A DNA stretch of 64,000 nucleotides. It comes from Haliotis rufescens. Taxonomy: Eukaryota. The DNA is taken from NCBI RefSeq assembly GCF_023055435.1, contig NW_025963824.1, positions 21,204,001 to 21,268,000 on the forward strand, in the 5' to 3' direction. Position numbers and translations under genes: made by a program. Below, piece after piece: positions 1-64,000 of the stretch. The notes under the pieces were generated by a model. It was given only the letters and a program-made list of their open reading frames with translations, was not told the origin of the DNA and made no database searches. Numbering within the stretch: position 1 is the first letter of the stretch; each line of letters starts with the position of its first letter.

Positions 1-1292
1 GGATACGATGTGTTTTTAAAGCACAGATTAATACTCGATCAATTCTTTTTTTACACTATGAATCATAAATAACTTCTGAAACGTGCAACGTAGATCGTGT
101 TAGGTAGGCAGAGCATGTATACTGTTATGTTGGTCATCTACCACCTACGACTCGACCTTTGTTAAACCGCTGATCATCTATAACGCTCATCAATTATTTG
201 GACCCCGAAGGTAGCGTTGTAGCACTGTACAAGCATACAGGAGTAGTACCAGGATGCCTGCGTGTACTTGGACATCGACGCATGACTCCTATTCACCAGG
301 CAGTTCATGTAAGCCCTCGGTCAGAGATAGTACTACATATCGGAGTAGAAGTTGTTCACCATCATTGTTCACGCACACGCCAACATCGTTCTGATTCGTC
401 GGACTACTCTAATGGTGAAGAGGGAGATTCTTCGACAGAATGGAATACTCACCTTGGTTTGGCACAAGTACCTGATTGGGTAGCTTACCGCCTCATCTCA
501 GTGCCTTCCCCGGGTAACGGGGTGGATAAAAAAGATACTATAGGCACACATCCTACGTCTCCTATCTTCGCGATGTGACTCTCGAGGTTGTTGAATGTGT
601 ACCTGGTTTTGGGCCGTTGGTTGTAGCCCAGCAGGTTACCAACCCCTGACGCAAATAATGAACTTGCCCTATACAGAGCCATTCCTATTTGCCTTCATTA
701 GTAAGATGTATAGGGAGCTACTCTTTAATTCCTCTGTTCAATTGTTTTTCACATTTAAATAACCCGACCATAATGGAGTTTTTCTGAACTTTTCCGCTTC
801 ACGGTTTATGGACCAATTGGTGTCATACCTTCAGGGTTTGAATTATTGGGGTGTCTGTATTTTCTGATACAGATGCATTAAGGAGTAATGCAGGATAAGT
901 AAAAAATTTAGTAAATCTTAATATTTCTTACATTTGTATACTTATCCTGCATTACTACATTTAAGGCCCAACCGTCGCAGACTTGCCTCCCCACTTTGGC
1001 TTTAGAAACCTCAAAAGTATGTCTTTCTTCAGCTCAGGCGACAGGCAGTGATGTGAAGAGATGACATTGGTCACAGGACAGTGGCGGTAGGTGTGAAAAT
1101 TGGGACAGTTTATTATTTCTTCGCCGAGGACCATCGCCGGTATGCTGTCTGTTTCTTTGTCGCAAGGTGCACAGTGAATGCTTTTAGGAGTAATGCAGGA
1201 TAAGTTAAAAATAGACACTTTAAAAAAGCTGCTGTCGGCATGGCTATGCTTGACTTTTGGGTCATAGACACTTGTTCCTGGTTTTGTTGCAG

Positions 1293-1343
1293 GCCATCTG
1301 AGGAGGAGGTGTTTGAGCGGTGTGGTGGACGCACAGCCCATAA
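1293..1343 (+). CDS. GPATCH4: G patch domain-containing protein 4, penultimate coding exon (upstream exons lie outside the window)
   Basis: ttgcAG acceptor at 1291-1292 and GTAAGT donor at 1344. Encodes PSEEEVFERCGGRTAH(K), which splices in frame to GARHGLKLNGKL, the conserved GPATCH4 motif. Confidence 0.88.
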
Positions 1344-2825
1344 GTAAGTACATCACTCTGCTGGTGCAACATCAGGGACACACAGACCACAAGTAAGAAC
1401 ATCACTCTGCTGGTGCAACATCAGGGACACACAGCCCACAAGTAAGTACATCACTTGGCTGGTGCAACATCAGGGACACACAGCCCACAAGTAAGTACAT
1501 GACTTGGCTGGTGCAACATCAGGGACACACAGCCCACAAGTAAGAACATGACTTGGCTGGTGCAACATCAGGGACACACAGCCCACAAGTAAGTACATGA
1601 CTTGGCTGGTGCAACATCAGGGACACACAGCCCACAAGTAAGTACATCACTTGGCTGGTGCAACATCAGGGACACACAGCCCACAAGTAAGAACATGACT
1701 TGGCTGGTGCAACATCAGGGACACACAGCCCACAAGTAAGTTCATCACTTGGCTGGTGCAACATCAGGGACACACAGCCCACAAGTAAGAACATCACTCT
1801 GCTGGTGCAACATCAGGGACACACAGCCCACAAGTGAGTACATGACTTGGCTGGTGCAACATCAGGGACACACAGCCCACAAGTAAGAACATCACTCTGC
1901 TGGTGCAACATCAGGGACACACAGCCCACAAGTAAGAACATCACTCTGCTGGTGCAACATCAGGTCCACACAGACCACAATTAAGAACATCACTCTGCTG
2001 GTGCAACATCAGGGACACACAGCCCACAAGTAAGAACATCACTCTGCTGGTGCAACATCAGGGACACACAGCCCACAAGTAAGAACATCACTCTGCTGGT
2101 GCAACATCAGGGACACACAGCCCACAAGTAAGTACATGACTTGGCTGGTGCAACATCAGGGACACACAGCCCACAAGTAAGAACATCACTCTGCTTGTGC
2201 AACATCAGGGACACACAGCCCACAAGTAAGAACATCACTCTGCTGGTGCAACATCAGGGACACACAGCCCACAAGTAAGAACATCACTCTGCTGGTGCAA
2301 CATCATGGACACACAGCCCACAAGTAAGAACATCACTCTGCTGGTGCAACATCAGGGACACACAGCCCACAAGTGAGTACATGACTTGGCTGGTGCAACA
2401 TCAGGGACACACAGCCCACAAGTAAGAACATCACTCTGCTGGTGCAACATCAGGGACACACAGCCCACAAGTAAGTACATGACTTGGCTGGTGCAACATC
2501 AGGGACACACAGCCCACAAGTAAGTACATCACTTGGCTGGTGCAACATCAGGGACACACAGCCCACAAGTAAGTACATGACTTGGCTGGTGCAACATCAG
2601 GGACACACATCCCACAAGTGAGTACATGACTTGGCTGGTGCAACATCAGGGACACACATCCCACAAGTGAGTACATGACTTGGCTGGTGCAACATCAGGG
2701 ACACACAGCCCACAAGTGAGTACATGACTTGGCTGGTGCAACATCAGGGACACACAGCCCACAAGTAAGAACATGACTTGGCTTGTGCAACATCAGGGAC
2801 ACACAGCCCACAAGTAAGTACATCA
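1327..2825 (+). repeat. 49-bp minisatellite (~30 copies) whose unit spans the GPATCH4 exon/intron donor
   Basis: Unit ggacacacagcccacaa|gtaag(a/t)acatcactctgctggtgcaacatcag; period 49 (ggac at 1327 and 1376). Confidence 0.95.
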
Positions 2826-3344
2826 GTAAGAACCCTTTGTGCAGTACTATCTATCGATTTCATACAAAACTGAAGACAGCTGGTGTATTTCTGTTTACAT
2901 TAAACCTTTTGATCAAATACAAAACTCTGTCACATAACGAATGCAAGTCTGATGTTGCACCATAACCACTTCTTTGTCTATCTTCCTAACAACTAATAAT
3001 GATGAATAGAGGAATATGCCTGTTTATCTGTACATGAACAAATATCTGCTGGAAAGTATCTTTAAATCCAGGGGCAAGGGTGGCTCAGACATCTAAAGTG
3101 TTGCCACTCGCTGTGCACTGTTGCATCTTTAAGGCACGACAAAATCCCATGATCATTGGTTTGAATCCCTGATCTTCCCTGAAAAGGGTTCCTGGTTTGT
3201 CAGCACCATGCTAATGGGTTTCACCAAAGTGCTTCATATCTAAGACATGCATCACTGACATGCTGGTGTTATTTGACTGAAATGATGTTCAAAGCGACGT
3301 TAATCTCCAGTCAAGCAGTCATTAATCTCTTCATCATTACAAAG

Positions 3345-3565
3345 TTCCCCCAGGGAATTCCTGGGTTTTCCAGGTTAGAGTAGGTGACCAAGTGGATCAG
3401 GTGGTCAGACTCGGGTACTTGGTTGATAACATGTCATCGTACCCCCATGGGATGGATGAATGCTCTCAAAATCACTGAACTTTCAGATCCAGACTTGATT
3501 ATTTACAGGCTGATATCATCTAGCTGAAAAACTGCCGAACGTGGCATTAAAAAAGAAACAAACGT
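3345..3565 (+). mobile_element. Degenerate copy of the non-tRNA SINE-like family (same family as 51176-51424)
   Basis: Shares ggatcaggtggtcagactcg...tccagacttgattatttacag...agctgaaaaactgccga...ttaaa and an (aaac)n tail. Confidence 0.6.
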
Positions 3566-3613
3566 TACAAAGTTGGTGAAGGACCCATTTGAGCATGTAG
3601 GTGTGTGTTACAG

Positions 3614-4394
3614 AGGGGCTCGTCATGGGCTGAAGCTGAACGGGAAGCTGCAGCGGGTCCAGGCTATGGAGGAACAGCTGATGCTGCAGATGAAGGCTGC
3701 GCGACTACCTGAGGCAGCAGGCAACACAGGCCGCCTCCAGGGGCAAGACACAGCACCACAGGAGGGGAGGAAGAAGAACAAACATGTAGGTGAAGAGATT
3801 GAATTGTCATTGGAGGAGAACAGTCAAGGAACTGAGGGTGTTGAGAAGAAGAAGAAGAGGAAGAAGGAGAAGCATATAGAGGGAGAGGTTGAATCACCAT
3901 TGCAAGAGAACAGTAGTGCAGCTGAGAGTGTTGGGAAGAAGAAGAAGAGAAAGAAGGAGAAGCATATAGAGGGAGAGGTTGAATCACCATTGCAAGAGAA
4001 CAGTAGTGCAGCTGAGAGTGTTGGGAAGAAGAAGAAGAGAAAGAAGGAGAAGCATATAGAGGGAGAGGTTGAATCACCATTGCAAGAGAACAGTAGTGCA
4101 GCTGAGAGTGTTGGGAAGAAGAAGAAGAGAAAGAAGGAGAAGCATTTTGACGATGAGATTGAATTGCCATTGCAGGAGAACAGTGGACTGAGTGAGTGTG
4201 ATGAAAGGAAGAGGAGATATCCAGCAGGAGAGACTGGCCCGCCAGTCCACGAGGACAGCCAGAGTGATGGTGAGAGTCCATCCGAGGGGAGGAGGAAGAG
4301 AAAGAAGTGTAAGAAAGTGAAGGAGTTGGAAGGAGAAGAACAATCTTGTGAATCACACCACCCTAAGAAGAAAAAGAAAAAAAGAAAAGACTAA
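3614..4394 (+). CDS. GPATCH4: GPATCH4 last coding exon with Lys/Glu-rich low-complexity tail
   Basis: ttacAG acceptor at 3612-3613. Reads (K)GARHGLKLNGKLQRVQAMEEQL...KKKKKRKD* to TAA at 4394; the poly-lysine tail is typical of this nucleolar family. Confidence 0.88.
3780..4190 (+). repeat. Coding 90-bp (30-aa) tandem repeat inside the GPATCH4 last exon
   Basis: KHIEGEVESPLQENSSAAESVGKKKKRKKE occurs three times almost identically, with diverged flanking copies. Confidence 0.93.
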
Positions 4395-4443
4395 GTTGTG
4401 TCATCTTTGTATTGTACACAAGGAATGTATAAAGCTACAGGCA

Positions 4444-4449
4444 ATTAAA
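4444..4449 (+). promoter_or_regulatory. Candidate polyadenylation signal (ATTAAA) for GPATCH4
   Basis: ATTAAA about 50 nt after the stop codon, followed by T-rich sequence. Confidence 0.45.
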
Positions 4450-4639
4450 GCTGGATGTTATTTTTCATTATGTCTCGTTACGTATTCTAGTGAAAAACCT
4501 TTTCAATAACCGGTAGTAATGTTATTCCTCTCTAGTTGTTTACGTCAATCACTGATCATTTTTATGAGGCGGTCATATAATTGCCTTATACTATTCCTCG
4601 TAATTTTCACTGGATAGAACAAGTGTTGGTGAGATTAAG

Positions 4640-5179
4640 TCTCTGGAGTGTTGTAGTAGTTCTGTTGTAATATTGTGTTGTCCTCTGCTACATATTATAT
4701 CTCTGGAGTGTTGTAGTAGTTCTGTTGTAATATTGTGTTGTCCTCTGCTACATATTATATCTCTGGAGTGTTGTAGTAGTTCTGTTGTAATATTGTGTTG
4801 TCCTCTGCTACATATTATATCTCTGGAGTGTTGTAGTAGTTCTGTTGTAATATTGTGTTGTCCTCTGCTACATATTATATCTCTGGAGTGTTGTAGTAGT
4901 TCTGTTGTAATATTGTGTTGTCCTCTGCTACATATTATATCTCTGGAGTGTTGTAGTAGTTCTGTTGTAATATTGTGTTGTCCTCTGCTACATATTATAT
5001 CTCTGGAGTGTTGTAGTAGTTCTGTTGTAATATTGTGTTGTCCTCTGCTACATATTATATCTCTGGAGTGTTGTAGTAGTTCTGTTGTAATATTGTGTTG
5101 TCCTCTGCTACATATTATATCTCTGGAGTGTTGTAGTAGTTCTGATGTAATACTGTGTTGTCCTCTGCTACATATTATG
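4640..5179. repeat. 60-bp minisatellite, ~9 near-identical copies
   Basis: ctctggagtgttgtagtagttctgttgtaatattgtgttgtcctctgctacatattatat repeats line for line. Confidence 0.96.
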
Positions 5180-5984
5180 CTTAAAGGGCAAGTAGAGTGA
5201 AAAAAATGATTGCGATTTTGTTGCGTATATCAATTTTCATAGATGCCTTAAGTCAGGTCCCAAGAGGACAAAGATATCCTCACATTTGTAGAAAGTATTG
5301 AAATGTCCAAGTGAAAGTGCTGGAATCACACGCTCCATAATCAGACTCCAAAACAAAACTATTTGGATGCGTTGCCTGAAGCTATCAGAGCAATGGGGTG
5401 TGACAAATGTTTTCATTGGCTGATATTTTGACTGACTGCTGATGCTCAGCATCCATATCGATACGTCAGGAAGAGGTCAGTCTAAAAGTGTTCTGTTAAT
5501 GCTACACAAACGACATTGCATTCATTTCACATCTGTACATTTCCATTTACATAATTCACAGTCCAACTGGATGGGAAACAGCATTGTGATAATCATTTAC
5601 TGGTTTCTGGTTGGCAAGAATTTGTCTCTTCTCCGTCTAAACAAGTGCTCTAGATAACATCAGGTACCGAAATACAGATTCCATATTTGAAAATTATAAG
5701 TAATGTAACACTCACTTTATGAATATATGCCGAAAGAATAAAAAATACCAACAGTGCTAAAGATGAATGGACGCCCATTATTGACAATTTGTTTCACTCC
5801 TTGGTGTCATCAGGAGGAAGCACTTTACAGGGACATTTTAGAATTCTGCGTTCTGAGTTTGGTTAGAATCATGCATTGCTGTGAAAGGAAATGTTTCTTT
5901 GTAAGCAGTTTCTTCCTCAAACTGGATCATTTGGCAAATTAACTCAACATTCTACTTAATCAACATTGGGGATCATACAATACC

Positions 5985-7902
5985 AAATACATCAGGCAGA
6001 GCACATCACATACACCAGACACATGGCACCACGTACACCAGACACATGGCACCACATACACCAGACACATGGCACCACATACACCAGACACATGGCACCA
6101 CGTACACCAGACACATGGCACCATGTACACCAGACACAGTACACCACATACACCAGACACGTTGCACCACGTACACCAGACACATGGCACCACATATACC
6201 AGACACAGTACATCACGTACACCAGACACGTGGCACCACGTACACCAGACACAGTACACCACATACACCAGACACATGGCACCACGTACACCAGACACAT
6301 GGCACCACGTACACCAGACACATGGCACCACATACACCAGACACATGGCACCACATACACCAGACACATGGCACCACGTACACCAGACACATGGCACCAT
6401 GTACACCAGACACAGTACACCACATACACCAGACACGTTGCACCACGTACACCAGACACATGGCACCACATATACCAGACACAGTACATCACGTACACCA
6501 GACACGTGGCACCACGTACACCAGACACAGTACACCACATACACCAGACACATGGCACCACGTACACCAGACACATGGCACCACGTACACCAGACACAGT
6601 ACACCACATAAACCAGACACATGGCACCACATACACCAGACACAGTACACCACGTACACCAACACATGGCACCACGTACACCACGTACACCAGACACCAT
6701 GTACACCAGACACATGGCACCACGTACACCAGACACGTGGCACCACGTACACCAGACATAGTACACCACGTACACCAGACACAGTACACCACGTACACTT
6801 GACACGTGGCATCACGTACACCAGACACTTTGCACCACATACACCAGACACAGTACACTAAGTACACCAGACACAGTTACACCACGCACGACCGCCTCCG
6901 TGGTCTAATGGTAGAGCGTCTGCCCGGAGAGCGGAAGGTCCAGGGTTCGATCCCCAGCCGCGTAGTACCAAAAGACACTTAAAGATGGTACTTGTTGTTA
7001 CCCTGTCTGGTGCTCGGCACTAAGGGGCTCAAACAAGGACTGGTCGGCTCGGAGTCAGTATACTGTGTCTGAGTGGGGTATTCATGTTAAACTGCGGCAT
7101 GGTATCTCAGTGTGCTAGCATCAGTCTGAACTAGTACAAGCAGCCACACACACACACATACGCGTGCATGCACATCGCTATATAAGTGCAATAATCTTGG
7201 ACGCGATGTTAAACCCCATTTCACCTCACCTACACCACGTACACCAGACACAATACACCATGTACACCAGACACAGTACACCATGTACACCAGAAACAGT
7301 ACACCACGTACACCAGACAAAGTACACCACGTACACCACGTACACCAGACACAGTACACTACGTACACCAGACACAGTACACCACGTACACCAGACACGT
7401 GACACCACGTACACCAGACACATGGCACCACACACACCAGACACAGTACACCACGTACACCAGACACGTGGCACTATGTACACCAGATACAGTACACAGT
7501 ACACCATGTACACCAGACATGTGGCACCACGTACACCAGACGCAGTACACCACGTACACCAGACACGTGACACCACGTACACCAGACACAGTACACCACA
7601 TACACCAGACAATATACACCATGTACACCAGACACATGGCACCATGTACACCAGACACAGTACACCACGTACACCAGACACAGTACACCACGTACACCAG
7701 ACACGTGGCACAATGAACACCAGACACAGTACACCACATACACCAGACACAGTACACCAGACACGTAGCACCACGTACACCAGACACAGTACACCACGTA
7801 CACCAGACACGTGACACCACGTAGACCAGACACAGTACGCCACGTGCACCAGACATGTGGCACCACGTAGACCAGACACAGTACACCACATACACCAGAC
7901 AG
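5985..7902 (+). repeat. 23-bp satellite, left part (interrupted by a SINE and a LINE)
   Basis: Unit caccacgtacaccagacac(atgg/agta); internal 276-bp (12-mer) duplication (gttgcaccac at 6161 and 6437). Confidence 0.95.
6887..7230 (+). mobile_element. tRNA-derived SINE (central domain resembles the Meta domain), full length
   Basis: A-box-like tggtctaatgg, B box ggttcgatccc, central taccaaaagac...gatggtacttgttg...gctcggcactaagggg, (cacct)n tail; apparent TSD tacaccacg. Two more copies occur in the window. Confidence 0.88.
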
Positions 7903-8535
7903 TATCCCCGTGGGGACCGGGGGAAGATAAACAAGAATGGGTCCTCAGCCCCCCAATGCTGGTCGTAAAAGGAGACCGAATTGGGCAGCCTATTTGCCGT
8001 GGGCTGCGACCCTGTGTCGGCAGAGGAAGGGATTCTGGTGGTTGAGGGCGACGGAGCCGGAGCCGGCAATAGTGCTCCTTAGTCCAACACACCACTTCGA
8101 CCCTAACTTTGCCTAGACGGGCGGTAGAATGGGCCCGATTCTATCAATCGGCTGGTCATGTCATGCCCTGTGCATAAGATATTTCACGCACACTTTTGAT
8201 GTTAAAAAAAATAAATTTTTAACCTAAATGTATATCATATCTAACAATCTATAAAACTTGCTTAGAGCCCTATGCCCAGAAGGCGGTGATTCATGGGCCA
8301 ATCTGGTGATGCTGACCTCCGAATTCTGTACATCTCAAATTGATTGTCATGGGCCGAACCAGCCTGACCTTTAATTTGGTAGAATGCTATAGCTCTTCGT
8401 GTCAAATTTGCTGGAGTATATCACCGCTTTATCCCCAGTCTTTGCAGCTTGGAAATCCGCTGCAGCATAAGACTGTCCTTGTAGACACTCCATGGTGGGT
8501 GGGGAAAAGGGGTGCCGAATCATTTTCCTTTCGAC

Positions 8536-9600
8536 ATGGCTTCAACACCCTTCAACATTGAATCTGACAATTCACCTGACGGAAATACCACCAACCAATC
8601 TGACTATTGGCCACGTTTTTTGATTATCGAAGCTTGTGACAAAGAACCAATAAAACTAAATCCGTTTGCAATCTCCAAAGGTATCGCTAGTGCCTGTGGA
8701 AAGGTTACAAATGTCACCAAGCTTCGATCCGGTTCTCTCCTTGTGGAATGTGCACAGAGACAGCAATCCATCAATCTCCTTGGTTTGAAAGAGTTTGTAA
8801 ATATCAAGGTTGCTGTCTCTGAACACAGGACACTGAACTCATGCAAGGGAATTGTCCGTGACAGGGCTCGCTGCCTGTCCGGCATGACTGAGGTTGAAAT
8901 AGTCAAAGAACTTGTCCAACAGTCTGTCACAGCTGTTAAACGATTTACGGTCAAAAAGGATTGTGTGGTTGTAGAGACCAACACCTATTTCTTCACATAC
9001 CCGTTCGAAGATTCCACAATCGATCAAAGCCGGTTAGTGTAACAGCGGAGTGGAGGTGTATATCCCCAATTCACTCCGGTGCTACGCCTGCCAATATTTG
9101 GACATGGATCCAAGTCCTGCCGTGCCTCTGCTGTCTGTTACCGCTGTGGTGACAAACACGAGGCCACTGACTGCAGGAAGGATGTGAAGTGTTCAAACTG
9201 TGGTGGGAACCGTATGGCATCTTCCAAATCCTGCCCTGTCTGGCAACATGAATTACAGATAATGAAAACCAAGACTGAACAAAACCTCTCCTACTATGAA
9301 GCTAAGAAGAGGATTGTAGGTACTACTGCAACCACTTCTTCTATCTCTTACTCTGCTGCTGTCTCTCGTCCTCCTGTCACCACTGCCTCTATCGACTGCC
9401 AGCCTGACCTGACATGGGTCAAGTCTGTGCAGCCACTTCCTACTGCTTCACTCGTTAAACCAGCTGTGACACCTTCGTCTGTGACTCCTCCAAAACAAAA
9501 AACTGTAAAAAATGTTGAGTCTCAGACTCCTAAAGCAACATCAGAATCAGGACCAGAACCAGAACCAGTTAAACTTTTAAACAGCGAAAAAAAATATTGA
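8536..9600 (+). pseudogene. LINE ORF1 (gag-like nucleic-acid-binding protein with zinc knuckles), frameshifted
   Basis: WPRFLII...LNPFAI...KLRSGSLLVEC...HRTLNSCKG; FGHGSKSC...CYRCGDKH...CSNCGGN...CP. Confidence 0.88.
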
Positions 9601-9679
9601 AAAAGAAGCAGTACCACAAAGTCTTCCTCACGTTCGCGTGACATTTCTCCTGTGGAAGCACCACCATGAATCCACAAAA

Positions 9680-12600
9680 CATAATACAATGGAATTGAAG
9701 AGGTCTTAAGGAGAATTTTAACGAAATACAACTTTTAATCCAAGATTTTAAACCGTCAGCTTTTTGTCTCCAAGAAACATATCTGAAACACACAGATCTA
9801 TTTGATATCCCTCAGTACAGTTCTTACCACTCGTTTTCCCCTCCTGGTGATAAAGCTGCAGAGGAGCTTCTATCCTGGTGAAGTAGGGCATTATCCATAG
9901 CCCTGTTCCACTCAACACTATTCTACAAGCTGTTGCAGTCCTGGTACTTTGAACATAGTGTTTACATTATGTTTATTGTATCTTCCACCTTCCTCAAATA
10001 TCCGTCAATCAGATCTTCAGACTTTGTACGATCAGCTCCCGAAGCCCTGTGTCATCATGAGTGATTTAAACGGTCATAATCCCCTATGGGGGAGTACTGA
10101 CACAAATAATAAGGGAAAAGTCCTTGAAGATTTTATCTCAAACAATGATTTATGCATCTTCAATTATGGTAATACCACATATCTTCATCCCGCCACTGGC
10201 ACATACTCTGCCCTTGACCTTTCACTGACAAGATTCAAATATTTTAAATGAATTTGAATGGTCGGTCCATGATTACCTTTGTGGAAGCGACCATTTTCCA
10301 ACGATACTTACAACTATTAATCCGTCTGACGAACCACCGTCAACAAGGTGGAAAACTAATACCCGACAGTTTCAGGAATGTTCCTGATCCTATACAACTT
10401 TTTTCAGATATATTGAATGCTATTGGAGACGAAAGCATTCCTAAGTCCTCTGCAAACCCTCATATAAGTAAACCATGGTTCGATAATAATTGTAAACAAA
10501 CTAGGAAAAATAGGAAGAGAGCTGAAAAATATTTCCGACGACATCTAACTGTCCACAATTTGAATAACGTTAAAATCACGGGCGCTAAAGCGAGACGTAC
10601 CTTTAAACAGAATAAACGTCAATCCTGGAGGAACTATGTTTTAAAAATTAATTCCCGCACACCTATGTCCAAGGTGTGGAACATGATTCAAAAGATTAAG
10701 GGCAAAGGATCCAAATCTGGAGTTCACCATCTCAAAGATGGTAATACACTCTTAACTACTAAATCCGAAATGGCCAACAAACTTGGTGACACTTTGGCAA
10801 ACCATTCCTCATCATCAAACTTTAATCCATAATTTCAGATTTCAAAAACAGCAGGAAAAGAAAAAGGTCAATTTTAACTCTGATAATGGTGAGGACTATA
10901 ACGAAATATTTTCATTCCATGAATCATATACTGCCCTAGGGCAATCTTATGACACTGCAGCAGGAGCCGACAACATCCACTATCAGCTCCTGAAACACTT
11001 GCCCGATTCATGTTTGGAAACTTTACTGAATATATTTGATCAAATATAGACAACCGGAAATTTCCCTCCTTCGTGGCACAATGCTATTATTATTCCTATT
11101 CCAAAGCCTGGACCGGATCACACAGATCCATCCAACTACCGTCCAATATCATTAACTAGCTGTGTTTGTAAAACCATGGAGCGCATGGTCAACAATCGAT
11201 TAGTCTGGTACCTGGAGACCAATAACCTGAGTGACATCCAGTGTGGTTTCCGAAAGAACAGAATACCATTGGTGCGTTTAGAATCGTTTATTAAAAATTC
11301 CATTGTCAAAAAACAACATACTGTATCAATCGTTTTAGATCAAGAGAAAGCATATGATACAACGTGGAAACATGGTATTTTAAAAGATTTGCATGAATTT
11401 GGATTGAGGGGCAGATTACCTCAGTTCATATCTCAATTTTTAAACAACAGACAATTTCAAGTACGAGTGGGCTCTACCTTGTCTGATCATTTTGATCAAG
11501 ATCAGGGCGTCCCTCAAGGCAGCATACTGTCAGTCACCCTTTTCAGCATCAAAATTAATAGTCTCACTAAAGTATTAAACAATAGCGTTGATGGTTCACT
11601 TTTTGTGGACGATTTCAACATTTCTTGTCGTGGTAAGAATATGAATAAAATAGAAAGACAGCCACAGCTCTGTCTTAACAAAATTCAAAAATGGGCAAAC
11701 GAAAACGCCTTCAAATTTTCTAAATCCAAAACAAACTGTATTCACTTTTGTCGTAAATACAAACCTCACAAGGATCCAGATTTATTTTTAGATGGTACTC
11801 CTATCAAGGTAGTAGAGGAGGCAAAAATTCCTGGGCCTCATATTTGACCGTCATCTCACATTCTTACCACACATTAAATATCTCAAGGCAAAGTGCCTGA
11901 AGGCTCTCGACTTGTTAAAAGTCGTTTCAAATTCCGAGTGGGGAGGGGATCAGACCACCCTCCTTCACTTGTACAGATCGTTAATACGCTCCAAACTGGA
12001 CTATGATCCATTGTCTATGGTGGAGCCTGCAAAAGCAATTTAGAAAAATTGGACACTGTACACCATCAAGGCCTAAGCCTCTGTCTTGGAGCTTTTAGGA
12101 CCTCTCCCGTGGATGTGTTGTATGTGGAGGCCGATGAACCTTCACTCGAACTGCGCCGCATTAAACTTTCACTGCAATATGTTACTAAATTGCACTCAAA
12201 TAAATCTAATCCAGCATACAATTGTGTCTTCCCCCCTTAATATGAAAACCTGTTTCAAAATCTATCAAACCTGGTTCCATCACTGCAGCTAAATTGGATT
12301 TAAATATCATATCACCTCACCGTCTTCTGTCTTCTCCTCCCTGGCAGATGGTGAAGCCAGAAGTAGACCTCACTCTAACCAATCTAAAAAAGTCGGATAC
12401 CAATCCTTTGGTATATCAACAATCATATAACCAATTACGCTCCAAATATAATTCTCACTGGTCCATTTTTTACAGACGGGTCTAAGGATGGTGGCAAAGT
12501 TGCAAGTGCCACCATCATTGGATCCAAAACTGTCTCCTCAAGAATACCAGATACTAGTTCAATTTTTACTGCTGAGGCCAAAGCTATCTTTACAGCTTTG

Positions 12601-13267
12601 ACCTATATCCAACATCAAAACCATCTAAAAATTTCATCATTTTCTCCGATTCATTATCATGCCTTCAGGCACTTAAAAGTGTCTCCTCAAATCATCCTAT
12701 AATTCTTGACATTTTAGAACTCTATAATGATCTTTCTACTGGCCAATGTGACGTCGTATTTTGTTGATTACCAAGTCATGTAGGCATAACGGGTAACTCA
12801 AAAGCCGATACTGCAGCCAAAGCAGCTGTTGACAAACCGTTATCTCCACTTCTTATCCCTACAGTGATTTCAAACCAACCATCAAATCTTATACTCGGGA
12901 TCTCATGCAAAAGAGGTGGGACACCCAAGTAGGAAGCAATAAACTACACGAATTCAAACCAACAATCGGTCATACCTACTTGGGTTGTCAGTCAAGACAT
13001 GACGAGGTCGTTTTACGACGGTGTCGTATTGGCCACAGTCGGTTTACCCACGAATATCTGCTTAAGACAGATGAGGACGAACCTCCTAAGTGTATCCCTT
13101 GTGATGAAAGATTCACCGTCAAGCATATATTGCTTGACTGTGTGGACTTTACAATCGCAAGGGATTCACATTATCAAAGTGTAAATCTAAAAGATCTCTT
13201 TTCCAGTGTCAGCGGGCATCTCATCATAAATTACTTGAAAGAAATTGGTCTGTATAATAAATTTTAA
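9680..13267 (+). pseudogene. LINE ORF2 (AP endonuclease, reverse transcriptase, RNase H, C-terminal CCHC), multiply disrupted
   Basis: CLQET, DLNGHNPLWGS, SDHFP (endonuclease); NYRPISLTS, EKAYDTTW, GVPQGSILS, SLFVDD (RT); FTDGSK, PSHVGI (RNase H); CIPC...TVKHILLDC. Confidence 0.92.
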
Positions 13268-13810
13268 ATATATATGTGAATAATTAAATGCTTGTTTTTT
13301 AATTTGGTGTAATGCTATTAGCAACTGACATTATTAAAGGCTCTGTCCAGGAGGTTAACGTAGCGTAAAAATATTGTCCCCCTGTGTGACACGTAATCCT
13401 ATAGTAATGGATGTAACTATCATCAACCAGTGTTTTAAGCCAACTCATTGATGAGTATTTTTTAATATTGGCTAGTATTGTGCACAACCACCAGTGGCTA
13501 AAGTGTTGACGTAAATCCTGCTGCGGTATCATGCAGGAAGCAGAGGTACTGAAGACCCCATGATCCCCAGCGAGGTGGCCTAGCTTTGGTTGCTGGTGGC
13601 CTATAGCCCGTGTTTTAAACTGTATTAATGATATTGTTATGCTCAAATATGTTTCATCAATTATTTTTAAATATAATATGTTCCAATATGTTTCATAAAT
13701 TGTTTTTAAATATGACATTGCATAAATAACTAAATTGTGTATATCGGTCTCATCGCTATATGGCTGAAATAATGCCGATGCGACGTTCAATTTTAACTCA
13801 CTCACTCACT

Positions 13811-14704
13811 CACCAGACAGGACACCAGACACAGTACACCACGTACACCAGACACGTGGCACCACGTACACCAGACACATGGCACCACGTACACCAGACA
13901 CAGTACACCAGACACAGTACACAACATACACCAGACATGTGGCACCACGTACACCAGACACAGTACACCACGTACACCAAATACAGTACACCACGTACAC
14001 AAGACAAAGTACACCACGTACACCAGACACGTGGCACCACGTACATTAGACACAGTACACCACGTACACCAGACACGTGGCACCACGTACACCAGACACA
14101 GTACACCACATACACCAGACAAAGTACACCATTTAGACCAGACACGTGCACCAGACATGTGGCACCACGTACACCAGACACAGTACACCACATACATCAG
14201 ACAGTACACCAGACACAGTACACCACATACACCAGACAAAGTACACCCAATACACCAGACACTTGGCACCACGTACACCAGACAGATGGCACCACGTACA
14301 CCAGACACAGTACACCACGTACACCAGACTCGTGGCACCATGTACACCAGACACAGTACACCACATACACCAGACACATCGCACCACGTACACCCGACAC
14401 ATTGCACCACGTAAACCAGACACAGTACACCACGTACACCAGATACGTGGCACAACGTACACCAGACACATGGCACCACATACACCAGACACATGGCACC
14501 ATGTACACCAGACACAGTACACCACATACACCAGACACATGGCACCACATACACCAGACACATGGCACCACGTACACCAGACACAGTACACCACATACTC
14601 CAGACACATGGCACCACGTACACTAGACACAGTACACCACGTACACCAAACACAGTACACCACGTACACCAGACACATTGCACAACGTACACCTGACACA
14701 GTAC
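13811..14704 (+). repeat. 23-bp satellite, right part (continuation after the LINE)
   Basis: Same unit as 5985-7902. Confidence 0.95.
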
Positions 14705-14759
14705 CCCAGTTTAATGTATTAAAAGGCAGATGACATAATTGTTTTTTTTCAAATGTTAA

Positions 14760-16123
14760 GGGCTTACACAGTTTCGGGTCAATACCCAAAATGTCAGTCA
14801 ATACCTGGTGTGACCACCATTAGCATTGATCACTGCCACGCATCTCCTGTACATTGAGTGGATCAGACGATTTGTGAAGGCCCTAGGGATCCCCCTGCAC
14901 ACATCCAGAGCAACTGTGCGTAGTTGATCGGCAGTTGTAGGGACTGGGCGCACATTGTGCAGACGCCTTTGAACCTCATCCCACAAGTGTTCGATGGGGT
15001 TCAGATCAGGGCTGAGGGTTGGCCACGGTAGAACACGGATGTTGTGTTGTTCCAGAAAGGCCGTGGTAGCTCTGGCAACATGGGGACGAGCGTTGCCCTG
15101 CTGGAAAATGTGTTGTTGATGTGCAAAAAATGGAACAACGTGGGGTCTGATCAATTGGTCGATATACCGCCGAACAATGACCCCGTTTCCCCGACCTTGA
15201 CCAACATTCAGAAAGCACATAGGTCCAAGTATCGTATTAAGTCCAAACCCTGCCCATATCATGACGCTAGGTCCACCCTATGGATCCCTTTCAACAACGT
15301 TTCTGTCAGCGAAACGATCTCCTCAACGCCGCCAAATTCTGACTCTTCCGTCTGCATGGGAGACACAAAAGCAACTTTCACCAGCGAAGATGACACGCCT
15401 CAACCCACGATGACGCCAATTGTGATGACCCTGTGCCCACTGAAGTCGTGCTTGTCGATGCCGTGGCTGGAGAACAGGACGACGAGCTGGTCGGCGACAT
15501 CTGAGGTTGTTGGAACGGTGACGTCGGATCACAGTGTCCCGGCTAATGTGTCGATTATGTGTTCCTATGGTCTGTCGTGCACTTTCACTTGCAGTTAGGA
15601 ACGGATGTCGCTGGTGTTGACGGGTAATCTGCCGATCTTGTCGAGGTGTGGTGACCCTAGGACGACCGCTCCGAGGAAGGTCATCTGTGGTCTGTGTAGC
15701 ATTGTATCGATGCAGGAGACGGTAAATTGTGGTTTTGTTAACGTTGAAATGACGGGCAACATCTTGGACAGACCCCCCAGCTTCCAAACTTCCGGTAGTC
15801 TGGTTTCTCTGAATTTGAGTAAGCCGTGGCATTGTTGACCAAGGAGTGGTAGGTCCAAGAATCGGCCACAGTTTTATACCCACTATAGTTCGTGACAGTT
15901 CGTGCATTTTCGATTTCGCGAGCAATGGGTGCATGATATCCACATATTCATTGAAATGGTGCGTTTTGGGGATTCGTTTTTTATGTTGCGTTTTTACTCG
16001 GGGCTTCCAAAATGCAACCCAAAATATTGATAACACCATCAGGCTTCACTACATGCTAAAACTCGAATCAATTTATGGTTCCTATTTGCTTAAAACCACT
16101 TGCGTTTCTTTTGCGTGTGAGTA
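14760..16123 (-). mobile_element. Tc1-family DNA transposon with frameshifted transposase (14798-15830); only one TIR seen
   Basis: MPRL...HTH...SGRPRVTTPRQDR; FAGES, FQQGNAR, WPTLSPDLNPIEHLWD, ANGGHTRY*. Terminus gcgtttcttttgcgtgtgagta followed by TA at 16124. Confidence 0.9.
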
Positions 16124-16289
16124 TAGGTTTGTCAGCACCATCGCTCCAGCTCATGGGTTTCACCAAAGTGATGAACGTCTGAGACCTGCATGACATTAAG
16201 CCGACACGCCGTGATATAACTGGAATACTGATAAAAGTGGCAATAAAGCCAATTCCCTGCGTTATTCACTCCCTTTGAGCTATCATGGT

Positions 16290-17140
16290 GTTTTGCAGAC
16301 TGATGATATCAGAGGTCAGGTCCCTTGACTGTGATGCCAAGTGGCCATAGGAAGAAGATAGATTGCCCTGGAGATGCCATTTTTATTTCGTAGATGTGTT
16401 CAACGATATGCTCAGGCCCAGATTTGAGCTGCAACTGTATACCATGCGTTGCCCAGTCCTGTGTTTTTTAGGAGGAACAGGTGTTCGTGCACGAGCTATG
16501 ACGTCACAAAATCTTGACCTTTCTCTACACAGCTTTCGCATAATGGAAAAGCAACCCATACTATCTGGCTTCAGGTAACTCAATCTTTACCGATCGGATG
16601 GCAGCCATCTCAATATCTGTCTGGATTTTAGCTGAAGATGAATGTTGACCTAAAATGCGCTGATCGTGTCACTTGAGATGGCTCAGGAGATGACAACAGA
16701 CAACAATAGTACGGCTTGGCATCAGGGCATTCACAAGAGGATAACATGATGATCCTAATCTGGCATAAATGATATAAAGATGTCAACAATGCAACAATGT
16801 CAATCAGTTGCAAAGACCACCATCCTGTCTTCATCAAGATCCATAAATAGCAAGAACATGTCTCCCTCCAGAGTTTCTGTTGGTCAATGTAACTTTGAGA
16901 GTTTACATTTCACTTTTACTTACATTTCCTGGATGATCTGTACATCTTCAATTGAGATGCCTGGATGTTCTGCTTGTGTTTCATCGTCAAAAGAATCCCA
17001 GCTGACGATGAAATATGTGGATGGTATACCTGCACTGATTTCAACGACAACGTGTGACTGGTTACACATTTCAAAGACAAATCTAAGTAATTCATCAGAT
17101 GAACGTTCCAGATTGAAACTACATGTTCTGTGAGTCAATC
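16290..17140 (-). pseudogene. Decayed ORF of unknown function downstream of pPolB (possible Maverick accessory gene)
   Basis: A protein-like frame runs through track ORFs 16920-17138 and 16383-16583, broken by isolated TGA/TAG/TAA codons; same strand as pPolB. Confidence 0.4.
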
Positions 17141-17339
17141 CATTGCATTGGTCACAATCAAAGGCATGTTGATTTCGCCTGCCAATTGGGTCACAATTTA
17201 AACACCTGACTGGGATTTTGTATCGAGATCAGATATTTCTTCAGATATAAAACCAGAATAAAGTCTGAATATATTATTAAGGGAAACACCAAGCAACAAT
17301 GTTATTTTTTTTTCAAATCACTCCTTTTTTCAACAGTCT

Positions 17340-18890
17340 AAAGCATTTTTTTCAAGAATTTTCTGGGATAATTTACATTTTTCGATGATGGCTTTTGTCT
17401 GCCTGTGCCTCTAGGTGTATATTTATAGATGTTTGTGTCATCACTTTTTGTAGTCTCCACAGGCACACCTTGATCATATAGTGAACTCATTTAGACCGGC
17501 GATAAGCTTTGACAGTAATAGTAAATCTACATACTTTGCAGGTGGTCTTGGTGCCATCAGGTTGAAAGTGAAGTAGTTCGCATGCATAGTTCTTGGGACC
17601 TGCAGAGACCATGGAACAAATGATGTTTCCCTTACCCAACTCTCCCCAAGTATGACCTAGGGGAGGGCTATGAATACAACTTGAGTCGTCAGCCAGGCTG
17701 CAATGACCACGGATGTGAGTCATAAAATTCTTTTTTAGTTTCGCAGGTCACACAGAGTAAAAGGTCATTCATGAGATAGCTTCCTGTGGGGAAGAGGTGC
17801 ACATATATATTCCAGTTTTCCAAACCCATGACATTGACATGTTTGCAAAACAGTCCTCCCTCTGGAGTGACAGGGTCTTAGGTGGATAATCTTACAAAGT
17901 GAGAAGCCTCATAGATGTGAAGCACCTGATACCAACTTTCTTGAACTGCATACTGAAGCTCCTTGCTGTCCCTACTCAACCCCGGTCTTCATCACTGCGG
18001 GAGCAAGAACCATCCAACTGGCTTTCAGCACAAGTGTGACACAGAGGAAATAACCACTTTTCCTTGACGCTGTGAGGAGTGCCTTGTATTTCTTCTTTTC
18101 GACCACTCATCAACCAATCAGCCATGTTAATCAAGGTAGTGGATCCTTCAAACCCTTTCACATGGCTAGGCCCTTCTCCTTCATTGTGCCATGGCTTGTG
18201 CTCACAAAAATTGTCAGAGGCCTCAGCAATTTGCTTTCCACACCCCTGATGCAATAGACACGTATACCTCGATCTTGCATGGACTCGATACTTGCGTTGT
18301 CTGTCTTTTTCTTTTTGAGGTCGAGTTTGCCCCAACATCGACAACAGGTATAAAAGGTGGAACATGTGCTGGGATGCTTGTCATAGAAAGTCAAGGGGCG
18401 TGGAAACAATGAGGGTTTTTGAACCAACAGCAGCATCTTTAGACAGGAGAGACCTTCAATCACTACATCTTTGTGGGATGTGATACATCACTCTTGTACA
18501 GGAGACGACTCAGTACAACCTGAGAATGTTCCTTCACTTTATAGGATGCATCCTTGTGGCACGGCCATACAAGGACCTTCTGTGATGTTCAACTGATGAA
18601 GTATTCCCCTGGCAGCCTTGAGCTGTGCTGATCTATGACTGTCACGTATGTATCACCAATCTAGCATCGCAGGATGACTGGCAACTACTAAAGCATGGCT
18701 GATGAAACTGTTCTCACAATCGGGCTGGTAAGTCCTCGGGATGTTGGCGTTCCAACCAGGCTCAGTTAAACTGTATTCATAACGTTGGATACTTGTCTTG
18801 AACTTCTAAGCAGTGCTTCAGCTGGTCTGCTCCAGTTGATAAGGCACTGGGTCCTCTTCAACGTATTCCACGTGGTCTGCTTCCTGCATG
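17340..18890 (-). pseudogene. Decayed, internally deleted Maverick/Polinton (adintovirus-like) protein-primed DNA polymerase B
   Basis: KWLFPLCHTCAE...CSRSDEDR and LG...ELG...I..MVSAGPKNYA...TTCKV..FT match pPolB motifs (LFPLCRTCAE; FVSGGPKNYAY...KVKGFTL); N-terminal-like YQLEQ...KFKT...YEY at ~18770-18890. Confidence 0.8.
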
Positions 18891-19269
18891 TCAGCTGGGA
18901 GGATAGGGCTGCATCTGACAAAACCAGCCTGAGCCTAGTTTCTATAAGATGTCTGTGATGTCATGGTGTGTGCTCCGATGACGTAATGGTAGTGCGTGCG
19001 CCAATAACGTCATGGTGGCGCGTCCGTTGATGCTGCTTAGCAGGTGCCAGTGACGCCATGAACCAACTAAATACCTCAAGCTCAACCAGTTCTCACTATC
19101 AGTTAATCACTAAACTGCAACGGTGCAGACGTATTTCAGCTCACCCTACAGATGCTACAACAAATTATCACAGCCAGCCATACGTGCTGTCAACAAGACC
19201 AACAAAACAGATGGAACAAGGTAAATCAGATATTGAACTCACTGATGATTTCTACGTATACGAGCAGGG

Positions 19270-19580
19270 TGATGCTGAAATCAGAGTTAGAGGACGTTTT
19301 AGACTTTGTAGCAACTTTTTGGAGGAAATAGAATCTACTGACTTTGTGCTAGATACTGTCAAACATGGTTATAAAATACCCTTTTATTCCATGCTTTTGT
19401 CAATGAAACTGAAAAATAACAAATCAGCGCTGAATCACCTCAAATTTGTATGTGAAGCAATATAAGATTTGCTCAGAAAAGACCTTATTGTTGAATGTAC
19501 TGACAGACCACATGTTGTGAATCCCCTTTCTGTCTCTGTTCAATCATTGGGATTCAGCTGGACATTGAATGGATTCCTCT
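19270..19580 (+). mobile_element. DIRS/Ngaro-type (tyrosine recombinase) retrotransposon RT fragment
   Basis: VRGR...FVLDTVKHGYKIPF...NNKSAL...FVCEAI*DLL...PHVVNPLSVSVQ, joined directly to RNase H-like IQLDIEWIP. Confidence 0.8.
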
Positions 19581-19589
19581 GGAGCCTAT

Positions 19590-19890
19590 GTAGGGTGGTA
19601 GAGCCTCACCCTGAAACCAAGCAAATGTAAATTCGTGACAAAACAAGTCACCTACCTAGGGCATATCTTCAGCAAAGATGGCATCCATGTCGATCCTTCA
19701 AAAGTAGATTCAGTCACACAGGTCCCATTAATGTGAAAATGTCTATGCCATGCATCATTTCTTAGGTTTAGCAAGCTCTTACAACAGCCCCCATCCTTGC
19801 ATATGCCGATCCAAACAAACCCTTCATACTCACTGATGCATCTCAAACTGCAATAGGGTACATTCTAGGCCAACTTGATTCTCATGGCAT
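19590..19890 (+). mobile_element. Ty3/Gypsy pol (RT-RNase H) fragment
   Basis: LTLKPSKCKF..KQVTYLGHIFSKDGIHVDPSKV...LTTAPILAYAD...TDASQTAIGYILGQ. Confidence 0.85.
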
Positions 19891-20527
19891 AACTTGTAAT
19901 GATGTTGTTAATTCATGTCTTCTGACAATACAAGTATCTTTCTTGATATTGGTCCTGTTCTGTGTTAAGAAACAAACAATGTTGGTTGGAAACTTTTCTT
20001 TTGATCGTCAGTTCAGCTTATTGCAATTAACTATTGTTATATATATATATATATATAGTTATATAGTTATATATATATGTTTATGTCGCATTTGTTTCCA
20101 AGTAAGGGTAAAAGATGATTAATCAACAACTGTTTAAGTAATATCAGAGTAGGACAAGTGGAGTTAATAACATTGTCCGAGGAAACAACAAAATGACTAT
20201 GACTCTTGAAATGGAAGATTTAAAATGATGATTAATAAATAATGGTTACAGTCATATTGTCTCTCATGGTCTCACTGCCAAAGAAATATTCACGAAATAC
20301 TCTGTACCGATGAGGATGACCATATTGCGGTCGAGACTTTTCATTGAGGCTGAGTTATTTTTCTTCAAGCAGTTTTTTATTAACCCAAAATTATGAATCC
20401 ACCCCTCACCCCGAGAAATCAAATGGTTTACCCCAATCGTGTGTTTTTTTCATGGTGCGTGTGACCTGTCATAATTTTAGATACGCATATATATTGAATA
20501 TTAATGTAAAGAAAACAAGGTATAATA

Positions 20528-22010
20528 TACTGAACCGCCAAAGAAACGTCACCCCAAGTAACATTGCATGAAAAGTTGTCATTTAAATATCTGGGTAATT
20601 TTTGTCAAAGTTTCTAAAATTAAACATTACCTTGTCCGAAAAATGAAATTTGATGATAAAAAACAAAGCAGATGACAATAAAACCGATCGCCCAAACGCA
20701 TCACGGCAACGGCCATGGTAACCCGATACACATGAGTTCCATGCAAATTGAAATGCAAATGCGTTCCCCCATTTCTTGCCCTATAAAAAAATCACCCAGA
20801 TCGGATAACATTCATTATTGAATTGCTACCACATGCCAAGATTGACAAGAAATCAGCGACACCAAGGCCTTGGACGATTGCAAGCTGGAAAAACCGTCCG
20901 GCAAGTAGTCAATGCATTTCAAGTCCTTGTAAGGACCATATACAGGCTCCAGCAACGGTACCAGACCTCCAACACTACAGATGACCTACGACGGTCACCA
21001 TCCGACGTCAGCATCATCAGGTTGTGCGACAGCATCTTCAAGATCGCTTTGTAACTGCTACAGAAACTGCTCGACAGACCATGGGGACACACCAGCGACA
21101 CATTAGTGCGGACACCGTGCGTCGACGATTGACGAGCAGATACCTCCACTGTCACTGGCCACACGGAAGACCCATTCTGACACCACTTCATCGCCGGGGC
21201 CGTCTTCGGTGGGCAACACAGGACCAGCATTGGCGCCACCAGCTGTGGAGAAGAGTCCTCATCTCAGACAAGAGCCGTTACTGTATCTCAACAGCAGATG
21301 GCAGAGAGAGAGTCGACGCCGTGGGGCACGTTATTCGGATGCTTTTGTTGTTGAGAGAGACTCGTGAGAATTGGTCTTGCACAGAGGGTTGGCCCCCTGG
21401 TCTTCAAGGACATCGGTCCAGGGCTGTGGTGTCACAGCAGCTCGGTACATTGATTAAGTCTTGAGACCACACGCCATACCTCATTTGGCACGTCGCCGCA
21501 ACCACGAGTTTCAGCATGATAACGCCCGTGCCCACGCTGTGAGAGCAACAAGAGGCTTCCTCCAGTAGAATGGCATCATAACCATGCAGTGGCCTGCCCT
21601 CAGTCCCGATTTAAATCCCATGGAGCACCTATGGGACGAGATTCAATTACGGTTGATTGACGTCTGACAAAGGCCGACAACTTCAGCTGAACTGTGTCAG
21701 GCGTTCCTCAGAGTGTGGGCTCGAGTGCCTATGGCCTTCATCAACCGCCTCATCCATTCCATGTATCGACGTTGCACGGCAGTCATCAATGCACATGGCG
21801 GACACACGAGATACTGACTTGTGGGGCCATTTTGTCAGAGATTTGTGTTGTGTTTCACTTTCAGAACATTTGACACTTTAATTTCAACCTTGATGATCAG
21901 TTTTGCCAAGTCTCATCTTTGTAATATGTCTCAAAGCATGTTTACAGTGTTTGGACAAATAAGGTTTCTCATATATCTATCCATGGTGACGTTTCTTTTG
22001 CGGTTCAGTA
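20528..22010 (+). mobile_element. Complete-ended Tc1 transposon with defective transposase (~20833-21818)
   Basis: TIRs tactgaaccgccaaagaaacgtcacc / ggtgacgtttcttttgcggttcagta flanked by TA; MPRLTRNQR..., FQHDNA, WPALSPDLNPMEHLWD, HGGHTRY*. Confidence 0.93.
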
Positions 22011-22744
22011 TATATATGTCGGTCCCTTCTTCCGCCATGTTATTTTATATATTTCGCTCTCCGGTCACGGCAAAAGACGTTTTCGCGCCACGGTCAAGGT
22101 CGCAGCTCCCGAAGTCTATCCTAAGAACGTAGTTCATTCTCACGAAAACGTACCCCTGTATGTCAGCATTGAAATAGAAGCTGTAAAAATGGCTTAAGGA
22201 AATGTAACCGATTAACACGTGGTATGACGGTCACCGTCTCCCCCTTTCTTACAGAACAAAATGGTTTGAAAGTGAATAGTTACGAATATATAGTTAGCCG
22301 TATCTCGTTTTTTTACTGAATGTTTATTGTTACACGTACTAGTCATACAAAGTGTGTCCCAGACAACCGCGTTCGCTCTTCGTTTCACTCCTGTGTACAT
22401 GTATCATCCATCCTTGTGGGAACAGTAAGCCGCACTTGAGCGGATATTATGAACCACATTCACCACGTTGCCTGTAATCACATGGGACTATATCAGCATG
22501 TGGGAAATAGCTTGTTTTTATTACATGTAGTGTTTTACTTCACGATCAAAGCATAACTTCCAATTACTCTGACTAATAACACCGGCCATATGGTCAATAT
22601 CCACACAACTACTATGAATTAACTGACGAGCTCAACCTTTAAATAGACACGTCTAGGAACATTATGCACCGAGCGGATACAGTTTGTTGTCTCGGGACAG
22701 GTTCAGTGTATAACCCACGAGATAGGGTATATCCGTTCCCGTAG

Positions 22745-25420
22745 TATGCCCTGTGTCTAGTGTATGTGGAGTGTCTGGTATATGTGCTGTGTCTGATGTA
22801 TGTGGTGTGCTATGTCTGATGTATGTGCTGTACTGTGTCTGATGAATGTGGTGTGCTGTGTCTAGTGTATGTGGTGTACTGTGTCTGATGAATGTGGTGT
22901 GCTGTGTCTAGTGTATGTGGTGTACTGTGTCTGATGTATGTGGTGTGCTGTGTCTGGTGAATGTGGTGTGCTATGTCTGATGTATGTGGTGTGCTGTGTC
23001 TGATGAATGTGGTGTGCTGTGTCTGATGTATGTGGTGTGCTGTGTCAGATGTATGTGGTGTGCTATGTCTGGTGTATGTGGTGTGCTGTGCCTGGTGTAT
23101 GTGGTGTGCTGTGTCTGATGTATGCGGTGTGCTGTGTCTGATGTATGTGGTGTGCTGTGTCTGATGTATGTGGTGTGCTATGTCTGATGTATGTGGTGTG
23201 CTATGTCTGATGTATGTGGTGTGCTGTGTCTGATGTATGCGGTGTGCTGTGTCTGGTGAACATGGTGTGCTGTGTCTGATGTATGTGGTATGCTGTGTCT
23301 AGTGTATGAGGTGTGCTGTGTCTGATGTATGAAGTGTGCTGTGTCTGATGTATGTGGTGTTCTGTGTCTGGTGAATGTGGTGTGCTGTGTCTGATGTATG
23401 TGGTATGCTGTGTCTAGTGTATGAGGTGTGCTGTGTCTGATGTATGTGGTGTGCTATGTCTGATGTATGTGTTGTGCTGTGTCTGATGTAGGTGGTGTGC
23501 TGTGTCAGATGTATGTGGTGTGCTGTGTCTGATGTATGTGGTGTTCTGTGTCTGGTATATATGGTGTGCTGTGTCTGATGTATGTGGTGTGCTGTGTCTG
23601 ATGTATGCGGTGTGCTGTGTTTGGTGTATGTGCTGTACTGTGTCTGATGAATGTGGTGTGCTGTGTTTGGTGTATGTGCTGTACTGTGTCTGATGAATGT
23701 GGTGTGCTGTGTCTGATGTATGTGGTGTACTGTGTCTGATGAATGTGGTGTGCTGTGTCTAGTGTATGTGGTGTACTGTGTCTGATGTATGTGGTATGCT
23801 GTGTCTAGTGTATGAGGTGTGCTGTGTCTGATGTATGTAGTGTGCTGTGCCTGGTGTATGTGGTGTGCAATGGCTGATGTATGCGGTGTGCTGTGTCTGA
23901 TGTATGCGATGTGCTGTGTCTGATGTATGTGGTGTGCTGTGTCTGATGTATGCGGTGTGCTGTGTCTGGTGAACGTGGTGTGCTGTGTCTGATGTATGTG
24001 GTATGCTGTGTCTAGTGTATGAGGTGTGCTGTGTCTGATGTATGAAGTGTGCTGTGTCTGATGTATGTGGTGTTCTGTGTCTAGTGTATGAGGTGTGCTG
24101 TGTCTGATGTATGTGGTGTGCTATGTCTGATGTATGTGGTGTGCTGTGTATGATGTATGTGGTGTGCTGTGTCAGATGTATGTTGTGTGCTGTGTCTGAT
24201 GTATGTGGTGTGTTGTGTCTGATGTATGCGGTGTGCTGTGTCTGGTGAACGTGGTGTGCTGTGTCTGATGTATGTGGTGTGCTGTGTCTGATGTATGCGG
24301 TGTGCTGTGTCTGGTGAACGTGGTGTGCAGTGTCTGATGTATGTGGTATGCTGTGTCTAGTGTATGAGGTGCGCTGTGTCTGATGTATGAAGTGTGCTGT
24401 GTCTGATGTATGTGGTGTTCTGTGTCTAGTGTATGAGGTGTGCTGTGTCTGATGTATGTGGTGTGCAATGGCTGATGTATGCGGTGTGCTGTGTCTGATG
24501 TAGGCGATGTGCTGTGTCTGATGTATGTGGTGTGCTATGTCTGATGTATGTGGTGTGCTGTGTCTGATGTATGCGGTGTGCTGTGTCTGGTGAACGTGGT
24601 GTGCTGTGTCTGATGTATGTGGTATGCTGTGTCTAGTGTATGAGGTGTGCTGTGTCTGATGTATGAAGTGTGCTGTGTCTGATGTATGTGGTGTTCTGTG
24701 TCTAGTGTATGAGGTGTGCTGTGTCTGATGTATGTGGTGTGCTATGTCTGATGTATGTGGTGTGCTGTGTCTGATGTATGTGGTGTGCTGTGTCTGATGT
24801 ATGTGGTGTGCTGTGTCTAGTGTATGAGGTGTGCTGTGTCTGATGTATGGGGGTGTGCTATGTCTGATGTATGTGGTGTGCTGTGTCTGATGTATGTGGT
24901 GTTCTGTGTCAGATGTATGTTGTGTGCTGTGTCTGATGTATGTGGTGTTCTGTGTCTGATATATATGGTGTGCTGTGTCTGATGTATGTGGTGTGCTGTG
25001 TCTGATGTATGCGGTGTGCTGTGTTTGGTGTATGTGCTGTACTGTGTCTGATGAATGTGGTGTGCTGTGTTTGGTGTATGTGCTGTACTGTGTCTGATGA
25101 ATGTGGTGTGCTGTGTCTGATGTATGCGGTGTGCTGTGTTTGGTGTATGTGCTGTACTGTGTCTGATGTATGCGGTGTGCTGTGTTCGGTTTATGTGCTG
25201 TACTGTGTCTGATGAATGTGGTGTGCTGTGTCTGATGTATGCGGTGTGCTGTGTCTGATGTATGCGGTGTGCTTAGTCAGATGTATGCGGTGGGCTGTGT
25301 CTGGTGTATGCGGTGTGCTGTGTCTGATATATGCGGTGTGCTGTGTACACCAGACACAACGCACCTGATACACCAGACACAGGGCACACCACATACATCA
25401 GACATAACACCACATATCAC
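22745..25420 (-). repeat. 23-bp satellite related to 5985-14704 but inverted; orientation flips back at ~25345
   Basis: Unit tgtgtctgatgtatgtggtgtgc is the reverse complement of gcacaccacatacatcagacaca. Confidence 0.93.
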
Positions 25421-25789
25421 GCTGACAATGCTCTAGGCCACAAATCCCATGCCACATATGAAATCTCGGCACCAACCCGCAGCCCAATATGTGGTAGGGG
25501 ATAGTCTTTCTTCTCTGCTACTATGTATGAACAAATTATAATGGATAATAAATAAGTTACCAGTATTTCATGTACGCGTGTATCATACTGAGTGTCATGC
25601 ATTTAGTTTTGCCCTAGCGACAAAAAGGGATGTACATATATTGCTCAAAGTTTGCTTAGGGTCAGGATATTGATAACGAACAATGCCCGTTGAAACGTTG
25701 AAAATGAATATTTGCATATTCCTATATGCAAGGGGTGTACGGTTCTCAGTAGGAGGTGACAAATTGGATTCGAAGGCTTGCGGTATATA

Positions 25790-27814
25790 TGTTACAGTAA
25801 ACAAGTATAATCAGTGATTAAGTCTAATAACTGGAAATTTCAGTGATTATGTCTAATAACTGATTCACTCGGTGGTTATGTCTAATTACTGGAATCTTCA
25901 GTAATTAGACATAATCACTGAAATGAACCAAGGGATTTTATATTTGTTTACTGAAAGCATATCCCTGCCTTTTTATAATAACTTGTGAGAAGCATGTACT
26001 ATAATAACTTGTGAGAAGGCTTCATAATCCTGTCCTAAGCCAATCAGGCACACATATAAATGGTTCACCTTGACCAGATACCTCACACTTTGACTCATGG
26101 AGCCTCACGGTACCTTCAGAGATGCACTGTACAAGATGTATGAGGAAAACAGGCGTGTCCTCATCCCGAAGGAGCTTTACTTGGAATCTATTAACAACTT
26201 GCTAGAAGCCTCCATTACCACTAAGAAGACACCACACCACTACTACCTCCTGAAGAAGTATGAAGTACTGAAGTGTGGTGACGTTGACAAGTTGATCAAA
26301 CGACGCCAGTCATCAGAGGAAGATCCACTGTATTTCGTGACCATCGAAGATACGTACGACACTATCAAGCGCGCTCACCTGGCAACTGGTCATGGCGGAA
26401 GAGATAAGATGATTCATGAAATAAATAAGAAGTATGCCAACATCACCATTGATTCACCATGGTTTACCAAGATCATCTTACCAAGTTTGTTGTGTTGCGT
26501 CCCCTAACGTCTAAACGTGCTTCTGAAGTCGCCTATCAACTTTTGGACATATTTCTCCTACTTGGCGCTCCTTGTGTGCTCCAAAGTGACAATGGATCTG
26601 AATTTACAGCACAGGTTGTAACTGAATTGAAACTTATGTGGCCCTCATTGGTGATCGTGCACGGAAAGCCTCGACATCCCCAAAGCCAAGGTTCTGTAGA
26701 GAGGGCGAACTGTGACATTAAAAAAAGACATTCTAGTTGCTTGGCTTGGAGACAATGACACCAGTGATTGGACTGTAGGACTTAAGTTCGTCCAGTTTCA
26801 GAAGAATTCAAGTCTCCACAGTGGTATCAAAACCTCACAATTTGCAGCTCTCTTCGGATCTGATGCTCGGACTGGCCTTGCATCTTCAACCCTCCCACAT
26901 GAAGTTCTTCAGCGACTGCAGTCAGAAGATGATCTACTTTCGGCCATTGAATCTCCTGTTTCCAATGCTGACAAGTCATTAGAAGAGCCCACTCCATCAT
27001 CCAGTGACGCTTCAGAAGTATCTACTCAAACATCCCCCGCCTCCCAGGAAGATCAAGTAGCAGCACAACTTAACAGCATCATGCAGAACAGAAAAAGAGC
27101 CAGAGAAGCACAAGAAGAACAAGCCCAGCGCATGGTGAAACGCAGCAAACGTGTTTTTGGGCCTGTAAGTGTTGGAGACAATGTAACTGTTCCTATCCCC
27201 CATGTCGACAGAGGAAGAGGTGATCCACGTAACATAATTGGTGTAGTTATTGAGTGTAGTGACAATGACATGTTCACAATTGCAGTCAAGGGTGGTGTGC
27301 TAAATGGGAAATATTCCCGTAACCAGTTTGATGTATGTGTCACCAAACTGTATAATGCTGACGATTTCAATACCGATCGAACACTCTCTTTGCGTCAAGC
27401 GGTTCTAGATGTCATTCAAGTCTTTCATGTGCAAACAAACATTCCTGAGTGTCCATCTGACTGCTATTTGTCATACCATTCATGTCATACCATTCACGTC
27501 ATACCATTTTATGAAATAAAAGATTGAACTGTTTAAGCTCATTTCTGTGATTTTTGTGTAAGGTATCTGGTTACAGGAGGTTGTATTTACTTACACTAAT
27601 CTAATTTCAAAACTAGCACACATTATAAAAACAAGACAGGAATATGCTTTCAGTAAACAAGTATAAAATCCCTTTGTTCATTTCAGTGATTATGTTTAAT
27701 TACTGAAGATTTCAGTAATTAGACATAACCACCGAGTGAATCAGTTATTAGACATAATCACTGAAATTTCCAGTTATTAGACTTAATCACTGATTGTACT
27801 TGTTTCCTGTAACA
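25790..27814 (+). mobile_element. Ginger2-type DNA transposon (KRBA2/SCAND3-like integrase), internally deleted
   Basis: ~190-bp TIRs with TGT...ACA ends and TATA 4-bp TSD (25786-25789, 27815-27818); HLATGHGGRDKM, YQDHLTKF, LQSDNGSEF, HGKPRHPQSQGSVERAN, VDRGRGDPRN. Confidence 0.9.
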
Positions 27815-28423
27815 TATACAAGTATTTACTTTATACAGGTAGATACATACAAGAAGCGCTGTGTGCCAGGTCGGCAAACAGTGGTAGTGGTTGTTGTCTT
27901 GGTAACCCGGAGCACAGAGCGTTTTTCATCTCTGGACCAAGGCTATCCAAGGTTACCTGACATGGATTAAATCAGAAATTTTAACAACAGTAATTAATCA
28001 GTTACATAGTTGCACTGCTCGTTCAGGATGGAAGACAGTCAATGTACAGTTCAATGGGGATTAACAATGGGTATGAACATCTTACAGTAATTGCAACTGA
28101 GTGATTCTGGAAATGCCATGACTACAAGGTATTAGTCTTTGTTCATTCAGACAAAGGTTGTCTCAAATCGGTTACTGTGGCAATATAAAAAAAACATCAC
28201 CCAACACATAAAGATTGAAATATCCCGGTACACAATGATTTGCTGACCTCTTAAGGACCTCAGTTACATGATGAACGAACAGAGGCATGCAGTCATGGGC
28301 ACGATGTGCACGGGGTGCTTGAAAACCTGTGTGTGGATGTATTGTGACAGAATCGTTGCATGTCACTTTTTCAGAGAGGACAACAACATTTGCTACTGGG
28401 GATTGCAACAACTGAATGCACTG

Positions 28424-29362
28424 ATGCCCCTTAAGCGTCAAAGATTGCAATTGACGACCTAAGAATTAGGCAGATGCATAGGTATGCTTGAAACTGGGTC
28501 AACACAACGTCACGTTGCAAACGTCTTTGGTGTTGGCCAAAGTGTGATTAGCGGGGCATGGAATCGATACCAGACGTTTGGATCAGTGACATATGCCGGT
28601 GGTCAACAGATACACCACACAGGGGAAAGACAGGCTGCTTCTCATTGCAGCAAGATGTCATCACTTCGTTACTGCCACCACACACAGAAATGACCTGCGG
28701 AACGCCAGTGGCCTTAACATTTCTATTTAGAGAGTGCGTAATCGTCTCTGTGAGTCTGGTCTCCGGTACTGAAGGCCAAGCATTCGCATCCCACTGACCC
28801 GACATCACAGGCAGGCACGTTTGGATTGGGCTTTTTAAAAGATCACGTCAATTGGACAGACCAGACCTGGGCTCCGGCACTTTTCATTGATGACTCGAGA
28901 TACTGCCTAGACTTCACAGATCGTCGTTCCCGAGGATGTCAGGATTCCAACGTAGCCGTACATAGCCGCTATGGGGGGGGGGGGGGGGGGGGGCTCAAGC
29001 ATGATTTGGATTTGCGACCAGTAGATCTGGAAGAACCGATCTCCATGTCCTACCCCCGGGCACGATGTCAGGTGTGCGCTACAAGGATGACAGTCTGGGT
29101 GTGTACGCGAGACTGTATGCAATCGGACCTGGCATGGAGTGGCCAGATCGTCACCAGACCTCAACCCAATCAAGCACATGTGGAACGAGCTGCAGATCAC
29201 CCTCTCACGACGCCCTTTCCTTTCGGCAACTCTACATGAACTCGGCAATGATCATACTGAAGAGTGGAACAATCTTCCCACGGCAACAATCCAGACACAT
29301 AGAGGCAGCATGAGACGAAGGTGCCAGGCTCTGATCGCATCACGTGGATCACATGCGCTATA
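28424..29362 (+). mobile_element. Third, more divergent Tc1-type transposase remnant
   Basis: IGMLETGSTQRHVANVFGV..SVIS..WNRYQ; LFIDDSRYCL; WPxxSPDLNPIKHMW; SMRRRCQALIASRGSH; a long G run at ~28973-28993. Confidence 0.85.
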
Positions 29363-30125
29363 CTCAAAATTGGGTTTTTCTTACAATTAATTTGTTTTCG
29401 TGTTTTTTTTGGCGTTTCAAAGATTAACATGGGATAATCAAAATGACATTTAAGGGCTCCAAGGCTGATTCTGTCAAAATCATCTTTCTATCTTTCGTTA
29501 TATGGGCTAAACATTTGAACGGAAAATACTTTACATAGCCCCTGGGAGGTTTTGCCATACAATCTCGGCCATCTATTAGACATTCCGGAATGTTCTTTTG
29601 TTCAGTTTTCAAATTTTCAATCGAGAATTTGGTCAAAATATTTTTCAAAGCGTTCTCTGGAATGGTAGTCGCCAGTTTGAAACTCGCGCCGTAAAGCTCG
29701 AAAAAGCTGCTTTCTGATTGGCTAATGTCGACTTTTTGTGTGTCATTTCATTGGTCGGTCAAAGTTCACGAAAGGTCGTTCTGGCGTAACCTGATATGGG
29801 GGTGTACTCAGATCTTCGTTAAGCGGTAGCGAGAACTAAGATCTGATTATAATGAAATTAACTATTTCCAAGTAAGTATTCGTAAAATATAAATATTTAA
29901 ACTATCTAAAGTAGACAAAATATTTATGGACAACAACTTCTTTATTTTACTGTGACAGTGACAGTATAGATCCATACCGAAACGTCGCTATTACAGTTTA
30001 CTAAAGAAGTTGTTATCCATTAACCTTTTGTCTACTTTGTCACAGGTCAGCTTGTAAGAAATGCCGATCAAACAGCTTAAACTATCTGTCAAAATTAAAT
30101 ATAGGGGATCGTGTTCAGCACAGGC

Positions 30126-30161
<36 letters not shown>

Positions 30162-30388
30162 AGATATATTATTTATAATCATGAGGGAAACGAATTATTA
30201 TACGGACGCTTCCTCGAACATATGTTCTCGAGAATATTGACATACGCGACATCAAGTGTCTTTGAATGAATACTCTTATATCTTGAACATTTAGACAGGG
30301 GGCGTCTCCTTGGCACAAACAACGTGGTTACAGGTAATACAACATGGGCATGAGATGGTTACACTATGTGACCTGCATGCATGTCACA

Positions 30389-30968
30389 TGCCCCCCTTTC
30401 ACTACGACCACGAATATCCCGAATCACCCCGAATCGGAAACTTTCGAAATTCGTGATGATTCGACCAATAATGCAAACTTTCGTGGCTAATCGGGTTGAA
30501 AAATATGAAGAATGCTAGGAATGGGTTAAGAAACATGTACGAATTACAAGATTCATGTACGGATCATGCACGAATTGTAAGAATCACCTACGACTAAGTT
30601 ACGAATATGCCGATGTTGTTCTTACTATATTCTTGCATGATTCGTCATTGACTCGGGACATTCGTGGCTGTTTCCGGATGTTTTCGGGTTGGGGACAAGA
30701 AATTTTGGGAGCCACGAATCGCTAAGAATAGCCAAGAAGCTGTTACGGAACATAACAATTAATTACGAATGGATTACGATACAGCCACGAAATTGCAATT
30801 CGGGGACCCTTTCGCCGATTTGACGAACTCCCGCGAACTGTACGAATGTTTGGGAATCAAATAAGATTCATTTAAGAACTTCAAGAAATGATTGAGATTT
30901 ATCTACGAACATGAAACATTTCCTATTCGGTGTTACTCGGTATTCGTGGTCGTAGTGAAATGGGGGCA
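30389..30968. mobile_element. Non-autonomous TIR element (MITE, possibly PIF/Harbinger-like)
   Basis: tgcccccctttcactacgaccacgaat ... attcgtggtcgtagtgaaatgggggca inverted termini; many internal cgaat repeats. Confidence 0.8.
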
Positions 30969-31290
30969 TAGTGTACCCCCTTGAGAAAAACCTTCGAGCT
31001 GCAAGGATTATCTGTCTCCAGTGAATTAACTTTGTGGGTTTCTGGGCCTTGGCGAGGGGCTTTCAACATTAATTCAAGAGGGACAGATAACCGGTAACAA
31101 TATCCTAGAAAGCTTACAATTATTGAATAGTACTTCTGCTTTCAATGACTGTCTTTTACGTGAACTATCAATAAAGAAAAATGTTGTTGTCGGTGATTCC
31201 GTAATTCAGATAGACAACCCACTTAAATCATTGAAATCAACTCTGCCGCTTTTTGCAATATATTTGCCAACGCCAAATTCGGTTCGGTTT

Positions 31291-31619
31291 ACCGCCCGGA
31301 GAGCGGAAGGTCCCGGGTCCGATCCCCGGCCGCGTCATATACCAAAAGACGTTAAAAGATGGTACTTGTTGTTACTTTGTCTGGCGCTCGGCATTAAGGG
31401 GCTAAAACAAGGACTGGTCGGCTCGGAGTCAGTATACTGTGTCTGAGTGGGGTATTCATGTTAAACTGCGGTATGGTATCTCAGTGTGCTAGCACTACAA
31501 AACGGCATCAGTCCGGACTAGTACAAGCAGCCACACAAACACATACATGTACATGCACATCGCTATATAAGTGCAATAATCTTGGACGCGACGTTAAACC
31601 CAATTTCACCTCACCTCAC
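31291..31619 (+). mobile_element. tRNA-derived SINE, 5'-truncated copy
   Basis: Highly similar to 6887-7230; TSD cggttcggttt / cggttaggttt (1 mismatch). Confidence 0.88.
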
Positions 31620-33179
31620 CGGTTAGGTTTCAAATTCAATTTAGCGCGTTTAAAACTACAAGTATCCTAGCTCAACATTGAAACCATAGTATTTTCTCTT
31701 CTATGAGGTGGGCAATACTGAAACTATTTTCACCTAACATTATACAAGTAACATGCCACAGTGGTGGAGCTGTGTTCTTACTGACCCTGGCGTCATGCAA
31801 CGTTTAACGTTCCCTCACACACGGGGTACAAGAATTCCGCCCGTCTATCCATCTGACCCAACAGTTTGGAATAGACTCGTAACTAGCGATACTGTGCATT
31901 CTCAGTAGTATGAGATCAAATCTAGATGTATGGACTCAGGTTCGATCAAAGAACTCTATTCAAGAATGCATAGTTAATGTTCACATCAAATTCAAAGATG
32001 ATACATAAATCTTTTCAGAGAGAAATAACGTGCTGACGATTTTTTGTGTGGGCATTCATCAAATGAAATAAGGTGCTATTTATGAAATAAGAGAGTTAGG
32101 TGTTTATAGCGGATTAAGTAGATCAACAGTGGAATCTGTATCTCAACCGTGTTAACGATAGAAACGCGTGCAGGGGTAGTTATTTTTCAAATAGCTTCTC
32201 TATTGTATATTTGTGTTTCTCTATAATTATATTGTGCCTAAATACTGTAAACTATATGGATTAAACCTAGGCGACACCGTTCAGTAATCTTTAGGTGTAC
32301 GGGTCCGTCGACCACGGCAAAAAAGAAAATACATCCCTGTTTCTACATATCAAAATAAGAAAAAGTTTTATTTCAACCCCTCCGCTGCTGGGGGTGACAA
32401 GAAGAATCTTAAAATAGGTTGAGGGTTGTAAAGCGAATTCGATCGACCCTAAACAACATTCTGAAAATAATCTGCAAGCCTAAGATGCGTTTCTTTCTTC
32501 TATCGTGTATTAAACTTATCACATCTATAAGGCATGCACATTATAGGTTTTTCGTTTTATTAGTGGTTGATAACTTAGACGCATTTCACTAATAGCGTTA
32601 ATGAATTAAACCTTCCGTGTAATCGTAACAACTACACGCGCTTGGTTGGGGATTCAATTGAAATCTGCTCACTGACACGGTAATCACACTGGTTTCAAAT
32701 TGCGTAAAGACTGATTGAAATCTATTAAAAGATAATGGAATTGTTCTCTTTTACAGAGTGCAACGCATTCAGAAACAAATCTATATATTTTGATTGTTGA
32801 GGCTGACTGTGGGTTGCTGCGGGTGCTCCCGAAAAGGAAGGACTCGTTCATGCATATCTTATAGTAGTAGGGTTTTATGTGAATAGGTATAAACAGTCTA
32901 TAAATGATTTGATTTAAATATGCTATAAAAATGAATATTAATAACATAGTAAATATAACAATGCGGTCATAAAGATCAAAATACTAAAGAAACAGTGTGA
33001 TATTTTTACAAGCCCGGTCAGGTGGGTGAGGACCCAATGAATGGTCACCTGTTTGAAATTGTGAAATAAAAACATACCCATTCACATCCTAATTAGATCT
33101 TTATCGCCCATAAAAAGAAATCAATATATGTACACACTTGAATTGTAATAACATAGATTACAGATATTGTATGCTTTGA

Positions 33180-33570
33180 TGCGGGAACACCTCGCTGAAA
33201 CCCAACTTCGGAAAATGTCAGGATGGACTCGGGCTGTAGCCATTTCTACTTATCTACATTACTGACCTTGATCACGTAATACCAAATACTACTTCCGGTG
33301 TAAACTGAATTGACCGAAGAATATACGGAAACTGAAACATGATATTTGATAGCGCATCTGCTATTACACGCCGAAACATTTATCCCACACAGCTCCTCGC
33401 ACGCGGCACTGAAACAGTCACTAGCCATTGGACCGTGAAAACCCGTGACCTCATTAGCATACTGACGAAAACATCATGGCCGATTGAGGCGGCGAAAGGC
33501 AGTCCGTCTGGAGTATTATTCCTGGTTTTAATGAAATAGTGGCCGGTTTTAGTCCCTCTGACAACTCAAA
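33180..33570 (+). promoter_or_regulatory. CpG-rich promoter/5' UTR region of VPS13
   Basis: CpG-rich unique sequence just upstream of the ATG, with an ETS-like acttccgg motif; contrasts with the CpG-poor intron downstream. Confidence 0.5.
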
Positions 33571-33670
33571 ATGGTTTTCGAATCTCTTGTTGTGGAACTT
33601 ATTAACAAGTTCGTTGGAGATTATGTGGAGAATTTGGATGCATCGCAACTCAAGTTGGGCATTTGGGGCG
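33571..33670 (+). CDS. VPS13: VPS13A/C-type intermembrane lipid transfer protein, coding exon 1 (chorein-N)
   Basis: [33 protein letters not shown](G); GTAAGT donor; 100 nt. Confidence 0.95.
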
Positions 33671-34877
33671 GTAAGTTTTCTACTTTTACGGTGTAAGCGT
33701 TTAGGCCTACCGATCATGCCGATGTCTTATGACTTTGCGCGTGATATCGAATCAGTCTGAGCTCAAGTGGAATTTGCGTGGGCTGACGACCCCGTACGAC
33801 TATATTTGACACATATGGACATATTTATATTTTTAGAGCGGGCGTCGCCGTCGATAATGCACAACTGTTAACTGTAGAAATGCACGCACTATGAGCCGGC
33901 TTCTCTCACGTGTGCGCGCTTGAATGACAGTACTTTCTTCGCATAAGATCACTTCCTGGAATTAAAAGAATACGCCAAGTTGCTCATATATCTGACACCA
34001 GCAGCTAATTCTGGCAACACATGGATCACCGCCGTAATCACGTGCCCATGTTATGTGTGCGTTAATATTTGGTGATGCAAATGAATATATACATTTCATT
34101 GTGAGGGACAGCTTTGTTCTGAAGCTGCATCCGTTGCAGATCGATATGGCAGTATCGGTCACGTGACACCGAATGTGTCTATTTATATGGAAATTTGAAG
34201 TGGTTGTGACGACTGTGGTCTTGTGTTTACTGCGCTATTTGCGCTTTTTATGCATATCACATTTGCCAGTTCATTGAATGACTACAACATATAGACTGCT
34301 GTGACTGTAGCTCTTTAAATCCTTTGTAATTCCAGCCCAGGCGAGAGGCTCTTAGAGATGTCATTTTGGCCTTGGGTATAAGTATGACTAATATTAGAAT
34401 AATAAGTATACAAAAGTAAGGATGCAATTCAACTCATGTTTAGGTTTAAACCTCAATGGGTCCTTAGTAAATGTATAGATCCTTGTGTAATGAGTTTTTG
34501 AGCATCTAAGAAGTACTTCTCATTACGTGACTAATAACAATCCCAATTCACTAAAATTTAGTCTTACCTTTGAAAACATTTGTTTCTTGAAACAAATATA
34601 TCATCAACTGACCATGTCTTTTTAATTTTATAGCGATTATGCCTTGCCAAGCAAGATGAATTGATCAGGCACCATCTTGTTATCATGGTTATGATCACAT
34701 GATTTACAAACATCAGCTGATGCATAATCGGTGCATACGATTGTTCTTATGCAAAATTGTCATCAGATCAAATTTTATTAAAATGTGCATTAGGGAAAAA
34801 GTGAGTTTTGAGGTGTGAATATCCTCATGTAGCTTAATTTGCCACATAACTTCTGTCTATCTCTCTTCCTCCTCCTC

Positions 34878-35340
34878 CTGTGGTCCTGTGGATCAACTGT
34901 GTCACATGTGGTGCTGTGGATCAACTGTGTCACATGTGGTGCTGTGGATCAACTGTGTCACACATCATTGCACATGGTTCTGTGGATCAACTTTTTCACA
35001 TGTGGTGCTGTGGATCAACTGTGTCACACTTGGTTCTGTGGATCAACTGTGTCACACATGGTTCTGTGGATCAACTGTGTCACACATGGTTCTGTTGATC
35101 AACTGTGTTACATGTGGTGCTGTGGATCAACTGTGTCACACATGGTGCTGTGGATCAACTGTCACACATGGTTCTGTGGATCAACTGTGTTACATGTGGT
35201 GCTGTGGATCAACTGTGTCACACATAGTTCCGTAGATCAACTGTGTCACACATGGTTCTGTGGATCAACTGTGTCACACATGGTTCTGTGGATCAACTGT
35301 GTTACATGTGGTGCTGTGGATCAGCTGTGTCGCATGTGGT
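34878..35340. repeat. 28-bp minisatellite in VPS13 intron 1
   Basis: ctgtggatcaactgtgtcacacatggtt, period 28. Confidence 0.92.
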
Positions 35341-36480
35341 GCATAGTAGCACTAGCTTGTCTGCAGGAGCAGTCTTCACAGTGCTACATGTGTCACCTGT
35401 GTGATGATTTGCCGCCCAGTTATGGCTGAATGGTTGATGAAGCTGGTTCCTATGTGTGTGGAAGGCAGGGATGGCTTGCTGAGTGCAGCAGCTGTTGAAT
35501 CATTTCCTCCCACCCCCCCTGCGGCTGACTCAGCAGACATGTGACATTGTTGTGAGCAGCACAGACAGATGGTTGTAGGTTGTGTAGCATTGCCATTGTC
35601 ATGTGCTGCACTTCAAGCCATGCATGACCACTGGACAATGAAACAACTCGCACATACATTTTCCTTGTCAGGACAGATCAATTTCTTTCAATGCATTTTT
35701 TATCAAATATGTCTTTGATTGGAAAATTTCATTTCAAACACATCAAAATATCAGACTTAAAATATTTGAAAAACAATGAATTACTTGGAGTTATTCAAAC
35801 ACCTGCTGTAGATAACGTCTCCGAAGAGATGGTATTGGCGTTTCGATGAACATTAAAATGGCTGGGAACTTTGTTTTGTGCAATTCTTGTTTGCAGCACA
35901 CCCACTGCGCATAGAAGTTGATTTCCATCTTGCCATGGCATTGCTAATGCATATTTACAGTTTAACAAAGCTGTTCTTATGAGCACCTGGTAGTTAAACA
36001 ATTATTGTGTGCTGTTCACATTAAAAAATGTGCATGAGTATCATGTTCCAAACAAGCTCGGAAACATCCAGATTGTGCACCGTGTATGAACTTGCACGTG
36101 CAAGTTGTAGATCACCACCTTAAAGTCGAGGAGAGGGAAGGAGAGAAAATTTGTAAGTTTTAATATCCGAGTTGTCTCATTCTTATTTTCGTTAACATTG
36201 GTGTCATTAGACAAACTGACCCTGGCTAGCTGGTTAGTGTCACATTCTATCCCTCAAACATGCTATGTCATGCATAAGTCTGAGCTGTCAACTACTGACA
36301 GGCACAGTGTCTAGTGATATCACAGCAGGTCATCATGGTCATAATGATATGTCCATGTCGCAGATTGTGTAATCACATCTGTGAGATGGTGGTTCAAGGT
36401 TACAAGTCCATCCATCCTGCTGGTCTGTGCATGTGAGGGGGGTGTGACGGTTATCAACATGATAACGTCACTTGCAATAT

Positions 36481-36547
36481 TTTAAACCGGACATTTGAGA
36501 TTCCCAATCGGACATGTCCGGCGCATATGACGGTTTCCGGACCCCTG
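36481..36547 (-). mobile_element. Solo terminal fragment of the hAT element found at 57509-58649
   Basis: Reverse complement of caggggtccggaaaccgtcatatgcgccggacatgtccgattgggaatctcaaatgtccg. Confidence 0.85.
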
Positions 36548-37779
36548 CTTGTAACACCAAAAGCCTTGCCACTGAGGGATTACAACACTGATATTAGTGA
36601 TAGTAAGAACTGTGTCACCTATGTCAACTGTGGACATGGTGTTTTCTGAATGAAATTGTTTCGGGTTGGGGTTTCTTTGAACAGACAAATGGCACAGTTT
36701 CAGCACCGGTTGATTCCATGTTTTTATATTGCCTCTATGTACATGATGTATGTTAAGCAAGATAAAGCTGTTTTGTCTACTTACATTTAGAAGGATGCCC
36801 TCATTTTGTACATGTTGTAGTTCATAGTAGTTTACATCATGAACAACATCGTTGTTACACTTTTCAAGGGAGTAGGTGGCCAGAGTCAAGACTTCTGGGA
36901 TGTGGACAATGGTGGACTTGGAAATGACTTGTTTACTTTTAACATGCCCCCAAAGACATGCCAAAGTCTTGCCTGGTAGATTATGTATATGTCTGGCCTG
37001 GAGGACACAAGGTGCAGTTTATCTACATAATCTGCTACAGTTGATACATCTTGGACACAGCACTGGAGTTTCCAAAACATCAGCAGCCATCATGAAAACT
37101 GAGTTTAAAATAATAGGTTTTGGAGGGTAACAATATGTTACTTGGGTCATTGTGTGTCATCAGACCTTGACAAGCCTTGAATTTGTACAAAATGACATAT
37201 ACTTGTAAGTCAAAGTATTAAAACACACACAAATATTTAGCGAAGATGTTTGACATGTATAATTTAGATTTATGATGGTGATAGATTTGTGTGCTAAAGA
37301 CCCTGAAAATTTTTATGACAGACTTAATATACTTTTGTTGTTAGTGAAATAAAAATCTTGTTGGAAAATTTATGATAATCATACTGCTTTTAAGGTCTTA
37401 TTATTCATATATAGTATGCTGATTTAATAAAATATTGACAGACTAAGGCTAATAACCCAACAAAAAAGCCTTGAAAATGACAGCAAGCAACCTTGAAAAG
37501 CCTTGAATAGGCCTTGAATTTTAGGGTTCCATATCTGCATGCATTTGGAGAGTCTCAATAAAACAATCGAGGATTATTTCTAATATATTGCGTGAAAAGT
37601 GAATTCTGTGTTTCACAGTGTTTTTCTCGTGAACACACTATCTGTGCTGTGAGGTTTCCCCCACTTCACATCTTCTTACAGTACTGTACGTTGCATTCTA
37701 TGAATAGCAGCAAATCTCAATGTGAGCATGGTAAGGAAACATCATTCACAGGGTGCAGCCAGGGCTGGATGCAGGCAGT

Positions 37780-37950
37780 AGTGACCCTGACAGTTGGTCC
37801 CTAGCAGCCTCATGCTGGTCGTCAGAGGTGACTTAATGTCAGTCATAATATCAGTCACTAGGTTGTCTAGTCAAAATTTGATTATTTACAGGCCACTTTC
37901 ATACAGATGGTATATTGCTGATTCGTCATTAAACAATAAACACGCACATA
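37780..37950 (+). mobile_element. Internally deleted copy of the non-tRNA SINE-like family
   Basis: catgctggtcgtcagaggtgact...gattatttacagg...tatattgctga...ttaaacaataaac. Confidence 0.6.
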
Positions 37951-38782
37951 GTCAACAAAGTGGTAGTGGTCATGTGAACTAGGTGGTAGTGGTCAGTGTG
38001 TCAGTTTGTCTGATCCACCCTCTATTGTTTCCTGCCATCCCTTGTGTGAGGCTGGCCATTGATAATGTTCTTGCAACTACAGTATGGCTAAGAAGGTGCT
38101 GACACCCTGTCCAATCCCTCACTGGGTCACGGCTTGAGTGATCAGCATTCAGTTTTCCTTTTCCTTTTCATATTCATATTATATAGTCACATAGGAATTC
38201 TGTTCAAAGACTTTCTTATCTTCAGATTTATTAAAACAATAGTTTGTTCGTGTTTTTGAATGAATGCACCATTGATGAGCATGTAATCACATTGAATCCT
38301 AGTATAGGGAGGACTATACTCTGCTGGAGTGTTGTCCTTTGTACCAGGTCCCCCCCCCCCCAGTCACCTGTTTGTAACCTTACAAGTTTCGTGATGGAAT
38401 AGTACATGGCTATACAGTTATTTAGTAAGACCATCTGCATATCCCACATTTCAGATATAGTTTTCCTCCTCAGTGTTACCAATACTTTGAAAATGTTGAT
38501 GATTCGACTCCTTCATGTCCATGGCCTTGTTGACAGGAAAGTATCAAGTTTGTATGTGGTCTGACAAAAGGTGTGAAAACAATTCATGTTTGGAATGTCA
38601 TATTAACTGTCTACAGTGTAGAATGGCATGTGTGTGATGGTCATTCTCAGCAGATAGGTGTGATGCCCAGAGTTCACTACCAGCCTTGTAATACAGTATC
38701 TAGCCTGCAGTGTGTGTACATGGCTCCAGATAAGCTCCATTGCATATTCATGTAAAATACACACCAAACATGTTATATTTCA

Positions 38783-41700
38783 TTGGCTGTAGTCTGCAGT
38801 GTGTATGTAGTTGTACAGACATGGTGTACTGGCTGTAGCCTACAGTGTATGTGTAGTTGTACAGCCATGGTGTACTGGCTGTAGTCTGCAGTGTGTATGT
38901 AGTTGTACAGACATGGTGTACTGGCTGTAGCCTACAGTGTATGTGTAGTTGTACAGACATGGTGTACTGGCTGTAGTCTGCAGTGTGTATGTAGTTGTAC
39001 AGACATGGTGTACTGGCTGTAGCCTACAGTGTATGTGTAGTTGTACAGCCATGGTGTACTGGCTGTAGTCTGCAGTGTGTATGTGGTTGTACAGCCATGG
39101 TGTACTGGCTGTAGCCTGCAGTGTGTATGTAGTTGTACAGACATGGTGTACTGGCTGTAGTCTGCAGTGTGTATGTAGTTGTACAGCCATGGTGTACTGG
39201 CTGTAGCCTGCAGTGTATGTGTACTTGTACAGACATGGTGTACTGGCTGTAGCCTGCAGTGTGTATGTGGTTGTACAGCAATGGTGTACTGGCTGTAGCC
39301 TGCAGTGTGTATGTAGTTGTACAGCCATGGTGTACTGGCTGTAGCCTGCAGTGTGTATGTAGTTGTACAGCCATGGTGTACTGGCTGTAGTCTGCAGTGT
39401 GTATGTGGTTGTACAGCCATGGTGTACTGGCTGTAGTCTGCAGTGTGTATGTAGTTGTACAGCCATGGTGTACTGGCTGTAGCCTGCAGTGTGTATGTAG
39501 TTGTACAGCCATGGTGTACTGGCTGTAGCCTGCAGTGTATAAGTAGTTGTACAGACAAGGTGTACTGGCTGTAGCCTGCAGTGTGTATGTAGTTGTACAG
39601 ACAAGGTGTACTGGCTGTAGCCTGCAGTGTGTATGTAGTTGTACAGCCATGGTGTACTGGCTGTAGCCTGCAGTGTGTAAGTTGTTGTACAGACATGGTG
39701 TACTGGCTGTAGCCTGCAGTGTGTATGTGGTTGTACAGCCATGGTGTACTGGCTGTAGCCTGCAGTGTGTATGTAGTTGTACAGACAAGGTGTACTGGCT
39801 GTAGCCTGCAGTGTGTATGTAGTTGTACAGCCATGGTGTACTGGCTGTAGCCTGCAGTGTGTAAGTAGTTGTACAGACATGGTGTACTGGCTGTAGCCTG
39901 CAGTGTGTATGTAGTTGTACAGCCATGGTGTACTGGCTGTAGTCTGCAATGTGTAAGTAGTTGTACAGCCATGGTGTACTGGCTGTAGCCTGCAGTGTGT
40001 AAGTAGTTGTACAGACATGGTGTACTGGCTGTAGCCTGCAGTGTGTATGTAGTTGTACAGACATGGTGTACTGGCTGTAGCCTGCAGTGTGTATGTGGTT
40101 GTACAGCCATGGTGTACTGGCTGTAGCCTGCAGTGTGTATGTAGTTGTACAGCCATGGTGTACTGGCTGTAGCCTGCAGTGTGTATGTAGTTGTACAGCC
40201 ATGGTGTACTGGCTGTAGCCTGCAGTGTGTATGTGGTTGTACAGCCATGGTGTACTGGCTGTAGTCTGCAGTGTTTATGTAGTTGTACAGCCATGGTGTA
40301 CTGGCTGTAGCCTGCAGTGTGTATGTAGTTGTACAGCCATGGTGTACTGGCTGTAGCCTGCAGTGTATAAGTAGTTGTACAGACATGGTGTACTGGCTGT
40401 AGCCTGCAGTGTGTATGTAGTTGTACAGACAAGGTGTACTGGCTGTAGCCTGCAGTGTGTATGTAGTTGTACAGCCATGGTGTACTGGCTGTAGCCTGCA
40501 GTGTGTAAGTAGTTGTACAGACATGGTGTACTGGCTGTAGCCTGCAGTGTGTATGTGGTTGTACAGCCATGGTGTACTGGCTGTAGCCTGCAGTGTGTAT
40601 GTAGTTGTACAGACAAGGTGTACTGGCTGTAGCCTGCAGTGTGTATGTAGTTGTACAGCAATGGTGTACTGGCTGTAGCCTGCAGTGTATAAGTAGTTGT
40701 ACAGACATGGTGTACTGGCTGTAGCCTGCAGTGTGTATGTAGTTGTACAGACATGGTGTACTGGCTGTAGCCTGCAGTGTATAAGTAGTTGTACAGACAT
40801 GGTGTACTGGCTGTAGCCTGCAGTGTGTATGTAGTTGTACAGCCATGGTGTACTGGCTGTAGTCTGCAATGTGTAAGTAGTTGTACAGCCATGGTGTACT
40901 GGCTGTAGCCTGCAGTGTATGTGTAGTTGTACAGCCATGGTGTACTGGCTGTAGTCTGCAGTGTGTATGTAGTTGTACAGCCATGGTGTACTGGCTGTAG
41001 TCTGCAGTGTGTATGTAGTTGTACAGACATGGTGTACTGGCTGTAGTCTGCAGTGTGTAAGTAGTTGTACAGACATGGTGTACTGGCTGTGGCCTGCAGT
41101 GTGTAAGTAGTTGTACAGACATGGTGTACTGGCTGTAGCCTGCAGTGTGTAAGTAGTTGTACAGCCATGGTGTACTGGCTGTAGCCTGCAGTGTGTATGT
41201 AGTTGTACAGCCATGGTGTACTGGCTGTAGCCTGCAGTGTATAAGTAGTTGTACAGCCATGGTGCACTGGCTGTAGCCTGCAGTGTGTATGTAGTTGTAC
41301 AGCCATGGTGTACTGGCTGTAGTCTGCAGTGTGTAAGTAGTTGTACAGACATGGTGTACTGGCTGTAGTCTGCAGTGTGTATGTGGTTGTACAGCCATGG
41401 TGTACTGGCTGTAGCCTGCAGTGTGTATGTAGTTGTACAGACATGGTGTACTGGCTGTAGTCTGCAGTGTGTATGTAGTTGTACAGCCATGGTGTACTGG
41501 CTGTAGCCTGCAGTGTATGTGTAGTTGTACAGACATGGTGTACTGGCTGTAGCCTGCAGTGTGTATGTGGTTGTACAGCCATGGTGTACTGGCTGTAGCC
41601 TGCAGTGTTATGTTGTTGTACAGCTATGGTGTACTGGCTGTAGCCTGCAGTGTGTATGTAGTTGTACAGACATAGTGTACTGGCTGTAGCCTGCAGTGTA

Positions 41701-44700
41701 TGTGTACTTGTACAGACATGGTGTACTGGCTGTAGCCTGCAGTGTGTGGTTGTACAGCCATGGTGTACTGGCTGTAGCCTGCAGTGTGTATGTAGTTGTA
41801 CAGACATGGTGTACTGGCTGTAGCCTGCAGTGTATAAGTAGTTGTACAGACATGGTGTACTGGCTGTAGCCTGCAGTGTGTATGTAGTTGTACAGCCATG
41901 GTGTACTGGCTGTAGTCTGCAATGTGTAAGTAGTTGTACAGCCATGGTGTACTGGCTGTAGCCTGCAGTGTATGTGTAGTTGTACAGCCATGGTGTACTG
42001 GCTGTAGTCTGCAGTGTGTATGTAGTTGTACAGCCATGGTGTACTGGCTGTAGTCTGCAGTGTGTATGTAGTTGTACAGACATGGTGTACTGGCTGTAGT
42101 CTGCAGTGTGTAAGTAGTTGTACAGACATGGTGTACTGGCTGTAGCCTGCAGTGTGTATGTAGTTGTACAGCCATGGTGTACTGGCTGTAGTCTGCAATG
42201 TGTAAGTAGTTGTACAGCCATGGTGTACTGGCTGTAGCCTGCAGTGTGTAAGTAGTTGTACAGACATGGTGTACTGGCTGTAGCCTGCAGTGTGTATGTA
42301 GTTGTACAGACATGGTGTACTGGCTGTAGTCTGCAATGTGTAAGTAGTTGTACAGCCATGGTGTACTGGCTGTAGCCTGCAGTGTATGTGTAGTTGTACA
42401 GCCATGGTGTACTGGCTGTAGTCTGCAGTGTGTATGTAGTTGTACAGCCATGGTGTACTGGCTGTAGTCTGCAGTGTGTATGTAGTTGTACAGACATGGT
42501 GTACTGGCTGTAGTCTGCAGTGTGTAAGTAGTTGTACAGACATGGTGTACTGGCTGTAGCCTGCAGTGTGTATGTAGTTGTACAGCCATGGTGTACTGGC
42601 TGTAGTCTGCAATGTGTAAGTAGTTGTACAGCCATGGTGTACTGGCTGTAGCCTGCAGTGTGTAAGTAGTTGTACAGACATGGTGTACTGGCTGTAGCCT
42701 GCAGTGTGTATGTAGTTGTACAGACATGGTGTACTGGCTGTAGCCTGCAGTGTGTATGTGGTTGTACAGCCATGGTGTACTGGCTGTAGCCTGCAGTGTG
42801 TATGTAGTTGTACAGCCATGGTGTACTGGCTGTAGCCTGCAGTGTGTATGTAGTTGTACAGCCATGGTGTACTGGCTGTAGTCTGCAGTGTGTATGTAGT
42901 TGTACAGACATGGTGTACTGGCTGTAGTCTGCAGTGTGTAAGTAGTTGTACAGACATGGTGTACTGGCTGTAGCCTGCAGTGTGTATGTAGTTGTACAGC
43001 CATGGTGTACTGGCTGTAGTCTGCAATGTGTAAGTAGTTGTACAGCCATGGTGTACTGGCTGTAGCCTGCAGTGTGTAAGTAGTTGTACAGACATGGTGT
43101 ACTGGCTGTAGCCTGCAGTGTGTATGTAGTTGTACAGACATGGTGTACTGGCTGTAGTCTGCAATGTGTAAGTAGTTGTACAGCCATGGTGTACTGGCTG
43201 TAGCCTGCAGTGTATGTGTAGTTGTACAGCCATGGTGTACTGGCTGTAGTCTGCAGTGTGTATGTAGTTGTACAGCCATGGTGTACTGGCTGTAGTCTGC
43301 AGTGTGTATGTAGTTGTACAGACATGGTGTACTGGCTGTAGTCTGCAGTGTGTAAGTAGTTGTACAGACATGGTGTACTGGCTGTAGCCTGCAGTGTGTA
43401 TGTAGTTGTACAGCCATGGTGTACTGGCTGTAGTCTGCAATGTGTAAGTAGTTGTACAGCCATGGTGTACTGGCTGTAGCCTGCAGTGTGTAAGTAGTTG
43501 TACAGACATGGTGTACTGGCTGTAGCCTGCAGTGTGTATGTAGTTGTACAGACATGGTGTACTGGCTGTAGCCTGCAGTGTGTATGTGGTTGTACAGCCA
43601 TGGTGTACTGGCTGTAGCCTGCAGTGTGTATGTAGTTGTACAGCCATGGTGTACTGGCTGTAGCCTGCAGTGTGTATGTAGTTGTACAGCCATGGTGTAC
43701 TGGCTGTAGTCTGCAGTGTGTATGTGGTTGTACAGCCATGGTGTACTGGCTGTAGTCTGCAGTGTTTATGTAGTTGTACAGCCATGGTGTACTGGCTGTA
43801 GCCTGCAGTGTGTATGTAGTTGTACAGCCATGGTGTACTGGCTGTAGCCTGCAGTGTATAAGTAGTTGTACAGACATGGTGTACTGGCTGTAGCCTGCAG
43901 TGTGTATGTAGTTGTACAGACAAGGTGTACTGGCTGTAGCCTGCAGTGTGTATGTAGTTGTACAGCCATGGTGTACTGGCTGTAGCCTGCAGTGTGTAAG
44001 TAGTTGTACAGACATGGTGTACTGGCTGTAGCCTGCAGTGTGTATGTGGTTGTACAGCCATGGTGTACTGGCTGTAGCCTGCAGTGTGTATGTAGTTGTA
44101 CAGACAAGGTGTACTGGCTGTAGCCTGCAGTGTGTATGTAGTTGTACAGCAATGGTGTACTGGCTGTAGCCTGCAGTGTATAAGTAGTTGTACAGACATG
44201 GTGTACTGGCTGTAGCCTGCAGTGTGTATGTAGTTGTACAGACATGGTGTACTGGCTGTAGCCTGCAGTGTATAAGTAGTTGTACAGACATGGTGTACTG
44301 GCTGTAGCCTGCAGTGTGTATGTAGTTGTACAGCCATGGTGTACTGGCTGTAGTCTGCAATGTGTAAGTAGTTGTACAGCCATGGTGTACTGGCTGTAGC
44401 CTGCAGTGTATGTGTAGTTGTACAGCCATGGTGTACTGGCTGTAGCCTGCAGTGTGTAAGTGGTTGTACAGACATGGTGTACTGGCTGTAGCCTGCGGTG
44501 TGTATGTGGTTGTACAGCCATGGTGTACTGGCTGTAGCCTGCAGTGTGTAAGTAGTTGTACAGCCATGGTGTACTGGCTGTAGTCTGCAGTGTGTATGTA
44601 GTTGTACAGCCATGGTGTACTGGCTGTAGCCTGCAGTGTGTAAGTAGTTGTACAGACATGGTGTACTGGCTGTAGTCTGCAGTGTGTATGTAGTTGTACA

Positions 44701-45030
44701 GCCATGGTGTACTGGCTGTAGTCTGCAGTGTGTATGTAGTTGTACAGCCATGGTGTACTGGCTGTAGCCTGCAGTGTGTATGTAGTTGTACAGCCATGGT
44801 GTACTGGCTGTAGTCTGCAGTGTGTATGTAGTTGTACAGACATGGTGTACTGGTTGTAGCCTGCAGTGTGTATGTAGTTGTACAGACATGGTGTACTGGT
44901 TGTAGCCTGCAGTGTGTAAGTAGTTGTACAGCCATGGTGTACTGGCTGTAGCCTGCAGTGTGTATGTGGTTGTACAGCCATGGTGTACTGGCTGTAGCCT
45001 GCAGTGTATGTGTGGTTGTACAGATGGCTG
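38783..45030. repeat. 46-bp satellite, ~135 copies, with higher-order structure
   Basis: gtacagccatggtgtactggctgtagcctgcagtgtgtatgtagtt; source of the 392-1568 aa pseudo-ORFs. Confidence 0.97.
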
Positions 45031-46124
45031 TAACACCTGGCTTCACAGCAACAGTTGTAAGCTAGTAGTACAGGGAATCAATATACTACTTTGTGCAGTC
45101 ACACACACATGATGCAGCATGTAATGATTGCACATGCTTAAACAGCCCAATGTTTCTGTTGTGTTTGTTGGTTGTATAACCCACCTGCAGACACAACCAA
45201 TACATTGTCAAATGCTGATGGTGGACAAATGCTTCCTAAAAATGTTCAAATTTATTTCAACTCATGTTTCTATGTGTACCAGACTATAGAATAATATTAT
45301 TACCATGCTAAGGAATTAACATTAACAACATTACTACTTGACATAAACTTAGCATTTCTAGCATTGTGAACTGGTATTGCAGGGGAGGAAATATTCTAGC
45401 TAAGTGTGGTAATATGTGCCTTTACCACCGACTGCCTCTCTTGTATAACAGATAGACCACACTAAACCTCACCTCACACTTCACCACCAAACTCATTCTG
45501 ACACAAATAAGTAGGGATTTCATGGACAAGATGTTGTGTCCCTGACTGACTTTGTCTGTTATTGTTATAAACATGTTAAAACTGAGTGCAGCATTTCAGG
45601 AATTTTCATTAACTTTAATAAATGGATGAGTTACTTTCATATCAAGTGTATTGTATCTAGGGTTGTGAAAATCTTAAAGAAAATGCAAATGTCGACTTAT
45701 TCCACTGTTTAGCCATGTAAACATGCAAGATAATGATGTTATTTCAGCACACACACTGTCAACAATTACTTTCACTGATCATGTTGATAATTTTGTGTAT
45801 TTCATGTAGTGCAAAATACTGGAAAAAGGTCCAAACACTGTGTCTATGTTTTAGAAGGTTTAAGCATGTTAAGGTTTAAGGTTTGTGCAATGGTGTCTCT
45901 CATGTAACTGAGTAGAGAGCAGCAAGCCACTGGACTAGATCTTCATCTGTCTGACTTGGACTTGCAGGGTTGTGTGTCACCAGCACTGTGCAGGGTAATA
46001 CAGTTACACAGGCTTATATCATCAGGACATTCACTCAGTGAATGTTACACTTTCCCAGCAATGTTACCAAGTAATCATATTGCAGCACTGAACAGCCAGT
46101 TGCACCCTATACAGAGATCTTATG

Positions 46125-48240
46125 TGATGGACTACACAATGATCTACCAGAACATCTAGAGAGCGACACAATATTCAAAAGGACACCTAGGGGCTACACA
46201 ATGATCTTCCAGACATCTAGAGAGCAACACAGTGATCGATAGGACACCTAGGGGCTACACAGTGATCTACAGGACACCTAGGGGCTACACAGTGATCTAC
46301 CAGAACATCTAGAGAGTGATGCAATATTCTATAGGACACCTAGGGGCTACACAGTTATCTATAGGACACCTAGCTGCTACACAGTGATCTATAGGACTCC
46401 TAGGGGCTACACAGTGATCTACCAGAACATCTAGAGAGCGACACAATATTCAAAAGAACACCTAGGGGCTACACAATGATCTTCCAGACATCTAGAGAGC
46501 AACACAGTGATCGATAGGACACCTAGGGCTACACAGTGATCTACAGGACACCTAGGGGCTACACAGTGATCTATAGGACTCCTAGGGGCTACACAGTGAT
46601 CTACCAGAACATCTAGAGAGTGACACAATATTCTATAGGACACCTAGGGGCTACACAGTTATCTATAGGACACCTAGCTGCTACACAGTGATCTATGGGA
46701 CACCTAGGGCTACACAGTGATCTACCGGAACATCTAGAGAGCGACACAATATTCAAAAGAACACCTAGGGGCTACACAATGATCTTCCAGACGTCTAGAG
46801 AGCAACACAGTGATCGATAGGACACCTAGGGGCTACACAGTGATCTACAGGACACCTAGGGCTACACAGTGATCTATAGGACACCTAGGGGCTACACAGT
46901 GATCTACCAGAACATCTAGAGAGTGACGCAATATTCTATAGGACACCTAGGGGCTACACAGTTATCTATAGGACACCTAGCTGCTACACAGTGATCTATG
47001 GGACACCTAGGGCTACACAGTGATCTACCAGAACATCTAGAGAGCGACACAATATTCAAAAGAACACCTAGGGGCTACACAATGATCTTCCAGACATCTA
47101 GAGAGCAACACAGTGATCGATAGGACACCTAGGGGCTACACAGTGATCTACAGGACACCTAGGGCTACACAGTGATCTATAGGACACCTAGGGGTTACAC
47201 AGTGATCTACAGGACACCTAGAGTTACACAGTGATCTACAGGACACCTAGGGTTACATAGTGGTCTATAGGACACCTAGGGGTTACACAGTGATCTACAG
47301 GACACCTAGGGTTACATAGTGATCTTCAGGACACCTAGGGTTACATAGTGGTCTATAGGACACCTAGGGTTACACAGTGATCTACAGGACACCTAGGGTT
47401 ACATAGTGATCTACAGGACACCTAGGGTTACATAGTGGTCTATAGGATACCTAGGGTTACACAGTGGTCTATAGGACACCTGGGGGCTACACAGTGATCT
47501 ACAGGACACCTAGTGTTACATAGTGATCTACAGGACACCTAGGGTTACATAGTGGTCTATAGGACACCTAGGGGTTACACAGTGATCTACAGGACACCTA
47601 GGGTTACATAGTGATCTACAGGACACCTAGGGTTACATAGTGATCTACAGGACACCTAGGGTTACATAGTGATCTACAGGACACCTAGGGTTACATAGTG
47701 ATCTACAGGACACCTAGGGTAACACAGTGGTCTATAGGACACCTGGGGGTTACACAGTGATCTACAGGACACCTAGGGTTACATAGTGATCTACAGGACA
47801 CCTAGGGTTACATAGTGATATACAGGACACCTAGGGTTACATAGTGATCTACAGGACACCTAGGGGTTACACAGTGATCTACAGGACACCTAGGGTTACA
47901 TAGTGATCTACAGGACACCTAGGGTTACATAGTGGTCTATAGGACACCTAGGGGTAACACAGTGATCTGTAGGACACCTAGGGGTAACACAGTGATCTAC
48001 AGGACACCTAGGGTTACATAGTGGTCTATAGGACACCTAGGTTACACAGTGGTCTATAGGACACCTAGGTTACACAGTGGTCTACAGGACACCTAGGGTT
48101 ACATAGTGATCTACAAGACACCTAGGGTTACATAGTGGTCTATAGGACACCTAGGGTTACATAGTGGTCTATAGGACACCTGGGGGTTACACAGTGATCT
48201 ACAGGACACCTAGGGTTATTTAGTGGTCTATAGGACACAT
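46125..48240. repeat. 30-31-bp satellite; ~300-bp higher-order repeat on the left, simple monomers on the right
   Basis: ggacacctaggg(g)(c/t)tacacagtgatctata; marker gagcgacacaatattcaaaa at 46161, 46436, 46739, 47042. Confidence 0.95.
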
Positions 48241-51175
48241 TAATGGGACAGAAGGGTTTACCCTGCATCAGTGAGGATCTCATGATTGTTATAATTGTGT
48301 GTGTGTATATATATATTCTGTGCAGCATCAGTTTTCTCAGGTACCTCCTTGGTGTGGCTCCATGTGGGATTGTGTGTGGTGCACAGAACAGAGGGTGTGG
48401 TGCCCAGTACTGCATGCTCACTGCGAGATACACATGTCAGGGGAAAACCCAAGCTACGCCACCTCGCAGGTTTGGCAAACTTAATTTATCGGCAGCAGCT
48501 TTTTTAAGTTGTCATGGCAACACCCCAAACGAGCTTGTTTGTCTACAGTGAGAGAGGGGGTTCAGTTCATCCTGGCTAATGTCAAATATGCAACCTTGAC
48601 CTTTTGATGGGGTCATTGGAGTTCCCTGTTGAAGGTGTGTGTCGTGTAGCCATGGAAACTGGTACATATGATGTTATGGGCGTAATCAGATGCTTCTGCT
48701 CCAGCATGTGTGATGATCAGCAGGTTCACATGCTATATATAACACTCATTAACAGGCTCATTCCACCAAGTGTTATTTCCGTGCATTGTCAGCTCAAAGG
48801 CTGATATGTTGGTGTACAGCTCACCAAATATCCTGATACACTGCTTGTAATAGTATAAGTTTCTCATCACAGAGATCTTGGAATAGCTGACTGACAGGAT
48901 GGGAGGGGAACATTGCAGAGTAAGAGATTGCTTGAGCAGTGCATCTGTCTAATAAAAGTGTTTCTTTTGTATGGCTTGTTGATTTCTGTTGTTGATACCT
49001 CTTTGGCAGTGGAAATAATGTTTGGAAAGGTGCTTAATGTGTGTACAGATGTTGACTTGTGTCACCTGGATTGTTACACAACCGACTCCATGTGTCCTTG
49101 TGGCAACAACACTTCACACTGACTGTGCAACATCCAGGCAGCGTTTTCATAGAAGTCCATTTGTCTGTGAATAAGTGTGCATAGGCAAAAAATATCTGTT
49201 CCTGTGAACAGAGTGATGTTCAAATTGAACTAATAAGCATTTCCAAGCTGAAATTCCTCATGTTATTGGGATGCAAACTATTTTCTGCAGAAGTCAGACA
49301 GAGGTGAAATTTGTAGGTACATTCTGCACTGCAGTTTGGATGCTGGTGTGATGCTGACTTGACAGTTTGGTCCTACATCCTCGACTAGGTCTGCAAGTCA
49401 CTAGGCTCTTTCCCAGCATAACTCACATTCCTCTGTCCCAGGCTGGTCGCTGGCTGCACTCAGTACACGCCTACATTCATCACATGGTCTCCTCACAATG
49501 GTTGGTGTAGTAGGCCAAGTTCCCACTTGTCCTGAGACCTATCGTGAGTTCGTAGGTTATGTGTGTCTGGTGCAGCTATCAACACTCAGTGGTTGAGGTG
49601 TTCTTGTTATATGGGCTCCACTCGGGCTCATGTGGGTCTGTCCAACTGCAGGTAGTGGAGGACAGTACAGACGATTTCAAACGAATCATAATCAATGATT
49701 TATCACACTCATCGATCATGGGGATCTAAGTTATAATGAAGATAAGATGCTATCACTACTGTAAATGTGATTGTGCAGACAGGAGAGAGTTTTATAACCT
49801 CTGAGCAATCCTGAATAAAATGGTCCAAAGTGATATAGAAGTTGCAATATTTAACATGTTTAAGATGCTAGCTTAATGATTTTACATTTGAGATCAGGGA
49901 TCTTATGTCTTTCTTTCTGGTGATATAATAAGGGTACTTCGTCCAGCATAAGCATCTTAAGAAAGCTTGGGGAAGGGTAGATTAGGTAGATAGTCCAACC
50001 AGGATCCAGACAACCCATTGACTTAATCAACATGATAAAGGTGACATTCAATCAGTCAGTCAGGGAAATCAGAGCCTCCCTGATTAAAATAGATGCTTGT
50101 GACAAACAGCAACAATCCATGCCATCGTGGTACAATGACATGCAATCAGCCAAGTAACAGACTGACCACCTTGTTTTAATTGTCTCTAAGACAAGTGTGA
50201 GGTACTGGGTAGCGGCATATGAAAACAGTAGCTAGCATCTGGGCGACACACCTGGCAGGCTCCTACAGAACCCGGGCTTTGATGTTGGGGCTGAGTCAGG
50301 ACATTTACAGCAGAGCATCATGTGGCCATGCATCAGTGAGCATAGTTGACAGGGAATTTGCTCAGCAGGACCATTCTGTGTTTTTCTTTTATTACACTGT
50401 TAGAAGTTTGACAGTTTTATTGTAGGTAGAAGTAATAACCTAGCACTGCTGCAGTTTTAATACACTTTGGGAATCAATTTCTAAAAATACCCAAATAGTA
50501 CAAATAAGTTGTTAGCAGTGGTGACTCAAAACTTTTGCGTTAATAGTAAACATAAATAGATTGTTTGGTGGTGCTCAAAATAAATAGTTTGTTGGATACA
50601 ACTAGGGGGAAAAAAATAGATTGTTCGTAAAAATATCCTAAAAAAACCCAAATCCCCCCACCCTACCCCTGCAAATGAAAAGGATGCTCCCTTACAAGTG
50701 AGGAAACATCGGGATGTATTCACATCAGTAGCAGCACTCAGTCACAAACAATATACATGGGAACATGAGATTCCGTCATTTGTGTAGAACATTGTAGCCA
50801 TGACAGCATACATAGAATTATGTTTGTGATTTGATACACCAGGTAACTGGCCTCCTGACATTTTTTACAGGAATGAACAACAAAACTTTATCAGTGCTTG
50901 AATCATTGTGCATGTTGAATATTATCTAACTTGTAATCATTCTGAGTGCATAGTTACAATATTTTTGGGTATTCAGCATATTTCTACTTCCTTGGGTCCA
51001 ATCTATTGGGTATATTTAAACAAGTGAGTTGACATTCCAAAGTATGTCTACTTAAAACAAATACATGTTTACAGAGCAGAGTTTAGCCCCTGATGGTGTT
51101 TGGTACAATGATAGTTAGTTTGGAAAATTTGCATATGCTTCCTTAACCATGTAGCAGGAAACCCACATCAATAGC

Positions 51176-51424
51176 CTCATGAAGATCTGGGTTAGAATTG
51201 ATCTTCAGCATGTTCAGCAACCCATGCTTGTCACATGATGCAACTACAGGGATCAGGGGGTCAGGCTCGCTGACTTGCTTCATGCTTGTTATCATATCCG
51301 AGTTGCGTAGATTGATGCTCATTATGTCACTCACTGGATTGTCTGGTCCAGAGTCAATTATTTACAGACTTCCGTCTAATAGCCAGAATATTGTTGAGTG
51401 TGGTGTTGAACAACAAACAAACAC
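51176..51424 (+). mobile_element. Non-tRNA SINE-like element sharing 5' and 3' ends with the Nimb-like LINE
   Basis: 5' gaagatctgggttagaattgatcttc...aacccatgcttgtc; 3' atagccagaatattgttgagtgtggtgttgaa plus (aaac)n, comparable to LINE 3' atggctgaaataatgccgatgcgacgttcaa. Confidence 0.75.
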
Positions 51425-51680
51425 ACCAGCGATAAATGTCTAAGTTACAATATGTGAGATGCGGTGTTGAGATGTATTGTTAACTGTAGTAGTGCCCATG
51501 TATGTTATGTGGTTTGTGGAAATACATGAGTTAGGACACACTGGTATGTAGGATGAAAAGGGTAATTACTGTTACCATTCTGTTGGGTTTTGGAGGATTT
51601 CATACACATCTCAGCTCTTTGTATGCAGGAAAGTTTATTGTCTTATGGTGATTTCAGCTCAGAACCACACCTTGTTATTA

Positions 51681-52110
51681 CAGAGCTCCAGATAACTTTT
51701 TGAGCAATTGAGATTTTACTCTAGGTTTTCTATTTTAATTGGGTTATAACATTTTTCATTTGGTAACCAATGTTTTTTCACTCATCTATGCATCACTCTA
51801 CTTGGTTTTTCCCAAAATTAGTGAACGTTTTGAGATTTTGAAAAAATGAAATAATGTTTTAGATGTATGTAACTGTTCTTTATATAGAGGTTTAACTCGG
51901 AAAGTAAATTAGCTTGTAATTGTGTTTAGGAAATTAGCTCCTTTGTACGCATGCTGAAAAAGCTTCATTGGGTATTAAGCGAGCTGTTTTTATAATTTGG
52001 CTTTTTCATTTAATACATGCGTTTCTGTACACAAGTTAATTGAAAGTAATTGGGTTTTGAATATTTTTGGTGGTTATTTTACGCAAAAACGCTGCTTATC
52101 TGTAGCTCTG
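51681..52110. mobile_element. MITE with short TIRs
   Basis: cagagctccagataa ... ttatctgtagctctg; no clear TSD. Confidence 0.6.
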
Positions 52111-52649
52111 TTTCATATCATGCATATTGAAACACTCTTTTAAAAGAAATGATATTTATTTTTACTAGTTTAGGGCTGTAACCATGGTAACAGTGACCAA
52201 TTCGGTTGCAATTTTGCAACTGAAGATTATTTTGTGACGACCAAGCCCTTTATGTATGCCCTAGTCCCTCACATTGTATACTGCTAGTATGTTGGTGATG
52301 ATGTTTTCACCACTGGAAATAGTTCAAACTATTGCTGACATACTCCTGCTCATTGAACTCCATACACCTCGTCTTCATGCATTGTTATTGCCATACCCCT
52401 TTCCGTGGACCCACCATGTTAAAAAAGGTTAAGGATCATTTGATTATTTCATATCACTATAGTTAATGGCATGACAGTCTTATTATAGTAATATGAAAGT
52501 ATCGGGTGGTCCCTAGGCCTTCTTGTTATCATTCGTGAAACCGGTTGAGTAAATGAGTAAATTATGCATCTCATCTTTGGACTTTTGTATTTTATATATA
52601 GATATTCTTGAGTTGTTTCAGAGCTAATCATGGACTCCTTCCATTGCAG

Positions 52650-52693
52650 GAGATGCGGTGCTGCAGAACCTGGACCTAAAGCAGAGTGCCTTG
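52650..52693 (+). CDS. VPS13: VPS13 coding exon 2
   Basis: ttgcAG / GTATG; (G)DAVLQNLDLKQSAL; phase-compatible with exons 1 and 3. Confidence 0.93.
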
Positions 52694-52982
52694 GTATGTA
52701 CTGGGTGGGGAGGGTAACTCTGCTAGTCTGCTAGTCAAACACTAGTGACATTCAGCAAGGACAAGTCACATTTCCTTATGGATTGCCACTTTTACCTTTG
52801 GGTAGATGGCAACTCTCTAGCTGTTTGCTTATGTGGACTAGTGAAAATAAAAATTATTTTCCAATCCTCACTCACTATGACAACACACACATATGAACAT
52901 GAGGTTTAGTTATTTTGTGTCAAGGACTGCAGGCATGAAAACTCCACAGGATATCTGCATATTATTTCTATCGCTAATTAAA

Positions 52983-53500
52983 CTCAGTAGTTGTGTCTGA
53001 GTTGGCCTTGGTCAGCTGGTGAACTGAAAACTGATGCAGGGTCAATAGAATCCCTCCTATTCAGTAGCTGTGTCTGAGTTGGCCTTGGTCAGCTGTTAAA
53101 CCGTAGACTGATACAGGGTTGATAGAATCCCTCCTATTCAGTAGCTGTGTCTGAGTTGGCCTTAGTCAGCTGTTAAACCGTAGACTGATACAGGGTTGAT
53201 AGAATCCCTCCTATTCAGTAGTTGTGTCTGAGTTGGCCTTAGTCAGCTGTTAAACCGTAGACTGATACAGGGTTGATAGAATCCCTCCTATTCAGTAGCT
53301 GTGTCTGAGTTGGCCTTAGTCAGCTGTTAAACCATAGACTGATACAGGGTTGATAGAATCCCTCCTATTCAGTAGTTGTGTCTGAGTTGGCCTTAGTCAG
53401 CTGTTAAACCATAGACTGATACAGGGTTGATAGAATCCCTCCTATTCAGTAGCTGTGTCTGAGTTGGCCTTGGTCAGCTGGTGAACTGTAGACTGATACA
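52983..53500. repeat. 77-bp minisatellite (~6.7 copies) ending ~15 nt before the VPS13 exon 3 acceptor
   Basis: tcagtagctgtgtctgagttggcc...gatagaatccctcctat; period 77 (53061, 53138). Confidence 0.94.
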
Positions 53501-53516
53501 TCATGTGTACTTTCAG

Positions 53517-53559
53517 GATGATCTGGACCTGCCTGTAAAGATCAAAGCTGGTCATGTTG
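53517..53559 (+). CDS. VPS13: VPS13 coding exon 3
   Basis: tttcAG / GTGAGT; DDLDLPVKIKAGHV(G). Confidence 0.93.
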
Positions 53560-54685
53560 GTGAGTAGTCTGACGTATGTACAGATCTGTTATTGGTAGGT
53601 AACCTTGTTAAAGGACTGCTAATGGCGCTCGTTCAATAGAGGTAAGTCATTGTGGCCATGTGTAACAATGGTGGTGCAATTGTATCCCCATTATGCACTG
53701 AAACCACTATAGCTGATGATTTACACAGACACCTTGGTTGTGGGTTCGTGTGTATTGACTTGACAGTGAAGACTGCCATTTGGGCAAACTGGAACTAGAG
53801 CATATTTTGTGCCTTAGACAGATGGAGGGCGAGTGACTGTACAGGATTAAAAGGAACACTTATGAGAACCAAAAGGCTTGGCTTCTCATCCTTTTTACTT
53901 TCAACTATACCTTCATTTCCCAGTAAAGTACCATTCCCTGTCCTCAACCAATTGTATAGGACCACCTGACTGAAACATCATCTGGTATCATTGATGGGGA
54001 CTACAATTAATCATCATTCTTGTCACATCAGCATATCAAAACAGTATTGACCAAGGTCACGTATGAAATTGATGTTAACTACTTGCAAGGACTTTGGAAG
54101 TTTAGATATAAGTTGTTGCTCTGTGTGACTGGAGTATGTTTACCAGTGATAAAAGGTTAAGATGACGCACAGACTTATAGCTGCAGCATGATCTTTGTTT
54201 AGAGATATTTATAGTTGTTTTGTGAAACTTTGCCTAGGGCATATGAAGACAAATTAACGTTAGAGTGAAAATCTGCATTGGATTCTTGGCCATTGCAATA
54301 AGCTGCTGTCTTCAGTAGATTGCTAATGTGCAAGCAGCATTTTGAAAACAGCCATTGCTTGGACCTGTACATTCACAACAGAACAGACTTAATAGGATTC
54401 CACGCAGTAGACATGGAATATTCATGGAGGTAGATATCTGAAGGAACTCAGTATTGATTTCACATTGTTTGTGAGAGATGCTGAATGTGGTGCGTGACAT
54501 ATGCATTACATTTGATGTCTGGGTGACACCTACATGTGTGGCCAGGCATGCTCCAAGTCCCTGGTGTGTGGTGTTACACCTACTGGAGGTGGTGAAGCAG
54601 CAGACTATCTTCAAGTAGGCTGGTGGCTGAAGAAACTGACTCTTGATGTTGAGAATCTCTCTTGTTGTTGGTGCTGGCATCCTTG

Positions 54686-55169
54686 TAGGGGTGTCACGAT
54701 AAATCGAAATATCGATATATTGCTATTGGGAAGCACTTAAAGTCAATAAATCGATTGTTAAATCAGTTTCTGATCAATAGTATCGATTTCAGTTAGGAAT
54801 ATCGATAGTTTCGATTGTATTAAATATATCAATAAAATACATGCAATGCTTTACAAATTTGTTTTTCTTTTGATCATGAGTGGTAGTTATTTACACATCA
54901 AGTTTCTTTTTCTTAAATTATTAGGGTAAAGAAAAAACAAATCAGTCATATCCCAAACTTTACTTTGTATTTGTTGTTATGGTTATCACATTCAAAGGAA
55001 ACTTCAGTTCCAAGATTTAATTCAACTCTAAAATCCATCTAAAATGATACACTGAAAACTATCGATATTTATCGCAATAGTTACTTGCAATATCAATAGT
55101 TATCGCAATAGTTTCTTTCAATATCATTAGTTATCGCAATAGTGATTTCCAGACCAATTATCACCCCTA
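54686..55169. mobile_element. hAT-type MITE
   Basis: taggggtg...caccccta termini, perfect 8-bp TSD catccttg, subterminal atcg repeats. Confidence 0.88.
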
Positions 55170-56196
55170 CATCCTTGTATTCCAGACTCTTCTTGTGTCA
55201 TGTCATCATGGTCATAGGCCCGAATGGGTGTTGTAAAATTTATACATATTTTATGTTAGCTCATTAAAAAAAATATGTGATCAAATCAAGTAATGTGTAT
55301 AAAGTTCCAAACAAGGCAGATGGCTTAGTTAAAATGTTGAGAGTATGACGTTTTATAAATAAAAATTTGGCACATCTGAAATCATATTACCTAATTTTTA
55401 GGAAATTATGAAAACTACCCTCCCTTTGGTTCTGTTCTGCTATAAAATTGTTCAGTTTTCTGGTTGCCCATAGTCCAGTCCCAGACAAATTCTGCAATTC
55501 TGTGATCACGGAAAGATTGGTAGAAAATGTAACTTACCTAAGAATTGCAGAAAAGTCACGGAATTTGCCTTTATCAATCAATACACTACTTTTCATCATT
55601 ATCATGATTTTCTTGCTTTTCTATCAATTTTGCAATCAAATGATGACCAATAGTTTAACATGCCATTCAAACATACATGATATTACTTTTACAATAAAAC
55701 AAATCCTGAATGTTCTTGTATTACAACATAAACTATATTTTCATCTAACCATGCTAACCACTCTGCATATGTAGTAACTATTTGCATAATGTTTGTCTTG
55801 AAATGTCTAAATACCAGGGTAATATAGGAATGTGTGCCATCTCTCCGTCCATCGCATTTTGTTTCCAAAGCATAATTCAAAGACTGTTTGATATTTCTAG
55901 ATCAACCTTTGTACAGATATCAGTCTGGGTATGAAGTAGTGCCTTTTGCTGTTCAGTAATTTTTGAAATATTTCCAGTTCAAATGAGAAATTGGGCTGAG
56001 GTACAAAGTGGTGCCTTTTGCTATTTAGCAATTTATATAATATTCCAAGTTTACGTTGAGAGGATAACAGTAGCAGTGAGCTAGCAGCATAATAATGAGT
56101 GTGTGAATCTGTGCCACTGACTCTTGTGAACAAGTCCCCAGGTGGCTGTTGTGCTCACGGGTTTATGTACATTACATTGTAATTTTCTCATTCCAG

Positions 56197-56292
56197 GAAA
56201 GTTGACATTAAAAATTCCCTGGAAGAATTTGTACACAGAGCCAGTGATAGCTCAGTTGGATGGAATCTATGCATTGGCAGTTCCCAATGCAG
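56197..56292 (+). CDS. VPS13: VPS13 coding exon 4
   Basis: ttccAG / GTGAGT; [31 protein letters not shown]. Confidence 0.95.
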
Positions 56293-56330
56293 GTGAGTGA
56301 GACTGAGGTCATTTAGCCATTTAAGTGTTA

Positions 56331-57169
56331 CCGTATATCGCTGTGTATAAGGCGAGTTTTTCGTACCTAAAATGAGGGGGTTAAGAAGGGGGGTCGTCTT
56401 ATACACGGAGTCGAAGATCTCACATTTTTTTCCACTGGCGATGTCAACCGGCGTCCGATAGCCAGCCCAGCATTTGACAATAAAACTTCGCATTTCAACT
56501 AAATAACTGTTCCAATAACTATTTCCATACATAAACATGATTTGTATCTCTTTTCCTTGAATAAAGTTTAATAATTTCTGCAAATAAAGTTGAAATGACC
56601 CTCGCCTCGATGCAGATTGTCAAACCACCTGACACGGTAAAACAATCAACATCCGTGAGTAGAGAGCCGGAAGTACCGGTAAGCATTTGCATATTGCACA
56701 TGTGACCTAACATGTGATAACCGGTGAAGCTGAAATCAATTCCCGCTGTTTTTACAGTTGTATTAACAAGTGTTGGAGACAGTGTGTACAAGTGATTGTG
56801 GAATAAACGCGCTGAATGTGAAGCAAACATAAGCCTAGTTAGTTACAACATAGTTAATTGGCGATTAAATTACTCACCATTGTCTCTTATATGTTATTAC
56901 TTCATAAATGAATTTTATTTTACGGGCACCAATTTGGTGTCGTACCGTGTAAACACAAAATGGCGACGTGTGCTGGACCTATCATTGTAGAAAAAAAACC
57001 GCAAGATAAACATATTTTTATTGCATATATAAGGTTTGTGTGCACACTTGTGATGTGCTTCATTCCAGGTCGCCTTATACACGGAGTATAGGATTTTGGG
57101 TTGATTTTGAAGGCGTGTACAGGGGGGTCGTCTTATACGTGGGGTCGCCTTATACACAGCGATATACGG
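56331..57169. mobile_element. Tc1/pogo-type MITE
   Basis: TIR ccgtatatcgctgtgtataaggcga / tcgccttatacacagcgatatacgg, TA TSD. Confidence 0.88.
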
Positions 57170-57508
57170 TAACAGAAATATATGTTCTCAGAGGTAAGAC
57201 TGACTTTTAGTGTATTTGGATTGTTATTAGACACACAATGACAAATACTTCTTTGGGTTTAAAAAACCCATGAAACATGGATATAATCATGATAATGGCT
57301 CTGAATCCGAGATGGGAAACGTGACAACATGCAGGATTTTATCAACTCCAGCAAATGAGAGGATGGTGCGGACAGTCTTAGAAAATGATTTCTATGATTA
57401 AACTTCAGGGAAGGTTTTTGTTATATGATAATCTGCCATAGATCATAGTATACACCAATATCTGCCCCATATGTGGAATCTGCCGTAGATCCGATAATCT
57501 GTCACGGA

Positions 57509-58649
57509 CAGGGGTCCGGAAACCGTCATATGCGCCGGACATGTCCGATTGGGAATCTCAAATGTCCGTTTTAAAATATTGCTTACCGGACATTTTAAAA
57601 AGTATTGTCCGGAGATTCTTAAATTTTGACCGGACATGATCAACAGTTAGGACTGAGCAGTTTCTGTCTGCAGTTGCAACACAATGAAGATTAACTACAC
57701 TGACAAGCTTTGTTTGTTTTGATTGCTGTAAATACATCGTACCTACATGATAGTCCAATCGGTCAATCACTGTAATAGGCAATAAACTGAGTTGACACTG
57801 ATTAATCGAGGATTAATTACTGAGAACATCTTGTTAATTTGAGTGAAAGGTGTTTACAACTGTACATTAATACCTTGCATCATCGATGTACCTCATTATC
57901 CTCACAATGCTACGATACGTAACCTCAGACAAGAAGCGAAAGCGTGACGACAGCCAGTCGACCGATGCAGATCAGTCGAGCGGATCTGCCAAACCCTCAA
58001 AGTCTGGACGATCATTTTGTAAGTCGTGGCTAACGACTTTCACTTGGTTGACATACAATGAGGATTTGCAGATTTTATTTTTTTTCAGTAGCTAGTCGTA
58101 TATTGAATCTTGATTGACTGCCATTTTGCTTTCTCGGACGATCGATATCCAATTTTTTTATGGTCAATAATTAAGTACAGATGAAAAAAGTATTCAAATA
58201 ACTATTGCTATCAAGGATATTTTAGTATTTGTGATTAAATTATCTGTCTTGTTTTTAAAAAAATCTTTAGTTTAAAAAAAAACTTTCCCCGTGAGGTCAC
58301 GTGATAACCAAATATGGGATAATAGTCTCGATCCAAATGTTACAACGCGTACACTTGAGCAGACTCATGAATATAACTCATGAATATTAATTAGACCGTT
58401 CTCTACGTTAACAGATCGTTATTATAACAGAAACAAACATATATTTTCCATGTAAATCTAAAATGATATTATTTGTTATTAATTGTCCAGTGAATTAAAC
58501 AATTTAAATTGAAACAATTCATAATTCATCATATTATGAATATGTAAACTTTTAATGTGTGTGAAAAGTCGTACTAAAATACGCTATTTGAAGGGGGCGT
58601 GGCCTAAATGCAAATGTCCGATTGGGATTTTAAATTTTCCGGACCCCTG
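57509..58649 (+). mobile_element. Non-autonomous hAT element retaining the transposase N-terminus
   Basis: TIR caggggtccggaaa / tttccggacccctg, 8-bp TSD gtcacgga; ORF with KKRKR...RSFCKSWLTTFTWLTY (start of a TTF-type zinc finger). Confidence 0.9.
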
Positions 58650-58699
58650 GTCACGGATCAGAGTTCTACATATATATATATATATATATATGCATTGGC

Positions 58700-59059
58700 A
58701 TGTGTGTCTAGTGGTAGAGCATCCACACGGAGAGCGGAAGGTCTGGGGTTCGATCCCCGGCCGCGTCATACCAAAAGACGTTAAAAGATGGTACTTGTTG
58801 TTACCCAATCTGGCGCTCAGCATTAAGGGGCTGAAACAAGGACTGGTCGGCTCGGAGTCAGTATACTGTGTCTGAGTGGGGTATTCATGTTATACTACGG
58901 CATGGTATCTCAGTGTGCTAGCACTATAAATCGGACTAGTACAAGCAGCCACACACACACACACACACATACGTGCATTCACGTCTCTATATGAGTCCAA
59001 TAATCTTGGACGCAACATTAAACCCCATTTCACCTCGCCTCACTTCACCTCACATCACC
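58700..59059 (+). mobile_element. tRNA-derived SINE, third copy
   Basis: gtctagtggtagagc...ggttcgatcccc...(cacct)n; matches 6887-7230. Confidence 0.88.
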
Positions 59060-59077
59060 CATTACCCAAAATAGGTG

Positions 59078-59599
59078 ATAGCACAACACAGAAAAGGTCA
59101 CACAGTTGTAGTACTATTGTTGTGTTGTAGGCATCAAATACAACACAGAAAAGATCACACAGTTGTATTACTATTGTTGTTTTGTAGGCATCAAGTACAA
59201 CACAGAAAAGATCACACAGTTGTATTACTATTGTTGTGTTGTAGGCATCAAGCACAACACAGAAAAGGTCACACAGTTGTAGTACTATTGTTGTGTTGTA
59301 GGCATCAGGTACAACACAGAAAAGGTCACACAGTTGTAGTACTATTGTTGTATTGTAGGCATCAAGTACAACACAGAAAAGGTCACACAGTTGTAGTACT
59401 ATTGTTGTGTTGTAGGCATCAAGTACAACACAGAAAAGGTCACACAGTTGTAGTACTATTGTTGTGTTGTAGGCATCAAGTACAACACAGAAAAGGTCAC
59501 ACAGTTGTAGTACTATTGTTGTGTTGTAGGCATCAGGTACAACACAGAAAAGGTCACACAGTTGTAGTACTATTGTTGTGTTGTAGGCATCAAGTACAA
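59078..59599 (+). repeat. 57-bp minisatellite (9 copies) whose unit spans the VPS13 intron 4/exon 5 acceptor
   Basis: cacagaaaaggtcacacagttgtagtactattgttgtgttgtAG|gcatcaagtacaa; the last unit runs into exon 5. Confidence 0.95.
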
Positions 59600-59688
59600 T
59601 GCGGAGAAAGAGGAGAAGGCGAAGCAGGAGGCGAAGCAAAAGAAGTTGAAGCAGATTGAGGAGAGGAAGAAGGCTGAGGCTGACAAGG
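59587..59688 (+). CDS. VPS13: VPS13 coding exon 5
   Basis: ttgtAG / GTGAGT; (G)IKYNAEKEEKAKQEAKQKKLKQIEERKKAEADK. Confidence 0.92.
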
Positions 59689-59943
59689 GTGAGTCAGCAC
59701 CTCATTACTGTGTGGTGGCACATCCTCACAGCCTGATAGCTTCATGACTTGTTGTTGAAGAACTAGAATCAAAGTTGTGCCAGGCCCCAGTTAATAAGTT
59801 ATGGATCGAACGTATGACCTTATGATACCCATGCTTTGGACAATTCTAGGGGTGATGATATTACAAAGTCACATCTTAGTACTGGCCAGTTACCACATTG
59901 AAAGCAAGCCTATTTGTCATAACCAAAAGACTTATCGTTTCAG

Positions 59944-60113
59944 ACAAACCTAAGGAAGAAAAGCCAGACACGTTTGTGGAGAAAATGGCAACTCAGGTGA
60001 TTAAGAACCTGCAGATAAAGGTGAACAACATCCACGTGAGATATGAGGACCGTTTTACAAATCCCAAGCGTCCGTTTGCCATCGGCATCACTCTCCAGGA
60101 ACTGCTGTTTCAG
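59944..60113 (+). CDS. VPS13: VPS13 coding exon 6
   Basis: tttcAG / GTAGCT; DTFVEKMATQVIKNLQIKVNNIHVRYED...PFAIGITLQELLFQ. Confidence 0.95.
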
Positions 60114-60339
60114 GTAGCTATATAAGATAGTGTTCATTGTGCAGATTGATAGTCCTACAGTTATACTTATCCTGTATTGTCACACATTGAAATGACTTTC
60201 AGATATATTATTATACATTGAGATTGTCAATGAACATCCCTGTTTTGGGTAGAGTTATGTATACGGTGTAGTGTGTCCTGAAAAACCTGTATCAAACAGT
60301 ACTGGTGAATACAAGTGACGTTAGAACATAGTTGTGTCA

Positions 60340-61222
60340 AAGACAGTGCAGACTCGCCTCAGCTGATTCCATCAGGATAAGTCCATACTGCCCTCAGCTG
60401 GTTCCATCAGGATCAGTGCAGACTGCCTTCAGCTGGTTCCATCAGGATCAGTGCAGACTGCCTTCAGATGGTTCCATCAGAATCAGGTTCATCTGGTTCC
60501 ACCAGGATCAGTGCACTGACCCTGACACAACTGTCTGACAGATGTCTACACTGACCCTGACACAACTATCTGACAGATGTCTGTTCCAACCCTGACAGAA
60601 CTATCTGACAGATGTATACACTGACCCTGACACAACTATCTGACATATGTCTACACTGACCCTGACACAACTATCTGACATATGTCTGCACTGACCCTGA
60701 CACAACTATCTGACAGATGTCTACACTGACCCTGACACAACTATCTGACAGATGTATACACTGACCCTGACACAACTATCTGACAGATGTCTACACTGAC
60801 CCTGACACAGCTATCTGACATATGTCTACACTGACCCTGACACAACTATCTGACATATGTATACACTGACCCTGACACAACTATCTGACAGATGTCTGCT
60901 CTGATCCTGACAACTATCTGACATATGTCTGCTCTGATCCTGACACAACTATCTGACAGATGTCTGCACTGACCCTGACAACTATCTGACAGATGTATAC
61001 ACTGACCCTGACACAACTATCTGACAGATGTCTGCACTGACCCTGACACAACTATCTGACAGATGTCTACACTGACCCTGACACAACTATCTGACAGATG
61101 TATACACTGACCCTGACACAACTATCTGACAGATGTCTACACTGACCCTGACACAACTATCTGACAGATGTCTGCTCTGATCCTGACAACTATCTGACAT
61201 ATGTCTGCTCTGATCCTGACAA
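60340..61222. repeat. Two abutting ~35-bp minisatellites
   Basis: cagtgcagactgccttcagctggttccatcaggat (60340-60513), then cactgaccctgacacaactatctgacagatgtcta (60514-61222). Confidence 0.92.
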
Positions 61223-61603
61223 CCCGGGGCAACAATAGTGATGAGACACAACACACACGGAAGACTAGTGTTGTTGTACAAGACCAGAACCAGTTGAGAT
61301 ATTATACTGTCTGAAATTGCCTGTTGTTGTTCAAAGGTTTGGATATGTATTGATAAAATTTGGAAAAATGATGATATATCAGTGAAAGGGACATTCATCT
61401 TATGTCCCTCTTTCCCAGAAGATTATTTTTACTTATAAAATTGAATGAGTAGTTGCCATGTTTGTATTGTTGTACTAATTTTACAAGGACACATAATTTT
61501 GCAAGTCGGCTATATTACTGATACTATTGTAGTACATTTTTGAACTGTGCATCTGTATATCATTACTTCACAAGTTCTAACGTGTTATGTTGGGTTTCTT
61601 CAG

Positions 61604-61663
61604 ACCACAGATGAGTCTTGGCAGCCATGTGTCATCAAGGATGCTGTGACCCAAATCTTCAAG
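61604..61663 (+). CDS. VPS13: VPS13 coding exon 7
   Basis: cttcAG / GTATG; TTDESWQPCVIKDAVTQIFK. Confidence 0.92.
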
Positions 61664-61955
61664 GTATGAGGGGATGAGGAGGACATGTATGTCAGTACTG
61701 GGGGGATGGGGAGGACATGTATGTGTATGTCAGTACTGGGGGGATTGGGAGGACATATGTGTGTCAGTACTGGGGTTAGGGGAAGGACATGTATGTCAGT
61801 ACTGGGGGGAAGGGTAGGACATGTGTGTCAGTACTGGGGTTAGGGGGAGGACATGTATGTCAGTACTGGGGGGAAGGGTAGGACATGTGTGTCAGTACTG
61901 GGGTTAGGGGGAGGACATGTATGTCAGTACTGCAGGAGGAGGACATGTCAGTAGT
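61664..61955 (+). repeat. G-rich ~32-bp minisatellite starting at the VPS13 exon 7 donor
   Basis: gtatgtcagtactggggg...ggaggacat units fill most of intron 7. Confidence 0.88.
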
Positions 61956-62025
61956 ATGAGGATACACTTGTTGAAATAATGGTGTCGACTGGGGATGTGT
62001 TTAGTAATCTCTGTGTGTGTTTCAG

Positions 62026-62106
62026 CTGATCCGCCTGGACTCGCTGGGTGTGTACTGGGACAGTTGCACCAAGATGTACGACAGTCTTCCCAAGGAGGAC
62101 ATTCTG
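62026..62106 (+). CDS. VPS13: VPS13 coding exon 8
   Basis: tttcAG / GTAGG; LIRLDSLGVYWDSCTKMYDSLPKEDIL. Confidence 0.92.
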
Positions 62107-62302
62107 GTAGGTGAACCTACTGACTTCATCACTAGGGGTAGAGTGTCATTAGCTGCCTCAGTTTGCTGTTAGTGAAGGTCTAAAAATCTGCATCCCGTTG
62201 TCCTTTCTACCACACCGTGATGTAACTGATTCAGCAGCATTAATCCAAACCCAATAATTCTTGATTGGAAGTTTAATGCTATTATAATGGTGTTGTTTTC
62301 AG

Positions 62303-62357
62303 AATACCCTGAAATCCAATATTGCTGCACAGAATGCCCAGACAGATTACCAGTACT
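62303..62357 (+). CDS. VPS13: VPS13 coding exon 9 (gene continues beyond the window)
   Basis: tttcAG / GTAAGT; NTLKSNIAAQNAQTDYQY. Confidence 0.85.
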
Positions 62358-62547
62358 GTAAGTATCCTGTGTACAAGGGGATCAGTCTGCAAATTTAGCC
62401 ACAAGTCTGAAGCTGGAACCTACTGTCATTTTGTTTGGTCTAGTATGCTCAGCTAGTACATAACATAACGCTAAATTCTACTGACAATGATGCAAAGATT
62501 CAAGTACATGCTAATGGACTTAAAATGAGGTAAAATGTTGTACCTCT

Positions 62548-64000
62548 CTAACTGATGTGGAGGCAGGAGGGTTTTCACTGGGGTGAGATCTACCTGTCTA
62601 AATGATGTATAGGCAGGAGGGTGTTCACTGGGGTGAGATCTACCTGTCTAACTGATGTATAGGCAGGAGGGTGTTCACTGGGGTGAGATCTTCCTGTCTA
62701 ACTGATGTATAGGCAGGAGGGTGTTCACTGGGGATGAGATCTACCTGTCTAACTGATGTATAGGCAGGAGGGTGTTCACTGGGGTGAGATCTTCCTGTCT
62801 AACTGATGTATAGGCAGGAGGGTGTTCACTGGGGTGAGATCTTCCTGTCTAAATGATGTATAGGCAGGAGGGTGTTCACTGGGGTGAGATCTACCTGTCT
62901 AACTGATGTATAGGCAGGAGGGTGTTCACTGGGGTGAGATCTACCTGTCTAACTGATGTATAGGCAGGAGGGTGTTCACTGGGGTGAGATCTACCTGTCT
63001 AACTGATGTGGAGGCAGGAGGGTGTTCACTGGGGTGAGGCCTAACTGCTGTGGAGGTAGGAGGGTGTTCACTGGGGATGAGATGTTGTACCTAACTGCTT
63101 TGGAGGCAGGAGGGTGTTCAATGGTATGAGATGTTGTACCTAACTGCTGTAGAGGTAGGAGGGTGTTCACTGGTATGAGATGTAGCTAACTGCTGTAGAG
63201 GTAGGAGGGTGTTCACTGGGGATGAGATGTTGTACCTAAATGCTTTGAAGGTAGGAGGGTGTTCACTGGGGATAAGATCTACCTGTCTAACTGCTGTAGA
63301 GGTAGGGGGGTGTTCACTGGGGATGATATGTTGTACCTCACTGCTGTGGAGGTAGGAGGGTGTTCACTGGGGATGAGATCTACCTGTCTAACTGCTGTGG
63401 AGGTAGGAGGATGTTCACTGGGGATGAGATGTTGTACCTAACTGCTGTGAAGGTAGGAGGGTGTTTACTGGGGATGATATGTACCTGTCTAACTGCTGTG
63501 GAGGTAGGAGGGTGTTCATTGGGGATGAGATGTTGTACCTAACTGATGTGGAGATAGGAGGGTGTTCACTGGGGTGATATGTACCTGTCTAACTGATGTG
63601 GAGGTAGGAGGGTGTTCACTGGGGATGAGATGTTGTACCTTACTGCTGTGGAGGTAGGAGGGTGTTCACTGGGGATGAGATGTTGTAGCTAACTGCTGTG
63701 GAGGTAGGAGGGTGTTCACTGGGGTGATATGTACCTGTCTAACTGATGTGGAGGTAGGAGGGTGTTCACTGGGGATGAGATGTACCTAACTGATGTGGAG
63801 TTAGGAGCGTGTTCACTGGGGATGAGATGTTGTAGCTAACTGCTGTGGAGGTAGGAGGGTGTTCACTGGGGTGATATGTACCTGTCTAACTGATGTGGAG
63901 GTAGGAGGGTGTTCACTGGGGATGAGCTGTTGTACCTAACTGCTGTGGAGGTAGGAGGGTGTTCACTGGGGATGAGATGTTGTAGCTAACTGCTGTGGAG
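62548..64000. repeat. ~50-bp G-rich minisatellite, runs off the window end
   Basis: ctaactgatgtataggcaggagggtgttcactggggtgagatctacctgt; period 50 (62821, 62871). Confidence 0.94.

What the first reader, a model, noticed from the sequence alone, without database searches (positions are those of the whole stretch)
1327..2825. About 30 tandem copies of a real 5' splice site: minisatellite built from the GPATCH4 exon-intron junction
Seen: the 49-bp unit is the last 17 nt of the exon plus the first 32 nt of the intron. Nearly every copy carries a consensus donor (GTAAGT, GTAAGA or GTGAGT), and each 17-nt exon copy is preceded by CAG, giving an array of AG|GGACACACAGCCCACAA|GT pseudo-micro-exons. 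Reading past the true donor hits a stop at once (cat aag taa). Inference: the spliceosome must pick the first of ~30 competing donors, so the array could act as a U1 sink, a recursive-splicing substrate or a copy-number-tunable NMD switch, or it may simply be tolerated.
Basis: partly seen in the sequence, partly recalled or inferred. Interest (0 to 1): 0.7.

Follow-up and report, generated by a model that had tools for sequence, protein, structure and literature searches.

The report
Repeated splice donor in abalone GPATCH4
The end of one exon of an abalone GPATCH4 gene, with its splice signal, has been copied 30 times into the next intron; the assembled transcripts use only the first signal, so it is likely a harmless repeat of a kind already known from human and lancelet genes, and such repeats are common in this genome.

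Summary
Observation confirmed: 31 units of 49 bp (17 nt exon end + 32 nt intron start) at 1327-2825; 30 of 31 keep GT; the one 17-nt motif searched occurs only here in the genome. The gene is abalone GPATCH4. Transcript contigs from three studies join the first donor (1343) straight to 3614, unbroken, although 29 of 30 copies score as well or better as donors. No later donor or 17-nt micro-exon was seen, but contigs drop rare forms and most such forms would be NMD candidates. The pseudo-acceptors are weak, and the CAG before each copy looks like chance (0 of 9 other donor arrays have AG there). This is a known kind: human F7/CBS/6-16 junction minisatellites and amphioxus 'mirages'. The scan has noted it before on other DNA, including this genome. 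Added here: 4 of 12 junctions of this gene are amplified (one intron is almost wholly junction copies), and 14 of 530 junctions in 12 dynein genes are too, a mild excess over chance at most. Best reading: tolerated slippage expansion; regulatory roles are unsupported, not excluded.

The parts
1293..1343 (+). Penultimate coding exon (51 nt) of GPATCH4; strong acceptor, authentic donor at 1343/1344
   Evidence: Transcript contigs X1, X5, X9 lay from 1293, with the previous exon before and the 3614 exon behind; acceptor in the 98th percentile of real acceptors
1327..2825 (+). 49-bp minisatellite, 30.6 units; unit = last 17 nt of the exon + first 32 nt of the intron; the first unit holds the real donor
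   Evidence: the 17-nt motif searched is found only at this locus
1345..1347 (+). In-frame stop (TAA) just behind the true donor; any later donor would keep it
1344..3613 (+). Last intron (2270 nt), about two thirds of it array
   Evidence: GT..CAG ends; skipped in contigs
3614..4396 (+). Last coding exon of GPATCH4 (Lys/Glu-rich tail, with a 90-bp coding repeat at 3832-4184)
   Evidence: contigs of 4 of 4 runs lay from 3614; matches the RefSeq model

Best explanation
This is a minisatellite whose 49-bp unit spans the exon-intron junction of abalone GPATCH4; the assembled transcripts splice from the first donor only, and the 30 extra donors are likely tolerated passengers of a local tandem duplication that then expanded. 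Shown: unit anatomy, locus-specific origin, use of 1343-3614 as the main junction, presence of the unit in related organisms, many similar arrays in this genome. Inferred: birth by slippage or repair duplication; spread from an inner copy (all inner copies share a G-to-A change that the exon lacks); choice of the first donor by exon definition from the strong 1293 acceptor plus 5'-first selection as shown for human F7; any leak to later donors would mostly be removed by NMD.
For: 3 of 3 transcript sets laid on the exon (X1, X5, X9; studies P1, P2, P3) carry one contig running previous exon > 1293-1343 > 3614, depth 27.7, 20.1, 45.8. In X5 one 837-nt record covers 1293-1343 and 3614-3760 in adjacent record positions, and it carries the window's allele, whose donor scores lower (5.0) than 29 of 30 copies (median 8.0). 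7 of 7 RefSeq models from 4 Haliotis species have the plain junction peptide. Junction arrays are common: 14 of 530 junctions in 265 dynein introns; 10 of 64 arrays with 10 or more exon bases against 8.0 expected when each array stays in its own intron (P 0.29). Copies keep intact donors in nearly all arrays (GT mismatches 14 of 480), so there is no sign of selection against them. Precedent: F7 minigenes use only the most upstream site even when pseudo-sites are made stronger (PMC1557585); amphioxus mirages do not disturb splicing (PMC3087553).
Against: Contigs drop rare variants and the runs are steady-state RNA, so minor or NMD-destroyed isoforms are not excluded (tool notes). In human 6-16 and CBS two pseudo-sites are used (PMC1557585 introduction). 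Arrays sit near junctions more than a uniform model predicts: 10 of 64 against 4.3 (P 0.013); 23 of 64 span or end within 20 nt of a junction against 8.2 pooled and 15.0 own-intron (P 0.009; window chosen after seeing the data). GPATCH4 itself has 3 junction arrays among its 5 other arrays (P 0.03-0.07). One RefSeq model (H. cracherodii X2) skips the upstream exon that in this genome is followed by a 113-copy donor array. The array is shared by several coded organisms, which fits either persistence by drift or retention.
Confidence: 0.78

Rival explanations
1. Hidden leak or NMD rheostat: later donors are used at a real rate, keep the stop at 1345-1347, and are destroyed, so copy number tunes GPATCH4 output.
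For: 29 of 30 copies score at least as well as the true donor; exons of 100-250 nt from donors 2-5 would be of ordinary size (arithmetic); donors 3-31 put the stop 94-1466 nt before the last junction (the 50-55 nt rule is recalled); pseudo-site use is reported for 6-16 and CBS.
Against: All such isoforms must contain exon-into-intron sequence, yet the exon contigs of X1, X5 and X9 pass 1343 unbroken to 3614, while branches at about a tenth of the depth survived at the 3614 acceptor in X1 and X9 (an inference from contig continuity, not a read count). F7 work argues that position, not reading frame, decides.
Confidence: 0.1
2. Micro-exon ladder or recursive splicing: CAG before each 17-nt exon copy serves as acceptor, so copies are included or the intron is removed stepwise.
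For: CAG precedes 29 of 30 copies; the gene's other donor array also has CAG before 109 copies; three micro-exons would restore the frame.
Against: Pseudo-acceptors score 3.5-4.0, 6th-8th percentile of real and about 82nd-85th of random intronic AG; 0 of 9 other donor arrays have AG there, and 2 of 11 is within chance (P 0.15); a major variant in DNA run X19 has AAG; no such joint or loose end listed; no insertion in 7 RefSeq models.
Confidence: 0.04
3. The array is harmless, but its birth was not random: duplications in this genome arise preferentially at splice junctions (a transcription- or splicing-linked break or slippage bias).
For: Excess over the pooled null; 23 of 64 against 15.0 under the own-intron null; 4 of 12 junctions in this gene.
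Against: Strictly spanning arrays are not in excess under the own-intron null (P 0.21-0.29 at four settings); one gene family, 64 arrays, junctions fitted from distant homologues; composition or selection near junctions was not modelled.
Confidence: 0.2
4. Assembly artefact.
For: No long read spanning the array was examined.
Against: 14 distinct unit sequences in mixed order; unit variants at high depth in an independent DNA run and unit contigs in three transcript sets.
Confidence: 0.01

Closest known systems
Human F7 intron 7 37-bp VNTR (Borensztajn et al. 2006, PMC1557585; abstract, passages of introduction and results, whole discussion read)
   Same: First unit spans the exon-intron boundary; identical downstream donors; only the most upstream one is used.
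   Different: 5-9 units with 4 exon bases there; 31 units with 17 exon bases here; tested with minigenes there, only contigs here.
Human 6-16 (IFI6) intron 2, CBS intron 13, LMNB2, PDGF intron 4 minisatellites (as described in the introduction of PMC1557585; original papers not seen)
   Same: 10-25 reiterated donors, similar scale.
   Different: 6-16 and CBS use two pseudo-sites; none was seen here.
Amphioxus 'mirage' minisatellites: Adh3, globins BflGb6/9, troponin C, PGBD5 (PMC3087553 and PMC3902484; passages read)
   Same: Invertebrate; both donor and acceptor boundaries duplicated; several per genome; normal splicing kept; boundary unit left out of homogenisation.
   Different: Mollusc; larger copy numbers (31 and 113); a frequency estimate is given here (14 of 530 junctions). 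Length polymorphism and somatic instability were not tested here.

Membership tests
Junction-spanning minisatellite ('mirage'; F7-type) | Tandem unit of 10-160 bp that spans an authentic exon-intron boundary | tested here: met
Junction-spanning minisatellite ('mirage'; F7-type) | Copies keep splice signals | tested here: met
   29 of 30 copies keep GT; scores equal real donors
Junction-spanning minisatellite ('mirage'; F7-type) | Main mRNA uses the authentic (exon-proximal) site | tested here: met
   3 of 3 transcript sets laid on the exon; minor forms not measurable
Junction-spanning minisatellite ('mirage'; F7-type) | Concerted evolution of inner copies, boundary unit apart | tested here: met
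   29 of 29 other full units share two differences from the authentic unit
Junction-spanning minisatellite ('mirage'; F7-type) | Length polymorphism among alleles or cells | not testable with these tools
   Only contigs, which collapse the array to about one unit
Micro-exon or recursive-splice array | Functional acceptor (pyrimidine tract, YAG) before each copy | tested here: not met
   6th-8th percentile of real acceptors
Micro-exon or recursive-splice array | Junction or lariat reads into the array | tested here: inconclusive
   None listed, but only contigs were laid and the array itself was not
Regulated unproductive splicing (AS-NMD switch) | Stop-bearing isoform that rises on NMD block | not testable with these tools
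   Geometry allows it; no NMD-blocked data
GPATCH4 | N-terminal G-patch and match to named GPATCH4-like proteins | tested here: met
   PF01585 E 2.5e-11 on P0126; 100% identity over the 45 residues searched to the RefSeq H. rufescens model

The most novel reading that the evidence does not exclude
In abalone, minisatellites are born preferentially at splice junctions, so thousands of introns (about 1 junction in 40 by this sample) carry ladders of intact donors or acceptors, and some introns, like the 4.3-kb one upstream in GPATCH4, are built almost wholly of junction copies. That would be a junction-biased route of intron growth and a genome-wide natural test of 'first donor, last acceptor' selection, with copy number affecting leak or exon skipping in some genes.
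Probability: 0.2. Interest if true: 0.55.

Novelty: new member of a known kind. Interest (0 to 1): 0.22.

Why it matters
As a single locus it adds one more example to a described class. Its use is as test material: a weak first donor wins over 29 equal or stronger ones in a mollusc, which extends position-based 5' splice site choice beyond mammals and lancelets if raw reads confirm it. The gene-level and survey results suggest abalone offers many such natural ladders, on both donor and acceptor sides, for testing splice-site selection and intron growth.

Tried and rejected
Pfam scan of the last exon alone: nothing informative. Kinase family search meant to supply exons gave mostly single-exon genes among its loci; its 30 loci were not analysed. 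In X19 the unique exon flank had no cover, so no copy number could be derived. In one search the loose end before 3614 was among rows not shown. A recalled DOI for the 6-16 minisatellite paper is not held. PMC10078293 (passages read) gave nothing on junction-spanning units. Searches for a report of such arrays in abalone or a genome-wide count found none (listings only); this library lacks most subscription journals, and supplements were not read. (intron gain by duplication) was seen as a listing only. Rejected: dispersed mobile family; coding repeat (stops in all six frames); selection to disable the copies (copies are not independent and were found by a junction probe, so no valid test); gene conversion as the cause of the C allele at 1341 in X1 and X9 (an ancestral C explains it as simply). 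U1 sink: not testable; 30 sites on one nascent RNA are small against the nuclear U1 pool (own knowledge). Survey limits: 265 junction pairs fitted out of 358 exon clusters; one donor (C583) was first placed one unit too far and corrected by eye; arrays with period under 15 or under 3 copies (53 of 117) were left out of the enrichment counts; several thresholds were tried.

Full report
Observation. The array is real as described: 1327-2825, period 49, 30.6 copies, 94% matches, no indels. It has 31 unit starts; 30 carry a GT donor and 29 of the 30 exon copies follow CAG. The codon after the true donor is a stop. All six frames of the array are closed. A 17-nt motif of the unit has 26 matches in the genome, all here, so the unit was likely born at this locus.

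Gene. The first 45 residues of the last exon are identical to a RefSeq 'G patch domain-containing protein 4-like' of Haliotis rufescens, with relatives in H. cracherodii, H. rubra and H. asinina; the full model carries a G-patch. Upstream DNA gives seven coding exons and six introns, in agreement with the RefSeq protein.

Splicing. Contigs of four runs guessed to be RNA lay from exactly 3614. In three runs of three studies and three coded organisms one contig runs from the previous exon through 1293-1343 into 3614. In X5 a single 837-nt record covers both exons in adjacent positions. No joint or loose end for a later donor or a micro-exon was listed. Every later-donor isoform must hold exon-into-intron sequence, which would branch these contigs; unspliced branches at about a tenth of the depth did survive at the 3614 acceptor in X1 and X9. 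I infer that other forms are minor in steady-state RNA. This is not a read count, and contigs drop rare variants. All 7 RefSeq models have the plain junction.

Signal strength. With matrices from 214 abalone introns, the window's true donor scores 5.0 (7th percentile, mostly from T at -3, in a small training set) and the copies 7.3-8.8; the acceptor of the 51-nt exon is in the 98th percentile; the pseudo-acceptors are in the 6th-8th. X5 carries the window's allele and still uses the first donor. So position, not strength, appears to decide. Later donors would leave the stop 45 nt (donor 2) or 94-1466 nt (donors 3-31) before the last junction; one or two micro-exons would shift the frame and truncate the protein.

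History. All 29 other full units share G-to-A at unit position 5 and C at position 15. The first change would alter an Arg kept in all models, so the array likely grew from an inner copy while the exon stayed under selection. X1 and X9 have C at 1341 in the exon, as the copies do, most simply the ancestral state. The unit is present in a DNA run of another coded organism with its own variants, so the array likely predates the split of these organisms.

Context. The same gene has three more junction arrays upstream of the window: a 34-bp donor array of 113 copies, a 30-bp acceptor array abutting it (the two fill a 4268-nt intron almost wholly), and a 40-bp acceptor array of 18 copies: 4 of 12 junctions. 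A 57-bp acceptor array lies at 59083-59599 before a likely VPS13-type exon (weak Pfam hits). To ask if this is special I fetched 12 dynein heavy chain loci, fitted 265 introns with homologous proteins and found 14 of 530 junctions spanned (9 donor, 5 acceptor). With period 15 or more, 3 or more copies and 10 or more exon bases, 10 of 64 arrays span a junction against 4.3 (uniform null, P 0.013) or 8.0 (own-intron null, P 0.29). Spanning or ending within 20 nt: 23 of 64 against 8.2 or 15.0 (P 0.009; post hoc). So such arrays are common here, with a mild and unsettled excess. AG precedes the exon copy in 0 of the 9 dynein donor arrays; the micro-exon look in GPATCH4 (2 of 11 overall) is within chance.

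Known kinds. Human F7 intron 7 has the same design, and minigenes show that only the most upstream donor is used even when pseudo-sites are strengthened, short of a perfect consensus; 6-16, CBS, LMNB2 and PDGF are cited as further cases, the first two with two pseudo-sites in use (PMC1557585). Amphioxus 'mirages' duplicate either boundary without disturbing splicing (PMC3087553; PMC3902484); the lead to that name came from an earlier scan note and was checked in those papers. The scan has 16 earlier notes matching these words in at least 10 genomes and one on another abalone gene in this genome; these are unchecked notes, not support. No paper on such arrays in abalone turned up.

Verdict. A new member of a known kind, most likely a tolerated expansion (0.78). 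Hidden NMD-coupled leak 0.10; micro-exon or recursive use 0.04. Junction-biased birth of minisatellites in this genome is compatible with the neutral reading and stands at about 0.2. Interest 0.22.

Noticed in passing
L009:1008-4880 and L009:4882-5305 (just upstream of the window): One GPATCH4 intron (4268 nt) consists almost wholly of a 34-bp donor array (113 copies, all keeping GT) abutting a 30-bp acceptor array; some upstream acceptor copies score above the real one. A H. cracherodii RefSeq model skips the exon before this intron.
   Followed up: partly
L009:5791-6503: 40-bp acceptor array (18 copies) ending in the first 15 nt of the next GPATCH4 exon; 12 upstream copies score like the real acceptor.
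   Followed up: partly
window 59083-59599: 57-bp x 9 acceptor-junction array before an exon at 59587-59688 of a likely VPS13-type gene (weak Pfam hits in order, below cut-off).
   Followed up: partly
L048-L167 (12 dynein heavy chain loci): 14 junction-spanning arrays; in one (31-bp, C68) 11 of 28 copies have lost GT, the first of them to GC; in two the unit holds 54-65 nt of exon.
   Followed up: partly
window 3832-4184: 90-bp in-frame coding repeat (3.9 copies) in the last exon; the H. cracherodii model is about two units shorter.
   Followed up: partly
window about 3067-3256 and 3382-3563: Inverted pair of a dispersed repeat (MITE-like) in the same intron, with many 71-79% matches elsewhere.
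   Followed up: no
window about 1100-1210 and L009 about 7990-8100: Seen by eye: long inverted ends about 3 kb apart, like a DNA transposon remnant in the intron before exon 1293.
   Followed up: no
window 6007-7901, 13822-14708, 22783-25410: One 23-bp minisatellite family at three places, the last mostly in the opposite orientation; a tRNA-like stretch sits at about 6890-6970 between two blocks.
   Followed up: no
window 1341: Synonymous T/C difference in the exon among runs; C is the state of all repeat copies.
   Followed up: partly

Follow-up and report, generated by a model that had tools for sequence, protein, structure and literature searches.

Exon edges in abalone genes carry about double the number of expanded tandem arrays that random placement along the gene would give. 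On balance we favour the view that they are locally copied minisatellites, which became enriched at the edges through processes acting after their birth and not through seeding linked to splicing.

Tandem arrays and exons in the window

An earlier note had counted five arrays and 11 coding exons in the window (the whole stretch of 64,000 nucleotides analysed here), and both counts were reproduced by TRF and by exon matches. Two exons, on the + strand like all features described here, belong to a GPATCH4-like gene: the penultimate coding exon (1293..1343, protein P0312), which ends …PSEEEVFERCGGRTAHK and is followed by the donor GT at 1344, and the last coding exon (3614..4394). Pfam gave no match for the latter; the GPATCH4-like identity comes from another comparison. 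The remaining nine are exons 1 to 9 of a VPS13A-like gene (33571..33670, 52650..52693, 53517..53559, 56197..56292, 59587..59688, 59944..60113, 61604..61663, 62026..62106 and 62303..62357) and are identical letter for letter to P0028/P0147.

Two of the five arrays contain a splice site, as had been claimed, and are 'mirage' minisatellites, a kind known from amphioxus and human genes. The first spans the donor in the GPATCH4-like gene (1327..2825, 30.6 copies of a 49-bp unit made up of 17 exon and 32 intron bases); its right end is ragged, and the same two differences from the coding exon copy occur in 30 of 30 copies. The second spans the acceptor of VPS13 exon 5 (59083..59599, its start having been put at 59078 before; 9.1 copies of a 57-bp unit of 44 intron and 13 exon bases). 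It carries eight decoy acceptors equal in strength to the real one, the nearest of which would lead to an in-frame stop if used, and its junction has a 4-nt microhomology, ACAA. Splicing appears normal at this one site checked: exon 4 is joined to the last acceptor (59587) in the contigs of three of three presumed-RNA runs, such contigs dropping rare forms, and none of the 14 other annotated VPS13 isoforms has an insertion there.

The other three arrays cross no exon-intron boundary and were not filed as mirages. The 77-bp array of VPS13 (52984..53500, 6.7 copies) ends 16 nt upstream of the exon 3 acceptor, close to the 15 nt or so given earlier, and does not contain it. The G-rich 32-bp array (61670..61956, about 9 copies) occupies most of the 362-nt intron after exon 7. 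It had been described as starting at the donor (61664), but it begins 6 nt past the exon end, thus the donor is not contained. The coding array placed earlier at 3780-4190 is a real in-frame repeat (3832..4184, or 3767-4184 in a wider call; 3.9 copies of 90 bp), but it lies inside the GPATCH4-like last exon and is not an exon-edge case; it has two units more than the proteins labelled H. cracherodii, H. rubra and H. asinina.

Six further intronic arrays of the same genes, omitted by the earlier note, lie away from exon edges. TRF places 28-bp (34881..35392), 46-bp (38784..45023, 136 copies) and 29-bp (46180..48238) arrays deep in VPS13 intron 1 and two unrelated 35-bp arrays in the middle of intron 6 (60344..61221, the second starting at 60514); a 50-bp array in the middle of intron 9 (62539..64000) extends 180 nt beyond the window end. 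With these counter-examples included, 4 of 10 intronic arrays of the window are edge arrays, the expectation being 0.65 gene-wide (P=0.003) and 1.9 within the same intron (P=0.07).

Enrichment at exon edges

The test set consisted of 805 introns with 1,610 splice sites from 17 genes (VPS13 and 16 dynein genes). Arrays spanning a splice site or lying within 20 nt of one were counted as edge arrays and compared with gene-wide and same-intron random placement, each also with GC weighting, and two-copy duplications were used as a proxy for seeds. The final seed length was p+2; planted arrays showed that p to p+3 is unbiased and that the p+10 used earlier was conservative. It must be noted that several array classes were tested without correction, and that robustness is confined to the pile-up before the AG and the total of edge arrays.

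Expanded arrays lay at edges in 78 of 190 cases against 36.5 expected gene-wide, which bears out the enrichment at exon edges that had been suspected from the window. Within the same intron 59.2 were expected (P=4e-4), and GC weighting lifted this expectation to 67.5, leaving a marginal excess (P=0.036). Two-copy duplications were not enriched (14 of 99, against 18.1 gene-wide and 16.8 within the intron), and their edge share differs from that of the expanded arrays (Fisher P=2e-6), the class being an imperfect seed proxy because of its shorter period, lower GC and few events.

Forty of the 1,610 sampled splice sites, 13 of them acceptors, lie inside an array. This total is close to the 38.0 expected within introns. 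Donors are spanned twice as often as acceptors (27:13, P=0.04; 31:14 with the two-copy cases, P=0.016). The 27 donor-spanning arrays compare with 11.7-15.9 expected gene-wide (P=0.004 against the GC-weighted 15.9), thus GC accounts for only part of their excess, and a residual donor-side excess of about 1.4-1.7x is partly unexplained. Acceptors are spanned less often than expected (13 against a GC-weighted expectation of 22.7, P=0.01; for two-copy duplications, 1 against 5); the switch of the seed length from p+10 to p+2 weakened the acceptor deficit first observed. Array ends pile up within 20 nt before the AG (24 vs 9.8-10.5 expected, P<1e-4 against 10.5). The supply of microhomology near acceptors (1.07-1.14x) is insufficient to explain this pile-up and, as judged from planted arrays, the pipeline itself generates neither the pile-up nor short residual introns or ragged ends.

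Splice signals in the arrays and intron or exon gain

The spanning units measure 21-98 bp, within the minisatellite range. Apart from the array at 1327, 40 of the 194 test-set arrays, that at 59083 included, cross an exon-intron boundary. All 27 donor arrays and 12 of the 13 acceptor arrays keep the splice dinucleotide in their consensus, and the decoys score close to the real site. In the 27 donor arrays consensus and genic copy differ at 26 of 669 exonic bases; the copies evolve in concert, with the genic boundary copy excluded. Donor use in GPATCH4 is that of the gene models and annotated proteins. The reading frame gave no signal of decoy use (unit length is divisible by three in 11 of 40).

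The earlier note had also suggested that the arrays supply raw material for intron or micro-exon gain, and none was seen in the introns and isoforms compared. In none of the 805 introns did one array span both ends, spanning arrays were no commoner at paralog-unique intron positions (16/435 vs 16/285), and the four alternative VPS13 exons all lie outside arrays. There was no enrichment of ready-made in-frame micro-exons: a loose screen, in which two GPATCH4 acceptor positions were one base off, was passed by 2 of the 44 spanning arrays.

Possible origin of the enrichment

Our preferred explanation has four steps. Slippage or microhomology repair would create tandem duplications of 20-100 bp at more or less random places, and GC-richer seeds, exon ends among them, would be likelier to expand. 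Unstable arrays may then lose flanking intron DNA. Since deletions that remove a splice signal or exon would be purged, array ends would creep up to the splice signals and exon-anchored arrays would be harder to lose, giving the latter a survival advantage. Finally, selection may be stronger against extra acceptors than against additional donors, because oriented scanning, as shown for human F7, lets the first donor win while upstream AGs compete.

In the 93 arrays that lie over 50 nt away from any splice site, seeds of GC 0.45-0.55 are over-represented 1.6-2.3x, and those below 0.35 are at about 0.55x. Where an array spans a splice site the residual intron is short (mean within-gene rank 0.31, n=40, P=2e-4), the expectation being 0.5 under random and edge seeding alike. 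Two residues (37 and 49 nt), one of them at a position that a paralog shares, lie under the 80-nt minimum of 631 introns free of arrays. A partial terminal unit of at least 6 nt ends about 80% of 98 clean arrays vs about 10% of planted ones. Few array ends can be put down to decayed terminal copies, the flanks being mostly random-like. Two findings speak against the scheme: array length had no predictive value for the rank of the residual intron in edge arrays, and spanning arrays were not older (identity +2.2 +/- 1.4 points, period controlled).

The seeding proposed in the earlier note, by transcription- or splicing-coupled lesions at exon edges (polymerase pausing, R-loops or nucleosome boundaries being candidates), is the chief alternative. 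In this form, with edges promoting array birth or expansion most strongly at donors, we consider it possible though doubtful. It draws on the excess that survives the within-intron null and, marginally, GC weighting, on the donor-spanning counts, on the higher array density in VPS13 (0.57/kb vs 0.21/kb in unannotated flanking DNA) and on GPATCH4, whose four introns contain four splice-spanning arrays. The absence of enrichment among two-copy duplications argues against it, as do array junctions without AG or GT bias (3/29 vs 2.8 and 1/15 vs 1.8 expected) and G-runs without the strand bias of G-quadruplexes or R-loops (GGG and CCC in 67 each of 204 units); G exceeds C on the sense strand of the unit in 115 arrays vs 63, which leaves room for a link with transcription. 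A pure edge boost reproduces neither the short residual introns (rank 0.48) nor the donor/acceptor asymmetry. Erosion alone did not raise the donor-spanning count in a toy model (about 15 vs 27 observed), therefore an extra edge boost is needed, and the model closest to the data combined modest erosion, acceptor purging and a 1.8x boost. As the donor-side excess is left unexplained, an expansion bias at exon edges may exist. In one GPATCH4 intron a donor array directly adjoins an acceptor array, and the two make up the intron. The boldest version, that abalone exon edges, and the 5' splice site foremost, are true hot spots of expansion by a transcription- or splicing-coupled process, with copies of an intron's own splice junctions taking the place of the whole intron, for which this GPATCH4 intron would be an example, seems to us slightly less probable still.

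It is rather unlikely that no process after birth was at work and that the edge cases are due to chance, given the shortness of introns stripped of arrays and transposons and the expansion of GC-rich seeds. The overall spanning count agrees with such a view, as do VPS13 alone (18 vs 15.5 expected, P=0.21) and its collapsed introns, mostly 80-450 nt long, but the view does not predict that array ends are ragged and pile up before the AG or that residual introns are short, patterns that, according to the planted arrays, the pipeline does not make. This explanation is already strained.

Local derivation of the units, also proposed in the earlier note, is well borne out: 245 of 267 arrays had no relative elsewhere in the sampled DNA. 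Among the matches listed, the 49-, 57- and 77-mers matched their own locus alone in G000, and the 32-mer had one look-alike there, another G-rich array of 71-76% identity. A dispersed 23-bp family occurs in the window (6007, 7231, 13822 and 22751), with relatives on many contigs. Despite this family, it is highly improbable that the arrays are transposon-borne or dispersed satellites that landed near exons by chance: the spanning units hold exon sequence of their own host gene, which refutes the idea for them, the 49-, 57- and 77-mers lack the dispersal seen for the 23-mer, and transposon-like DNA hosts only 4 of the 194 test-set arrays. An assembly artefact is less credible still, for array copies are not identical to each other and the 57-mer, whose existence is thereby secured, is found in contigs of runs X15 of organism C and X5 of organism B at raised depth or with a tandem joint, although copy numbers may be off because long near-perfect arrays are hard to assemble.

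Comparison with known systems

The structure itself was already known; the twofold edge excess, the donor/acceptor asymmetry and the pile-up just before the AG come from the present counts and, judged from search listings, the exon-edge preference of such repeats appears not to have been counted before. With these counts, abalone offers many natural experiments with decoy splice sites (40 in 17 sampled genes), usable for studying 5' and 3' site choice and selection on intron turnover. The leftover donor excess, if mutational, would tie splicing to germline repeat expansion.

General background on minisatellite instability is given in PMC3486850, which is not evidence on the abalone arrays. In the intron gain of Rogers (1989), cited in PMC3087553, a proto-splice site is duplicated in tandem. 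The raw structure is the same, but the abalone introns have neither both-end arrays nor a paralog-unique excess. The human splice-donor VNTRs listed in the extract of PMC1557585 (F7 IVS7, 37 bp; the interferon-inducible gene of Turri 1995; CBS IVS13; lamin B2, 100 bp; PDGFA, 81 bp) likewise have a first unit that crosses the exon-intron boundary, and in F7 the authentic donor is described as winning through 5'-to-3' scanning. Those listed are all donor-side and scattered, whereas the abalone spanning arrays include acceptors.

It is interesting to compare the abalone arrays with the amphioxus mirages, which, in the extracts of PMC3087553 and PMC3902484, are reported gene by gene (Adh3, the globins BflGb6 and BflGb9, troponin C and PGBD5), with units of 10-160 bp, a mechanism called unclear and intron gain already put forward as a model. 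In both systems the exon-intron boundary is copied in tandem at either exon end in units of tens of bases, decoy GT or AG is retained and the boundary copy stays outside homogenisation; the normal splicing described for amphioxus appears to hold at the one abalone site checked. The abalone set differs in its mollusc host, in being counted over 805 introns against null placements and in including arrays whose end lies slightly upstream of the acceptor.

Arrays and their gene context

The window lies at C46:21204001-21268000 of the H. rufescens assembly (G000) and includes parts of two genes: the final two coding exons of one that is GPATCH4-like, and exons 1-9 of one that is VPS13A-like. These exons agree letter for letter with proteins labelled Haliotis rufescens. 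Exact spliced alignment of the VPS13A-like protein P0147 gives the latter gene 86 exons in 147 kb, 49% of which is array. All five arrays described in the earlier note are present. A unit of the 49-mer array (1327-2825) combines the donor with the 17 terminal bases of the exon, and a unit of the 57-mer array (59083-59599) combines the acceptor with 13 exon bases; the 77-mer array (52984-53500) ends 16 nt short of an exon, and the 32-mer array (61670-61956) starts 6 nt past one. The GPATCH4 90-mer (3767-4184), listed with these as an internal coding array, is indeed a coding repeat, encoding a 30-residue acidic/lysine-rich unit, but it is not an exon-edge case; it has two units more than the proteins of three other abalone species. 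As had been proposed, units are local: three occur at one locus each, and a fourth has a distant look-alike. Counting six more non-edge intronic arrays, four of ten in the window are edge arrays, i.e. they span a splice site or lie within 20 nt of one (P=0.003 gene-wide, P=0.07 within the intron).

In contigs from three presumed-RNA runs of three studies exon 4 is joined to the last of nine identical-looking acceptors, and contigs of the same runs join exon 5 to exon 6; contigs reveal presence, not absence, thus rare decoy use could escape them. The nearest 57-mer decoy acceptor, if used, would lead to an in-frame stop. This array is found in organisms B and C too.

Directly upstream of the window, a 4.3-kb GPATCH4 intron (L160:1023-5290) is nearly all array, a donor-spanning 34-mer (114 copies) abutting an acceptor-spanning 30-mer (14 copies). 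The next GPATCH4 intron carries an acceptor-spanning 40-mer (18 copies), with the AG often gone from distant copies. About 250 nt past the GPATCH4 stop codon, nine copies of a 60-bp unit (4640-5178) are 99% identical and likely very young. VPS13 intron 82 contains an array of ~377 copies of a single 51-bp unit (19.3 kb; 154986-174278 from window base 1, L010-L012). The DNA separating the two genes has LINE, Tc1 and integrase fragments; a dispersed 23-bp family (6007-7901, 13822-14708, 22751-25410) occurs in both orientations among LINE and Tc1 fragments and has relatives at 70-78% on many contigs. A SINE-like element, so called by appearance, whose head is tRNA-like and whose tail is (TTCACCTC)n, has copies at ~31290-31620 and ~58690-59060, the second stopping ~20 nt upstream of the 57-mer array.

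Enrichment at exon edges

The genes tested were a non-random draw of two families. Eighteen dynein heavy-chain loci were located and parts of 16 analysed with spliced aligner annotation; its accuracy on VPS13 was 77-81 of 81-83 sites per side when three invertebrate homologs served as queries and 74-75 of 86 for the chimpanzee protein. The 720 confident dynein introns (of 760) and 85 VPS13 introns gave 805. Arrays (period at least 10, at least 3 copies, at least 100 bp) touching these introns numbered 204; removal of multi-locus families and arrays with fewer than three intronic bases left 194, and removal of four embedded in transposon-like DNA left 190, with a mask which, being built by self-comparison of ~1.4 Mb, misses low-copy families. 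Every array was reduced to one unit before testing, and planted arrays showed the pipeline to be without bias at seed lengths of p to p+3.

Edge arrays made up 78 of the 190: 27 donor-spanning, 13 acceptor-spanning, 14 within 20 nt of a donor and 24 within 20 nt of an acceptor. Gene-wide placement predicts 11.7, 11.7, 6.6 and 6.6 (total 36.5), placement within introns 19.3, 18.6, 10.7 and 10.5 (total 59.2, P=4e-4), and GC weighting a total of 67.5 (P=0.036). With GC weighting the donor-spanning count is not significantly raised (27 vs. 23.7 expected) and acceptor-spanning arrays are in deficit (13 vs. 22.7, P=0.01). Taken by themselves, the dynein genes show the same pattern (60 vs. 43.7); in VPS13 by itself the within-intron excess does not reach significance (18 vs. 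15.5). With transposon-like DNA left in, the 12 best-aligned genes give 67 vs. 45. The enrichment that the earlier note had suggested checking by permutation is real, and modest under fair nulls.

Origin and fate of the arrays

Intron or micro-exon gain, for which arrays had been proposed as raw material, was not seen in the tested introns: none had an array spanning both its ends, spanning arrays were not linked to paralog-unique intron positions, and no alternative VPS13 exon (the 9-nt candidate of intron 38, or exons 56, 60 and 61) falls within an array. The candidate micro-exon (RLL; 98244 from window base 1, L004) lies in unique sequence and occurs in six of seven annotated VPS13 isoforms of H. 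rufescens.

Introns with spanning arrays contain scant unique sequence (rank 0.31, P=2e-4). Once collapsed, intron 33 of the dynein locus on contig C223 (L068-L077) and intron 7 of that on contig C2 (L150-L159), 1.7 and 3.7 kb long, retain only 37 and 49 nt, so that every array-free intron is longer; their length is now supplied by the array. Array ends are mostly partial units with sharp junctions, which, together with the short residual introns, points to loss of flanks after expansion: flanking DNA may have been deleted once the array had grown. In a toy model such erosion reproduces both the short residues and the pile-up of array ends before acceptors; it fails to yield the 27 donor-spanning arrays, a count which favours the rival reading, an expansion bias at exon edges. 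A pure edge boost accounts for the totals, but not for the residues or the donor/acceptor asymmetry, and a mixture fits best. GC explains part of the boost; the rest may reflect survival of exon-anchored arrays, to which age data give no backing.

An expansion bias is where the idea of splicing-linked seeding survives, and the overall G>C skew, tilted toward the sense strand, would allow for a link to transcription. We consider such a bias unlikely, and seeding itself is unsupported: two-copy duplications are not over-represented at edges (14 of 99 vs. 17-18 expected) and are scarce at acceptors (1 vs. 5), array junctions have no AG or GT preference, and G-runs show no strand asymmetry.

Comparison with known systems

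Search listings showed no genome-scale count of such arrays in the literature. PMC1557585 describes human cases on the donor side together with the scanning rule, and terms 3' scanning widely accepted; from such scanning, upstream AGs would be expected to compete more than downstream GTs. In their testable features the abalone spanning arrays resemble the mirages of amphioxus, minisatellites whose unit spans an exon-intron boundary of their own gene, as portrayed in the relevant passages of PMC3087553 and PMC3902484. The spanning arrays are a real feature, of a known kind.

Follow-up and report, generated by a model that had tools for sequence, protein, structure and literature searches.

The 5' end of a LINE from Haliotis rufescens is formed by an 80-base head (7905-7985) whose predicted fold opens, at the element's very first base, with an H-type pseudoknot and continues with a closing helix and a sequence-conserved hairpin. 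The head lies in a window of 64,000 nucleotides, by which we mean the whole stretch of DNA analysed; the element parts given below are on its forward strand. The original prediction that a pseudoknotted RNA motif is kept here by compensatory changes is borne out by three helices that covary across 19 families. As judged by comparison of sequences, the head is common to I-group, RTE-like and R2/R4-like elements and to SINEs. We consider it likely that this module defines the 5' end of its element at the RNA level, and we tentatively favor self-cleavage as the mechanism.

Fold of the head

Helices were tested by comparing duplex energies of strands paired with their own partners and with swapped partners (19 families, 20,000 permutations). 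The family set came from 21 representatives chosen by eye (2 from H. rufescens, 19 foreign and none viral), of which L110 and L138, having no linker anchor, were dropped. Own partners beat swapped ones for P2 (7911-7917 with 7941-7947, z = −6.4), P1 (7905-7910 with 7919-7924, z = −4.6) and P3 (7952-7956 with 7981-7985, z = −3.3, p = 0.0015), the z values being somewhat inflated, equally in all tests, by related families in the set (L091/L102, L118/L142 and L096/L162). Two nonsense pairings used as controls gave p values of 0.19 and 0.50. P1 pairs the first six bases of the element with the G-run behind the 5' strand of P2, the first base of the element being that of the helix, and P3 is formed by the C-run ahead of the core and the G-run that follows the core. 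The helix order is P1a-P2a-P1b-P2b-P3a-P4-P3b, with a gap of 0 to 3 bases between P2a and P1b.

Parts of this fold had been recognized in the original prediction, and the letters that it quoted are present in their places both in the LINE and in the element at 51176. Its first helix (7912-7917 with 7941-7946) is P2, and its hairpin at 7961-7977 holds as P4. For its second helix (7919-7923 with 7949-7954) and for a closing helix between the 5' and 3' ends, own partners were no better than swapped ones (p = 0.82 and 0.77). Most family copies have other bases than the window copy at 7919, 7940 and 7973, and the changes at the first two positions made the helices of the original prediction look longer. 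It carries a G-G mismatch in P1 (7910/7919) and a broken pair in P4 (7965/7973).

The linker between P1 and P2 (7925-7940) is variable in length and contains a conserved AGAAT (7934-7938), which ends the linker in 16 of the 19 families. Insertions into the linker of L092, L096/L097 and L127 are, by eye, hairpins themselves. The distance from the 5' end to the core ranges from about 43 to 61 bases across families, and the C after P4 is invariant. A further helix of four base pairs, P3* (7947-7950 with 7957-7960), is tentative. It is complete in 12 of the 19 families, compared with a mean of 1.4 for shuffles, and none of 5,000 shuffles was as good. Changes in P3* are one-sided only in the 19-family set, and the scallop rows in the available part of PMC4758252 (Fig. 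S2, by eye) are readable with one two-sided change. Together with P3, P3* possibly forms a second H-type pseudoknot; the head would then tentatively be a tandem of two H-type pseudoknots whose last loop holds P4.

Single sequences reveal the fold to different degrees. An ungapped pseudoknot search recovered P1 plus P2 in 17 of the 21 families and in none of the other four; nine of the 17 beat at least 99% of 200 shuffles, the others having bulged or decayed helices. Single-strand folding of an intact LINE head recovered P1, P3 and P4 (z = −2.87 against shuffles), and z was below −2 for two of seven folded heads. The heads of the window LINE (z = −0.39) and of the 51176 SINE (z = +0.49) fold no better than shuffles. 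One pair of P3 is non-canonical in 8 of 29 LINE copies, and the helix is weak or lost in L118, L142, L162 and L156. RNAalifold on a MAFFT alignment, in which the 5' helices are out of register, found P4 alone.

The LINE and the SINEs that share its head

The head belongs to a full-length but decayed I-group LINE of 5.9 kb (7905-13811), recognized from its open reading frames, a reverse transcriptase (RT) match and comparison with family copies. It consists of a 5' UTR, ORF1 (ATG at 8536), ORF2 (ATG at 9666, to about 13267) and an (ACTC)4 tail. Stops and frameshifts disrupt this copy. In the intact family copy L256, ORF1 encodes 418 amino acids with a CCHC motif, and ORF2 encodes 1230 amino acids with APE, RT and RNase H domains. 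These domains, the tandem-repeat tail and a target-site duplication are those of I-group LINEs, and the domain layout together with the head makes Nimb the likely clade (compare the part of PMC4758252 available). The left duplication (7894-7904) matches the right one (13812-13822) in 10 of 11 bases, and is less certain because it lies inside the 23-bp minisatellite that is the host site. Across 36 LINE copies, divergence is low over the first 240 bases without singling out the module. A family-specific hairpin adjoins the module on its 3' side (7985-7990 with 8002-8007), and a two-sided change in this hairpin in L106 implies a longer structured region in related LINEs.

A decayed copy of an abundant SINE family of about 250 bp lies at 51174-51423; it is about 80% identical to its best relatives and of the LP-SINE type discussed below. 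It has the same head as the LINE and by itself, as noted above, folds no better than shuffles. A second SINE copy with this head, strongly decayed, occupies 37772-37943. Throughout the 1.33-Gb genome of H. rufescens, exact matches to a 19-base core pattern number 47,973, copies with a duplicated hairpin being counted twice, and the reversed control has none. The 3' ends of the LINE (13730-13811) and the SINE (51380-51423) share a similar motif and differ in tail repeat, so the SINE is likely mobilised via a related LINE family.

Comparison of three small-RNA runs with one SINE copy placed 8, 109 and 12 reads on it. Most of these were antisense, about 30 bases long and in the body of the element, and none lay at the 5' end of that copy. 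In one SINE body (L060:1645-1675), antisense RNAs of about 30 bases form a piRNA-like pile-up, in which 63 of 77 begin at one base (run X22). Elsewhere in the window, long minisatellite arrays with units of 23, 46 and 29 bp occupy 6007-7901, 13822-14708, 22751-25346, 38784-45023 and 46180-48238, and the long open reading frames at 38.8-45.1 kb are merely the 46-bp array. A near-perfect inverted repeat at 870-971, possibly a MITE, has a weak miRNA-family score far under threshold.

A conserved hairpin and possible protein recruitment

P4 (7961-7977) has a 7-base loop (7966-7972) and is conserved in sequence, an invariance that is circular since the families were selected on P4. Likewise, none of its five pairs covaries, in a set chosen by P4 sequence. 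Scallop rows found independently of this selection (PMC4758252, in the part available) keep the loop and the 3' side and have one P4 pair broken. Duplications of the 22-base unit containing P4 occur in 8 of 33 and 13 of 20 SINE copies from H. rufescens. In L071, L076, L079 and other SINE copies of this genome, the unit is repeated two to several times, with a pair often broken in the first repeat.

A T-loop has seven bases, with U first, a purine fourth and A fifth. The P4 loop fits this rule, and its fourth base, which was left free in the search pattern, is a purine in 19 of 20 cases. We weighed an unlikely alternative, in which the fold serves to attract a protein of the host or the element: either a tRNA-elbow-like loop guides an endonuclease that cuts 5' of P1, or the head is a signal for the RT or the ribosome, for instance for cap-independent translation past upstream ATGs. 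P4 acting as a repeatable unit would suit a binding site for a protein, and the 11 upstream ATGs in the 623-base 5' UTR of the LINE would suit the translational version. The elbow of a tRNA stacks 12 bp from the 5' end; P4 has no such stack, which counts against the endonuclease version. Ribozymes in viral UTRs aid translation, according to the part of PMC13725137 available. A translational element had been among the roles first proposed for the head, and as the sole main role it is unlikely, since the head persists in SINEs that code for nothing; the module is also retained in a satellite and in a viral 3' UTR, described below, and translation cannot be the role common to all carriers.

Exact 5' ends and the published promoter hypothesis

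The original prediction placed the motif at the exact 5' end of the LINE. The motif does begin there, but the first base of the element is T7905 rather than 7903. LINE pattern matches have a T immediately ahead of the C-run in 29 of 30, 35 of 36 (an overlapping set) and 71 of 73 cases. In SINE copies, GA precedes CCCG in 32 of 43; the L096 family, which includes L162, starts with G in 9 of 10 copies; and scallop copies start with C (PMC4758252, Fig. S2, by eye, in the part available). These sets were selected for having a head and tell where heads begin, not how frequent full-length copies are. The 5' strand of P1 has six bases without a leader in LINE, SINE, L096 and scallop copies alike, and its first base varies among them.

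Among 36 LINE copies fetched, 23 reach the 3' end and 15 have a duplication of at least 9 bases. Exactly one T separates the duplication from the C-run in 11 of these 15, and four are ambiguous, as the duplication itself ends in T. No extra G was found at the 5' junction in any of the 15, whereas capped L1 and SVA RNAs leave an untemplated G (PMC4859970, in the part available).

The sequence of the head has been published. Matetovici et al. (2016) described, in the portion of PMC4758252 available, an LP ("LINE promoter") head of about 70 bases on Nimb-17_LMi, I-3_DR, RTE-9_CPB and mollusc LP/MESC SINEs, including an oyster SINE whose tRNA head was replaced by LP. Like LP, the head described here is a homology of about 70 bases that LINEs and SINEs share only at their extreme 5' ends. 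The Haliotis LP-SINEs are 255 bp long, similar to the SINE of H. rufescens, and the "Nimb-17 homology" rows of Fig. S2 have, by eye, the same linker and hairpin core. We infer identity with Hdi_LP itself. That portion of the paper gives LP no structure (the word "pseudoknot" has no matches) and no R2/R4-type, satellite or viral carriers. Literature searches, which covered few subscription journals and no Repbase reports, returned no paper giving a structure or an activity of the head. LP has thus been published as a sequence and apparently not as a structure; the novelty first suggested for the motif would extend to its fold, which has no Rfam match, and not to the sequence module.

The same paper proposed a promoter role for LP as a hypothesis and named the promoter/ribozyme of L1Tc as a parallel. 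By analogy with the 77-base head of L1Tc, which is promoter and ribozyme in one, LP might be an internal DNA promoter to which the RNA fold adds protection as a second layer, and such a promoter could coexist with an RNA-level function; as the explanation of the head we rate it as unlikely. The exact 5' position suits it, as does the replacement of a tRNA head, which is itself a promoter, in the oyster SINE (PMC4758252, as above). The invariant and duplicable 22-base unit resembles a factor-binding site, and G is the first base of most SINE copies. Opposed to this are compensatory changes in three helices, a first base that varies by family, and the variable distance between the 5' end and the core. 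The lack of an extra G in 15 of 15 copies and an intact copy in an RNA virus also argue against it.

Spread over unrelated elements and a possible exonuclease roadblock

By eye, a metagenome scan yielded 65 stretches, about 44 with a recognisable head and about 21 with chance core matches, and a genome scan yielded nine, three with a head and six with chance matches. The head stands before APE-first open reading frames of RTE type, a clade that we infer, in L100 and L127. In L126 it is on an element of R2 type that lies within a (TAA)n run, and a protein from a relative of this element (P0003) is closest to R2 proteins (E = 3e-37 versus 5e-16 for L1). Two diverged heads stand in tandem before one RTE-like open reading frame (L100:1490-1645), and in L145 identical 74-base head units stand in tandem inside a 600-bp satellite unit.

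Short headed elements in (AAT)n runs (L142/L153 and L118/L144) are possibly non-autonomous derivatives. The fragment after the head in L142 resembles the zinc knuckle region at the C-terminus of R2/R4-type proteins, and it has no PDB match. In L131, an open reading frame with a PC4 domain (2029-2607) lies 500 bases 3' of a 5'-truncated head. Three copies in bacterial genome bins are likely contamination: L161 and L162 are eukaryote-like LP elements, and L165 is SINE-like, is followed by a long triplet repeat and seems eukaryotic. A search for phage copies of the module gave no match.

Viral scans, relaxed patterns included, gave only two contigs. One of them, L157 (= L290), is a 6.9-kb viral contig with an intact 953-codon RdRP frame (RdRP_4). 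About 25 bases separate the RdRP stop from the start of the module (1456-1531), in which P1, P2, P3*, P3 and P4 are all paired. A hairpin spanning the stop codon precedes the module. No relative of this RNA virus was found in the viral scan, and its RdRP part has no PDB match. The other, L156, is a 212-kb AT-rich viral contig in which the module lies between two genes (1455-1530) with P3 down to two pairs; an HHH/BRCT protein is encoded farther upstream.

The start of a viral 3' UTR is the usual place of exonuclease-resistant RNAs (xrRNAs; PMC12081666, in the part available). A possible explanation, not among the roles first proposed and one we hold with some doubt, is that the head is an xrRNA-like roadblock: Xrn1/Xrn2 would degrade read-through or intron RNA from 5' to 3', and the site where they stall at the pseudoknot would become the element's 5' end. 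This would explain tandem heads, and the head does have a 5'-terminal H-type pseudoknot, as protected 5' ends of xrRNAs do. A roadblock would tolerate duplication of P4 and likewise predicts the absence of a cap-derived G. The constant six-base 5' strand is close to the about five unpaired bases that Xrn1 needs (PMC12081666, same part), a fit that requires P1 to be unwound where the enzyme stalls. That source also reports that class 1 xrRNAs halt the enzyme about 4 bases upstream of the pairing and that class 2 halts are scattered over 3-8 bases; unlike these sites, the LP end is exactly the first paired base. The near-invariant P4 domain is left unexplained. The LP head has no flavivirus-type three-way junction and no unpaired leader, and no Rfam xrRNA family matches it. 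Furthermore, the viral scans contain a single RNA-virus case, for which they gave no relative.

Self-cleavage as the favored mechanism

Self-cleavage by an undescribed fold is the mechanism that we predict, tentatively, and place narrowly ahead of a roadblock. The element would be transcribed by read-through from flanking DNA, and the head RNA would fold. The bond 5' of P1 would then be cut, possibly assisted by the conserved AGAAU linker and the back-folded P4 hairpin domain. The freed RNA, its 5' end already knotted, would be reverse transcribed to the last base. A LINE or SINE acquiring the module would no longer depend on a promoter of its own, and this would account for the repeated swapping of the module.

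Several observations favor self-cleavage. Covariation in three helices and the hairpin nature of linker insertions indicate a constraint at the RNA level, and all helices are intact in a contig of an RNA virus, a genome without a DNA stage. The 5' boundary tracks structure rather than sequence, with single-nucleotide precision at the first paired base, and the clean junctions of the 15 LINE copies are unlike those of capped RNAs. A run of at least four T occurs 41 times in the intact LINE copy, which speaks against Pol III there. The head occupies the same slot as proven ribozymes, among others on the R2-type L126 and the RTE-like L100 and L127. HDV-like self-cleavage has been reported at the 5' junction of Dong (in TAA repeats), R4 and RTE elements, and HDV-like ribozymes also head R2 (PMC3774820 and PMC6765202, each in the part available). 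The takeover from a tRNA head in the oyster SINE (PMC4758252, as above) fits a 5' processor too.

The LP head resembles HDV-like ribozymes of R2, R4/Dong, RTE and L1Tc in position, in host clades, in starting at the first base of P1, in the crossing of P1 and P2, and in an optional hairpin between the 3' strand of P1 and a conserved linker. The difference lies in the core. HDV-like ribozymes are nested double pseudoknots with P3, L3 and P1.1 between the P2 and P1 strands; the LP head lacks this core and its helices are in tandem, as the original prediction had it in denying an HDV topology. Their catalytic C precedes the 3' strand of P2, whereas the LP linker contains no C and the invariant C after P4 belongs to another domain. 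A loose HDV descriptor of our own also matched 25 of 40 shuffles and is thus uninformative. By eye, the LP helices appear to fit the helix order of none of twister, pistol, hatchet and hammerhead. The search of Rfam called for at the outset gave no match to any of these, to HDV-like ribozymes or to xrRNAs at E values up to 5-10, in the window plus 17 loci. What the LP head shares with these ribozymes, including twister in non-LTR elements of Schistosoma (PMC8501958, in the part available), is to be a small structured RNA at a retroelement 5' end.

Other observations weigh against self-cleavage. No catalytic residue can be assigned in the predicted ribozyme. In the viral contig, a cut would split the coding region from the 3' end; ribozymes are known in linear dsRNA viruses, mostly in 5' UTRs or in tandem pairs (PMC13725137, in the part available). 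Of two tandem heads (L100 and L145), the upstream one should be lost if the downstream one is an active ribozyme, and the frequent duplication of P4 would be expected to upset a tight catalytic core. No pair of P4 covaries, though in a set selected on its sequence, and the pseudoknot search separated only about half of the recovered families from shuffles. P3 is non-canonical, weak or lost in the copies listed above. The first G of SINEs could stem from a cap, and the rule linking such a G to capping has been shown for L1 and not for an I-group RT. Finally, the 19 families are not all independent.

Should self-cleavage hold, LP would be a self-cleaving ribozyme of a new class, with a T-loop hairpin and two H-type pseudoknots in tandem. 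As a plug-in 5' processor it would have been swapped among retrotransposons of the I group, RTE and R2/R4 types, SINEs, satellites and viruses, and a single genome would contain tens of thousands of copies. We hold this fuller proposal slightly more tentatively than cleavage itself.

Implications for non-LTR retrotransposons

How an exact 5' end is made without a known promoter is a puzzle for most non-LTR clades, and the LP module is both short and widespread. Cleavage, if true, would add a ribozyme class from animal genomes. A stall of Xrn1, if true, would be the first host-genome roadblock that defines the end of a retrotransposon, literature searches having returned none. Either a cut or a stall would overturn the label "LINE promoter" and would explain how SINEs could lose their tRNA head.
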